Source: a virus
Taxonomy: Duplodnaviria > Caudoviricetes
Strand: one strand, 5' to 3'
Virus record (IMG/VR): IMGVR_UViG_3300011441_000001
Location: 1-44,804 of that record
DNA: 44,804 bases
Numbering within the stretch: position 1 is the first letter of the stretch; the number at the start of each line of letters is the position of its first letter. Made by a program: the position numbers and the translations under genes. Below are positions 1 to 44,804 of the stretch, piece after piece. The notes beneath the pieces were generated by a model. It saw only the letters and a program-made list of their open reading frames with translations. It was not told where the DNA came from and did no database searches.

Positions 1-123
1 ACCGATCAAAGCGGCATCGTTGGCGCTGTGGGGACACGCGACCCCGCGGGTGCACCGGCGGGTGCGGGTGGGTTCGGTCGCGGTTGTTGGGGCGCGGGAG
101 CGGTCAGCGCGGCCGGTGGAGTC
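1..123. repeat. Terminal direct repeat (copy 1), circular-assembly overlap
   Basis: Bases 1-123 are identical to 44682-44804, and the terminase ORF reads through the junction in frame. Confidence 0.97.
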
Positions 124-184
124 GGTGGAGCAGGCGAGGATGCGGGAGCAGATCGAGCGGGACCTAGCGAGGAGTGCCGGATGA
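1..184 (+). CDS. terL: Terminase large subunit, 3' end (continues from 43324 across the origin)
   Basis: The frame from 43324 continues ...ARPVESVEQARMREQIERDLARSAG* with TGA at 182-184, overlapping the ATG at 181. Confidence 0.88.
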   Translation, partial: PIKAASLALWGHATPRVHRRVRVGSVAVVGARERSARPVESVEQARMREQIERDLARSAG

Positions 185-423
185 TGAGCACGGCGGTCAT
201 GGCCCAGATCGAGCGTGAGACGGCTGAGGTTGACTTCGGCCAGGGTTCACGCCGTGTCGTCGCGGCGGTGCTGTATTACCCGGCACGGCTGGTCGGGTCG
301 CTCGTGGCCGGCCTGGTCTGGTGTGTCGCGGCGTGGCGGGTTGGCTACCGCGACGGGCGGGGCCGGCGCTCGCCGATGGCGCCGGCGGTGGCTGCGTTGG
401 TGCCGGATAGGACGACCCGATGA
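181..423 (+). CDS. Small hypothetical protein with a hydrophobic segment
   Basis: AGGAG RBS, ATGA overlap with the terL stop and ATGA overlap with the portal start; hydrophobic stretch VVAAVLYYPARLVGSLVAGLVWCVAAW. Confidence 0.7.
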   Translation: MMSTAVMAQIERETAEVDFGQGSRRVVAAVLYYPARLVGSLVAGLVWCVAAWRVGYRDGRGRRSPMAPAVAALVPDRTTR

Positions 424-1889
424 CGACTGCGCTGGAGCGGGTGAACACGGCGTACGCGTCGGCCGTCGCTCGCCCGCGCGCGGTCGGTGTCCGTAAGGCA
501 TGGTCGGAGCCACCATTCTGGGCGCTGGAGTCCTACCGGTCCTCGTTCGTCGGCGGGTCGCTGCCCGACCGGGAACGCCTAGAGCATGACTTCCGGGGCT
601 ATGTGCGGGGTGGCGGCAAAGCATCCGCCGTGGTATTCGCCTGTTTCTATGCACGGCTGCGCCACTATGCGCAGGCAACCTTCCAGTGGGAGAACCTGTT
701 TACCCGCCAACTGTTCGGCACCCCAGAACTGTCCATCGTGGACAGGCCCTGGCCGTCGGGAACCACCGGCGACCTACTCGCGTGGATGGAGGTAGATGCG
801 AGCTTCGCCGGCAACTCGTACTGGACATTCACCGATGATCTCGGTCGTTTCGGCCGGTCCGCGTCCGGCCCCACCCGTCGGCTGACCCGGATGCCGCCTG
901 ACTGGGTGTGGATCGTGCTGGGCTCACGCTCCGACGACCCGTACGCCCTGGACACGCGGATAGTCGCGTTCGTCTACGACCCCCGTGGGGTGTCGACCAT
1001 GGGCGGTTCCGCGACCGTCTCCGACCGGATGGTCACCCTCCTGCCCAACGAGGTCATGCACTACGCCCCGGTGCCCGACCCGGACGCCCGGTTTAGGGGC
1101 ATGAGTTGGCTCACCCCGATCCTGCGGGAGGTCGCCGCGGACCGGGCCGCCACCCAGCACAAGCTGAAGTTTTTCGAGCGGGGCGCGACGCTGCGCACGA
1201 TCGTCGCGTTGGACAAGGACATCGCCCCGGAGGCGTTTGACGAGTTCGTCGAGCGGTTTGAGGCACAGCATGAGGGTGTCGATAACGCGTTCGGGACCCT
1301 TTTCGTGGGTGGCGGCGCCGATGTGACCGTGACGAGCGCGAACCTGCAGGAGCTGGACTACCGGGCCGTGCAGGGCCAGGGCGAGACCCGCATCGCCGCG
1401 GCGGCTGGGGTGCACCCGGTCATCGTCGGGCTGTCGGAAGGGCTGGCCGGATCATCGTTGAATGCGGGCAACTACCGGGCCGCGGTGCGTAATTTCGGCG
1501 ACGGCACCTGCACCCACATGTGGCAGGTGACCGCGGCGAGCTTGCAGAATCTGCTCACGCCGCCCGCCGGGGCACGGCTGGTGGTGGACAAGCGGATGAT
1601 TCCGTTCCTGGCGGAGGACGCGCGGGACGTCGCCGAGATTCAGCAGGTGAAAGCGAACGCGTTGCGGGCGCTGGTTGACGCGGGGTTTGAGCCTGACGCG
1701 GCGGTGGAGTTTTTACGTAGCAACGACTTCGGGAAGCTGCTGGGCGCCCATACTGGTCTGTTCTCGGTGCAGCTGCAAGCCCCAACGGATGGTACGGCGC
1801 CGGCGTCTACGGGGGACGGGACGACTGAACAGGCGAGCTTCAACAGTTATGATCGTAAAGAGTTGGTGGCCATGGCGGAGAGGTGGTAG
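420..1889 (+). CDS. Portal protein (HK97 family)
   Basis: 489 aa; motifs GNSYW, EVMHY..PDP...FRGMSWL, FFERGA, IAAAAGVHP..VG; lies after terL. Confidence 0.93.
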   Translation: MTTALERVNTAYASAVARPRAVGVRKAWSEPPFWALESYRSSFVGGSLPDRERLEHDFRGYVRGGGKASAVVFACFYARLRHYAQATFQWENLFTRQLFGTPELSIVDRPWPSGTTGDLLAWMEVDASFAGNSYWTFTDDLGRFGRSASGPTRRLTRMPPDWVWIVLGSRSDDPYALDTRIVAFVYDPRGVSTMGGSATVSDRMVTLLPNEVMHYAPVPDPDARFRGMSWLTPILREVAADRAATQHKLKFFERGATLRTIVALDKDIAPEAFDEFVERFEAQHEGVDNAFGTLFVGGGADVTVTSANLQELDYRAVQGQGETRIAAAAGVHPVIVGLSEGLAGSSLNAGNYRAAVRNFGDGTCTHMWQVTAASLQNLLTPPAGARLVVDKRMIPFLAEDARDVAEIQQVKANALRALVDAGFEPDAAVEFLRSNDFGKLLGAHTGLFSVQLQAPTDGTAPASTGDGTTEQASFNSYDRKELVAMAERW

Positions 1890-3010
1890 CGGTGGACGTT
1901 AAGACCCTCCGTCATATCGAGATCAAGAACGACGACCGCGGCGAGGTCGAAGCGATATTCGCCACATTCAACGTCATCGACGCTGATGGGGATGTCACCC
2001 TACCGGGTGCGTTTGATGATAATGGCGAAGTTCCGATTTCCGCGTACGGCCATTCCTCCTGGGATCATGCGATGCCAGTTGGGAAGGCGCGAATCCGATC
2101 CACGGACCGGGAGGCCATCCTGTCCGGGCAGTTCTTCATGGACACCACGGCGGGACGCGACACATTCACCACAGTGAAGCACCTCGGTAAGATCGGTCAG
2201 TGGTCGTACGGTTATGATCCGGTGGAGTTCTCGTTCGGCCAAATGAACGGGCAAAAGGTCCGGTTCCTTCCAAAGCAAAAGGTGTTCGAGGTTTCGCCGG
2301 TGCTGCGCGGTGTCGGCGTTAACACCCGCACCCTATCGGCCAAGTCAGCCCAGCCCAGCACAGAAAGCGGCAGGAAGATGAGCGGCACGTCAGCGATGCG
2401 TCCCCATGAGACGGACGTGGTCAACCAGTCGTGGGACCGGGACGCGGTCGTGGTGGCGATCTCCGAAGGTGCCACCATCGCGGACCTGCGGTCCATGACG
2501 GCGTGGGTGGACCCGACCGGCGACCTCGAAACCAAGGACGCCTACCGGTTCTGGCACCACGGTGGACCTGGCGGTCAGGCCAACGTCCGGGCCTGCGTCG
2601 TGGGCATTGCGGTCCTCAACGGCGCCCGTGGTGTTGATGTTGCCTCGGCCCCGTGGGGGGAGGACCGGGACGGGATCTATGCCCACCTGGCCGGGCACAT
2701 CCGGGACGCGGACCGGGAGCCGCCGGAGCTTCGCGCCGCTGGTGGTAGCATCAAGGACGCTGGAGGCGGTGACCTCCTGAGTCAGATCGTGACGAGCCTG
2801 GTAGGCCCGCGTGAGGCGATCGCTGCTGTAGGTCGGCTGGTAGCCCCCACCGACGGCAGGCCCCGCAAGCTGTCGAATGTCAAAGCTGAGTACTTGTCCT
2901 GGTTGGACGAGGACCTGATGGCCCTGCACCGGCAGTTGCGTTCCTACCTGGACAGTCCGGACGATGAGGCGGTACGGGAGTACCTGCGGTTCGTCCAACA
3001 CAGCATCTGA
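1883..3010 (+). CDS. HK97-type prohead protease with a C-terminal extension
   Basis: FNVIDADGDV...GAF, YGH, PVGK, WSYGY, FEVSPVLRG; lies between portal and capsid. Confidence 0.9.
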   Translation: MVAVDVKTLRHIEIKNDDRGEVEAIFATFNVIDADGDVTLPGAFDDNGEVPISAYGHSSWDHAMPVGKARIRSTDREAILSGQFFMDTTAGRDTFTTVKHLGKIGQWSYGYDPVEFSFGQMNGQKVRFLPKQKVFEVSPVLRGVGVNTRTLSAKSAQPSTESGRKMSGTSAMRPHETDVVNQSWDRDAVVVAISEGATIADLRSMTAWVDPTGDLETKDAYRFWHHGGPGGQANVRACVVGIAVLNGARGVDVASAPWGEDRDGIYAHLAGHIRDADREPPELRAAGGSIKDAGGGDLLSQIVTSLVGPREAIAAVGRLVAPTDGRPRKLSNVKAEYLSWLDEDLMALHRQLRSYLDSPDDEAVREYLRFVQHSI

Positions 3011-3046
3011 CGGGAGCGCTCGCGCCCCGACAAGAAGGGGCTACTG

Positions 3047-4282
3047 ATGGCGTTTCCGGCGCTGAAAGACGCGCGTGAGAGGCTCGAAAGCAAGCGGCAC
3101 GAGCTGCATTTGATCTTCGGTGAGGCTGGCGCAGAGCTGGACTTCACTCGGGTCAAGAGCGTGAAGGGCACCACCCGCGAGGTCGCCGCGCACGTGCGGG
3201 CACTGAACGACGAGATGACCGACATCTCCAAGGAGATCGCGGACCTCGAAGGCGTCGAGAAGGCGGTCAAGACCAGCCAACGGCCTGAGCAGAAAGCCGG
3301 CCGGGAATCGGGGGACGACCGTCGCGACGGCGCTACCCCGTCGGGTCGGGCCGAGTACAAGAGCTTCGGTCAGCATTTCATCGAGTCGAATGCATTCACG
3401 AAGCGTCAGGGGCAACAGGGCCCGGTGGCGGTCATCGATATCGAGCTGAAGACGCTGATGACGACCACTGCGGGTTTCGACCCGGAGGAGACCCGTACCG
3501 GTAAGATCGTTGAGATCGCGACCCGCCCGGTCCAGGTGACCCAGTTGGTGCCGCAGACGACCACGACCCAGTCGGCGGTCAAGTACATGGAGGAGACGAC
3601 CCTCACCAATGCTGCGGCCGAGGCCGCTGAGGGCGGCACCTATCCGGAGGCGGCGCTTGCCTACACCGAGCGCACGGCAATCGTGCGGAAGATCCCCGTA
3701 TTCTTGCCGGTCACAGACGAGCAGCTGGAGGACGAGCCACAGGTACGTGGTCTGATCGACAACCGGCTACGGTTCATGATCGCGCAGCGTCTCGACGGGC
3801 AGATCCTCACCGGTAACGGCACCCCGCCGAACCTGACCGGGATCCTCAACACAGCGGGAATTCAAACCCAGGCGAAGGGTGTCGACCCCACCCCGGACGC
3901 TGTTTACAAGGCGATGACGAAGGTTCGGGTCACGGGGCGTGCCATCGTCAGCGCGGTGGTCATGCATCCGAACGACTGGCAGGACGTGCGTCTACTTCGG
4001 ACCGCCGACGGGATCTACATCTGGGGCAACCCCTCGGATGCCGGCCCTGAGCGGATCTGGGGCGTGCAGGTCGTGCTCGCCGACGCCCTCACCGAGAACA
4101 CCGGCCTGGTAGGGGATTTCCCGAACTTCTCGGAGTTGAGCGTGCGGCGTGGTGTCGAGGTGCAGGTGAGCAATTCTCACGGCACGTTCTTCGTCGAGGG
4201 CAAGCTCGCGATCCGGGCCGACATGCGTACCGCGTTCATCCTCTACCGGCCGGCTGCTTTCTGCACGGTGACGGGTATCTGA
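3047..4282 (+). CDS. Major capsid protein (HK97 fold, N-terminal delta domain)
   Basis: N-terminal coiled coil; AEGGTYPE, ILTGNGT..NLTGIL, VMHPNDW, IWGVQVV, VGDF, RPAAF. Confidence 0.96.
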   Translation: MAFPALKDARERLESKRHELHLIFGEAGAELDFTRVKSVKGTTREVAAHVRALNDEMTDISKEIADLEGVEKAVKTSQRPEQKAGRESGDDRRDGATPSGRAEYKSFGQHFIESNAFTKRQGQQGPVAVIDIELKTLMTTTAGFDPEETRTGKIVEIATRPVQVTQLVPQTTTTQSAVKYMEETTLTNAAAEAAEGGTYPEAALAYTERTAIVRKIPVFLPVTDEQLEDEPQVRGLIDNRLRFMIAQRLDGQILTGNGTPPNLTGILNTAGIQTQAKGVDPTPDAVYKAMTKVRVTGRAIVSAVVMHPNDWQDVRLLRTADGIYIWGNPSDAGPERIWGVQVVLADALTENTGLVGDFPNFSELSVRRGVEVQVSNSHGTFFVEGKLAIRADMRTAFILYRPAAFCTVTGI

Positions 4283-4540
4283 TGTCTGTGACGGCTGCGA
4301 GGGTCACGGCGAGCACGTCGGCCGTGGCCCTCAACACGGCCGACACAGCTGGCATGACCCTTGCACTGAAGAACACCTCAGCGAACGCGGCCGACCTTGG
4401 CCCGTCCACCGTCACCGCCGGTGCTGGTTTCGACCTGGCCGCTGGGGCAACGGTCACGGTCCCGCTCCGGTGCGGGCGATGTGTTGTTTGCGATCCGGTC
4501 GGCTGGCGCCGACGCGACGATCGCCGTCCTGCGAACGTAG
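4282..4540 (+). pseudogene. Small virion-type protein with an apparent 1-nt frameshift near 4468
   Basis: Skipping one C at ~4468 gives ...TVTVPL-GAGDVLFAIRSAGADATIAVLRT* (TAG 4538-4540), directly followed by the AGGAGAGGAG RBS of the next gene. Confidence 0.65.
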
Positions 4541-4555
4541 AGGAGAGGAGCATTC

Positions 4556-4954
4556 ATGCCTGTCATTGATGCCACGGCCCGGCTCAAGACCCTCCAGGCC
4601 GAGTACGACTTCGCCGTCGACGCCGGTGCGACCGGCACGATCACGCTGCGGGCTGCTCCCGGTGAAAGCGAAGGCAATTATCTGCCGGCTGGTGTGGTCG
4701 TTGTATCCGGCTATGTTGATGTGGAGACCGCGGTCGCTTCGGCCACGGGAACGGTTGCATTGGCTGCGGAGGCGGCAGCGGACATCCTCGCCGCCACCGG
4801 TCAGGCCGGATTGACAGTGGGCCGCAAGTCGGTGATCCCGGCTGCCACCGGCGCCACTGCGGTTAAGACCACGGTAGCCCGCAGTATCACCATGACCATC
4901 GCCACTGCGGTATTGACAGCCGGTAAGTTCCGCGTGATCTTGTTCTACAAGTGA
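4556..4954 (+). CDS. Hypothetical, probable capsid decoration/cement beta-sandwich protein
   Basis: Strong RBS; Ala/Thr/Val-rich beta-type sequence; lies just after the capsid gene. Confidence 0.6.
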   Translation: MPVIDATARLKTLQAEYDFAVDAGATGTITLRAAPGESEGNYLPAGVVVVSGYVDVETAVASATGTVALAAEAAADILAATGQAGLTVGRKSVIPAATGATAVKTTVARSITMTIATAVLTAGKFRVILFYK

Positions 4955-4973
4955 AAGGAGTTGTGGGGGGGGA

Positions 4974-5249
4974 ATGATCCCGGATCGCCACTGGTGGCGC
5001 ACCGCCGACGGGCGGCTCGTACCGCATGGTCACCCTGATGCGTTGTTCCTGGCCTATGCCAAGGGCATTGAAGTGCCGGACCACTTGGCCGAGCAGATCG
5101 GTCTCGCTCCCGCGGTGCGGAGCTTCGCTCGCGCTGAGGAGCCCGAGGACCCCGGCAAGCAGGCCAGCCCGCCGGCGGACAAGATGGCGGCCAAACCGGC
5201 CGACAAGTCCGGGTCTCAACCGGGCACTAAAATAGAGGATGAGAGCTAG
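4974..5249 (+). CDS. Hypothetical protein (head region)
   Basis: RBS AAGGAG; C-terminal PADK repeats typical of small post-capsid genes. Confidence 0.7.
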   Translation: MIPDRHWWRTADGRLVPHGHPDALFLAYAKGIEVPDHLAEQIGLAPAVRSFARAEEPEDPGKQASPPADKMAAKPADKSGSQPGTKIEDES

Positions 5250-5251
5250 TC

Positions 5252-5578
5252 ATGACATGTGGTGACGCTGCAAACGCCTGGGTACCGTCCCTTGTCGGCT
5301 CGGTGTGGACCGGCACCGTCGGAGAGCAAGACCTGGCGGCCACGTTCGCGTCGCTACTGAAGCCCGCCGCGAGCGTGGTGGGGGCGATCCCGGCGATCGG
5401 GACCTGGTCGAAAGACTCGGTTGGGTTCCACTGGACGGCCGCGTTGGAGGGCTACACGTGGCACTTCACCGTGACCGCCGAAGCCTGCAACGAGGCCGGG
5501 GATGTGACCGCTGCGGTGGGTTCCGCGGTCGACGGGTTGGACAACACCCACCCGGTGTCGATGACCCGCACCATCTAG
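5252..5578 (+). CDS. Hypothetical protein
   Basis: Tightly packed ORF with good codon usage. Confidence 0.65.
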   Translation: MTCGDAANAWVPSLVGSVWTGTVGEQDLAATFASLLKPAASVVGAIPAIGTWSKDSVGFHWTAALEGYTWHFTVTAEACNEAGDVTAAVGSAVDGLDNTHPVSMTRTI

Positions 5579-5593
5579 GGAGCGCGCGCAGAA

Positions 5594-5827
5594 ATGAGCA
5601 TGGACCTTCCGTGGGAAATCGAGGCCGAAGACACCTACGACGACAACGGCAAGCCGTTAGGGCGCACAGATTCCATCCGCATCGATGCTGCTCCGCTGGA
5701 CAACTGGGCCGGTTGGGTTGAGATCACGACGACCGGCCAAGTGTTCCTGTCGCCCGAACGGGCCCGACAGGCGATCGCCGCCATAGAGGCGGCACTGGAG
5801 CGAGGCGATGGATCTCTATCTGACTGA
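5594..5827 (+). CDS. Hypothetical protein
   Basis: GGGAG RBS; overlaps the next gene. Confidence 0.6.
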   Translation: MSMDLPWEIEAEDTYDDNGKPLGRTDSIRIDAAPLDNWAGWVEITTTGQVFLSPERARQAIAAIEAALERGDGSLSD

Positions 5828-6350
5828 GCCGGTCGGGCCGTTCCCCGTTGCGATCGGCGCCGCGTTCGGCTCGTTCACCGCCCGCCAGGACGTGTCACCC
5901 CAGCCGTTGCCGTTCGTCCAGGCCGGCAAGCTCCGCCTCGGCGCCAAAATCAAGATCGAGGCGGAGGGCGAGTTCTCCACCACCGGCACCCCCACCCTCG
6001 TACTCGGGCTCTACATCGGCACCGTGGCCGGGGCGATCACCACGGTGCTGGCGGAGTCGTCCGCGATCACTACCGGGTCCGGGGCCGCGGCCTGGCCGTG
6101 GCGACTGGAGTACCGCGGCATCATCACCGCCATGGGCGTGTCCGGCCAGATCGTAGGGATGGGCAACCTCGAGCTGGGCACGTCGTTGACCGCGATCAGC
6201 TCGGTGCCGATCCCGATCACCGCCGCGCTGCGGACGGTCACGTGGGACACCACCATTGCCCGTGCGGTGGGCGTGTGCGCCACCTGGGGTACCAGCTCCG
6301 CGTCGAATACGGTACGGACGTTGAATCATTCGGTTTTGATCCTCAACTAG
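5808..6350 (+). CDS. Hypothetical, probable virion beta-sandwich protein
   Basis: Thr/Gly/Ala-rich, strong GC3 bias, in the late operon. Confidence 0.65.
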   Translation: MDLYLTEPVGPFPVAIGAAFGSFTARQDVSPQPLPFVQAGKLRLGAKIKIEAEGEFSTTGTPTLVLGLYIGTVAGAITTVLAESSAITTGSGAAAWPWRLEYRGIITAMGVSGQIVGMGNLELGTSLTAISSVPIPITAALRTVTWDTTIARAVGVCATWGTSSASNTVRTLNHSVLILN

Positions 6351-6363
6351 TAGGAGAGCTTCG

Positions 6364-6651
6364 ATGAGTGTGGGTTTCTCGGCGACCAAGGCCGACTTCG
6401 ACGCGAAAGCCGGTTCGCTGGCGCTGGCCCTGCGGCAGGCATTGGCCAACATCAAGGAGTTTCAGGCTGTGCTGGCCGCGACCGCGGATGCGACCCTGAC
6501 CGCCGACGGGTACACCTCCGGCGAGGTCGCCACCCTGAAGTCCGCCTACACCGATCTGGACAAGCTGCGGACCATCTACGAGGGCACCCAGACCCAGGGC
6601 TCCACCTACGACTTCCGGCAGTTCGCGAAGCTGCTCACCGGCGTGGTGTAA
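6364..6651 (+). CDS. Hypothetical helical protein (probable virion component)
   Basis: AGGAG RBS; strong codon bias. Confidence 0.7.
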   Translation: MSVGFSATKADFDAKAGSLALALRQALANIKEFQAVLAATADATLTADGYTSGEVATLKSAYTDLDKLRTIYEGTQTQGSTYDFRQFAKLLTGVV

Positions 6652-6667
6652 CCCCCCGCATGGGGGG
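6652..6667 (+). other. Intergenic hairpin
   Basis: CCCCCC-GCAT-GGGGGG directly after the stop codon. Confidence 0.45.
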
Positions 6668-6688
6668 ACGCGGTTGGTGAGGAGCTAA

Positions 6689-8146
6689 ATGGCTACGCTG
6701 GCCGAAACCGTCTGGTATGAGGGCGTCAGTGCCTCACCGCTGACCGTCGTCAAACCGGGCGGTTTCGAACCGGGCCAGATCCTCATCGCGGTCATCGTCG
6801 GCTTCAACAGCCCGCTCAGCGAGCTGACCGCACCGGGCGACTGGACCGAAAAGGGCTCCTACACCAACGTCAACAACTACAGCGGCAAAGTCTTTGTCCA
6901 CGCCTATGATGCTGGCGATCCGGCGACCTGGGACTTCACTTACAACGCGGCCGATTCGGTGTGCCTGGCGTTGTTGCGGTGCGCGAACTCCGAGGCCGCC
7001 TTGGTGGTCACCACCCGTGTCACCGACGCCATGTTCTCCTCTGAGGACAGTCCTTCGGTCACTCCCACCGCGGGTAACGATCTGCTGATCTGCCTGCTGT
7101 CCCAGGGCGAGTGGTTCGACCACTTCACCCATGTCGTACCCGTGGGCATGTCCTACAGTGGACAGACAACCAATACTTACCTTGCGTTGGTCGCCGCCGC
7201 CGAGCAGCTGTCCAGCCCCGCACCCACCGGGGTCCGAACGTGGACCAGCCTGGATACCGGTGGCAGTGGTGTCGGCGGATTGTCGATCGCGGTCGCGTCG
7301 ACCGCACCCGAACCTGACCTCTACCTGCCCGGTAAGGACCTGCCACCGCACCTGATCTACCGGCTGTTCGCGCGTAAACGGTCCCTGGAAGTCTCACCCA
7401 TCCCCATCGTCGGGCACGTCGCGACCGGTGCTGTGGCGGTGGGTACCACGTCCTGCGCCGCGGCTTACCCCCCGGGTATTGAAGCTGGCGATGCCTTGTG
7501 GCTGGGTGGGGGCGCCTGCCACTCCACTGTGGTCACCTTTCCGGTCATCTCCGGCTGGACCCTCATCTACGATCTAGAGTTGGGTGGTGGAGCCATCGGC
7601 GCCGGCACCGGCCCGCGCCGGGTCGGGCTGTACTACCGCCTCGCCGACGGGACCGAAACGGGCACCGTCACCGTCACCCCCACCGGCGGCTCGGACGTGG
7701 TGCAGGCCTCCATCACCTGCTGGCGACCCACCACAGGCAAAGTATTCAGCGTCATCTACGAGTTCGGGCAGGACACCAGCCCCGGCGCGCCAACTTCCGT
7801 CGGGGCTGGCAGCCTCCTCGGCGAGACCGCAGGCGACGTGATGCTGGTCTTCACCGTGCAACCCGCCGACACGAACATCAGCAGCCAGACAATGAACGCC
7901 ACCGGCGCCACCTACGGGACTCCGGTCGAGCACGTTGACACCGGCACCACCACTGGCGATGACCAACGCTGCTCCTGGGTGTCCCGGCCCATCACCGCCG
8001 GCACAGCCATCGCGGCCACCGTGTACACGGCCACGTCCACCCAGTCTGCCGGGTGCCTGTTCCTGCGCCTGCGGGAGGCCGCCCCCCCTGCCGGTAGCGC
8101 GGAACACCCGCCGTTCATGACCAGCCAATATGCTGGCTACTACTAG
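6689..8146 (+). CDS. Probable virion surface protein with two related beta-rich domains
   Basis: GAGGAG RBS; paralogous segments KPGGFEPGQILIAVI..GDWT and YPPGIEAGDALWL..SGWT. Confidence 0.65.
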   Translation: MATLAETVWYEGVSASPLTVVKPGGFEPGQILIAVIVGFNSPLSELTAPGDWTEKGSYTNVNNYSGKVFVHAYDAGDPATWDFTYNAADSVCLALLRCANSEAALVVTTRVTDAMFSSEDSPSVTPTAGNDLLICLLSQGEWFDHFTHVVPVGMSYSGQTTNTYLALVAAAEQLSSPAPTGVRTWTSLDTGGSGVGGLSIAVASTAPEPDLYLPGKDLPPHLIYRLFARKRSLEVSPIPIVGHVATGAVAVGTTSCAAAYPPGIEAGDALWLGGGACHSTVVTFPVISGWTLIYDLELGGGAIGAGTGPRRVGLYYRLADGTETGTVTVTPTGGSDVVQASITCWRPTTGKVFSVIYEFGQDTSPGAPTSVGAGSLLGETAGDVMLVFTVQPADTNISSQTMNATGATYGTPVEHVDTGTTTGDDQRCSWVSRPITAGTAIAATVYTATSTQSAGCLFLRLREAAPPAGSAEHPPFMTSQYAGYY

Positions 8147-8220
8147 GCGGGCCGTGGCGGCTGGCCCGCAGCCGGCGCATACGATCAGCCCATACAAGCC
8201 GCGGTCACTAAGGAGCGCTC

Positions 8221-8688
8221 ATGGCCCGATACACCGCCACAGTGGAGTCCGCAGCTGCGATCGCTGCGGACACTGCCTTCGCGTGGCTGCGGCCCGTTGC
8301 CGGTTCCGGCGGGAAACTGCGCCGGGTCACCGTGGGCTGTGTCGCCGGCACCGGTGTGCCGACCAGCATGCAGGCCCAGCTGGGCATCGCCCGGATCACC
8401 AACGCCGGCACCACCCCCGGTGGTTCGATCACCGGCGCCAAGATGGACCCCAACACCCCCATCGCCTCGTGCCTGTTCCACACCACCTACGCCACCCCGC
8501 CTACCGTGACGTCACCGGACGGATGGAAGGTCCCGTTCAATACCCAGAGTGGCGCGGACCTGCCCTGGGAAGGCATCGAAGAACTCATCTTCGCGGCAGG
8601 CACAACCGACGGGTTCGCATTTTTCAACCGCGACAACGCCATGCCATCAGCCCACAAGCTCGTCCTATCGGCCGAGTGGGAAGAGTAA
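8221..8688 (+). CDS. Hypothetical, probable virion beta-sandwich protein
   Basis: AAGGAG RBS; jelly-roll-like sequence pattern ending AEWEE. Confidence 0.7.
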   Translation: MARYTATVESAAAIAADTAFAWLRPVAGSGGKLRRVTVGCVAGTGVPTSMQAQLGIARITNAGTTPGGSITGAKMDPNTPIASCLFHTTYATPPTVTSPDGWKVPFNTQSGADLPWEGIEELIFAAGTTDGFAFFNRDNAMPSAHKLVLSAEWEE

Positions 8689-8747
8689 CCACTAACTCGC
8701 TCGTCGAGGTCGTTGCCGTTCGGCAGGCTTGGCCAGGGAGGTAGCTC

Positions 8748-9878
8748 ATGCGCCGCGTGCGCTACCTCCTCACCCGCCGGGGCCGCTGGTGGAACTACAC
8801 CCCCGACCAGGTACCCATCCCCATCTGGGTGCCGGCCTACCTGCAGGGCCGCCGCCGCGACCAGTCACCGCCGAGGCGTAGCAGGCCACCGATCGGGGTT
8901 GTTCCTGCCCAGGTCGTCGAGACCCCACCCGGGTGGGTGGCGCCGTTCATCCGCCAGATCCGCAGGCCTGCACTGGCCCGGCGCACGCAACGTCCAACCA
9001 CCGGCTCAGCCCCGCTCACGGCTGGGCAGGCCATCCCCAACTGGTTGCTGCACCGGACCGCCCCATGGGCGGTAGCGCTACGGCGGGGCCGCACCTGGAC
9101 CGCACCGACCCAATCGGGCCTTGTACCGCGGCTGCTCCGCCAGCGACGGCCCCCAGCTGCCGCCACCCGGCGTGCCGAAACGTTCAGCCCACCCTGGGCC
9201 CAGGCCGCCCAACCGGCCCCGCCGTGGCCACCGCAGGCCTTGGCCCGGTACAGGCCCACCAGGGGCACCCCGCGACGTGCCCGGATCTTCCACCCGCCGT
9301 GGCCGCCGATCATTCCGCCGCCGGCCATCCCGAACACCATCCGGGCCGCCCGGCCAGCTCGTGGCGCGCCCAAACGGGCCAGGCTGTTCCACCCGCCCTG
9401 GCCTGTCGTCCCACCAGCTACGCCCACCTGGGTGCCGCTCATCGCGCGCAACCGGCCCCGACCATGGGCCTGTCGCCGAGCTGGGCGCCTGTTCCCCACG
9501 CCGCCGGCCCCGGCCGGCCCATCCAGGGCGCTGGCCCGCCAACGACCACGCCACACACCACCGTGCCGGCGCGGCCGGCTGTTCACCACCCCGACCAGCC
9601 AGCTCCGCCCACCAGCCCCACCGACCGCCCGGCGTCGCCGGCCAGCGCCTACCAGGCGTGGCCGGTTCAGCCATCCGCCGTGGTCGCAGGTCGCCGGTGC
9701 CGCCGTGCCCGGTGTGCACACCGCGACCGGCGCAGCCAACACACTGGGAGCCAGCGGAACCGCCGCGCATCTGGCCGCGACCGGCACGGCCGGTACATTG
9801 GACGCCAGTGGCGCGAGCGCGCGACTCACCGCCAAAGCGACCGCTGCGGCTCTCGTCGCGAGCGGAGGTCCACCGTAA
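8748..9878 (+). CDS. Arg/Pro/Trp-rich repeat protein
   Basis: GGGAGG RBS; stop flush with the next ATG; about 8 repeats of RRGR(L/I)F.PPW type and a C-terminal 9-residue Ala/Thr/Gly repeat. Confidence 0.65.
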   Translation: MRRVRYLLTRRGRWWNYTPDQVPIPIWVPAYLQGRRRDQSPPRRSRPPIGVVPAQVVETPPGWVAPFIRQIRRPALARRTQRPTTGSAPLTAGQAIPNWLLHRTAPWAVALRRGRTWTAPTQSGLVPRLLRQRRPPAAATRRAETFSPPWAQAAQPAPPWPPQALARYRPTRGTPRRARIFHPPWPPIIPPPAIPNTIRAARPARGAPKRARLFHPPWPVVPPATPTWVPLIARNRPRPWACRRAGRLFPTPPAPAGPSRALARQRPRHTPPCRRGRLFTTPTSQLRPPAPPTARRRRPAPTRRGRFSHPPWSQVAGAAVPGVHTATGAANTLGASGTAAHLAATGTAGTLDASGASARLTAKATAAALVASGGPP

Positions 9879-10754
9879 ATGGCCACCCAGGAACTGAACG
9901 ACTGGATCAGCCCCGTACTGACCGTCGCACCGTTCGACGGCACCACCGCTGCGACCCTGCTCGTGACCGCACCGGACGGCACCACCAGCAGCCCAGCCGT
10001 GACCCCAAGCGGCGGCGGGGAAACCTGGACCGGCGTCGCGTATCAGCTCACCCAGGTCGGCCAGTGGGTCGAGCAGTGGACCGTCACCGGCACCGGCAAG
10101 GGCCAGGAACTCCGGGTCATCCTGGTGTTCCCCTACTCGCTGGGCGGACTGGGCGACCCCTACATCGGGCTGGACCTGCTCAAGCACCGGCTCGGGATCG
10201 TCGACACCGACGACGATTTCAAGCTGCTCCAGGCCATCGCGGCCACCTCGTACGGGATCAACAAGTTCTGCGGGCGCCAGTTCAACCGGGCCACCGCGGC
10301 TTCAGCCCGCACCTACCAGAGCCTGCGGAGTCAGAACCTGGTGATGGTGGATGACTTCTGGGACGCGACCACCGCGGTCGTGACCACCGACGACGACGCT
10401 GACGGGGTGTACGAGGCGGTGTGGTCCACATCGGACTACGAGCTCCGCCCGCTGAATGGTGTCGTGGACGGGATGCCGGGGTGGCCCTACACCCGGGTCG
10501 CGGCGGTTGGGTATCGCCGGTTCCCCCGACGCGGCCGGGCGGGTGTGCAGCTGAGCGCGAAGTGGGGTTGGCAGGCGATACCGTACCCGGTCATTGAGGC
10601 TAATCTGATCGTGGCCGAGGAGGTGTCGAAGCTCAAGGACGCCCCGTTCGGGGTGGCGGGTTTCGGCGAGTTCGGGGCGATGCGGGTTCGGATGAACAGT
10701 GCTGCGGTCACTATGCTGGAGCCGTTGCGGCGTTCCCCGGTGAAGGTGGCCTGA
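9879..10754 (+). CDS. Head-tail adaptor (gp6/gp15-like) with an N-terminal Ig-like extension
   Basis: YIGLDLLKHRLGI..DDDFKLLQAIAATS..INKFCGRQF; AKWGWQAIP..VIEA. Confidence 0.85.
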   Translation: MATQELNDWISPVLTVAPFDGTTAATLLVTAPDGTTSSPAVTPSGGGETWTGVAYQLTQVGQWVEQWTVTGTGKGQELRVILVFPYSLGGLGDPYIGLDLLKHRLGIVDTDDDFKLLQAIAATSYGINKFCGRQFNRATAASARTYQSLRSQNLVMVDDFWDATTAVVTTDDDADGVYEAVWSTSDYELRPLNGVVDGMPGWPYTRVAAVGYRRFPRRGRAGVQLSAKWGWQAIPYPVIEANLIVAEEVSKLKDAPFGVAGFGEFGAMRVRMNSAAVTMLEPLRRSPVKVA

Positions 10755-10755
10755 C

Positions 10756-11172
10756 GTGTCTACTGTGCTCAATGTGATGGACGCGATCGAGGCGCGCCTT
10801 TCGACGATCAGCGGCCTGCGGGTCAGCGACGTTTCCCCGGGCCAGGTCAACCCACCGCAGGCGATCATCGGCACGCCGAACGTGGAGTACCACGCCGTCC
10901 ACAGCGGTGGTGACGAGCACGACTTCCAGCTGTACGTGCTCACGTCCGCGGCGTTGGACCGGATCGGTCAGCGGCTACTGGCCGAGTTCGCCGCATCCTC
11001 CGGGGCGCGCAGTATCCGGGCCACCCTCGAGGCCGACCGCAGCCTTGGTGGTGTGGCCGACGATGTGCGGGTGACCCGGTTTCGGGTGTTGGGTCGCCGC
11101 GAGGTTGGGCTGATCGGGTACTTTGGTGGCGTGTTCACGGTCGAGGTTCTGGCCGAGTGGGACGTGACCTGA
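10756..11172 (+). CDS. Tail terminator / head-tail joining protein
   Basis: Position; SIRATLEADRSLGGVADD motif seen in actinophage neck proteins. Confidence 0.6.
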   Translation: MSTVLNVMDAIEARLSTISGLRVSDVSPGQVNPPQAIIGTPNVEYHAVHSGGDEHDFQLYVLTSAALDRIGQRLLAEFAASSGARSIRATLEADRSLGGVADDVRVTRFRVLGRREVGLIGYFGGVFTVEVLAEWDVT

Positions 11173-11570
11173 TGGCCCGTCGTGGTCGTACTGTCGCGAC
11201 GGTCGATTGGTCACCTGACCGGAAGCTCGTCATCAGCCGCACCATGGTGGTCCTGCGTGGGGTGGCGGAGGCGGCGGTGCGGGAGTCGGCCCGCTTCGTC
11301 CTGGACCGGGAGCTGGCCACGGTGCCGGTGGCGACGGCTAGGACCAGGGCCGGGTTGTCCATTGAGGATGAGGACAGCGGCGATGGGCTGTTTTCCTCGA
11401 CGGTGGCTGAGCGTGATCCGCTGCGGGCGCATGTGGCGTTCTTCCTGAACAAGGGCACCAAGCACATGCCGGCGCGGCCGTTCGCCGATGATGCGGTGAA
11501 GGCGGAGCGGCGGAGGTTGTCCCGCCGGGTGACCAGGCGAGTACGGGCTGAGCTAGGCACCGGCAAATGA
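11172..11570 (+). CDS. HK97 gp10-like neck protein
   Basis: VPVAT...; FFLNKGTKHMPARPF motif; TGATG overlap with the previous gene. Confidence 0.75.
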   Translation: MARRGRTVATVDWSPDRKLVISRTMVVLRGVAEAAVRESARFVLDRELATVPVATARTRAGLSIEDEDSGDGLFSSTVAERDPLRAHVAFFLNKGTKHMPARPFADDAVKAERRRLSRRVTRRVRAELGTGK

Positions 11571-11583
11571 TTGGAGTGAATCA

Positions 11584-11997
11584 ATGAGTGGTATGTGGGC
11601 CTACGGGACCCAGTTCAAGCGCGGTAACGGCGGGTCGCCGGAGACCTTCGCCGTCGTCGCTGATGTTCGGACAGTCAACGGATTGGACCTGTCCCGCAAC
11701 ACCGACGATGTGACCACACACGACAGCCCAGGTGGGTGGATGGAGTTCATCGGCACCCTGAAGGACGCCGGTGAGATCTCGCTGGAACTCCACTACCGGC
11801 CGGTAAGCCATGACCAGTTCGTGGCTGACCTGTCCGACGCGGCGCCGCGTAACTACCAGATTACGGTGCCGGCGAGTCCGGTGGTGACATGGTCGTTTGC
11901 GGCCATCATGACCGGGTTCTCGCAAGGGTTCCCGGTCGATGGGAAAGCAACATGCACGGTCAGCTATAAGGTCACCGGCGTGCCGGCGTTTGTCTAA
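11584..11997 (+). CDS. Major tail tube protein
   Basis: DVTTHDSPGGWMEFIGTLKDAGEISL and YKVTGVP, typical of siphovirus tail tube proteins. Confidence 0.9.
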   Translation: MSGMWAYGTQFKRGNGGSPETFAVVADVRTVNGLDLSRNTDDVTTHDSPGGWMEFIGTLKDAGEISLELHYRPVSHDQFVADLSDAAPRNYQITVPASPVVTWSFAAIMTGFSQGFPVDGKATCTVSYKVTGVPAFV

Positions 11998-12015
11998 CAT
12001 GGATGGAGCAGTTGA

Positions 12016-12519
12016 ATGACGACGTTGAATGCTAATCTCGTCGCGCAGATTATCGCGACGATCTCCGACCCGCTGACTCTGTCGGTACCGGTCGACCCGC
12101 TGTCATACACCAAGAAGATCTCTTTCGCCACCGGCACCGGCATCGGCCAGGGCGACAAGTTGTGGCATGCGACACGGACGATCCTCGCCAGCGCAACCGA
12201 CACCCTGGACCTGGCAGGTTCGCTGACCGATGGGCTCGGGGACCCGGTGACGTTCGTCCGCATCAAGGCGCTGATGGTCGTCGGTGCGCCAGCCAACGCG
12301 GGGAACATTACCCTGCGCCGGCCTGCCACCAACGGTGTGCCTCTGTTCGACACCGTGAGCGCTGGTCTGCCAATCGTCGCGGGTGGCATGCTCATGTGGG
12401 TTGCGCCTACCGCTGCCGGGGTGGTCGTTACAGCCGGCACGGGTGACCTTATCGACCTGGTCAACACAGTGGCCAGCACCGTCAACTGTGATGTCGTGAT
12501 CCTCGGCGCGAGCGCCTGA
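12016..12519 (+). CDS. Hypothetical tail-associated protein
   Basis: Lies between tail tube and chaperone; beta-rich. Confidence 0.65.
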   Translation: MTTLNANLVAQIIATISDPLTLSVPVDPLSYTKKISFATGTGIGQGDKLWHATRTILASATDTLDLAGSLTDGLGDPVTFVRIKALMVVGAPANAGNITLRRPATNGVPLFDTVSAGLPIVAGGMLMWVAPTAAGVVVTAGTGDLIDLVNTVASTVNCDVVILGASA

Positions 12520-12914
12520 TGGGACTGCTCAGCCGTACCGACATCTTCGCCATCGACGACTCCAGCTACGAGGACGTCGAGGTGCCGGAGTGGGGCGGCA
12601 CGGTGCGGGTCAAGGCCCTGACCGGTCGGGAACGCATCGAGTACGAGAAGTCGATTGTGGAGCAGCGCGGCACGAAGCTCCGTCTCACCCTGTCCGACGC
12701 GAACTCCCGGCTGGTGCAGCTCGCCGCCACCGACGAGCAGGGCCGCCGCCTGTTCTCCCGTGCCGACATCGAAGCCCTGTCCGGTAAGAGCGCCGCGGCG
12801 CTGAACCGGGTCGTCGAGGTGGCCCGCCGGCTGGCTGGCCTGTCCGATGAGGACATGGAGGAGCTGGTCGAGGATTTCGGCGACACCCCGAGCGTGGCTT
12901 CCTCCACCGACTGA
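12519..12914 (+). CDS. Tail assembly chaperone (G-like)
   Basis: EDVEVPEWGGTVRVKALTG, DEQGRRLF, ALSGKSAAAL; precedes the tape measure gene. Confidence 0.9.
   Translation: MGLLSRTDIFAIDDSSYEDVEVPEWGGTVRVKALTGRERIEYEKSIVEQRGTKLRLTLSDANSRLVQLAATDEQGRRLFSRADIEALSGKSAAALNRVVEVARRLAGLSDEDMEELVEDFGDTPSVASSTD
12872..12878 (+). promoter_or_regulatory. Programmed -1 ribosomal frameshift site (G GAT TTC)
   Basis: The -1 frame is open from here and reads RRHPERGFLHRLTAHLGGMTIDELLDRMSSVELGQW, in frame with ORF 12932-13234. Confidence 0.75.
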
Positions 12915-13234
12915 CGGCCCACCTCGGGGGCATGACCATCGACGAGCTGTTAGACCGGATGTCCTCGGTGGAGCTGGGGCAGTGGCGGGTCTACGAGGAG
13001 GCGTTCGGCCCACTCGGCCCGACCCGTGGTGATCTGCACGCCGCCCAGGTCGTCAGTGCGGTGGTAAACATGCTGCGGGATCCCAAGCGTGGCCGGCCGC
13101 TCAAGCTGGAGGACGCGAAGCTGCACTGGCCGGGGGATGGCGACCCTGAGGTCGACGTGGATGATCAGGCCATCATCGTGCAGCAGCTCGCGGCCACGTT
13201 GGGAGGGGTGATCAGCGTTGGCGACTCTGGCTAG
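12878..13234 (+). CDS. Tail assembly chaperone, frameshifted T segment
   Basis: LGGMTIDELLDRMSSVELGQWRVY...PLGPTRGD, a T-protein pattern. Confidence 0.8.
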   Translation, partial: RRHPERGFLHRLTAHLGGMTIDELLDRMSSVELGQWRVYEEAFGPLGPTRGDLHAAQVVSAVVNMLRDPKRGRPLKLEDAKLHWPGDGDPEVDVDDQAIIVQQLAATLGGVISVGDSG

Positions 13235-15014
13235 CCTGCTGGTGCGTCTTGGCGTGGACACCCGCACGGTCAAGTCCGATCTGTACCGCGGCACCAAAGA
13301 CGCCGAGAGAGCCGGCAAGGAGACCGGCCGGCGATTCTCCGCCGGGATGAAAGCCACGTTGGCTGTTGGTGCGCTGGCGTTGGCCGGTGGGGCTCTGCTA
13401 GCCCTGAAAGGGCCGGTCATGGACGCGGTTGGGGCCGCGTCCGACCTTAACGAGACGATCAGTAAGGTCGGGGTGGTTTTCGGCTCGGCGGCCGGCGACA
13501 TTACGACATTCGCCAAGACGGCGAAAACGAATATCGGGCAGAGCCAACAGGCAGCGCTGGATGCGGCCGCCACCTTCGGTGTGTTCGGGAAGTCCGCCGG
13601 ACTGACGGGCAAGAATCTGTCCGCGTTTTCGCTGCGGATGGTGGGACTCACATCGGACATGGCGTCGTTTTCGAACACCACACCCGAGGAGGCCATCGAA
13701 GCCGTAGGGGCTGCCCTGCGGGGGGAGAGCGAACCGATCCGCCGGTACGGGGTGTTGTTGGATGATGCGACGTTGCGGCAGGCCGCGTTCCGCCTCGGGC
13801 TGATCAAATCGACGAAACAGGCGTTGACTCCGGCGAACAAAGTGCTCGCGGCTCAGGCCGAGATTCTCCGTCAAACCAAAGATGCACAGGGCGACTTCGC
13901 ACGTACGGCGGGTGGTGCCGCCAACCAGCAACGCATCCTGAACGCCCAGATCGCAGATGCGAAGACGAAACTCGGCTCATTCCTGCTACCCGCGTGGCAG
14001 TCGCTTCTCACGTTATTGAACAAGAAGGTCGTGCCGTTCGTCGAGAAGAAGGTCATTCCCGCGGTGCAGCGGATGGCCCAAACGTTCAAACGTGATGTGG
14101 CACCTGTCCTGGTTCAGTTCGGCCAGTTCATCGGAAAGAACGTGCTACCGAACCTGCGGGCCTTCGCCCAATACTTGCACGACAAGCTCGGCCCCGTGGT
14201 GGCGGACATCTTCGGCCGGCTCAAGCGTGATGTGCCGCCACTGTTTGAGAAGATCCGTCAGGCCATTGCGGACAACCGGCCCCAGTTGCAGGCCCTGTTC
14301 GACGCGGTCAAGACCGTGTTCGAGTTCCTTGTTGCGAAGATCGGGCCGGCGTTGAGTTTCCTGTTCAAGTGGTGGGGCATCCTATTCAGCGTATTGATCA
14401 CCGTGGTGGGCGGTCTGGTCCGGGCATTCTTCGCAATCAAGAGTGCGGTGAGTACCGCGGTGAACTGGATTAAGGAACGGTTCACCGCGTCGAAGCAGTT
14501 CGTGATTGATTTCCTGAGGATGTGGGCGGGCATCCCTGGTCAGATCCGGTCAGCCTTCGTCAACCTCGCCACCATCATCACCGCACCGTTCCGGGCGGCA
14601 TTCAACGCCATAGCACGGCTGTGGAACAGCACGGTAGGGCGGATAACATTCACCGTGCCGTCATGGGTCCCCGTCCTCGGGGGCAAGAGTTTCTCCATGC
14701 CGAGGCTGCCGATTCTGGGTGATGGCGGCGGCGGAGCCAACAATGCCGCCATACCCCGTGGGCACCTGATGCACCACGGCGGCATCGTGCCGGGCAGTGG
14801 CGATCAGATGATCCTCGCCAAGGGTGGTGAGGGTGTGTTCACCCGGGAGCAGATGGCCGCGCTGGGGCAGGGTGGCGGTGGTGGGCGGATGGTGCTGGAG
14901 CTACGATCTGGCGGGTCCGCACTGGACGATCTGCTGATCAAGTTGCTGCTGGCCGCGTTCCGCCGGGACCCGCAGCTGCGTAAGCAGCTCGCCGTGATCG
15001 TTTCCGGAGCATAG
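13218..15014 (+). CDS. Tape measure protein (598 aa, short)
   Basis: Starts LASLLVRLGVD; Ala-rich helical, AALRGESEPIRRYGV, amphipathic aromatic repeats, HGGIVPG. Confidence 0.93.
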   Translation: MATLASLLVRLGVDTRTVKSDLYRGTKDAERAGKETGRRFSAGMKATLAVGALALAGGALLALKGPVMDAVGAASDLNETISKVGVVFGSAAGDITTFAKTAKTNIGQSQQAALDAAATFGVFGKSAGLTGKNLSAFSLRMVGLTSDMASFSNTTPEEAIEAVGAALRGESEPIRRYGVLLDDATLRQAAFRLGLIKSTKQALTPANKVLAAQAEILRQTKDAQGDFARTAGGAANQQRILNAQIADAKTKLGSFLLPAWQSLLTLLNKKVVPFVEKKVIPAVQRMAQTFKRDVAPVLVQFGQFIGKNVLPNLRAFAQYLHDKLGPVVADIFGRLKRDVPPLFEKIRQAIADNRPQLQALFDAVKTVFEFLVAKIGPALSFLFKWWGILFSVLITVVGGLVRAFFAIKSAVSTAVNWIKERFTASKQFVIDFLRMWAGIPGQIRSAFVNLATIITAPFRAAFNAIARLWNSTVGRITFTVPSWVPVLGGKSFSMPRLPILGDGGGGANNAAIPRGHLMHHGGIVPGSGDQMILAKGGEGVFTREQMAALGQGGGGGRMVLELRSGGSALDDLLIKLLLAAFRRDPQLRKQLAVIVSGA

Positions 15015-15018
15015 GGTC

Positions 15019-18000
15019 ATGGGTCACAAACTCCTGACCGAGATCTACTACAGTGGACAGTGGAACAAGGTCGACCCCCGGGACTCCGACCCGGTGGGCA
15101 TCACCCGCGGCCAGGCCGACGAACGCAGCGCCGCATCCCCCGGCACCGCTTCGCTGGCCCTGTTCAACCCCGACCGGTCGTACAGCCCGCGCGACCCGCG
15201 TTCGCCGCTGTACGGACTGATCGGACAGAACACGCCACTGCGGCACACCCTGTTGCCCGAGCACATCACCGGCCCGCTGGCCCACGTCATCGACACCTTC
15301 CAACGCACGGTCGGGGTTGGGTGGGGTACGGAGCCCACCAGCGGCCACGTGTGGTCCGGGTTCACCTCCGGCACCACCGCCTCGTCGGTCTCACCGGGGC
15401 AAGGGCTGCACAGCATCACCGACACCAACGCCTACCGTGGCCAGTACCTCGGCTCGATCAGCACCCGGTCGGTCACGGTCGGGGTGACGTTCGCCGTCGA
15501 ACAGGCCACCGGGGCGGCGTTGGAGCCAGCCAACATCATGCTTCGCGGCACCACCATCAGCAGCTACGTCATGGCACGGGTGGCGGTCCAGACCGACAAC
15601 AGCATCACGGTTCAAGCCTTCGCCGCCGGCGGGGCCTCGCTCGGACCTGCCGTGACTACCGGCCTGACCCACGCCGGGACCGGCACGCCGCTGCGGTTCG
15701 AGGCCCGCATCGTCGGACACCGCATCGAGGTGCGGCTGTGGAACCCCACCGGCGCCCGACCAGACACACCCACCGCCGTGTTCACCGACCCGGCCTCGGT
15801 GATCCCCGGCTGGGTCGGGGTCCGCTCCGGGGTGGCGACCGGCAACACCAACACCAAACCCGTCATATTCACCTACACCAACTTTGAGGCGCGGTGTGAG
15901 TCGACCCGGTTCACCGGCGAGATCACCGCCTGGCCTCCCACCCGGGACCTGTCCGGGCAGGTCATCACGGCCGGGATCGAGGCCAGCGGTATCAGTCGGC
16001 GGCTCGGCGCGGGCACGAAACCGGTGCGGTCTGCCTACTCCAGGGAGGCGACCAAGGCGAGTTCCTTGTCTACCGTGGTCGGCTACTGGCCCGGTGAAGA
16101 CGGGCCGGATGCCCGGACGATCGCGCCCGGGCTGGCCAGTCACGGCCCGATGAGCATCCACGGCGAGCTGACCATGGCCAGCTTCGCCGGTTTCAACGGG
16201 TCGGACCTGCTGCCGGTGCTCGGCGCCACCGGCCGGCTCAAGGCCTCCGTCCCGCCCTACCCGTCTGGCGCCACCTTTGTGCACGGCGTGTACCAGATCC
16301 CCACCGGGTTCCCGGACCTGCCCGTGCTGATGCACCTGCTATGCACCGCCGGGTCTATCTACCGGGTGTTGTTGTTCCATGAGACAGCCGGGGGCGGGCA
16401 GCTGACCCTGTACGTGTACAACGAGGCCGGCACTCTGCTCGACCAGACACCGCTGATGTTTTCCGACCTGACCGGGGACAAGCTGTTCGTCTCGCTGGAG
16501 CTGGTTCAGGACGCGTCCGATGTGGACATTCGGGTGTTCGTGTGGGAGTTCGACGTCGACGGAGTGCTGGCCCCCACCGGTTTCCAGGTCACCGACACCT
16601 ACCTCGGCCAGTCGATCGGCCGGGTGACCGACCTGTGGGTCGGGGCTGGTGCGGAGGACATGACCGACCTGGCGGTTGGGCATCTGATGGTGGCCACCAA
16701 CAACAGCCTGATCGTGCCGTTGGTGTCGGCGTTGGGTGGCCGGCCGGGTGAGAAGGCTGGTCGGCGGTTCGAACGGTTATGCGCCGAGGTGGGCGTCTCC
16801 CTGTCCACAGTGGGTGACCTCGACGACACCGAGACGATGGGGCCACAGCGCAGCGGGAAGCTGCTGGATCTGTTGGCCCAGTGCGCGACCGCGGATGGCG
16901 GCATCCAGGGGGAGGAACCCGACGACCTGGGCCTGACCTACCGGACCCGACGCAACCTGGAAAACCAAACCCCGTTGCTGACCCTGGACTACGCGACCGG
17001 GCTGTTCGCCCCCGGCTTCACCCAGGCCCCGGATGATCAGCTGATCAGAAATGACGTCCGGGTCAGCCGCCCAGGCGGGTCGTCCGCCCAGGCGGTGCTG
17101 GAGGCCGGGCGCCTGTCAGTACAGGCACCGCCGGCCGGGATCGGCGAGGGCTACCAGGACGACCTGGAGCTGATCGTGCGGTGGGATGCCCGGCTGCCCG
17201 ACCAGGCGTGGTGGCGGCTGCACCTGGGCACCTGGGATGAGGACCGTTATCCGCAGATCGCGCTGCGGCTGGAAAGCGGCCGGATCCGGTCCAACCCGGC
17301 GTTGGCGGCGGCACTGCTGGGCTTGCGGCCCGGTGACCTCATCGCGATCAGCAATGTGCCGGACTCGCCCGACCTGGTCCTGCTGCTCGTGCTGGGGTTC
17401 GCGGACACGTTGACCCTGGCCACCGCCCTGGTCGGGTTGACCGCGGTGCCGGGCCGCCCGTACGAGGTCGGGGTCCGTGACGATACGACGGCCGGGCGGC
17501 GCGACACAGCCTCCTCGGTGGTCGCCGAAGGGCTGATGCTGCCCGGCGCATCCGGGGACTACGCGTCCACTCCGGACCACGCATCCCTGGACATCACCGC
17601 AGACATCGACCTCCGGGCGGATGTCACTCCATCGACCTGGGCCCCGGCCGGCCTGCAACAAATGGTGGCCAAGTGGGCCAGTGCCGGGAATCTCAGCTAC
17701 CAGTTCGGCCTAAACGCCAACGGCACGTTGCGGCTTCAATGGTCCAGTGACGGTACTGCCAACCTCAACGTGTCGTCCACCACTACCCCCGTCCCGCATC
17801 CGACGTCGGGTCGCCTGGCAGTCCGGGTCACCATGGACGTCAACGATGGTGCGGGCAACCGGGTGATCAGGTTCTACACTGCGCCTGACTTGGCCGGCCC
17901 ATGGACCCAGCTCGGCACGACGATCACGACTGCCGGAACCACATCGATTTTCGCGGGGAACTCGGTACTGGAGGTTGGCAGTCGCAGCGGCGGCACTACC

Positions 18001-18414
18001 GAGATATTCACTGGCGTGATCCACGCGGTCGAGGTTCGCAATGGCATCGACGCCACGGTGGTCGCTAATCCGGATTTCGACGCGCAGGCCGCCGGTACTG
18101 CCAGCTTCGCCGATTCGACCGGGAAGACGTGGACCGTGAACGGGGCGGCGCTGATCGTCGGTGGGTTCGTGGCCGGTACCGCCACCTCGTTCTGGGTGGC
18201 CACCTTGACCCGTCCACTCTGGACCACCGACGCGGCCGCGTTCCCCTTCGATATCGTGGTCGAGGGGGTGCGGCTGAGGGTGACCGACATCGACGCGGCG
18301 GTGGCAAACGTGCAACTGGTCACGATCACCCAGACCCCGGTCAACGGCGTCTCCAAGACAATCGCGGCGGGCCGGCCGGTGCGGCTGTGGCGCGCCGCGG
18401 TCCGAGCGCTCTGA
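15019..18414 (+). CDS. Large multidomain minor tail / tail-tip protein with a LamG/ConA-like insert
   Basis: 1131 aa directly after the tape measure gene; ITRGQADE, SPRDPRSPLY, IRNDVRVSRPGGSS; insert YASTPDHASLDIT... Confidence 0.85.
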   Translation: MGHKLLTEIYYSGQWNKVDPRDSDPVGITRGQADERSAASPGTASLALFNPDRSYSPRDPRSPLYGLIGQNTPLRHTLLPEHITGPLAHVIDTFQRTVGVGWGTEPTSGHVWSGFTSGTTASSVSPGQGLHSITDTNAYRGQYLGSISTRSVTVGVTFAVEQATGAALEPANIMLRGTTISSYVMARVAVQTDNSITVQAFAAGGASLGPAVTTGLTHAGTGTPLRFEARIVGHRIEVRLWNPTGARPDTPTAVFTDPASVIPGWVGVRSGVATGNTNTKPVIFTYTNFEARCESTRFTGEITAWPPTRDLSGQVITAGIEASGISRRLGAGTKPVRSAYSREATKASSLSTVVGYWPGEDGPDARTIAPGLASHGPMSIHGELTMASFAGFNGSDLLPVLGATGRLKASVPPYPSGATFVHGVYQIPTGFPDLPVLMHLLCTAGSIYRVLLFHETAGGGQLTLYVYNEAGTLLDQTPLMFSDLTGDKLFVSLELVQDASDVDIRVFVWEFDVDGVLAPTGFQVTDTYLGQSIGRVTDLWVGAGAEDMTDLAVGHLMVATNNSLIVPLVSALGGRPGEKAGRRFERLCAEVGVSLSTVGDLDDTETMGPQRSGKLLDLLAQCATADGGIQGEEPDDLGLTYRTRRNLENQTPLLTLDYATGLFAPGFTQAPDDQLIRNDVRVSRPGGSSAQAVLEAGRLSVQAPPAGIGEGYQDDLELIVRWDARLPDQAWWRLHLGTWDEDRYPQIALRLESGRIRSNPALAAALLGLRPGDLIAISNVPDSPDLVLLLVLGFADTLTLATALVGLTAVPGRPYEVGVRDDTTAGRRDTASSVVAEGLMLPGASGDYASTPDHASLDITADIDLRADVTPSTWAPAGLQQMVAKWASAGNLSYQFGLNANGTLRLQWSSDGTANLNVSSTTTPVPHPTSGRLAVRVTMDVNDGAGNRVIRFYTAPDLAGPWTQLGTTITTAGTTSIFAGNSVLEVGSRSGGTTEIFTGVIHAVEVRNGIDATVVANPDFDAQAAGTASFADSTGKTWTVNGAALIVGGFVAGTATSFWVATLTRPLWTTDAAAFPFDIVVEGVRLRVTDIDAAVANVQLVTITQTPVNGVSKTIAAGRPVRLWRAAVRAL

Positions 18415-18435
18415 AATTGTGATGGAGGATGTTCA

Positions 18436-18888
18436 ATGCCTGATCTGACCGCTGGGACAACAGTCAAGGGCCTGGATACCCCGCCTACCGTCGCTGATAG
18501 CGAGGCCACGTCCGGCACCACGACCTCCACGACCTTTGTGGAAACACTGACCGGCGGCACCACGTGCGCTGTCGTGTTCACGGCCCCGACCAGTGGTAGG
18601 GTCCTCGTCTGCTGCGACTCGCGGGTGCAGAACACCGGCGCCAACGCAAGCTTCGTGTCGTTTGTTGTGCGGACCGGCGGCACGCCCGGGTCCGGTACCA
18701 GCGTGCTCGGTGCTGCGGACGCCAGGGCGGTACTGCACGAAGGCACCACGTTCGAGCGGGGCGGGATCGCCGAGCTGGTGACCGGGCTCACTCCCGGAGA
18801 CGTCTACAATGTCCAGCAGGCGTTCCGGGTGGTCGCTGGTACCGGGGCGTTCGCGAACAAGACGCTGACAGTTGTTCCTGTCTCGTAG
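18436..18888 (+). CDS. Minor tail protein
   Basis: GGAGG RBS; FTAPTSGRV and VTGLTPG beta-sandwich motifs. Confidence 0.75.
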   Translation: MPDLTAGTTVKGLDTPPTVADSEATSGTTTSTTFVETLTGGTTCAVVFTAPTSGRVLVCCDSRVQNTGANASFVSFVVRTGGTPGSGTSVLGAADARAVLHEGTTFERGGIAELVTGLTPGDVYNVQQAFRVVAGTGAFANKTLTVVPVS

Positions 18889-18962
18889 CGGCAACGGGAG
18901 TTGCACCGAGCGGCGCTCGCGCCAACACAAAGCTCCGATCAGTTGGCGCCACATAGGAGGCA

Positions 18963-20018
18963 GTGATGCTGGTCGGTGTTGATGTTCACGCGAGGTACCA
19001 GGCCAGCCTCGACATTCCGTTGTTGGCCCGGCAGGGCTATTCGTTTTTGGCGACGAAGGCCAGTCAGGGCACTGAGGTGCCGGCGCACCGGACCCTGTCG
19101 GCGGCCATGTTCACCGGGCGGATGGTGTCCTGGATCGACCAGGCCCGGCAGGCCGGGATGGTCCCTGGTCTGTACCACTGGCTCACCCGCGTAGATGGGG
19201 CTGCGCAGGCCAGGTTCTTCCATAACCTCGTGAGGCGCGCGGGCGGCCCGGCTGGGATGCTGATCCAGCTCGACTGCGAAGACGACGGGTACGGGCCGCA
19301 GATGGCGGCGTGGGCGGCCGAGTGGGAAAGATTGACCGGCGGGCACCCGTTCCTGATCTACTCCGGGTCGTGGTGGTGGCCCCGCACCGGCGGCTATCGC
19401 GGTGCGGGCCTGACCCCGTACCTGTGGCACTCCCACTACCTCGACGCGGACACCGACACCATCCCGGACGACCCGCAGGCATTCGCCGCCCGCGTCCCGG
19501 CCGCCTGGTGGCAGGTCGGCTACGGCGGCTGGGCCACCCCGACGTTCCTACAGTTCTCCTCCCGCGGCGACGCCGGCAGCCTGGCCAACAACGTTGACCT
19601 CAACGCGTTCCGCGGCACCATGACCGATCTGCAAGTCCTCACAGGAGGTTCCGACGTGATCACTGTTTCTGACCAGCAAGCCATCGCCGCCGCGGTCGTG
19701 GCGCAGCTGAACAAGGCCCAGCCGTACCAGTCAGCCGGCGTAGGCAAGTGGGCCGGGGACAACGGGTGGGCGCCGGTGAGCCAACGACTCCTGCTCGAGT
19801 ACACATGGCAGCGGGTCATGAGCCAGGGCCAGGGCGTCCCGGCGGACCTGGTGGCCCGCCTCGACGCGATCCTGGCCGCCGCTTCCGATGACGCGAACCC
19901 GACCGCGGTGTTGGCGCCGGAGCACGTCGCGACGCTGGCCGCGTTGGGTAAGGCCCTCGCCGATCTGCGCGCCGGCCTGGCCGCTGGGGCCGCGGCCGAG
20001 CTCGCCGCGCTGGACTGA
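18963..20018 (+). CDS. Endolysin, GH25 muramidase
   Basis: GVDV..YQ, KASQG, GLYHW, LDCE (DxE), QFSS, VDLN. Confidence 0.88.
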   Translation: MMLVGVDVHARYQASLDIPLLARQGYSFLATKASQGTEVPAHRTLSAAMFTGRMVSWIDQARQAGMVPGLYHWLTRVDGAAQARFFHNLVRRAGGPAGMLIQLDCEDDGYGPQMAAWAAEWERLTGGHPFLIYSGSWWWPRTGGYRGAGLTPYLWHSHYLDADTDTIPDDPQAFAARVPAAWWQVGYGGWATPTFLQFSSRGDAGSLANNVDLNAFRGTMTDLQVLTGGSDVITVSDQQAIAAAVVAQLNKAQPYQSAGVGKWAGDNGWAPVSQRLLLEYTWQRVMSQGQGVPADLVARLDAILAAASDDANPTAVLAPEHVATLAALGKALADLRAGLAAGAAAELAALD

Positions 20019-20028
20019 CCCGACGCCG

Positions 20029-20334
20029 GTGGACTTGACGGGGTGGATTCCGCAGCTCGGGGCGGTGGGGATGATCCTGGCCTTGGCGTTCCTGACCGCC
20101 ACCGGCCGGGGGGTGGTTGGCACGAAGGTCTACGCCGATGCCCGCACCGACAAGGACGCCGCTTTGAAGGTTGCGCTCACGGCGATTGACGCGGCGTCGG
20201 AGATGTCGGGCAACGTGGCCCGGTTGGCCGCCGCGGTGGAAGGGTTAACCGCGGCGCAGCGGGAGACCACGCAGGTGGTGCGGGCGGTGGGCCAGGCGGT
20301 GGAGCTGCTGGCGGCGCGGCGGGTCGGCCCGTGA
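20029..20334 (+). CDS. Lysis-region membrane protein
   Basis: One N-terminal TM segment then a coiled coil; follows the lysin. Confidence 0.6.
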   Translation: MDLTGWIPQLGAVGMILALAFLTATGRGVVGTKVYADARTDKDAALKVALTAIDAASEMSGNVARLAAAVEGLTAAQRETTQVVRAVGQAVELLAARRVGP

Positions 20335-20552
20335 CGCGGTGGTGGCCGCCGGTGTGGTGGCCGTGGCGTCACGAGCCGGACGACCCGGCGGTGGCCGACG
20401 CCCACGCCCAGGCGCTGCGGCTGCTCAACACTGCCCGTGCGTACACCGACAGGTCGACCCGTGCCGCGCAGGCCGCCCGTGCGGCCCGCAGCCAGGCCGG
20501 CCAGCTGGCCGCCGAACTCGAGGCCACCCTGCGCCGCCGGCCCACCACATGA
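20331..20552 (+). CDS. Small lysis-region protein
   Basis: GTGA/ATGA overlaps on both sides; Trp-rich N-terminus and helical body. Confidence 0.6.
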   Translation: MTRWWPPVWWPWRHEPDDPAVADAHAQALRLLNTARAYTDRSTRAAQAARAARSQAGQLAAELEATLRRRPTT

Positions 20553-21112
20553 GCCCAACCACCATCGCCGACGTCGAGCTGGGTCTGGCCATCGCGTTGT
20601 GCACGGCGTTCATTGGTCTGTTCGTGTGGCGGTCGAAGTGGCGCACCCGGGCCGGTTTGTTCCTGCTGGGCTTCGCTGGCGTGATCGACGTGCTGATGTC
20701 GTTGCGAATGTTCTCCCGGGTCGTGTGGCCGTTGGGTGACGGTTTCTGGGCGGTGGGGTTCGCCGCCCTGGACGGGGTGTTCTTGTGGTTGTTGTGGTTG
20801 TTGTGGCGGGTCGAACGGCCGGCCATTGTGCGGGTGGGAGGGTGGGCGATGTCGACTCAGGTGCGTCACCCGTGGCGGGCCACCGTCCGGACCGGGTTCG
20901 CGGTGGCGGTGGCGTTGGCGTCGCTGCTGCCGGTGGTCCTGGTGGCCGGCGGGTTGGACACCGCGCCGGCGGCGGGGCAGGTGTTGGCGGTGGCGGCCGC
21001 GATCACGAGGGTGATGGCGTTGCCGGGGGTGGATGAGTTCCTGCGCCGGTTCGTCCCGTGGCTGGCCCCGGACTCCCCACCACCGCCACCCAACGAGCCC
21101 AGCGGCTGGTGA
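20549..21112 (+). CDS. Holin (two holin-like modules in one frame; internal start at 20849)
   Basis: 3-TM N-terminal module plus RHPWRATVRT...LAVAAAITRVMALPGVDEFLRRFVPWLA, an actinophage holin pattern; GGGAGG RBS before ATG 20849. Confidence 0.75.
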   Translation: MSPTTIADVELGLAIALCTAFIGLFVWRSKWRTRAGLFLLGFAGVIDVLMSLRMFSRVVWPLGDGFWAVGFAALDGVFLWLLWLLWRVERPAIVRVGGWAMSTQVRHPWRATVRTGFAVAVALASLLPVVLVAGGLDTAPAAGQVLAVAAAITRVMALPGVDEFLRRFVPWLAPDSPPPPPNEPSGW

Positions 21113-21140
21113 GAGCAACGGGGCGCGCGGTTGGCTCGAC

Positions 21141-21220
21141 TGTGGCGCACCGTGGCGCACCGTGGCGGCCACACCCAGCCACACCGCCAGTCCGGAGATC
21201 TTGGCCAAGACTCGCGAGCA
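21141..21220. repeat. Candidate attP / recombination site region
   Basis: 10-bp tandem (T/C)GTGGCG(CA/GC)C x3, inverted GCCACAC x2, and palindrome TCTTGGCCAAGA (21199-21210), just downstream of int. Confidence 0.4.
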
Positions 21221-21250
21221 GGCCACGCTCCAGCCGTAGGGCGATTCGCC

Positions 21251-22084
21251 TTACGCCCCGTCGTCACGTGAGGCCCAGCTCGCGAGTAGGTCGTCGATGG
21301 CGCTGACCGCCTGGCGTCGCCGGTCATGCCCCACCAACGAGTAGCCCTGCGTGGTGGCGATCGACACATGCCCCATCAGATCCCGGATCGCGAGCGGGTC
21401 CCGGCCGGCCTGCCACATCGCGGTACAGAACGTGTGCCGCAAACGGTGCAGGTGCCAGCCGGGAAGGCCGATCGCCCGCCAGTGCCGGTGCTGCCGGTGG
21501 GAGATCCACAACGGGGTCACACCCGACCCGTCGGCGCGGCGCACCAGCAGACCGGGAGGCCGGCCGGCCAGGAACGCCCACAGGCTCGCGCAGGTGTCCA
21601 CGTAACGCTCTTTGCCACCCTTGCCGCAGACCACGTGCACGAACTCGGCGGTGATGTCCTCCCGCCGGATCACGGCCAGCTCACTGGACCGCAGCCCGGC
21701 GCACAGGGCCAGCATCAGGCAGGTGATCCACGGCTCGCCGGTGTGGGCCAGGGCGTGATGCAGCTCGGCGGCGGTGACCGGTTTCGGTCGGGTCAGCCCG
21801 GACGGTGGGGTGCGTAGGGTCGCGGTGGGGTCGGAGTCGAGCCACCCGGATAGGTAGGCCCAGCGGTAGAACCCGACCAGGTGGGTGGCGTAGGTGTGGG
21901 CGGTCCACCTCGACCAGGACGGGTTGGCGAGGAAGGTGGCGAGTTCGTCGGGGTGGACGTCGTCGAGGCTGTGGGGTAGGTGGGCGTGGGCGTGCAGGAG
22001 CAGCCGGCGCCGGTCCCGTTGGGTGGCTGTCGCGTAGTGCTCCGCTGTCATCCAGGACAGGTGAGCGTCGATGATGTCGGTCAT
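21251..22084 (-). CDS. int: Tyrosine recombinase/integrase (short, XerC-like)
   Basis: GLRSSEL, GKGGKER, HRLRH, LMGH, TQGY catalytic residues; ATG 22084 preferred (GGAGG upstream). Confidence 0.93.
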   Translation of the reverse strand: MTDIIDAHLSWMTAEHYATATQRDRRRLLLHAHAHLPHSLDDVHPDELATFLANPSWSRWTAHTYATHLVGFYRWAYLSGWLDSDPTATLRTPPSGLTRPKPVTAAELHHALAHTGEPWITCLMLALCAGLRSSELAVIRREDITAEFVHVVCGKGGKERYVDTCASLWAFLAGRPPGLLVRRADGSGVTPLWISHRQHRHWRAIGLPGWHLHRLRHTFCTAMWQAGRDPLAIRDLMGHVSIATTQGYSLVGHDRRRQAVSAIDDLLASWASRDDGA

Positions 22085-22231
22085 GGCGTGTGGGGTGTCC
22101 CTCCGTGAGTGCATGGGGTAGGGGACACGACGGTAGGGGGTCGATACCTGCCATGACGGACGGTGTGTGCGTCGGGGCGCTGCGTTGCCTCCGCCTGTAT
22201 CCGCGGATGGTGGGTGTTGGGGCGCATCGGG

Positions 22232-22651
22232 TCATACCCCAGCTGGGGTGAGCGGCCGGCCGACCATGGGTGTGGGGTGGGTTCGGGTGGTCCGGCCGGT
22301 GGGGCGCCGGGGTGCGGGTACGCCGATGGTGGCGAGCAGGCGGAGGGCGAGCGGGTCGGTCGGATACCAACCGGTAAGAGCATCACCACCACGGTCGGGG
22401 CCGTGCACCAGCCACAGGTAGTCGCACCCCGTCCGGGTGGCGATGATTCTACCCAGCTTGACCTGATCGCGTGGTGTGGTTCCCTCGACTTCCCATAGCC
22501 GCCAGGTCGCGGCCGGTTGGCCGCACTCCCTAGCGGCTTCTTTAATGTTCCAACCCATCCGATGCCGTACGAGCGCCAGCCGTGCGGCGAAGCTGTGATC
22601 GGTCGGCACCCATGCCCCCGTGGTCTGGGCCGTTACCGTGTCCGTTGTCAT
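22232..22651 (-). CDS. Immunity repressor (XRE HTH)
   Basis: FAARLALVRHRMGWNIKEAARECG..ATWRLWE...IATRTGCDYLWL; divergent from a Cro/Xis-like gene and upstream of int. Confidence 0.85.
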   Translation of the reverse strand: MTTDTVTAQTTGAWVPTDHSFAARLALVRHRMGWNIKEAARECGQPAATWRLWEVEGTTPRDQVKLGRIIATRTGCDYLWLVHGPDRGGDALTGWYPTDPLALRLLATIGVPAPRRPTGRTTRTHPTPMVGRPLTPAGV

Positions 22652-22658
22652 GAGGCAC

Positions 22659-22667
22659 AGAATAACA
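22659..22667 (-). promoter_or_regulatory. Leftward extended -10 promoter (TGTTATTCT), leaderless repressor mRNA
   Basis: TGn-TATTCT ends 7 nt before the repressor ATG; no RBS. Confidence 0.6.
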
Positions 22668-22709
22668 GCCTTGACACGGGTGGCCACAAGAGTTCGTCGG
22701 ATTCTGTCC

Positions 22710-22739
22710 TTGACACAGCTTGACAGTCCAGACTATCTT
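22710..22739 (+). promoter_or_regulatory. Rightward early promoter TTGACA-N18-TATCTT, leaderless
   Basis: Consensus -35, TAnnnT -10 at 22734-22739, ATG at 22747 seven nt later. Confidence 0.7.
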
Positions 22740-22746
22740 CCTGTCC

Positions 22747-22941
22747 ATGGAACAGCTGCCCGAGCTGATGACGGTCGCCGAGGTAGCCGAGCTGTTGAGG
22801 CTCAGCGACGAGACGATCCACCGATGGACCCGCGAGGGGAGGTTGGTGTACGTCGACGTCCTTGGCGTGAAGCGGTTCCGCCGCGACTACATCCAGACCC
22901 TCATCAACACACCCGCGGTGGCCTCGGAGAGTGTGGCGTGA
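22747..22941 (+). CDS. Cro/excisionase-like HTH_17 (MerR-like) protein
   Basis: LMTVAEVAELLRLSDETIHRWTREGRL....KRFRR. Confidence 0.85.
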   Translation: MEQLPELMTVAEVAELLRLSDETIHRWTREGRLVYVDVLGVKRFRRDYIQTLINTPAVASESVA

Positions 22942-22967
22942 TCACGGGTCGGATCGTCAGGGCACGG

Positions 22968-23534
22968 TCAACGCAGGCAAGCCCTCGCCTTGGCCACCGC
23001 CGGATCAGTCGGGCTGATCACGGTGTCCTCCACGTCACCCCAGTCGCTGAACTCATGCGCGGTCCCATCGACAGCCCAGAACCCGACCGTCGTGCCAGCG
23101 TCGATGCTGTTGGTAGCCCACACGCCCACCTGGGTGGAAACGCCGGTGGCTGTGAACTCGACAGCCACGAACCAAACCTCAGTGTGCTGCGTCGAGCGGT
23201 AGGCTCCAGCTCGACCAGTGGCGCTCATCCCCGCGTCCTCGACCGCGGCGAGCATGAGGTCGGCGATCTTTTCCGGTGGAACCCGTTCGCAGCCTGCGGG
23301 GATGGTGGGCGGCGGTGGGCTGGTCGACGGTTCGACCGCCGGTGTGGTGCTGGTCAAGATCGGGCTGGTCGGTCCCGTGCTGTCGGCAGTCTTATCCGCT
23401 GTTGGCAAGATCGCGACGGCGATACCACAGCAGACCAGCAGCGCGACCGCAACAGCCGCGATGATCAGTCCGAGTCGGGTCTTGCGTGGCGCTGGAGGAG
23501 CGGCCGCAGCGGGCGGGGGTGGGGGGTCAGTCAT
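22968..23534 (-). CDS. Membrane-anchored extracytoplasmic protein (moron-like)
   Basis: RKTR followed by a TM segment with CC, a Pro/Thr/Ser linker and a Cys-flanked domain; opposite strand to the early operon. Confidence 0.75.
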   Translation of the reverse strand: MTDPPPPPAAAAPPAPRKTRLGLIIAAVAVALLVCCGIAVAILPTADKTADSTGPTSPILTSTTPAVEPSTSPPPPTIPAGCERVPPEKIADLMLAAVEDAGMSATGRAGAYRSTQHTEVWFVAVEFTATGVSTQVGVWATNSIDAGTTVGFWAVDGTAHEFSDWGDVEDTVISPTDPAVAKARACLR

Positions 23535-23602
23535 GCCACCCAGCGTGCACGCCGCGTCAAGGAATCGGAATCAGCCGATCGGCGTTCACCGGCGGTGGCG
23601 TC

Positions 23603-23824
23603 GTGACCGCGCTCACCGGACCACAACACTACGAAGCCGCGCAGCAACTGGTCACGCCCAAAGGCCCATGCAACCCGAACATGGACGAAATCGCCATGGC
23701 ACAGGTACACGCACTGCTCGCCCTCACCGCGATCATCACCACCCTGGCCGTCGCAGACGCCAAAGACGCGATCGCGTTGATCGGCGAATGGCGCCGCGTC
23801 CTCGGAGAGGAGGAGCCGTCATGA
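23603..23824 (+). CDS. Hypothetical protein
   Basis: LTGPQHYEAAQQL...AMAQVHALLAL, a common actinophage early-gene pattern. Confidence 0.7.
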   Translation: MTALTGPQHYEAAQQLVTPKGPCNPNMDEIAMAQVHALLALTAIITTLAVADAKDAIALIGEWRRVLGEEEPS

Positions 23825-24111
23825 CCGCGGACCTTGACCAGCTCGACCTGGTAGACCAGTACTTCGCCACCTGCGACCTCCAAGGGTTGTTGCACCGCGG
23901 CACGGACCTGCGGCCCATCGGGCAGGTCCCCGACCAGACGTGGTGCTGGTACCCGACCAACCGGGAGCCGTTCCTCTTCTTGGGCTGGCGCCACGACCAG
24001 CGCTGCTACCTGGCTGCGTGGGGCCCCGGCGAACAGTTCCCCCTCCACGACCTTGACGGGGCCGGCCAGCCAACGGTCCTTGAGGTCCTCCGCACCGGGA
24101 GCCAGCCATGA
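23821..24111 (+). CDS. Hypothetical protein
   Basis: GGAGGAG RBS; ATGA overlaps. Confidence 0.7.
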   Translation: MTADLDQLDLVDQYFATCDLQGLLHRGTDLRPIGQVPDQTWCWYPTNREPFLFLGWRHDQRCYLAAWGPGEQFPLHDLDGAGQPTVLEVLRTGSQP

Positions 24112-24341
24112 CCGCCGTGTCCGGCCCGTTCCCGGGTCGCCTACTGCCCGACCCACCGCCGGTCGTGGCCACCGGCCTCACGCCGGAGCAGGAGATACGC
24201 GCCCGCGCGCTCACCGCCGCTGCGAGCCTCTTTATCCTGGACGCCCTCGATGACGAGGGCGCCGGTTTGGTGCCGGTTCTGACGGCAGCCATCGCCTTCG
24301 CCGACTGGATCAGCAACGGCAAGGGCGGTGAGCCGTCGTGA
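24108..24341 (+). CDS. Hypothetical protein
   Basis: 4-nt overlaps on both sides. Confidence 0.65.
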   Translation: MTAVSGPFPGRLLPDPPPVVATGLTPEQEIRARALTAAASLFILDALDDEGAGLVPVLTAAIAFADWISNGKGGEPS

Positions 24342-24517
24342 GGCTCATCAACTGGCTGTTCAGCTGGACCGGCCTCATGGTCGTTCCGGCCCCACCGTCG
24401 GCGAAAATGCTCCGCGAGCACGCCAACGTCAGCGAGGTCCACCACCCGTCGCGGGGCGGTAACACCGTCGCGTGGATGCGCCAGGTAGCCCACCTGCGGG
24501 ATGGGAAAGCGTCGTGA
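24338..24517 (+). CDS. Hypothetical 59-aa protein (not in the ORF track)
   Basis: GTGA overlaps on both sides; MRLINWLFSWTGLMVV... Confidence 0.55.
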   Translation: MRLINWLFSWTGLMVVPAPPSAKMLREHANVSEVHHPSRGGNTVAWMRQVAHLRDGKAS

Positions 24518-24759
24518 GTGAGATCTTCCACGCCGCACCCGAAGACGGGGCGTACCGCGACGCACTCACCATCACCGGCCGGCAACTGAAGCCACGCACC
24601 GACGAACTCCTCATCTCCGTCCAGCATGGCCACCTGCTCAACAGCGTTCCCCTGTCCCGCCCCACCGTCCGCCGCCTGTACGGCGTCCTCGGCCAGTGGC
24701 TCGATGAGGGCTGGCCCGACGTGGCCCACACCGACGCACGGCAGGTAGGTGCGGCATGA
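24514..24759 (+). CDS. Hypothetical protein
   Basis: Coupled overlaps. Confidence 0.6.
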   Translation: MSEIFHAAPEDGAYRDALTITGRQLKPRTDELLISVQHGHLLNSVPLSRPTVRRLYGVLGQWLDEGWPDVAHTDARQVGAA

Positions 24760-25271
24760 CTGCCCGGTCCGAGCTGGAGATGGCCCACTACTGCGGCGTC
24801 TGCCGCGGCTCGCTTGACCGGCTCGTCACCGACGGTGTCACCACCTGGCTACACGGCCGGGCCGACCAACACGCCCGCGGGATCGAACCGCACGAGCCGG
24901 TACCCGTACCGGTCCGGGAGATGCACGACGTAGTCACGTACTGCGACTTTTGCTCCGACCCTGAGCCCCGGTGGGTGATCGTCTTCAACGCCGCCGCCAG
25001 CATCCTGAACAACACCGACGCCCCGAACGAGCACTACGGCAGCGTCTGGCTGGCCGACGAGCGGTGCCGCGAGCTACTGACCACCGGCCAACTGGCCGGG
25101 CTGCTCGCCCGTGTCAGGGCCGCGTTCCGCCGCCGCGGGCACGTGCTCGACCCGCGGGATGAGCAGCTCCTGGATGAGATGTACCGGGGACTGTGGGCGA
25201 CCGGACTCACTGCGACCCGGCTGGTGCCGGGTGACCCGATCGGCCAACGCGTTACAGCAGGTGCGGCGTGA
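24756..25271 (+). CDS. Hypothetical protein with CxxC pairs
   Basis: YCGVC and YCDFC; coupled overlaps. Confidence 0.65.
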   Translation: MTARSELEMAHYCGVCRGSLDRLVTDGVTTWLHGRADQHARGIEPHEPVPVPVREMHDVVTYCDFCSDPEPRWVIVFNAAASILNNTDAPNEHYGSVWLADERCRELLTTGQLAGLLARVRAAFRRRGHVLDPRDEQLLDEMYRGLWATGLTATRLVPGDPIGQRVTAGAA

Positions 25272-25924
25272 GCCCGCTGCTGGTCGACCTGTACTGCGGT
25301 GCCGGGGGTGCGACCCGCGGCTACCAGCAAGCCGGGTTCCGGGTGATCGGCGTGGACCACAAGCCCCAGCCCCGCTACGTCGGCGACCAGTTCGTGCAAG
25401 CCGACGCGTTGGAGTGGTTGGCAACGGCGGACCTGTCGCAGGTGGTGGCGATCCACGCCAGCCCACCATGCCAGGCGTACAGCATCTCCACCGCGGCACG
25501 GCGAGCCGCAGGCCACCAGTACCCCGACCTGCTCAGCCCGACCCGTGATGCGCTCATGGCTACCGGCCTGCCGTGGATCATCGAGAACGTTCCCGGCGCC
25601 CCGCTACGTCCCGACCTCGTCCTGTGCGGCTGCATGTTCGACCTGCCGGGGCTACGCCGCCAACGCTGGTTCGAGCTGTCCTGGCGGCCCTTCGAGCTGC
25701 GTTCACCGTGCCACCACCCGGACCCCATCGTCACAGTCATCGGCCACGGCCCGAACCACCACAGCCACTACCGGCACCTGGTTGGAGCTGAGTGGACCGT
25801 GCTGAAGCAGGCGGCCATGGGCATTGACTGGATGCGCCGCGACGAACTCGGCGAGGCCATCCCACCCGCCTATACGAACTACCTCGGTGGCCTGCTTTGC
25901 GATGCCCTGGCGGTGAAGGCGTGA
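25268..25924 (+). CDS. Short DNA cytosine-5 methyltransferase-like protein
   Basis: Motif I DLYCGAGG, IV ASPPCQ, VI IIENV, VIII RQRWF, X GEAIPP. Confidence 0.85.
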   Translation: MSPLLVDLYCGAGGATRGYQQAGFRVIGVDHKPQPRYVGDQFVQADALEWLATADLSQVVAIHASPPCQAYSISTAARRAAGHQYPDLLSPTRDALMATGLPWIIENVPGAPLRPDLVLCGCMFDLPGLRRQRWFELSWRPFELRSPCHHPDPIVTVIGHGPNHHSHYRHLVGAEWTVLKQAAMGIDWMRRDELGEAIPPAYTNYLGGLLCDALAVKA

Positions 25925-26139
25925 ACGCCCGAAGCACGCTGCGCCCAGGCGGCCACGGACGCACCGCAGGCCCAGCACCAGGTAGGGCCAAAGGCGGCAC
26001 CGGCGGGACACGGCAACACCGCGGCGGCGGCTCTAGCGCCGGGCCTGGCTGCGGGTGTCTCACCTCGCTGGTACCGCTCCTGCTGGTCGGGACCGTGTTC
26101 GCGGTCGCCGCCGCACTCATCGAAGGGTGGCCGTTGTGA
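25921..26139 (+). CDS. Small membrane protein
   Basis: Gly/Arg-rich N-terminus and C-terminal TM segment. Confidence 0.6.
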   Translation: MNARSTLRPGGHGRTAGPAPGRAKGGTGGTRQHRGGGSSAGPGCGCLTSLVPLLLVGTVFAVAAALIEGWPL

Positions 26140-26363
26140 TGAAGAACTACATCATCAGAGCCGATGGCTGCGACGACTCCACCGCTGTCGCGTTGGACCT
26201 GACCGCCGCCGAGTTTCGTACCGTTCAGCGGGTAGCCGAAGCGGTCACCGCCGCCGCGCGGTATGGCTGCATGCCGAGGATCAGCGTGGTCGCGAGCACC
26301 CCAGAGGCCCTGGATGAGCTTCGCGAAGCCGCCGAATCGTACGTGTCCGGTGATGCGTCGTGA
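26139..26363 (+). CDS. Hypothetical protein
   Basis: GCDDST...YGCMP pattern; coupled overlaps. Confidence 0.65.
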   Translation: MKNYIIRADGCDDSTAVALDLTAAEFRTVQRVAEAVTAAARYGCMPRISVVASTPEALDELREAAESYVSGDAS

Positions 26364-26539
26364 ACCCTGGTAGCCGGGCCTGTGACCGGTGCTACGCGCA
26401 GCACCCCGAGCAGTACGACACGATGCCGACCACATGCGAGCACCTCGATCTGACACACGGTCAGCTCCCCGCGGCGGGCCCGACCGAGATCGTCGACAAC
26501 ATCCCCTGGTGGGCGGACCCTTGGTGGCTGAAGCCATGA
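26360..26539 (+). CDS. Hypothetical 59-aa protein (not in the ORF track)
   Basis: GTGA/ATGA overlaps; contains CDRC. Confidence 0.5.
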   Translation: MNPGSRACDRCYAQHPEQYDTMPTTCEHLDLTHGQLPAAGPTEIVDNIPWWADPWWLKP

Positions 26540-26739
26540 CCCAGCCCATACCCCCCGTCGACCACGACCGGCTCCTCACCGCCGGCGAGGTCGGGCGGCT
26601 GTTCCGGGTTGATCCGAAGACCGTCACCCGGTGGGCGGCCGCTGGCCGGTTGCCGTTTGTGCGGACGTTGGGTGGTCATCACCGGTTCCGTGAGTCGGTC
26701 GTGCGTGGCCTGTTGGCCCGGGATGGGGCCGGGTCATGA
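26536..26739 (+). CDS. bldC: BldC-family developmental regulator
   Basis: LLTAGEVGRLFRVDPKTVTRWAAAGRLPFVRTLGGHHRFRESVVRGLL closely matches the BldC signature LLTPxEVAxxFRVDPKTVTRWAxAGxxxSIRTLGGHRRxRExEVRALL. Confidence 0.9.
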   Translation: MTQPIPPVDHDRLLTAGEVGRLFRVDPKTVTRWAAAGRLPFVRTLGGHHRFRESVVRGLLARDGAGS

Positions 26740-27077
26740 GCCGCGCCCGCCCGATGAGCGCGACCTTCCGTGAGCTGATCTACCTCTTCGCCGGCCTCGG
26801 AGGCCCGGGTGTTGAGACTCCAGCCCCTGGGACTGTGCGCCAACGGCGCCAGCTGAAGCGGATGGGCAAACGTGAGCAGCTGCGCGGCGCCGGGGAGCTG
26901 ACCCACGGCGCCACCGGGTTACCAGTTCGCCACCCCCGCCCACCCCGGTACACCTTCGCCCAGATGCGCGGGTCGATCACCACCCACCAGGCCGCCCACT
27001 GCCCGCCGTGCCCTGACCACGACCGGCCACGGCTGCACCGTGTACCTAAACCAGCGGTGGTGTCCGATGCCGACTAG
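26736..27077 (+). CDS. Hypothetical basic protein
   Basis: Coupled overlap; HCPPCPDH. Confidence 0.55.
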   Translation: MSRARPMSATFRELIYLFAGLGGPGVETPAPGTVRQRRQLKRMGKREQLRGAGELTHGATGLPVRHPRPPRYTFAQMRGSITTHQAAHCPPCPDHDRPRLHRVPKPAVVSDAD

Positions 27078-27594
27078 CCGTTCTGATGTGGTCTGGCGCA
27101 CGACCCTGCTCGGTGTCGCTTTCCTCACGACGATCGTCGCCGCCAACTGGGCCATAGGCGAGTTCGGATTGGTCCCGGTCGGCTTCGGACTGGTCGCTCC
27201 GGCTGGCGTTGCGTTCGCTGGGCTCGCATTCACCCTGCGGGACCTACTCCACGACGCATCCGGCCGGCGGGCTGTGCTCGTCGCGATCCTGGTTGGTGCT
27301 GGGCTGTCGTTCGCCGTAGCGCCGCCCGCTGTCGCACTGGCGTCGGGGCTTGCCTTCGGTCTGTCCGAAGCGGCCGACATGGCCGTCTATACGCCGTTGC
27401 GCCACCGCCGCTGGCTGTTGGCCGTGGGTCTGTCCAACGTCGCCGGGTTGATCGTCGACTCGGTGCTGTTTCTGTGGATCGCGTTCGGGTCGCTGGAGTT
27501 CCTGCCCGGGCAGATCGTCGGCAAGACGTGGATGACCTTGCTCGCGCTCGCAGTGCTTATAACGCTACGCCGTCGTCGGATGGTGACGGCATGA
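27067..27594 (+). CDS. yhhQ: VUT/YhhQ-family 7-deazaguanine (queuosine precursor) transporter
   Basis: TIVAANW, APAG..FAGLAFTLRD, ASGLAFGLSEAAD..VY, SN..G..VDS.LFL.IAF, GQ..GK. Confidence 0.85.
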   Translation: MPTSRSDVVWRTTLLGVAFLTTIVAANWAIGEFGLVPVGFGLVAPAGVAFAGLAFTLRDLLHDASGRRAVLVAILVGAGLSFAVAPPAVALASGLAFGLSEAADMAVYTPLRHRRWLLAVGLSNVAGLIVDSVLFLWIAFGSLEFLPGQIVGKTWMTLLALAVLITLRRRRMVTA

Positions 27595-28388
27595 TCTTCT
27601 ATCTTGGCTGTCACATGCCGTCCTGGTTGGAGCGGGTCGACTTCCCCCTGTTCGTCTCCCGCACCCGGCTCACCCGCCGCAAGAGCCTGCCACGAGCCCG
27701 AGCGTCGTGGGCGTTGGACTCGGGTGGGTTCACCCAACTCGACACCCTTGGCCGCTGGACCGTGACCACCGACCAGTACGCGGCCGAAGTCCGCCGCTAC
27801 CGCGACGAGATCGGCAACCTGGCATGGGCCGCACCGATGGACTGGATGTGCGAGCCACGCGTACGCGCCCGGACCGGACTGTCGGTAGCCGAGCACCAAC
27901 GCCGAACGGTGGACAACTATCTGACCCTGCGCCAAGCCGCGCCGGACCTGCCGTTCATTGCGGTGCTGCAAGGCTGGGAACTGGCCGACTATTTGCGCTG
28001 CGTCGAACTGTATGCAGATGCATGGGTCGACCTGAGCGCTATGCCGCTGGTCGGGTTGGGGTCGGTGTGCCGGCGGCAAGCCACCGGAGAGATCGGCGCG
28101 ATTGTCACCGCCCTATCGATGCGGGGGATCGCGCTGCACGGCTTCGGTGTCAAGTCCGCCGGGCTGCGGTCCTACTCGGCGTATCTGACCTCAGCCGACT
28201 CAATGTCGTGGTCCTACCGGGGTCGGCGCACCAAACCATGCGCACATGGGCCGGCCACGTCGGAAGCCAACTGTCCCGAGTTCGCCCGGGCATGGCGCGG
28301 GCGGGTTCTTGCCGCATGCCGCTTCGGTCAGCTTGACCTTTTCGCGGCTGGCGCCCTGCACCGCTACCCGACCGAGGCTCAGCCGTGA
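27591..28388 (+). CDS. dpdA: DpdA-like TGT-fold transglycosylase (putative deazaguanine DNA modification)
   Basis: LDSGGF, PMDWMCEP, VLQG, VGLGSV, LHGFG and ADSMSW TGT-family motifs; coupled to yhhQ. Confidence 0.8.
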   Translation: MIFYLGCHMPSWLERVDFPLFVSRTRLTRRKSLPRARASWALDSGGFTQLDTLGRWTVTTDQYAAEVRRYRDEIGNLAWAAPMDWMCEPRVRARTGLSVAEHQRRTVDNYLTLRQAAPDLPFIAVLQGWELADYLRCVELYADAWVDLSAMPLVGLGSVCRRQATGEIGAIVTALSMRGIALHGFGVKSAGLRSYSAYLTSADSMSWSYRGRRTKPCAHGPATSEANCPEFARAWRGRVLAACRFGQLDLFAAGALHRYPTEAQP

Positions 28389-28576
28389 ACACGTGCGGGT
28401 GGTGCCTCGAAGCGTCCGGCTGGTGTGAGCGCACCGGCGGTACGAATCCGTGTGAAGGGCAAGGCGAGTACGACCTGATGCTCGCCGACCTTCACGCGGC
28501 CCCGATCGTCGTGGTGACGGTGCCGCGACCTGGTCGTGGGGCGGTGACGGCGCCCCCGCACCGCCCCACCCCATGA
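28385..28576 (+). CDS. Hypothetical Cys-rich protein
   Basis: GTGA overlap; CGWC..C..C. Confidence 0.5.
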   Translation: MNTCGWCLEASGWCERTGGTNPCEGQGEYDLMLADLHAAPIVVVTVPRPGRGAVTAPPHRPTP

Positions 28577-28628
28577 GCCGGGGCCGCGCCGAATGACTGG
28601 ACCTCGGCCGGCGCGGCCCCACCAAACC
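28569..28628 (+). repeat. Hairpin repeat, copy 1
   Basis: Perfect 12-bp stem 28580-28591/28609-28620; flanks CCCCATGAGCC and ACCAAACC shared with copy 2. Confidence 0.8.
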
Positions 28629-28648
28629 CACCCAACGGAGGAGACGAA

Positions 28649-28834
28649 GTGTCCACAGCAGACACCGGCACCAGGGCGCCGGAACAGGTCATGTGCGGAT
28701 GGTTCGCCATGTGCTACGAGCCCGCCACCACCACCCGGCACCACCCCATCGTCGGCGCCGTACCGATCTGCGCCCGGTGTGAGCGCTGGTACGGGGAGCT
28801 GGACTCCATCCGGCCACGGCCAACAGACAGCTAA
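28649..28834 (+). CDS. Small Zn-finger-like protein
   Basis: GGAGG RBS; CGWFAMC...HPIVGAVPICARC. Confidence 0.7.
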   Translation: MSTADTGTRAPEQVMCGWFAMCYEPATTTRHHPIVGAVPICARCERWYGELDSIRPRPTDS

Positions 28835-28835
28835 C

Positions 28836-28927
28836 CCCCATGAGCCGGGGGCCGCGTTGTTGAGGGGTGGCGCGGCCCCCACCTAACCGGGGTGGTGCCC
28901 GCTACTCGCAGTCTCGGGCACCACCCC
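28836..28927 (+). repeat. Hairpin repeat, copy 2, plus an adjacent 13-bp hairpin
   Basis: Stem 28847-28856/28871-28880; second stem 28889-28901/28915-28927. Confidence 0.8.
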
Positions 28928-28962
28928 CTCACCCCAGACAGACCAGTTAGGAGCGAGAAGAC

Positions 28963-29505
28963 ATGGCAACGCAAACCACAGACCAGCAGGCCGACACCGA
29001 CACCGTCGACCCCACCCTCCGGCAGGCCATCTACCAGCTACTACCCGCGCCGAACGGCGACGGCATCACCGTCTTCGACATCCTCTACGAGCTGCGCCGC
29101 GACTCCAGGCCGATCAACGACGGCTGGGGCGGGCTGGACCGGGCCACCATCCGGGAGCACCTCGCCGCCCTGACCGTCGAAGGCCTGGCCACGTCCACAC
29201 GGGTAGCCAGTCATCAAACCCTTTGGCGGCGCACGGCCGACCGAACGGCAGACGTGGCCGTCGCCCTCGGAAACGCCGGCCAGGTCATCACGTGGTGGGT
29301 TGCGACCCGCCGCAGCGGCATCGAGTACCACATACAAGCCCCGTGCCCGGAGCCCATGTGCGGTGACCCGTGGTGCCGGGAGGTGACCCTGTGCGGCCGG
29401 TCGATGCGCACCGGCGAACTACTCGACGCTGTCGTACTCGACGACCTCGGCGCCACACCCTGCGACCGGTGCGCCGCCCTGTCACGGTGCCGCGACGCGT
29501 CATGA
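28963..29505 (+). CDS. Hypothetical protein (winged-HTH-like N-terminus, Cys-rich C-terminus)
   Basis: AGGAG RBS; ITVFDILYEL...RATIREHLAALTVEGLA; TLCG...CDRC. Confidence 0.65.
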   Translation: MATQTTDQQADTDTVDPTLRQAIYQLLPAPNGDGITVFDILYELRRDSRPINDGWGGLDRATIREHLAALTVEGLATSTRVASHQTLWRRTADRTADVAVALGNAGQVITWWVATRRSGIEYHIQAPCPEPMCGDPWCREVTLCGRSMRTGELLDAVVLDDLGATPCDRCAALSRCRDAS

Positions 29506-29598
29506 GTGTCCAGGCGTTGGCGACGTGGTCGTGGTAGATCGCACACCGGCAAACATCAGTCATGGGTCACGACCTGCCCCGCACCGCCAAGTAGAGCT

Positions 29599-29644
29599 GG
29601 CGCCGGTGTGCTGCTGAGCCCACTGAGTCCGGTACACCGGCGCC
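29599..29644 (+). other. Hairpin upstream of the sigma gene
   Basis: GGCGCCGGTGT/ACACCGGCGCC 11-bp stem. Confidence 0.6.
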
Positions 29645-29687
29645 CCCACCACCAACCCTCATCCGAGCAGACGGGAGAACACACAGA

Positions 29688-30308
29688 ATGCTCGCCACCA
29701 CAACCCGACCGCCCGTACCACCCCAACGCCGCCACCCCGACACCGAAGCCGCCGCGTTGGCGTCGTACGCCCTCGTCCAGCAAGCCCAAGCCGGCGACCA
29801 GGCTGCGTTCGGCCTGATCTACGGCCGGTATGCGGACGTGGTGTTCCGGTTCATCTACTTCCGGGTGGGTAGCCGGCCGCTGGCCGAGGATCTGACGGCC
29901 GACACGTTCTTGCGCGCCCTCAAGCGCATAGGCAGCTTCACCTGGCAGGGCCGCGACCTGGGCGCCTGGCTGGTGACCATCGCCCGGAACCTGGTCGTCG
30001 ACCATTTCAAGTCTGTCCGGTACCGGCTGGAACGCCTCTCCGACGGTGAGGACCACGTCGAGCTGGCGGAGTGGGACCGGGACGCGGCCGACGTGGTCAT
30101 CGAGCAGGGCCTGTCAGCGGCGATACGGGCCGCCCTCGGCCAGCTCACCGCGGAGCAACGCCGGGTGATCGTCTGCCGGTTCTTGCATGGCCTTTCGGTG
30201 CTGGAGACCGCTGCCGCGGTGGGTATCAGCGAGGGTGCTTGTAAGGCGGTGCAGTACCGGGCGGTGCGTGCCCTGGCACGGGTGCCCGGATTGGCGGCCT
30301 GGCGATGA
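29688..30308 (+). CDS. bldN: ECF sigma factor, BldN/AdsA family
   Basis: AEDLTADTFLRALKRIGSFTWQGRDLGAWLVTIARNLVVDHFKS.RYRLE and RFLHGLSVLETA...EGACKAVQYRAVRALAR match the BldN signature. Confidence 0.92.
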   Translation: MLATTTRPPVPPQRRHPDTEAAALASYALVQQAQAGDQAAFGLIYGRYADVVFRFIYFRVGSRPLAEDLTADTFLRALKRIGSFTWQGRDLGAWLVTIARNLVVDHFKSVRYRLERLSDGEDHVELAEWDRDAADVVIEQGLSAAIRAALGQLTAEQRRVIVCRFLHGLSVLETAAAVGISEGACKAVQYRAVRALARVPGLAAWR

Positions 30309-30718
30309 ACGGCACACGAACCGCTGAGGGCCGGGCCAGGACCGCCGTCGATCACCCGCACGGCAGCAACACCCGCTACCGCAACGGGTGCCGATGCGGA
30401 CCATGCCGGACCGCGGCCACCGAATACGCCCGGCAGGTCCGGCAAGCCAAGCAGGGCTTACCTGCCGGTGATCCCCGGCACGGCACCGCAAACGGGTACG
30501 ACCACTGGCGCTGCCGCTGCGGGCCCTGCAACACGGCCAAGCACGCCCGTCGCAACCCCAGGCAGCTGATGGTCGCCGGAGACGGGGACCATCGTCACGG
30601 CACACACAACGGCTACTCGCACCACAGGTGCCGTTGCGAGCGGTGCCTGTCCGCCGGCCGCGCCTACAGCCGGGCAAAGTACCGCCGGCTCCACCCCGTT
30701 AGTGGTGGTGCGTCGTGA
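30305..30718 (+). CDS. Protein with three HG-x4-Y-x3/4-CRC-x2-C repeats
   Basis: HGSNTRYRNGCRCGPC, HGTANGYDHWRCRCGPC, HGTHNGYSHHRCRCERC. Confidence 0.75.
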   Translation: MNGTRTAEGRARTAVDHPHGSNTRYRNGCRCGPCRTAATEYARQVRQAKQGLPAGDPRHGTANGYDHWRCRCGPCNTAKHARRNPRQLMVAGDGDHRHGTHNGYSHHRCRCERCLSAGRAYSRAKYRRLHPVSGGAS

Positions 30719-30828
30719 TGTGGATGCAGGCGTTGGCCGGGTTCGGGCTGCTGCTCCTCGCTACCGCACTGGTGGCCGCGTGGGCTGATACGCGGCGGGC
30801 AGCACACGACGACCGAGGGCCGCGGTGA
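30718..30828 (+). CDS. 36-aa membrane peptide (not in the ORF track)
   Basis: MWMQALAGFGLLLLATALVAAWAD...; overlaps on both sides. Confidence 0.55.
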   Translation: MWMQALAGFGLLLLATALVAAWADTRRAAHDDRGPR

Positions 30829-31022
30829 TCTGGATGGTCCATATCTTCAAAGCCGCGCCTGAGGCCCGGGCGTCCTGCGACGAGCCCAACTGCACCGTCC
30901 TGTCGGTCTTCGCCAGTCGCCATCGGGTACTGGTGCACGCGCAGCACACCGGCCACACCGCCCGGTACGTGGTGGAGACCGCCACCGTTTACCGGCCGGC
31001 GAAACCTGAGGTGCCGCGATGA
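30825..31022 (+). CDS. Small Cys/His protein
   Basis: CDEPNC...HAQHTGH. Confidence 0.6.
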   Translation: MIWMVHIFKAAPEARASCDEPNCTVLSVFASRHRVLVHAQHTGHTARYVVETATVYRPAKPEVPR

Positions 31023-31456
31023 CGTACGCGGTCCTGCTGTCCCGACCAAACCGGGACCCCTACGTGTACGGCCCGTTCGGCGACCGGACCCTGGCCGCCC
31101 AGTTCGCCGCGTTCCTGCGGGCCGAGGTCGACCCGGCCGTGGTCGTGGAGGTCCTCTCCCCGGTGAGGGAGCTGCTCTGCTGGCGGGAAGGCATAAAGAT
31201 CGAGCAGGCCCATCAGCGGGCAGCCGAACAGGCCAAGACCCCGGAGTATTGGCCGCCGAAGCCAGGCGACACCTGGCAAGACCGGGTGGGCGACCGGTGG
31301 TGCTGCCAGCAAGACGGCACCCTGGCGTGCCTGGCCGTCAAAGGGATCGGACGGCCCGACGACACCGCTACGGAGATCGCCCGCGTGTACGGGCCGATGC
31401 GGCTGGTGTACCGGCCCGAGCCGACCAATCGATATCGTTGTGAGGTGCCGGGATGA
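31019..31456 (+). CDS. Hypothetical protein
   Basis: WPPKPGDTWQD...YGPMRLVYR; coupled overlaps. Confidence 0.65.
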   Translation: MTYAVLLSRPNRDPYVYGPFGDRTLAAQFAAFLRAEVDPAVVVEVLSPVRELLCWREGIKIEQAHQRAAEQAKTPEYWPPKPGDTWQDRVGDRWCCQQDGTLACLAVKGIGRPDDTATEIARVYGPMRLVYRPEPTNRYRCEVPG

Positions 31457-32487
31457 CCATCTTCGCCGTCACATCGGTGCCGCTGACCTCACACGGGGCC
31501 CGCCAATCCGTGGCCCTGTTCGGCGCCTCACCCCGCACCACCGCGGTGCCAGTCCTACCCGCCTCTCAGTACGGCACCCCCGAGTGGCTGGCCGAACGCC
31601 GGTACATGATCGGCGCCTCTGAGATGGCCGCCGTCCTCGGGCTAAGCCCCCACGCCTCCCCGTTCTCCCTGTGGTGGGCCAAACGGGAAGGCTGGGAGCT
31701 GGAGCAGACACTCGGCATGAGGATCGGTCACCTCCTCGAGCCGGTCGTCGCCGGCCTGTTCGCCGAGCTGCGCCCCGATCTGCTGGTGTGCCGGTCCAAC
31801 ACGTCGCTGTGGCGCCACCCGCACCTGGCGTGGATGGGCTGCACCCCCGATTACCTCGGGGTCCGGAGCCAACCGGAGGGCCTACCGACGGTCGAACCGA
31901 TTGAGATCAAAACTGATGAGGGCGGGTCGGGCTGGGGGCCGGCTGGTAGCGGCGAGGTGCCGGTACACCACCGGGTGCAGGTGCGCCAGCAGTGTGTGGT
32001 GTTCGGCGCCGACCGGGGGCACCTGGTGCGGCTGGCCGGTAAGCGACTGACTGCCTATGTGATCGAGTGCGATACCGCCGCGCTGGTCGAGGTGGGCGAG
32101 TGGGTCACGCAGGGCGAGGCGTTCGTGAAGTCGCTGATGGACGGCGACCCGCCCGACATCGACGGCCACAAGGCCACCACTGAGACGCTGGAGCGGCTGC
32201 ACCCGGGCCCGGACCCCGACGCCTCCACCTTCGTGGAGGACGAACTAGCGGCTCAGTACGAGTGGGCCGAAGGCGAGTACAAGGCCGCGAAACAGGTCCG
32301 GGAGCAGGCGAAGAACCTGGTACGCCACGCATTGGGTGACGCCCGGTACGGGGCGGTCGCCTCGACCGGACGGCGGTTCGTGGACCGGCGGGTCTACAAA
32401 CGACGGGCCTACGAGGTCGCAGCGTCCATGGTGGACGCCCTATATCCAGTGAAGCAACGGAAGGACACCCCCGGTGGCAACAGCTAG
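31453..32487 (+). CDS. YqaJ/RecE-like exonuclease
   Basis: EWLAERR..IGASE, G..LEP, CTPD, IEIKT, QVRQQ; adjacent to recT. Confidence 0.9.
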   Translation: MTIFAVTSVPLTSHGARQSVALFGASPRTTAVPVLPASQYGTPEWLAERRYMIGASEMAAVLGLSPHASPFSLWWAKREGWELEQTLGMRIGHLLEPVVAGLFAELRPDLLVCRSNTSLWRHPHLAWMGCTPDYLGVRSQPEGLPTVEPIEIKTDEGGSGWGPAGSGEVPVHHRVQVRQQCVVFGADRGHLVRLAGKRLTAYVIECDTAALVEVGEWVTQGEAFVKSLMDGDPPDIDGHKATTETLERLHPGPDPDASTFVEDELAAQYEWAEGEYKAAKQVREQAKNLVRHALGDARYGAVASTGRRFVDRRVYKRRAYEVAASMVDALYPVKQRKDTPGGNS

Positions 32488-33403
32488 AGGACAGACGATC
32501 GCGCCCGCGGCGGGCACCGATATTGCGCAACGCGGCAAGGGCACCCTAACCGATTTCATCGAGACCTACCAGGGTGACTTCGCTCGGGTCATGCCACCGC
32601 ACGTGTCCGTCGAGGCGTTCGTTGGTCTCGCCGCCGCCTACGTGCGCCGTGATAAGAAGCTACGGGAGGCGGCCTCCATCAACCCGGCGTCGCTGATCCT
32701 GGCCCTGCGCGAGTGCGCGGCCCTGGGCCACACACCTGTGCCTAAAGTGTTCGCGTTGGCGCCGTTCAACGACAAGAACGCTCCCGGCGGGAAGTCCATT
32801 GTGGGCATCGAGACGTACCACGGTGTGATTGAGCGGATGTACCGGGCCGGTGGGGTCCAGGCGGTCAAGAGCGAGCTGGTGCGGGTCAACGACCGGTTCG
32901 GGTGGGACCCGATGCGGCAGGCCGTGACGCGCCACGAGTACGACCCGTTTGCCACCACCAAAGACCGCGGGGAGCTGGCCGGTACGTACGCCTGGGCGGT
33001 GCTGTTCAACGGCGCCAACTCCCAGGTCGTCTGGCTCAACCGGGAGGAGGTCATGAAACACAAGGCGGTGGCGAAGACCGACGCGTTCTGGACCGGGCCG
33101 TGGGAGCCGGACATGTGGCGCAAGACCGGCCTGCACGTGCTGGAACGTTACGTGCCAACGTCGGCGGCGTACCGGTGGGAGGTGGCGATGTCCTCAGCCG
33201 GGGCCGCGACCGGCTTCACTGGTATCCCAGACCGGGGGCCGGGGGACTACGGGCCGAGCCCGGATGACGCCGTGTACGAGGCCGAGATCGTCGACGAGCG
33301 ACCAGCCTCTCCGGCTGCGGCGGGTGCTGGCCCGGAGGAGTCGAAGCCGGCCGACTGGCCAGCCGTGCGCACACCCGGCGAGTCCATCGCAGGCCAGCCG
33401 TGA
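32474..33403 (+). CDS. recT: RecT-family ssDNA annealing protein
   Basis: SLILALRECAALG, YHGVIERMYRAG, DMWRKT..H.L.RY.P.S. Confidence 0.88.
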   Translation: MATARGQTIAPAAGTDIAQRGKGTLTDFIETYQGDFARVMPPHVSVEAFVGLAAAYVRRDKKLREAASINPASLILALRECAALGHTPVPKVFALAPFNDKNAPGGKSIVGIETYHGVIERMYRAGGVQAVKSELVRVNDRFGWDPMRQAVTRHEYDPFATTKDRGELAGTYAWAVLFNGANSQVVWLNREEVMKHKAVAKTDAFWTGPWEPDMWRKTGLHVLERYVPTSAAYRWEVAMSSAGAATGFTGIPDRGPGDYGPSPDDAVYEAEIVDERPASPAAAGAGPEESKPADWPAVRTPGESIAGQP

Positions 33404-33542
33404 CCGCCGGTAAGCACCGCGGCCGCCGTCAGCCCGTCCGGGAATGGGTCAGTCTCGCCCCAGCCATCGGCCGGGTACTCCTGTGCTGTCTCGCCGCGGT
33501 GTTCCCCGCCCTGGACCGCACGACCATACCGGCAGGCCGGCT

Positions 33543-33710
33543 ATGAGCTACCACCTCGACCAGGCCCAGCGCGAGCTAGAAGGATGCGAGCGCGCCTATG
33601 ACCGGCTGGAGCGGCAGATGGACAAGCTGGAGCGGGAGAACGGTGACCTGAAGGCCGAGGTGGTCAGGTTGCGCATGGCCTTATCCGCATACGAGGTGAT
33701 GGAACCGTGA
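33543..33710 (+). CDS. Small coiled-coil protein
   Basis: Heptad pattern; coupled overlaps. Confidence 0.6.
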   Translation: MSYHLDQAQRELEGCERAYDRLERQMDKLERENGDLKAEVVRLRMALSAYEVMEP

Positions 33711-34069
33711 CCCGCCCGATAGCAGCAGCCGATCCGGGGACCTGGCACCGGGTGCAGCCCCCCGAGATCATGCGCGTCCAATACCCGGACACCCAGGTGT
33801 GGCAACGTGACGTCGCCGACGGGCACCTGTCGGTCTTCGTCGGCCGGGAACCCGCCGACGATCGGGGGAGGTGGCTGTGGCACTTGTCGATCTCACATCG
33901 CACCAACACACACCCGCCGACACCCGTGCGTTACCCGACCTGGGATGAGATCCGCGAGGCGCGGTACAGGTTCGTCCCGGATGAGGTGACGATGGCGTTG
34001 CTGCTGCCACCGGCCGCCGCGTACGTCAATGTTCACGAGACCACATTCCACCTGTGGGAGGTGGTGTAA
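33707..34069 (+). CDS. Conserved phage protein (HLSIS...PTWDE...YVNVH...HLW)
   Basis: His-rich motif widespread in phage early regions. Confidence 0.75.
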   Translation: MTRPIAAADPGTWHRVQPPEIMRVQYPDTQVWQRDVADGHLSVFVGREPADDRGRWLWHLSISHRTNTHPPTPVRYPTWDEIREARYRFVPDEVTMALLLPPAAAYVNVHETTFHLWEVV

Positions 34070-34072
34070 GCC

Positions 34073-34513
34073 GTGAAGCTGATCTTTCGGCATGCGACCC
34101 GCGGCGGGCACGTCCACATCGGAGTGTGGTCAGGTAACGGAACCGTCGGCAAAAACGGGGACCTGATCTTCCGGCCGGAAGAATGGGAAGCCCTGAAGTC
34201 CACCATCCTCGACGGTGCACGGCAGACCCGCCAGCTGGTCGAGTTCGTGGCCCTGCCGGGTGGGCCCGACGCTGGGCGGGCCAGCACCCTAACCGCCGGC
34301 ACCCTCACCGCCGAGGAGCACCGGGCCATGGAACTCACCGCCGAGCTGTGGGACGCCGTGGCTGGACTGGCCGGGGAAGGCTCACCCCGCAACAGTGACC
34401 TGGCCGAGCTGCGGCAGCACATCCACGCGGTCCAGCACACCATTCTGGCCCAGGCCGCTGCGCGGGCGTACCCGGACCGGTACCGGCTCCTCGGCTGGCC
34501 GGTGCCCCGATGA
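34073..34513 (+). CDS. Hypothetical two-module protein
   Basis: N-terminal GGHVHIGVW module; C-terminal helical HIHAVQHTILAQAAAR module. Confidence 0.65.
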   Translation: MKLIFRHATRGGHVHIGVWSGNGTVGKNGDLIFRPEEWEALKSTILDGARQTRQLVEFVALPGGPDAGRASTLTAGTLTAEEHRAMELTAELWDAVAGLAGEGSPRNSDLAELRQHIHAVQHTILAQAAARAYPDRYRLLGWPVPR

Positions 34514-34773
34514 GCTACCAGACCGCGGCGTACGACGACCCGACGGACGACGGCCAGCCGGTCGTGGTCCTCGTCGCCCGAGGCAGCCACGACGTATCAC
34601 GGCTCATCAACCTACTCACCAGCGGTCGGCACCCAACCTGCGAGCAGGTCGCACTAGGCGCTCATATTCTGAAGCAGGTCAAACGACACAACGGTGGTCG
34701 GGCCGCGTTGCGGCTACTCAAAGCCCACGGCGGCCCGGACCTGCTCGAGCCCGTGGGCGAGGCACAACCATGA
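34510..34773 (+). CDS. Hypothetical protein
   Basis: Coupled overlaps. Confidence 0.6.
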   Translation: MSYQTAAYDDPTDDGQPVVVLVARGSHDVSRLINLLTSGRHPTCEQVALGAHILKQVKRHNGGRAALRLLKAHGGPDLLEPVGEAQP

Positions 34774-35381
34774 CCGCGATCATGGGTCTCGATCTGTCGC
34801 TGTCCGCTACCGGACTGGCCACCTGGTACAGCGCCGACCACGACCGCACCCCACGAGTCGCCACCATCCGCACGCCGGCGGACTGGCCAGACGAAGGCCG
34901 GTGGGAGAAGATCGCCGGCACCGTGTGGCGGACCATCGCCGAAAACGGCCCCGACCCGTTCCGGACCCTGATCGTGGTTGAGGGCCGCATCAACATCCGC
35001 GGCCGGGCCGAACTGGTCGGCGGCAAGGCGAGGATCACCGGGGCGCGGGGCGACACCACCCTGGACCTGGCCGAGCTGCGTGGTGTCATCCGGTACGGGC
35101 TGTGGCGCCGCGGCGTCCCCGTCGCAGTGGTGCACCCCGCCACCCTGAAAAGGTTCGCCACCGGCAACGGTGCTGCGAACAAGGAGACCATGGTCCTTGC
35201 GGCCGAACGGCGCCTGGGCGCGGTGTGTCCGATCAGCAACAACAACGAAGCCGACGCGCTTTGGCTTTTGTCGATGGCGTTGCACCACCACGGCCGTCCA
35301 TTGTGCCCGATGCCGGCCAAGAACGTGGAGGCGCTGGCGTCGGTGACCTGGCCCAACTGGCGAATCGAGGAGAAAGCATGA
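34770..35381 (+). CDS. RuvC-like Holliday junction resolvase
   Basis: IMGLDLSLSATG, VVEG, PATLKRFATGNG.ANK, NEADA. Confidence 0.88.
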   Translation: MTAIMGLDLSLSATGLATWYSADHDRTPRVATIRTPADWPDEGRWEKIAGTVWRTIAENGPDPFRTLIVVEGRINIRGRAELVGGKARITGARGDTTLDLAELRGVIRYGLWRRGVPVAVVHPATLKRFATGNGAANKETMVLAAERRLGAVCPISNNNEADALWLLSMALHHHGRPLCPMPAKNVEALASVTWPNWRIEEKA

Positions 35382-35566
35382 ATGAGATTGACACCACCAA
35401 TGACCATCTGGTCGGCATGAGGGGCGACCAGGTCGTGATCGTCTTGCCACCAATGGCGCCGATGGGCCACGACGAAGCGCTACGCCTAGCCGCGTGGCTC
35501 GTCGCAGTGGCCGACCCGCTGGGCGACGACTTCGACACGGTCCGCAAGGCGGTGCTCAGCACGTGA
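35378..35566 (+). CDS. Hypothetical protein
   Basis: GAGGAG RBS; EALRLAAWLVAVAD. Confidence 0.65.
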   Translation: MNEIDTTNDHLVGMRGDQVVIVLPPMAPMGHDEALRLAAWLVAVADPLGDDFDTVRKAVLST

Positions 35567-35868
35567 AGATCAGTGAGCTGATTGTTGAACTCCTGAAGGT
35601 CCAGACCGGGCACGGCGATATCGAGGTCAGCGTGATGGAGCATGTCAGCGGCATCGAAGCCGAGGGCATCGCCGTCGAGTATAACGACGACGCGGGGATG
35701 CAACCGGCCGCGTTGATCACGGCCACGTTCCCCGACCTGGCCCACGGGTTGGAGGTAATCCGGCAGGCCGAGGCCATGACCGGTTACGACGCGGCCGTTC
35801 CACCAGACCAGGTCGCGCTCGACATCTTGCGCAACTCCGGCATCGACGACGAAGGAGCCGCCGCGTGA
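35563..35868 (+). CDS. Hypothetical protein
   Basis: MKISELIVELLKVQTGHGDIEV, a common phage N-terminal pattern. Confidence 0.65.
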   Translation: MKISELIVELLKVQTGHGDIEVSVMEHVSGIEAEGIAVEYNDDAGMQPAALITATFPDLAHGLEVIRQAEAMTGYDAAVPPDQVALDILRNSGIDDEGAAA

Positions 35869-36074
35869 GCACCATGCCCACCTTCGTCATCAAGGGCAGC
35901 GATGCGCTCGCGCCCGCGGCGATCGAGGCGTATCGCCGCTTGTGCGTCCAGTACGAGCTGCACGAGCAGGCCGAGCAGGTGCAGATGGCCCTCGACGAGA
36001 TCGAGGACTGGCAAGCCGATCACGAGGAGCTGCTGAAGCTGCCCGACCACTACCACAGAGGAGCCGCCGCGTGA
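35865..36074 (+). CDS. Hypothetical protein flanked by 16-bp direct repeats
   Basis: FVIKGSDALAPAAIEAY...KLPD; AGGAGCCGCCGCGTGA at 35853 and 36059. Confidence 0.7.
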   Translation: MSTMPTFVIKGSDALAPAAIEAYRRLCVQYELHEQAEQVQMALDEIEDWQADHEELLKLPDHYHRGAAA

Positions 36075-36601
36075 TCTTCGTTGGTGGGCCGCTCCACGGC
36101 CAAAACATTCACGTCGAAGAAACCACCCCCATCGACGGACCGCCCGTTCTCCCACCCGCCTTCGTGGACCTGGCCACCGGCGAAATGTGGCAACTCAAAC
36201 CTGTGTCGTTCCGGCTCCAAGCCGCGGTGCCGAGCCCGACCGGGCCAGTGCCTGTTGGGCCCGTGAAGACCTGGACCCACCAGGTTTACGTCCACCCCTC
36301 GCTGGGTGGGCAATCACCCGAGCAGATGAAAGGCAACCTCACTGATGCGGTGATGCTGTGGTGGTTCACCACCGGCACCCAAGGCGCCCCGAACACGACA
36401 CCCCCACCGGCGTTGGCGGCCCAGAACGGGTACCACACCACCTACCTGGCCACCTGCCAAGGCTGCCCCCACCCGCCCGAACCCATGGCCTTCGACACAC
36501 TCGCCGACCGGGCGTTGTGGGCTACCGCGCACATCGACACCACCGGCCACAAGGTCACATTCGACCAACACACCACAGAGGAGACACCACATGCCAGTTG
36601 A
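36071..36601 (+). CDS. Hypothetical protein
   Basis: FVGGPLHG N-terminus; C-terminal CQGC...WATAHIDTTGH. Confidence 0.65.
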   Translation: MIFVGGPLHGQNIHVEETTPIDGPPVLPPAFVDLATGEMWQLKPVSFRLQAAVPSPTGPVPVGPVKTWTHQVYVHPSLGGQSPEQMKGNLTDAVMLWWFTTGTQGAPNTTPPPALAAQNGYHTTYLATCQGCPHPPEPMAFDTLADRALWATAHIDTTGHKVTFDQHTTEETPHAS

Positions 36602-36983
36602 TATCCAAGCCAGCTTCTCCAAGGCGGAGAAGCTCCGCAACGGGCTGGAAGCGATCATTGCTGACCTGCTAGCCCGACCCAACGAACGCCGCTACATCAC
36701 CGCTGAGGTGGTGTGCGCCACCACGAAGATTGATCACCTGAACGGCGACGCGCGGACACCGGTGATCAAGCTTGTGGGTATTGAACCGATGCTCACCGGC
36801 GACGACATCGCCGACGCGAAGGGCCTTTACGAGCGCGCGTTCAAGGCCCGGACCGGGAACATGCCGCAGGAGCCGCTACCACTCGACGGCGACCAGCCGC
36901 AGCTACCGCTCGACGAGGGTGATGCGGACCCGGCCGCCGGGCCGTACTACCCGTCGCCGTTCAAGGAGCCCGACCCGCAGTAG
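36591..36983 (+). CDS. Hypothetical protein
   Basis: GAGGAG RBS; NGLEAI...YERAFKARTG. Confidence 0.7.
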   Translation: MPVDIQASFSKAEKLRNGLEAIIADLLARPNERRYITAEVVCATTKIDHLNGDARTPVIKLVGIEPMLTGDDIADAKGLYERAFKARTGNMPQEPLPLDGDQPQLPLDEGDADPAAGPYYPSPFKEPDPQ

Positions 36984-37195
36984 CGCCGAAGGACACCCCG
37001 ACGCTGCGCACGGATCGGCACCGGGGCGGGTTCACGACGCCAACTCTGGCGGGATGAGGAGATGGTGCATGGCCGGGCGCCGACGTCCTCCTATTGACGG
37101 CCCGTTGGATTATCGACGGTCGCCACCCGAGGTTGGAACCGACAACGACACCGGATGATCCTTGGTCTGGTGTCCATCCGGAGGGAAGCAGCTAG

Positions 37196-37972
37196 GTGCC
37201 AATCAGGTTCCAAGTGGATTCTGACTTCTACGACCACCCTAAGACCCTCGGCATGTCCGACGCCGCCACGGCGCTCTGGGTGCGTGCGGGCTCGTATTCC
37301 GCGGCGAAGCTAACAGACGGCTTCGTCGCCGAACACGTAGTCATCACGCTCTCGAAGTCGCCGCAGGACGCAGCGGATGAGCTGAGGCGCCGCGGGCTGT
37401 GGCACAAAGTCAGAGGAGGCTATCGCTTCCACCAGTGGGAGGAACGCGGGAACCTGACCCGAGAGCGCGTCGAGAGCGATCGCAAGGCCGATAGAGAGCG
37501 GAAGAAGGCCCAACGAACGGCAACGAAGGCCGATCGAGGGTCCAAGAACCACTCATCGAGTCCGCCTGTGGATAACTTCGGAACGCAACCGGAGGTGGAG
37601 GCACTGAACACAAAACGCCAGGTCAGAGGCCATAACGTCCGCCCGGATTCCCAACGGAGTCCGCCCGGATTCCCAACGGAGTCTGAGCGGATTCCGGGCG
37701 TGTCTGTGTCTGTGTCTGTGTCTGAGTCTGAGTCTGGGGCTGGACGCGGCGCCGCCGACGTCCCCACCGAGCCGCGCCGAGTCTGTGCCGATCATGCCAA
37801 CCTGGCCAACCCGCCGCCCTGTGGCGGCTGCGCTGACGCGCGCCGCAACCACGACCACTGGCGGGCCGACCGCGACCGGCGCCTCACCGCGGCGCCCCGC
37901 TGCCCGACCCACCCGACCGAGATCGTTGACAACTGCCGCTGCTGCGCAGCCGACCGCAAGGCCGCCGCATGA
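37196..37972 (+). CDS. Replication initiator-like protein
   Basis: FQVDSDFYDHPK...ALWVRAGSYSAAKLTDGFV...GLW...YRFHQW N-terminal domain; internal iterons; C-terminal Cys/His clusters. Confidence 0.8.
   Translation: MPIRFQVDSDFYDHPKTLGMSDAATALWVRAGSYSAAKLTDGFVAEHVVITLSKSPQDAADELRRRGLWHKVRGGYRFHQWEERGNLTRERVESDRKADRERKKAQRTATKADRGSKNHSSSPPVDNFGTQPEVEALNTKRQVRGHNVRPDSQRSPPGFPTESERIPGVSVSVSVSESESGAGRGAADVPTEPRRVCADHANLANPPPCGGCADARRNHDHWRADRDRRLTAAPRCPTHPTEIVDNCRCCAADRKAAA
37567..37575 (-). promoter_or_regulatory. Perfect DnaA box (TTATCCACA)
   Basis: TGTGGATAA on the + strand, about 60 bp upstream of the iterons. Confidence 0.7.
37637..37736. repeat. Putative replication origin: iterons and microsatellite
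   Basis: 22-bp GTCCGCCCGGATTCCCAACGGA x2 plus a degenerate third copy (11-bp period), then (GTGTCT)4(GAGTCT)2. Confidence 0.75.
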
Positions 37973-38000
37973 CCCGCCGACCCGAGACGGAGGCACCGCC

Positions 38001-38552
38001 GTGAACGCCGCCCAGGCCCGCCAGGTGGCCCGCCAGGCCATCGCCGATGCCCGAACACGCCACCAGGCCAGATCATGGCCTGGCAGCGAAACGGCGCCGC
38101 TTGCCGGTGCCAGCCCGCGGCCGGCCCGGACGCCTGGACCGGTGTGCGACACCTGCGGGGTCGAGCTCGACCCGGATCGAACGTGCTACGTCTGCGCTGA
38201 CGGCAGGGTCCAACACGGCCCACCCGAGGGCCCACCCGATCCGGCACCACCGGCCGGGCCCACACAGGGCGCGCCGTGGCGCCCCACCACCATCGGCGAG
38301 TATGCCAACCCGTACCTGATCTGTGACAAGTGCCGCCAGCGCACCACCGGCGGCGCGCTGGCCTGTGGTGGTTTCGTGAACCTGCCCTGCGGTCACCACG
38401 GCGATTTCCACTCGGTGTGTCCCTCGTGGTCGCCCGTCGATGGCTGCAACTGCGCCAGAGCGTTCGGTGTGGTCGAACACGGCTTCCCAACGCTGCCCCT
38501 CACAACGGACACGGCGAAAGCACATGCCACAGTGGAGGTTGGACAGTCATGA
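38001..38552 (+). CDS. Cys-rich hypothetical protein
   Basis: GGAGG RBS; CDTC, CYVC, CDKC, CPSWSPVDGCNC. Confidence 0.65.
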   Translation: MNAAQARQVARQAIADARTRHQARSWPGSETAPLAGASPRPARTPGPVCDTCGVELDPDRTCYVCADGRVQHGPPEGPPDPAPPAGPTQGAPWRPTTIGEYANPYLICDKCRQRTTGGALACGGFVNLPCGHHGDFHSVCPSWSPVDGCNCARAFGVVEHGFPTLPLTTDTAKAHATVEVGQS

Positions 38553-38812
38553 TCGATCCTGTCGAGATACGGACAGACCCGGTTACACCACACGAGTGGC
38601 AGGAGGCGGTCGATGCGGCTCACCTGTGGCTGCTCATCGACGCGGCCCGCCAGTACGGCTTGGTGACCGGCGGGCCCGCAGTGGACGTGGGCCGCTGTGA
38701 GGAGATCCTCGCTGCCGGTGCAACGGCCGGGTTCAGACCACGCGAGCTGTCCAATGGCGAGCTCCGAGAAGTGATGTTTGCGTTGCCCACAAAGATCGTG
38801 GCGGACCAGTGA
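38549..38812 (+). CDS. Hypothetical protein
   Basis: GGAGG RBS; IDAARQYGLVTGGP..DVGRCEEIL. Confidence 0.7.
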   Translation: MIDPVEIRTDPVTPHEWQEAVDAAHLWLLIDAARQYGLVTGGPAVDVGRCEEILAAGATAGFRPRELSNGELREVMFALPTKIVADQ

Positions 38813-39271
38813 GCGGGATGCCGTGGGTGGTGCGGCCGTTGGAGCCGTGGATCGGGCCGGTCACGGTCCTACGGCGGATGTCGCCGTTCTCCGCCACGTG
38901 GTCAACCACTTTGGATCTGCTGGACCGGGAGATCTGGTTCCTGGGCGGGCGCAAGTGGGTCTTGCAGATTGACGTCCCCGAGCGGTGGATCAACCGTGAT
39001 GGGACGCTCAGCGCCCGCGCGGCCGTGGCCACACCGGCCGTGCGGGTGTCCTTCGGTTCCGACCACGGGCCGTTGACGTACGGCTGCGACCGCCGCCGAA
39101 CCAAACTCACTGGGCAGGACAACGTCCGCGCGATCGCGCTGTCGCTGGAGGCGTTGCGCAAGGTGGACCGCTACGGGGTTGCTGGCAGGGCACCCGGATC
39201 TGACGGGCGACGTCGACACATTCAAACGACTCAACGTCGCCCGTGACCTCTTCAACAAGGAGGCGGCGTGA
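38809..39271 (+). pseudogene. Phage J-domain (DnaJ-like) protein broken by an internal deletion/frameshift
   Basis: N-domain ...NVRAIALSLEALRKVDRYGV; out-of-frame HPDLTGDVDTFKRLNVARDLFNKEAA* (39191-39271) whose stop overlaps the next start. Confidence 0.7.
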
Positions 39272-39774
39272 TCTCTGTCTGGGCCGCTGAGGAGGCGCGA
39301 TATGACCTGTACGTCTATCTATCCACCCACGTACCCGACCACGCCCAGGCGATCGCGGATCTCGTCACTGCCCACCTGGGCAGCATGGACGCCCGCGCGG
39401 ACCTGGCCGACATCGTCGCCGGGTACGTGCCGGATCACGCGCTCGCTACCGTGGTCGAGCAGCTGTGCTACGCGGGCGTCGTGACCAGGGCGCAGCACGA
39501 CGCCGCGGTCACACGAGAAACCACCTGGGGCCAACACCTGGGCGTGCAGTTGGAGGCAGCTGAGCGGCGGGCCAGTGCGGCGCTGTGGGCGGTGAACCGG
39601 TCCTCGCTTGCGCGGGCACGAACGGCGGTGGCGGTCGCGGTGGAGGCACGGAGTAAGTTGCCCACGTCGTCGCCGGGGTGGCGCCTGGCGGACCGGATCA
39701 TTCAGATCTTCGACTCGGCGCAGACCCTGGAGCTGATCGACGGGGAGCTGTACGGCGTGAGGGAGCCCAAGTGA
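39268..39774 (+). CDS. Hypothetical protein
   Basis: AAGGAGG RBS. Confidence 0.65.
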   Translation: MISVWAAEEARYDLYVYLSTHVPDHAQAIADLVTAHLGSMDARADLADIVAGYVPDHALATVVEQLCYAGVVTRAQHDAAVTRETTWGQHLGVQLEAAERRASAALWAVNRSSLARARTAVAVAVEARSKLPTSSPGWRLADRIIQIFDSAQTLELIDGELYGVREPK

Positions 39775-40034
39775 TCCGGGCGCAGATGCCGCCTGCGCAG
39801 CTGACCACGTGCGGCACGTGCGGGGCCGAGGTGGCGTGGGCGACGACGGACAACGCGAAGAAGATGCTGGTGGAGGTGTCGCCGGACCCGACCGGGAATT
39901 TGGTGCTGTCGTTGACGGGTGCTGGTTTGGTGCATGCGCGGGTGGTGGCGGCGAAGTTGGCGTTTGGGCGTGCGGATTTACACCTGTCGCATTTTGCGCG
40001 GTGTAAGCAGGCGTCGTCGTGGCGGCGTCGGTGA
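39771..40034 (+). CDS. Zn-ribbon-like protein
   Basis: CGTCGAEVAWATT...HFARC. Confidence 0.7.
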   Translation: MIRAQMPPAQLTTCGTCGAEVAWATTDNAKKMLVEVSPDPTGNLVLSLTGAGLVHARVVAAKLAFGRADLHLSHFARCKQASSWRRR

Positions 40035-40513
40035 CCGCCGATCGCTCGGAGCGCCTGGCCCTGTCACCGGACGGGCACACGGTAGCCGTCCGGGCGTACC
40101 AGGGCGGTATGTGGTTGGCAGTGAACACGGCGCGGGTGGCCGGGCAGCACCTTTCCGACCTGCCAGCGGACTGGACCCGGTTCACGCCCGCCAGCGACAG
40201 AGACCTCGCCGCAGACACCCTGGACAGCCTGCTCCAGGCGGCAGAGGAGATTACCGCTGAGCTGCGTTACCTGCGTCGGGGACTGCCCAAGGTGGAGGCC
40301 GCGCCGGACCCGTTCGCGCTGGCCGAGTCGCTGCGTCGGGTTCGGTCCGAGTCAGGGCTGAGTCTGCGGGCACTGGAGGCCGAGATTGGCGTGCCGTTCA
40401 ACTGCCTGTCCCGTGTGGAGCGTGGCGTCGGGTTGGCGTCACCGATCAACGCGCAACGTATCCACAATTGGTTGTCCGGCTATGAACCAACCACGGTCGA
40501 GCCTGTTTCGTGA
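40031..40513 (+). CDS. XRE-family HTH protein (C-terminal HTH)
   Basis: LRRVRSESGLSLRALEAEIGVPFNCLSRVERG. Confidence 0.8.
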   Translation: MTADRSERLALSPDGHTVAVRAYQGGMWLAVNTARVAGQHLSDLPADWTRFTPASDRDLAADTLDSLLQAAEEITAELRYLRRGLPKVEAAPDPFALAESLRRVRSESGLSLRALEAEIGVPFNCLSRVERGVGLASPINAQRIHNWLSGYEPTTVEPVS

Positions 40514-40524
40514 TCAGCGAAACA

Positions 40525-40790
40525 CACAACGGGACCCCCGTTGTGAGGGGGTTACGGTCCGGTCCCCATGTGGTCTTGGCGGCCGGCGCACAAACGGCGG
40601 GCCGGTTGGGTGCTCGTAGGATTGCCCGGCCGCCGTGGCCTGGTGGTAGCGTCCCCGGCCAGGTAACTAACTCCATGCCCAGGGCCGCCTGAGCCCGACC
40701 GCCGCCGATTGGTGGCGTGTCTGGTGGCGGCCCGCACGGTCCCGAACCTGGGTTGTGCGGTGCACGTGTGAGTACCCCTGGGCCACACCA
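40525..40790 (+). ncRNA. Candidate structured RNA leader
   Basis: A run of six stems, e.g. CACAACGGG/CCCGTTGTG, GGCGGCCGG/CCGGCCGCC, GGGCCGCC/GGCGGCCC, CCGCAC/GTGCGG; family not recognised. Confidence 0.35.
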
Positions 40791-40802
40791 TCGGGAGCAG
40801 AA

Positions 40803-41522
40803 TTGTTACGCACCTGGCGGCGGCCCCTTGTGGCCCTCGCAATCGTGGCCGGCATTGTCCTGTCCGCCACACCTTCTGACGCGGTGACCGCGCCCAACCG
40901 GGCGAGCACGGTCACCGCTGCTGTTTCCGCGCAGGTGCTGCGTGAGGGCGTCCTGGCCGCCCAGGTGGTGATCGCGAGGTGGGGTGACACCCTGTTCGCC
41001 CTGGCCGCCCGGCACTGCGGGTCGGGGTGGCTGTTCCGGCGTCTGGCCGCGGCCAGCGGCATCCCGGATCCGGATCGGATCTACGCGGGTCGTACCCGTG
41101 TGGTGATCTCCTGTACGCCGGCGGCGCCGGCACCACGACCAGCCGCCGCCAGCACATTGACGGCTCGCGAATCGCGAATCGTCAAGCTCCTCGCGTACGC
41201 CCGGGCCCAGGTTGGTGACCCGTACGTGTGGGCCGCGGCCGGGCCGAACAGTTTCGACTGCTCCGGCCTGGTCATGGCCTCCTACGCGAGGGTCGGGGTG
41301 CGGTTGCCGCACCAGTCCGGGTCGATGCTGGGCTACGGCCGGTACGTCAGCAGGGCGAATCTGCGCCCCGGTGATGTGATCTGGCCGTACGTACAGCGGG
41401 GGACCCGCGGGCATGTGGTCATCTACCTGGGCGGCGGGAAGATCATCGAGTCGCCGCAGCCTGGGCAGCGGGTGCGGGTCACGACCCTGTACGCGTTCTG
41501 GACCGCCCGCCGCATGATCTGA
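40803..41522 (+). CDS. Secreted LysM + NlpC/P60 peptidoglycan endopeptidase
   Basis: Signal peptide; GDTLFALA...IPDPDRIYAG (LysM); PYVWAAAGPNSFDCSGL, GHVVIY; TTG start after GGGAG. Confidence 0.9.
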   Translation: MLRTWRRPLVALAIVAGIVLSATPSDAVTAPNRASTVTAAVSAQVLREGVLAAQVVIARWGDTLFALAARHCGSGWLFRRLAAASGIPDPDRIYAGRTRVVISCTPAAPAPRPAAASTLTARESRIVKLLAYARAQVGDPYVWAAAGPNSFDCSGLVMASYARVGVRLPHQSGSMLGYGRYVSRANLRPGDVIWPYVQRGTRGHVVIYLGGGKIIESPQPGQRVRVTTLYAFWTARRMI

Positions 41523-41649
41523 ATGCCGATCCGGGAGTGGGTGTCGCCGCTCATAATCCACACTCCTCGTGCTCGGTGCTTCAAATAATAGCGGCAATGT
41601 TAGATTCGTGAGCCATCTATCGATTGGATGAGCTATGCACACGCTCCAC

Positions 41650-42100
41650 AAACTGCGGTCCCGCCTCGGCGTGGTCGCCGCCGGATCTGGCCGCCAACAA
41701 CGGCCGTCCGACGATCATCTACTACCACCACGCCACCTGGAGCAGCGGCAGCCACGGCTCACGCACCGACCACGAGTACCTCAAGGCCATCGTGCTGGCC
41801 GACCGGGATGTCCAGCTGGTGTTGGCCGGGCATGACCACGAGTACGAACGGTTCGCCCCGATGGGCCAGTCCGGCCCGGACCCGGCCGGCGCCCGGTACT
41901 TCGTGGTCGGCACCGGCGGTAAAGGCCCGCAGTGCGGCGGCGCCCCCATCGCGGGCACGGTCGTGAAGAACTGCACGACGATGGGTGTGCTCCGGCTGGT
42001 GTTGCGCCCGAACGGCTATGAATGGCAATTCCACGCGGCGGCTGAGGTTGGCGGGCCGGCGAGCGCGTTCACCGATTCAGGCAACTCCGCGCTGAGGTAG
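41650..42100 (+). pseudogene. C-terminal half of a calcineurin-like metallophosphoesterase
   Basis: DLAAN..IYYHH..SSGSHG, VLAGHDHEYER, FVVGTGG are present; N-terminal DxG/GDxxY/GNH motifs are absent. Confidence 0.75.
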
Positions 42101-42136
42101 GGTCGGACCTGCCTCGTGTCCAGGGTGTGCTGAGGT

Positions 42137-42169
42137 TGCTGGCCCCGGTCTTCTGAGCCGGGGCCAGCA
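42137..42169 (+). other. Intergenic hairpin (possible terminator)
   Basis: TGCTGGCCCCGG/CCGGGGCCAGCA perfect 12-bp stem. Confidence 0.6.
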
Positions 42170-42197
42170 CCGTTCCCACACAGCAAGGAGGGGGGGC

Positions 42198-42473
42198 ATG
42201 CCAACCTCCAAAACAGAGGGGGACCCCTACGGCCACCACCACCGCACCGAACGGGCCAGGCTCCTACCACACGCCTACGGCCAACCCTGCCCACGCTGCG
42301 GCCAACCCATGCTCCCCGGCCAAGACCTCGACCTCGGCCACACCAACGACGTGATCCACGGCGGAGCCGGCTCACCACGACGCATGGAACACGCTCACTG
42401 CAACCGGCAGGCTGGCCAGGCGGTATCCGCCAAGCGCCGCAAACGCCAACCCATCAACACCAGACGATGGTGA
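42198..42473 (+). CDS. HNH endonuclease (packaging-associated)
   Basis: CPRCGQP...DLGH...EHAHCNRQAG; directly upstream of terS. Confidence 0.8.
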   Translation: MPTSKTEGDPYGHHHRTERARLLPHAYGQPCPRCGQPMLPGQDLDLGHTNDVIHGGAGSPRRMEHAHCNRQAGQAVSAKRRKRQPINTRRW

Positions 42474-42578
42474 CAGGGCATGTGACATAGTGGGGGGGCG
42501 GGGTCCGGACGTGATCCACAGGGGACCACCATGCCGCCGAGACTCGAGGTCGTACCCCCCCGGCGTATGGGAGGTTTC
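42474..42578. other. Probable cos / genome-end region
   Basis: Non-coding gap between HNH and terS with G7 and C7 tracts, as in HNH-terS cos phages (inferred). Confidence 0.4.
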
Positions 42579-43013
42579 ATGGTCACATCTGCGGCTGTCC
42601 GGCAGCGTAGGTCGAGGGCGCATCGGCGTGGGGATCATTCGTTGTGTGATCCAGCGCGGTGTGGTGGCCCGGCGGCGGATGTGTCTCAGGCGTCGGTGAC
42701 GGAGCCGGTGATGCCGGTCGTAGAAGTGGCGGCGGAGCGGGTGCCGGGTGGGATCGAGACCGCGACGAGCGCGTTCGTGGAGACGCTCGGGTTCGCAGCC
42801 GGCGATCCGCGCCGGTTGCTCGGGCGGATCGCGGTGCTTTTGGCGCAGCGGGTGGACGAGTCCGGGGCGCTGCCGGCGGCGGTGCGGGAGTTGCGGGTGT
42901 TGCTGGCCCAGTTGGCGGAGGCCCCGTCGGGGCCGGTGGGGAGGCTGGACGATTTGCAGGTGCGGCGGGCGCAGCGGCGGTTGGATCAGATCCTCGGGTC
43001 GCTGGCGGCGTGA
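42579..43013 (+). CDS. terS: Terminase small subunit
   Basis: GGGAGG RBS; RAHRRGDHSLC, LAQRVD...AAVRELR..LAQL...LDDLQ.RR; position. Confidence 0.75.
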   Translation: MVTSAAVRQRRSRAHRRGDHSLCDPARCGGPAADVSQASVTEPVMPVVEVAAERVPGGIETATSAFVETLGFAAGDPRRLLGRIAVLLAQRVDESGALPAAVRELRVLLAQLAEAPSGPVGRLDDLQVRRAQRRLDQILGSLAA

Positions 43014-43327
43014 TGGCTGGCCCGGCTGGGTTGCCCGAGGATGCCGTGAGCATCGGCGAGAACGTCTGGGTGCAGAGGATCGGCGCGTACCCATCCGGCG
43101 AGTGGGTCGGGGTCATCGAGTGGCATCTCGACCCGGCTGGTGAGCTGTGCGGTGGCTATGTCGCGTTCGCGGGTTTCAATGGTCTGACCGACCGTGGGCA
43201 GCAGCCGGTCGAGCGTCCGACCTGGACCGTGGTCAGTCTTGATCCGTTGACGTTGGCCCCGTCGCTTCAGTGCCTCACTTGCCCTCACCACGGGTTCATC
43301 CGCGACGGGAAGTGGCTGCCGGCGTGA
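43013..43327 (+). CDS. DUF6527-like small Cys/His protein between terS and terL
   Basis: W...LTLAPSLQC..C.HHGFIRDGKW. Confidence 0.6.
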   Translation: MAGPAGLPEDAVSIGENVWVQRIGAYPSGEWVGVIEWHLDPAGELCGGYVAFAGFNGLTDRGQQPVERPTWTVVSLDPLTLAPSLQCLTCPHHGFIRDGKWLPA

Positions 43328-44804
43328 GCCTGCTCGGTCCCCAGTGGCCGCCGTTCGCGTTGGTGCCGGACTCATACTCGACGGCCGCGGCGGATGAGCT
43401 GGCCGACTTCGCCGTTCAGGTGCTGCACCAGCCGCCGGACGAGTGGCAGCACAACACGCTGCGGATCGGGTGCGGTGAGCGCCGCGATGGCACGTGGGCG
43501 GCGGCCGAGGTGCTGTTGGGCGCGCAGCGCCAGAACGGCAAGGGGGTCATCCCGGAGGCCCGTGGACTGGGCGGGTTGTTCCTCCTCGGCGAACAGGAAC
43601 TGATCTACACCGCGCACGTGAGCGACACCGTACAGAAGTGCTTCCAGCGCTGCATTGACCTGGTCGAGGGCTCGGATGAGCTGATCCGGCGGGTGAAACG
43701 GATCAACCGCACCCACGGTCAGGAGGCAATCGAGCACGTCAACGGCGGGACGTTCGCGTTCCGCACGCGGGGTATCCGACCGGGTAAGGGCCGCGGTCTG
43801 ACCTGTGACTGCCTCTTTTTGGATGAGGCCCTGTACCTGGCGCAGGAGCTGCTCGACGGGCTGCTGCCGACGATGCTGGCCCGGCCGAACCCGCAGATCT
43901 GGTATTTGTCGACCCCGCCGGAGACGTCGGACGCGCCGCTGATGCGGATCCGTGACGAGGCCCTGGCGGGCGCGCCCAACATGGCGATGGCGTTGTGGTG
44001 CAACCCGCCGGAAGCGGACCTGGAGGACGAGGCGACGTTGGCGAGTGCGAATCCGGCGTGGGGGATCCGGCTGAACACGGCGATGATGGCCGTGCTGCGG
44101 CGCCGGCTGGGTGAGGCGGGGTTTGCCCGGGAGTGCGGTGGGATCTGGCCGGTCGTAGGTCAGGAGGCACAGTGGAAGCTGCTCATCGAAGCGTTTTGGA
44201 TCGACGCGAAGGTGGATCACCGCCGGCCGTCGAGTCAGATGCGCTCGCCGGTGGCGTATGGGGTGTCGGTGGCGCCGGACCGGTCGTGGTCGGCGATCGC
44301 CGCCGGGGGTCGGATGGCCGGCGGCGGCCGGCTGATCGAGGTGACGGCGCGGGATGGGGTGGCCGACTACCGGCCGGGCACGGCGTGGCTGATCAGCCGG
44401 ATGACCGAGCTGGAGGAACACAGACCCTGCGTTGTGGTGATCGACGACAAGGCCATCGCCGAGCAGGCCGAGGCTGCTGGGCTGGTGGTCCACCGCGCAC
44501 TCCCGGCCGACCAGGCCGCCGCGGCGGCGACGCTGTATGACGGGCTCTCCGGTGACGACCCGGTCGGGCGTGATGTGCACCAGCTCGACCAGCCACATCT
44601 GAGAGTTGCGGCGGCGGCAGTGCGGCGGCGGCGTAGCGGCGCCGCCTGGTATCTGGAGTCGTCATCTACTGTAGACATTGCACCGATCAAAGCGGCATCG
44701 TTGGCGCTGTGGGGACACGCGACCCCGCGGGTGCACCGGCGGGTGCGGGTGGGTTCGGTCGCGGTTGTTGGGGCGCGGGAGCGGTCAGCGCGGCCGGTGG
44801 AGTC
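43324..44804 (+). CDS. terL: Terminase large subunit (513 aa in the circular genome; ends at 184)
   Basis: WQ, Walker A QRQNGK, YTAH, GRG, Walker B LFLDEA, STP, ANPAWG.R, FARE; missing from the ORF track because it runs off the end. Confidence 0.93.
   Translation, partial: MSLLGPQWPPFALVPDSYSTAAADELADFAVQVLHQPPDEWQHNTLRIGCGERRDGTWAAAEVLLGAQRQNGKGVIPEARGLGGLFLLGEQELIYTAHVSDTVQKCFQRCIDLVEGSDELIRRVKRINRTHGQEAIEHVNGGTFAFRTRGIRPGKGRGLTCDCLFLDEALYLAQELLDGLLPTMLARPNPQIWYLSTPPETSDAPLMRIRDEALAGAPNMAMALWCNPPEADLEDEATLASANPAWGIRLNTAMMAVLRRRLGEAGFARECGGIWPVVGQEAQWKLLIEAFWIDAKVDHRRPSSQMRSPVAYGVSVAPDRSWSAIAAGGRMAGGGRLIEVTARDGVADYRPGTAWLISRMTELEEHRPCVVVIDDKAIAEQAEAAGLVVHRALPADQAAAAATLYDGLSGDDPVGRDVHQLDQPHLRVAAAAVRRRRSGAAWYLESSSTVDIAPIKAASLALWGHATPRVHRRVRVGSVAVVGARERSARPVE
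44682..44804. repeat. Terminal direct repeat (copy 2)
   Basis: Identical to 1-123. Confidence 0.97.

Follow-up and report, generated by a model that had tools for sequence, protein, structure and literature searches.

A temperate phage genome was found to carry, among its early genes, a sigma factor derived from the actinomycete regulator BldN, and the best reading of this protein, one to which we give about even chances, is that it is an RsbN-insensitive sigma factor that would fire host BldN promoters early in infection. The observations on which this reading is based are the BldN ancestry of the protein, the place of its gene in the early region, the lack of rsbN, a host-like block for reading the -10 element, changes at the positions of Asp20 and Leu119, and the lack of consensus-type BldN promoters in the phage genome.

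The window, by which we mean the whole stretch of DNA analysed (44,804 nucleotides), contains the complete genome of a temperate siphovirus of 44.7 kb. The contig is circular, with a 123-nt terminal repeat, and the circular joint is covered at an even depth of about 20 by the reads of sequencing run X1, possibly the run from which the contig was assembled; sequencing run X2 yielded short diverged pieces only. Scans of the window for repeats and terminators returned nothing above chance. Its relevant features are the following:

18963-21112, plus strand: lysis region, with a GH25 endolysin (18963-20018) and a holin-like gene (20339-21112)
21251-22114, minus strand: tyrosine integrase
22232-22687, minus strand: repressor-like HTH gene, transcribed away from the early region
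22710-22739, plus strand: promoter-like site of the housekeeping (sigma70-like) type, TTGACA-18-TATCTT
22747-22941, plus strand: second HTH gene (HTH_17/MerR-like), in the usual Cro/Xis position
22968-23534, minus strand: 188-aa reading frame interrupting the rightward run
26536-26739, plus strand: BldC-family (MerR-like, Xis-like) DNA-binding protein, 67 aa
27040-28388, plus strand: Vut_1 transporter-like gene and DpdA, in the interval separating bldC from the sigma gene
29688-30308, plus strand: BldN-derived ECF sigma factor, 206 aa, with a short N-terminus and no adjoining rsbN
40672-40802, plus strand: conserved leader ahead of the NlpC/P60 gene, a candidate structured cis-regulatory element
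40803-41522, plus strand: predicted secreted LysM-NlpC/P60 peptidoglycan endopeptidase

The reading frames at 26536-26739, 29688-30308 and 40803-41522, which an initial annotation had assigned to one rightward operon, are present at these positions, and all three lie downstream of the single sigma70-like site at 22710-22739. This site is probably the early rightward promoter, with its position as sole support (one site found compared with 1.5 expected by chance). Against a single operon stand the minus-strand reading frame within the run, the spacings of 3 kb and 10.5 kb between the three genes and the separate leader of the NlpC/P60 gene. As to the interval between bldC and the sigma gene, the Vut_1-like gene and DpdA constitute a 7-deazaguanine DNA-modification module.

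For the sigma factor, the best family is TIGR02952 (BldN), with a score of 162.4 bits that is below the cut-off of 206.45, a threshold passed by 318 of the 390 matching Micromonosporaceae genomes. The best match among solved structures is chain 6dxo_A (E 3.5e-47), whose residues agree with the S. venezuelae BldN numbering given in PMC6101532, and identity to host BldN is 59–64% over the top 80 of the 482 genome hits that were confirmed, with Micromonosporaceae supplying nearly all of these 80. Residues of the Micromonosporaceae type occupy 16 of 21 diagnostic columns, and, as judged from sequence, the nearest kin of the phage protein is Micromonosporaceae BldN. The initial assignment to the BldN family is retained on family, structure and identity, with the reservation that the score falls short of the family cut-off. 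Both sigma2 and sigma4 are intact; in the promoter-reading blocks, which were picked by us, 31 of the 33 residues of the -10-reading block (residues 53-85) are as in the host consensus and 9 of 11 chosen sigma4 positions are kept. Near the -35 reader, sigma4 departs from the host at Lys152, Asn153, Ile157 and Leu160, and the sigma2-sigma4 linker differs from that of the host, its length being near that of Streptomyces BldN. The called N-terminus is about 100 residues shorter than in the closest database relatives, with 28 residues before the core compared with a median of 129 in their called genes. The GC3 of the gene equals that of the core phage genes.

BldN-like sigma factors were found in nine other viral records and in a tenth (G895) that was reached via BldC, and Micromonosporaceae genomes contain 47 extra BldN-like copies, of which seven are prophage-like (two of these being identical to viral records) and many are chromosomal and not phage; the Pfam scan of the neighbours of the extra copies left aside 12 near-identical second-copy loci (L220, L222-L229, L248, L254 and L256). 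The sigma gene is among the early genes in 9/9 viral records, and where an integrase or repressor-like gene is in view it follows shortly after. The phages bearing it are otherwise unrelated, sharing only 1–9 further proteins with the window, and in them its frame is intact and its genome position similar. Among GenBank phages no BldN-like sigma was found, the 21 matching records reaching at best 29–30% identity. Comparison with host orthologues in trees had been proposed as a check. The first tree (110 rows, from a quick search) contained many long branches; in a reduced tree of 35 rows all 14 phage-type copies fell on one side with a support of 77. This grouping makes a single capture possible and leaves multiple captures unsupported, and we therefore dropped the claim that phages captured BldN independently. 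A complete phage (L015/G883) has a matching early layout and a BldC-family gene without the sigma factor, which suggests that the latter is dispensable in this phage design.

A search with an RsbN profile found no rsbN in the window or in any viral record, the 18 matching loci all being host-type or chromosomal; in one host locus (L130) a DUF5667 gene adjoins the bldN-type gene. In the structural account of PMC6101532, BldN Asp20 forms a salt bridge with RsbN Arg67, and the arginine matching Arg67 is kept in host RsbN. The phage sigma has Gly46 in place of host Asp20 and Arg147 in place of host Leu119 (S. venezuelae numbering for the host residues). The former position is Asp in 44/44 hosts and is altered in 12 of the 14 copies from phages and prophages, with nine different residues taking its place, which makes it the most-altered of 97 host-invariant positions, although it was singled out post hoc as the top of these 97; Leu119 is altered in 7/14. 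Taken as a set, the RsbN contacts did not change significantly more than other invariant positions (30% compared with 22%, permutation p=0.105), and 13 of the 18 contacts in the window's sigma still equal the host consensus. The stretch that changed least in phage copies comprises positions 58-83 (14%, compared with 22% at other invariant positions). Relaxed constraint after the loss of rsbN would yield an equal pattern of contact changes.

Downstream of bldN, about 75 of the 80 host loci carry the host promoter CGTAAC-N16-18-CGTTK (its -35 box in 76), and across 61 genomes this promoter occurs 481 times compared with 195 for the reversed control, a 2.5-fold excess in which the control total was summed by hand. 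In two Micromonosporaceae genomes, strict sites lie ahead of rsbN, of genes for NlpC/P60 and UPF0182 proteins (one each) and of genes for PAS-domain proteins and methyltransferases, with no recognisable sporulation genes among them. The window and nine phage records contain no perfect site; as only about 0.15 perfect sites per window are expected by chance, this zero is no depletion. These numbers bear on the possibility that the sigma now serves the phage itself in middle or late transcription by reading a diverged phage promoter, which we regard as unlikely. Such a role would suit the place of the gene in the early region, as for phage activators, the four sigma4 changes near the -35 reader and, equally well, freedom from RsbN control. 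It is opposed by the lack of perfect consensus sites in the ten phage genomes, where one-mismatch sites are also at chance level (6 compared with 4.9 expected), by a relaxed plus-strand scan that gave three sites, all within reading frames, and by the complete phage that does without the sigma despite its like early layout and BldC-family gene.

Under the preferred reading, that of an RsbN-insensitive activator of host promoters, a host-derived sigma-BldN carried without rsbN would likely be made early, in infection or induction, under control of the repressor, and would likely escape the host RsbN through weakened binding. It would then send the RNA polymerase of the host to the host's BldN promoters sooner than normal, the most likely result being a premature BldN-on state resembling deletion of rsbN, which according to PMC6101532 leads to precocious development. 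The phage may gain entry into spores, or a hypha shielded from other phages. In S. venezuelae, bldN mutants give large clear plaques, infection represses developmental genes early and BldN-dependent development helps to contain phage (PMC10117723), so that turning BldN on could cost the phage. The same observations on plaques and repression favour an anti-developmental sigma, that is, a decoy or poor activator competing for core polymerase or BldN promoters, or one that upsets the timing of the regulon, with the result that spores fail to form and the hyphae remain open to infection. The lowered spore yield that Bacillus phage sigmas are reported to cause through misregulation (10.1101/2021.11.12.468384) and the unlike sigma2-sigma4 linker also speak for it; however, the intact sigma2 and sigma4 and a linker of approximately Streptomyces BldN length fit an active sigma, and the changed contacts speak against titration of RsbN. 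We consider an anti-developmental role quite unlikely.

The initial annotation had combined BldC, sigma-BldN and the secreted NlpC/P60 protein into one system for taking over sporulation, and the co-occurrence check that it proposed failed. The NlpC/P60 gene is present in none of nine other sigma-bearing viral records, and the sigma in none of the five closest NlpC-bearing records. BldC-family genes are present in 3/9 sigma-bearing records compared with 2/21 controls, a difference short of significance (p=0.14, or p=0.067 once the window is counted), and a genome-wide sigma search that took 50 of 80 BldC loci found the sigma in 1/50 BldC-bearing records. In favour of a joint system it can be said that all three genes are intact and host-like, that BldC and the sigma are found together in 5/11 sigma-bearing viral records (the window, G003, G006, G009 and G895, the last found via BldC) and that a BldN-type site lies ahead of the second bldC paralogue, as well as ahead of an NlpC/P60 gene, in a single Micromonospora genome. 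As a general feature the site before the paralogue was rejected, being present in 1/4 such loci, and no BldN site accompanies either bldC or the NlpC/P60 gene of the phage. The three-gene system is in our judgement improbable, and we take the BldC-family gene and the NlpC/P60 gene each to be an independent accessory. What survives of the idea that the phage acts on host development concerns the sigma, a recurrent early gene with a host-like promoter-reading block, no rsbN, a repeatedly changed RsbN contact and no consensus promoter on the phage. That it is a drifting passenger from the host with no selected role is highly improbable: long branches in both trees and the many changed host-invariant positions would fit, but not the intact frames and similar position in phages with 1–9 other proteins in common with the window, the low rate of change at positions 58-83 or a GC3 like that of core phage genes.

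The BldC homologue proposed at 26536-26739 was confirmed: it scores 83.7 bits on NF033787, over the cut-off of 77, and keeps 12 of the 13 structurally defined residues for oligomer and DNA contacts. Like Streptomyces BldC (PMC5859096, PMC6428758) it has Leu11, Glu16, Phe21, Arg22, Val23, Lys26, Arg30, Trp31, Thr42, Leu43, Gly44 and His46, with Val in place of Ile40. Over a core of 50 residues it is 68% identical to canonical BldC and 74% to the second Micromonosporaceae paralogue, whereas canonical host copies are 86–100% identical to each other, and in host-likeness it ranks 64 among 87 non-host copies. The gene is a common phage accessory; BldC binding sites are described in PMC6428758 as not predictable from sequence. 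A small MerR-like phage protein with the BldC fold is also known in Gp36 of mycobacteriophage D29 and in Xis/RDF-like regulators, Gp36 being reported to bind direct repeats and repress phage genes (PMC12266134); the window's protein differs in belonging to the BldC family by sequence and in that a separate HTH_17 gene holds the Cro/Xis position.

The NlpC/P60 protein has LysM and NlpC/P60 domains over the Pfam cut-offs (PF00877, 75.2 bits) and a catalytic triad Cys153-His204-Glu216, read by eye, of which Cys and His are invariant in 18 relatives. The earlier description as a secreted cell-wall endopeptidase holds for its domains and catalytic residues, while secretion depends on a basic and then hydrophobic N-terminus that looks signal-peptide-like by eye. 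Its leader is also found ahead of viral and Micromonosporaceae NlpC/P60 genes. With Rfam covariance models, neither the window nor 12 related loci gave a meaningful match, and a c-di-AMP riboswitch or other Rfam family was rejected as its identity; a strict DNA pattern matched 0/583 loci, and a class-wide search with a model of the leader gave three borderline matches across 141 genomes, and an NlpC/P60 gene followed none of the three. The leader is a separate lead, as a candidate family-specific regulatory RNA of cell-wall hydrolases.

Among known systems, the sporulation-like sigma factors of Bacillus phages, reported to act on host sporulation genes (10.1101/2021.11.12.468384), are similar in being host-like developmental sigmas with predicted action on host genes in a spore-forming host, which is here inferred from sequence likeness; the window's protein, known from its sequence, differs in being an actinomycete ECF sigma, not SigF/G/E/K, and in showing hints that it evades a membrane anti-sigma factor. 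It resembles the Streptomyces sigma-BldN described with RsbN in PMC6101532 in family, in a near-identical -10-reading block and in its intact sigma2 and sigma4, and differs in being phage-borne, without rsbN, changed at the Asp20 and Leu119 contacts and under the TIGR02952 cut-off. WhiB- and Lsr2-type regulators are likewise host-like developmental regulators in actinophages, according to a survey that found MerR-type domains in >10% of actinobacteriophage genomes and in the main text of which neither "sigma" nor "Bld" occurs (PMC8612146). No description of a phage-borne BldN was found in the literature searched.

The whiB genes have so far been the main ground for suspecting actinophages of manipulating development. 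We tentatively propose that temperate phages of filamentous actinomycetes captured sigma-BldN and repeatedly broke its Asp20-RsbN contact, which may have produced an uninhibitable switch that drives the infected mycelium to differentiate, with BldC, carried alongside, tuning the switch in some phages, and that related mobile elements may use a sigma-Lsr2-diguanylate cyclase cassette likewise. A recurrent phage sigma-BldN offers a direct test of the manipulation of development by actinophages, and the phage alleles provide natural variants with which to probe the RsbN interface and the Micromonosporaceae BldN regulon.

The window is a whole temperate siphovirus genome, with portal, protease, capsid and tail genes, a GH25 endolysin, a holin-like gene, a tyrosine integrase, a repressor, RecE/RecT, RuvC, a replication initiator and an HNH gene; a terminase-like frame runs off its right end, its first bases recur as the final 123 bases, and a circular molecule is present at even depth in its possible source, sequencing run X1. 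The initial annotation had joined a BldC homologue, a BldN-family sigma factor and a secreted endopeptidase into one system for taking over host sporulation, and the three frames are indeed present where it had placed them, all downstream of a promoter-like site:

22710–22739: promoter-like site of the housekeeping type, pointing away from the repressor
26536–26739 (+): BldC-family gene, upheld by the BldC model (83.7 against a cut-off of 77 bits)
29688–30308 (+): sigma factor gene, for which BldN is the best family, although its 162.4 bits lie under the cut-off of 206.45
40672–40802 (+): leader with covarying helices, also at L490, L491, L492, L494, L571–L576, L579–L582, L586–L592, L594 and L595
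40803–41522 (+): gene with LysM and NlpC/P60 domains, as annotated

Around them lie a Pro/Thr-rich predicted membrane protein without a family match, on the opposite strand within the early region (22968–23534, −), a C5 methyltransferase-like gene (25268–25924), a Vut_1 transporter-like gene and DpdA immediately 3' of bldC (27040–28388), and recurring GC-rich hairpins, with C-rich runs behind them, in the gaps between early genes (28570–28945 and 29575–29660), one of them directly 5' of the sigma gene. A metallophosphoesterase fragment, possibly a remnant, follows the NlpC/P60 gene (41624–42100). The best 80 of the sigma's 482 confirmed genome hits are nearly all from Micromonosporaceae (59–64% identity), and its residue is of the Micromonosporaceae type at 16 of the 21 columns separating that family from Streptomyces, a likeness which suggests Micromonosporaceae as the host family.

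No GenBank phage has a BldN-like sigma closer than 30% identity. A profile scan of IMG/VR yielded nine other contigs carrying one (42–64% identity), with a tenth viral record, G895, found later. In these nine records the gene belongs to the early region and, wherever an integrase or a repressor-like gene is visible, follows it at a short distance; only 1–9 other proteins are common to the window and the sigma-bearing phages. The sigma is matched in 390 of 401 Micromonosporaceae genomes, 46 of them with at least two matches (the genomes flagged as unpublished, G077, G118, G150, G210, G225, G229 and G430 enter only such tallies, this one and probably the leader count below). Of fifty extra matches, three are ordinary bldN-rsbN loci; the remaining 47 include many chromosomal paralogues and seven prophage-like copies (L216, L219, L231, L232, L238, L242, L246), two of which (L232 and L246) have an identical counterpart among the viral records (L167 and L171). 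Streptomyces-type copies are present too (L169, L170, L375–L377). In ten genomes (L220–L229) HTH genes flank a chromosomal BldN-like paralogue that is conserved and has no rsbN. Among the 47, three scanned loci on 42–70 kb contigs carry a cassette of a diverged BldN-like sigma, an Lsr2-domain protein and a GGDEF diguanylate cyclase (L240:8279-10181, L243:8283-10086, L247:9434-11279), all three genes touching on developmental control. WhiB-like genes lie in two sigma-bearing prophage regions (L242:6205-7561 by Pfam, L170:7350-7637 by eye), and a second, lower-depth contig of run X1, aligned on window 29678–30680, encodes a related sigma, with the same gene next downstream.

In host genomes CGTAAC is found 3' of bldN in 76 of 80 loci, nearly all with CGTT 16–17 bases further on, directly before rsbN, a known BldN target (PMC6101532, partial text). 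The strict form of the motif, CGTAAC-N16-18-CGTTK, was counted 481 times across 61 Micromonosporaceae genomes and its reversed control 195 times (summed by hand). In two host genomes strict sites are found ahead of rsbN, one NlpC/P60 gene, one UPF0182 gene and genes for PAS-domain proteins and methyltransferases, which gives the host BldN regulon no obvious sporulation character. No perfect site was found in the window and nine phage records; since only about 0.15 are expected by chance per window, this indicates the lack of a consensus target on the phage rather than purging. With one mismatch the window has 6 sites, about what chance gives (4.9), and the three from a relaxed plus-strand scan all lie inside ORFs. 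That the sigma activates late phage genes is, alongside these counts, unlikely. We regard it as quite unlikely, too, that the sigma is a blocker; Bacillus phage sigmas cut spore yield through misregulation (10.1101/2021.11.12.468384, partial text).

Joint action of all three genes fares worse and is very unlikely. The NlpC/P60 gene has about 25 full-length relatives, several on 36–58 kb contigs; its Pfam domain is found in none of eight sigma-bearing records and tblastn gave no match in all nine, nor is the sigma found in the five closest NlpC-bearing viral records, one of which has BldC above cut-off. The gene comes after lysis-type genes in L490 and L491 and after a terminase-like gene in L494, and, given this absence and varied placement, is most plausibly an unlinked accessory. 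BldC-family proteins are common in phages (118 confirmed viral stretches; 188 GenBank records, of which Microbacterium phages account for 138). Of the 13 residues taken from the BldC-DNA structure, 12 are unchanged in the window's protein (Ile40 is Val), which could therefore bind DNA as BldC does; it resembles a second host paralogue (74%) more than canonical BldC (68%), and by host-likeness takes rank 64 among the 87 non-host copies. D29 Gp36, which shares the fold, is a repressor of phage genes (PMC12266134, partial text). Matches of at least 59 bits occur in 3/9 sigma-bearing records versus 2/21 capsid- or portal-related controls, many of them incomplete (p=0.14; 0.067 counting the window), and the sigma in 1 of 50 BldC-bearing records. 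A link between BldC and the sigma is possible; the three-gene takeover system is not supported. Seven contigs labelled viral have BldC cores 94–100% identical to canonical host BldC (L004, L020, L026, L036, L039, L049, L053), with a RecT gene nearby in L004, and a highly conserved second paralogue, ~78% identical to the canonical one, occurs in Micromonosporaceae and some other actinomycetes (L182–L184, L385).

The ~130 bases 5' of the NlpC/P60 gene follow a pattern also seen in six relatives, four of them viral and two from hosts: a variable domain is closed by a helix, after which come a conserved stretch resembling GCRWGAGWGC and finally GGAG. A model of these seven sequences gave eight further matches in 1.55 Mb, each at an NlpC/P60 locus of a host, and one more that is probably false; matches occur in 13 of 121 Micromonosporaceae genomes. 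The NlpC/P60 catalytic motif lies downstream in eight of nine new leader loci, the ninth ending at the contig end. Helix P1 pairs in 95.5% of cells, in an alignment fitted to the model, versus 83.8% in shuffles, and pairing drops when the helix is slid; a fresh alignment of 17 leaders has 13 pairs, 10 with compensatory changes, and the window's leader folds with z = −3.0. Rfam gave no match, and no paper on the leader was found in literature including few subscription titles. Present 5' of NlpC/P60 genes in both Micromonosporaceae and their phages, it is a candidate new cis-regulatory element, presumably acting as RNA. At one host locus (L602, G010:C1:335897) a BldN-type promoter site lies 20 bases 5' of the NlpC/P60 frame.

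A profile of RsbN built from host loci matched 18 loci, every one of them either host-type or chromosomal; the viral records gave no match. Against the contacts of the S. venezuelae structure (PMC6101532, partial text, as for the contacts below), the window's sigma is still host-like at 13 of 18, and at 31 of 33 positions of residues 53–85 (sigma2 loop and region 2.4) it equals the host consensus. Asp20, which salt-bridges Arg67 of RsbN, is Asp in 44/44 host proteins, whereas 12/14 copies from phages or prophages have one of nine other residues instead (Gly46 in the window, a mild Glu in two copies); no other among 97 host-invariant positions has changed as often. At Leu119, which helps form the pocket receiving RsbN helix 3, 7/14 copies differ (Arg147 in the window). 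As a set, the 12 invariant contacts do not differ significantly from the rest (30% versus 22% changed, p=0.105), and relaxed constraint could be the source of the changes; that the sigma is a product of drift is extremely improbable. That phages recurrently carry a sigma-BldN without rsbN, pointedly altered at one RsbN contact, is a genuine finding.

Our preferred reading, held with moderate confidence and drawn from sequence comparison, is that the sigma would be made early, be insensitive to host RsbN and fire host BldN promoters out of turn. Loss of rsbN in S. venezuelae leads to precocious development (PMC6101532, partial text), hence the simplest prediction is that BldN is switched on prematurely. 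BldN-dependent development lowers the susceptibility of mycelium to phage (PMC10117723, partial text), an effect that could protect an infected hypha against competing phages or bring the phage genome into spores. No paper on a phage-encoded BldN was found in literature with few subscription titles, covered mostly at the level of listings and otherwise in main text; the supplementary phage-sigma tables of PMC8612146 and 10.1101/2021.11.12.468384, both sources in partial text, could contain BldN-like entries. Set beside the sporulation sigmas of Bacillus phages, phage sigma-BldN appears to be their undescribed actinomycete counterpart.
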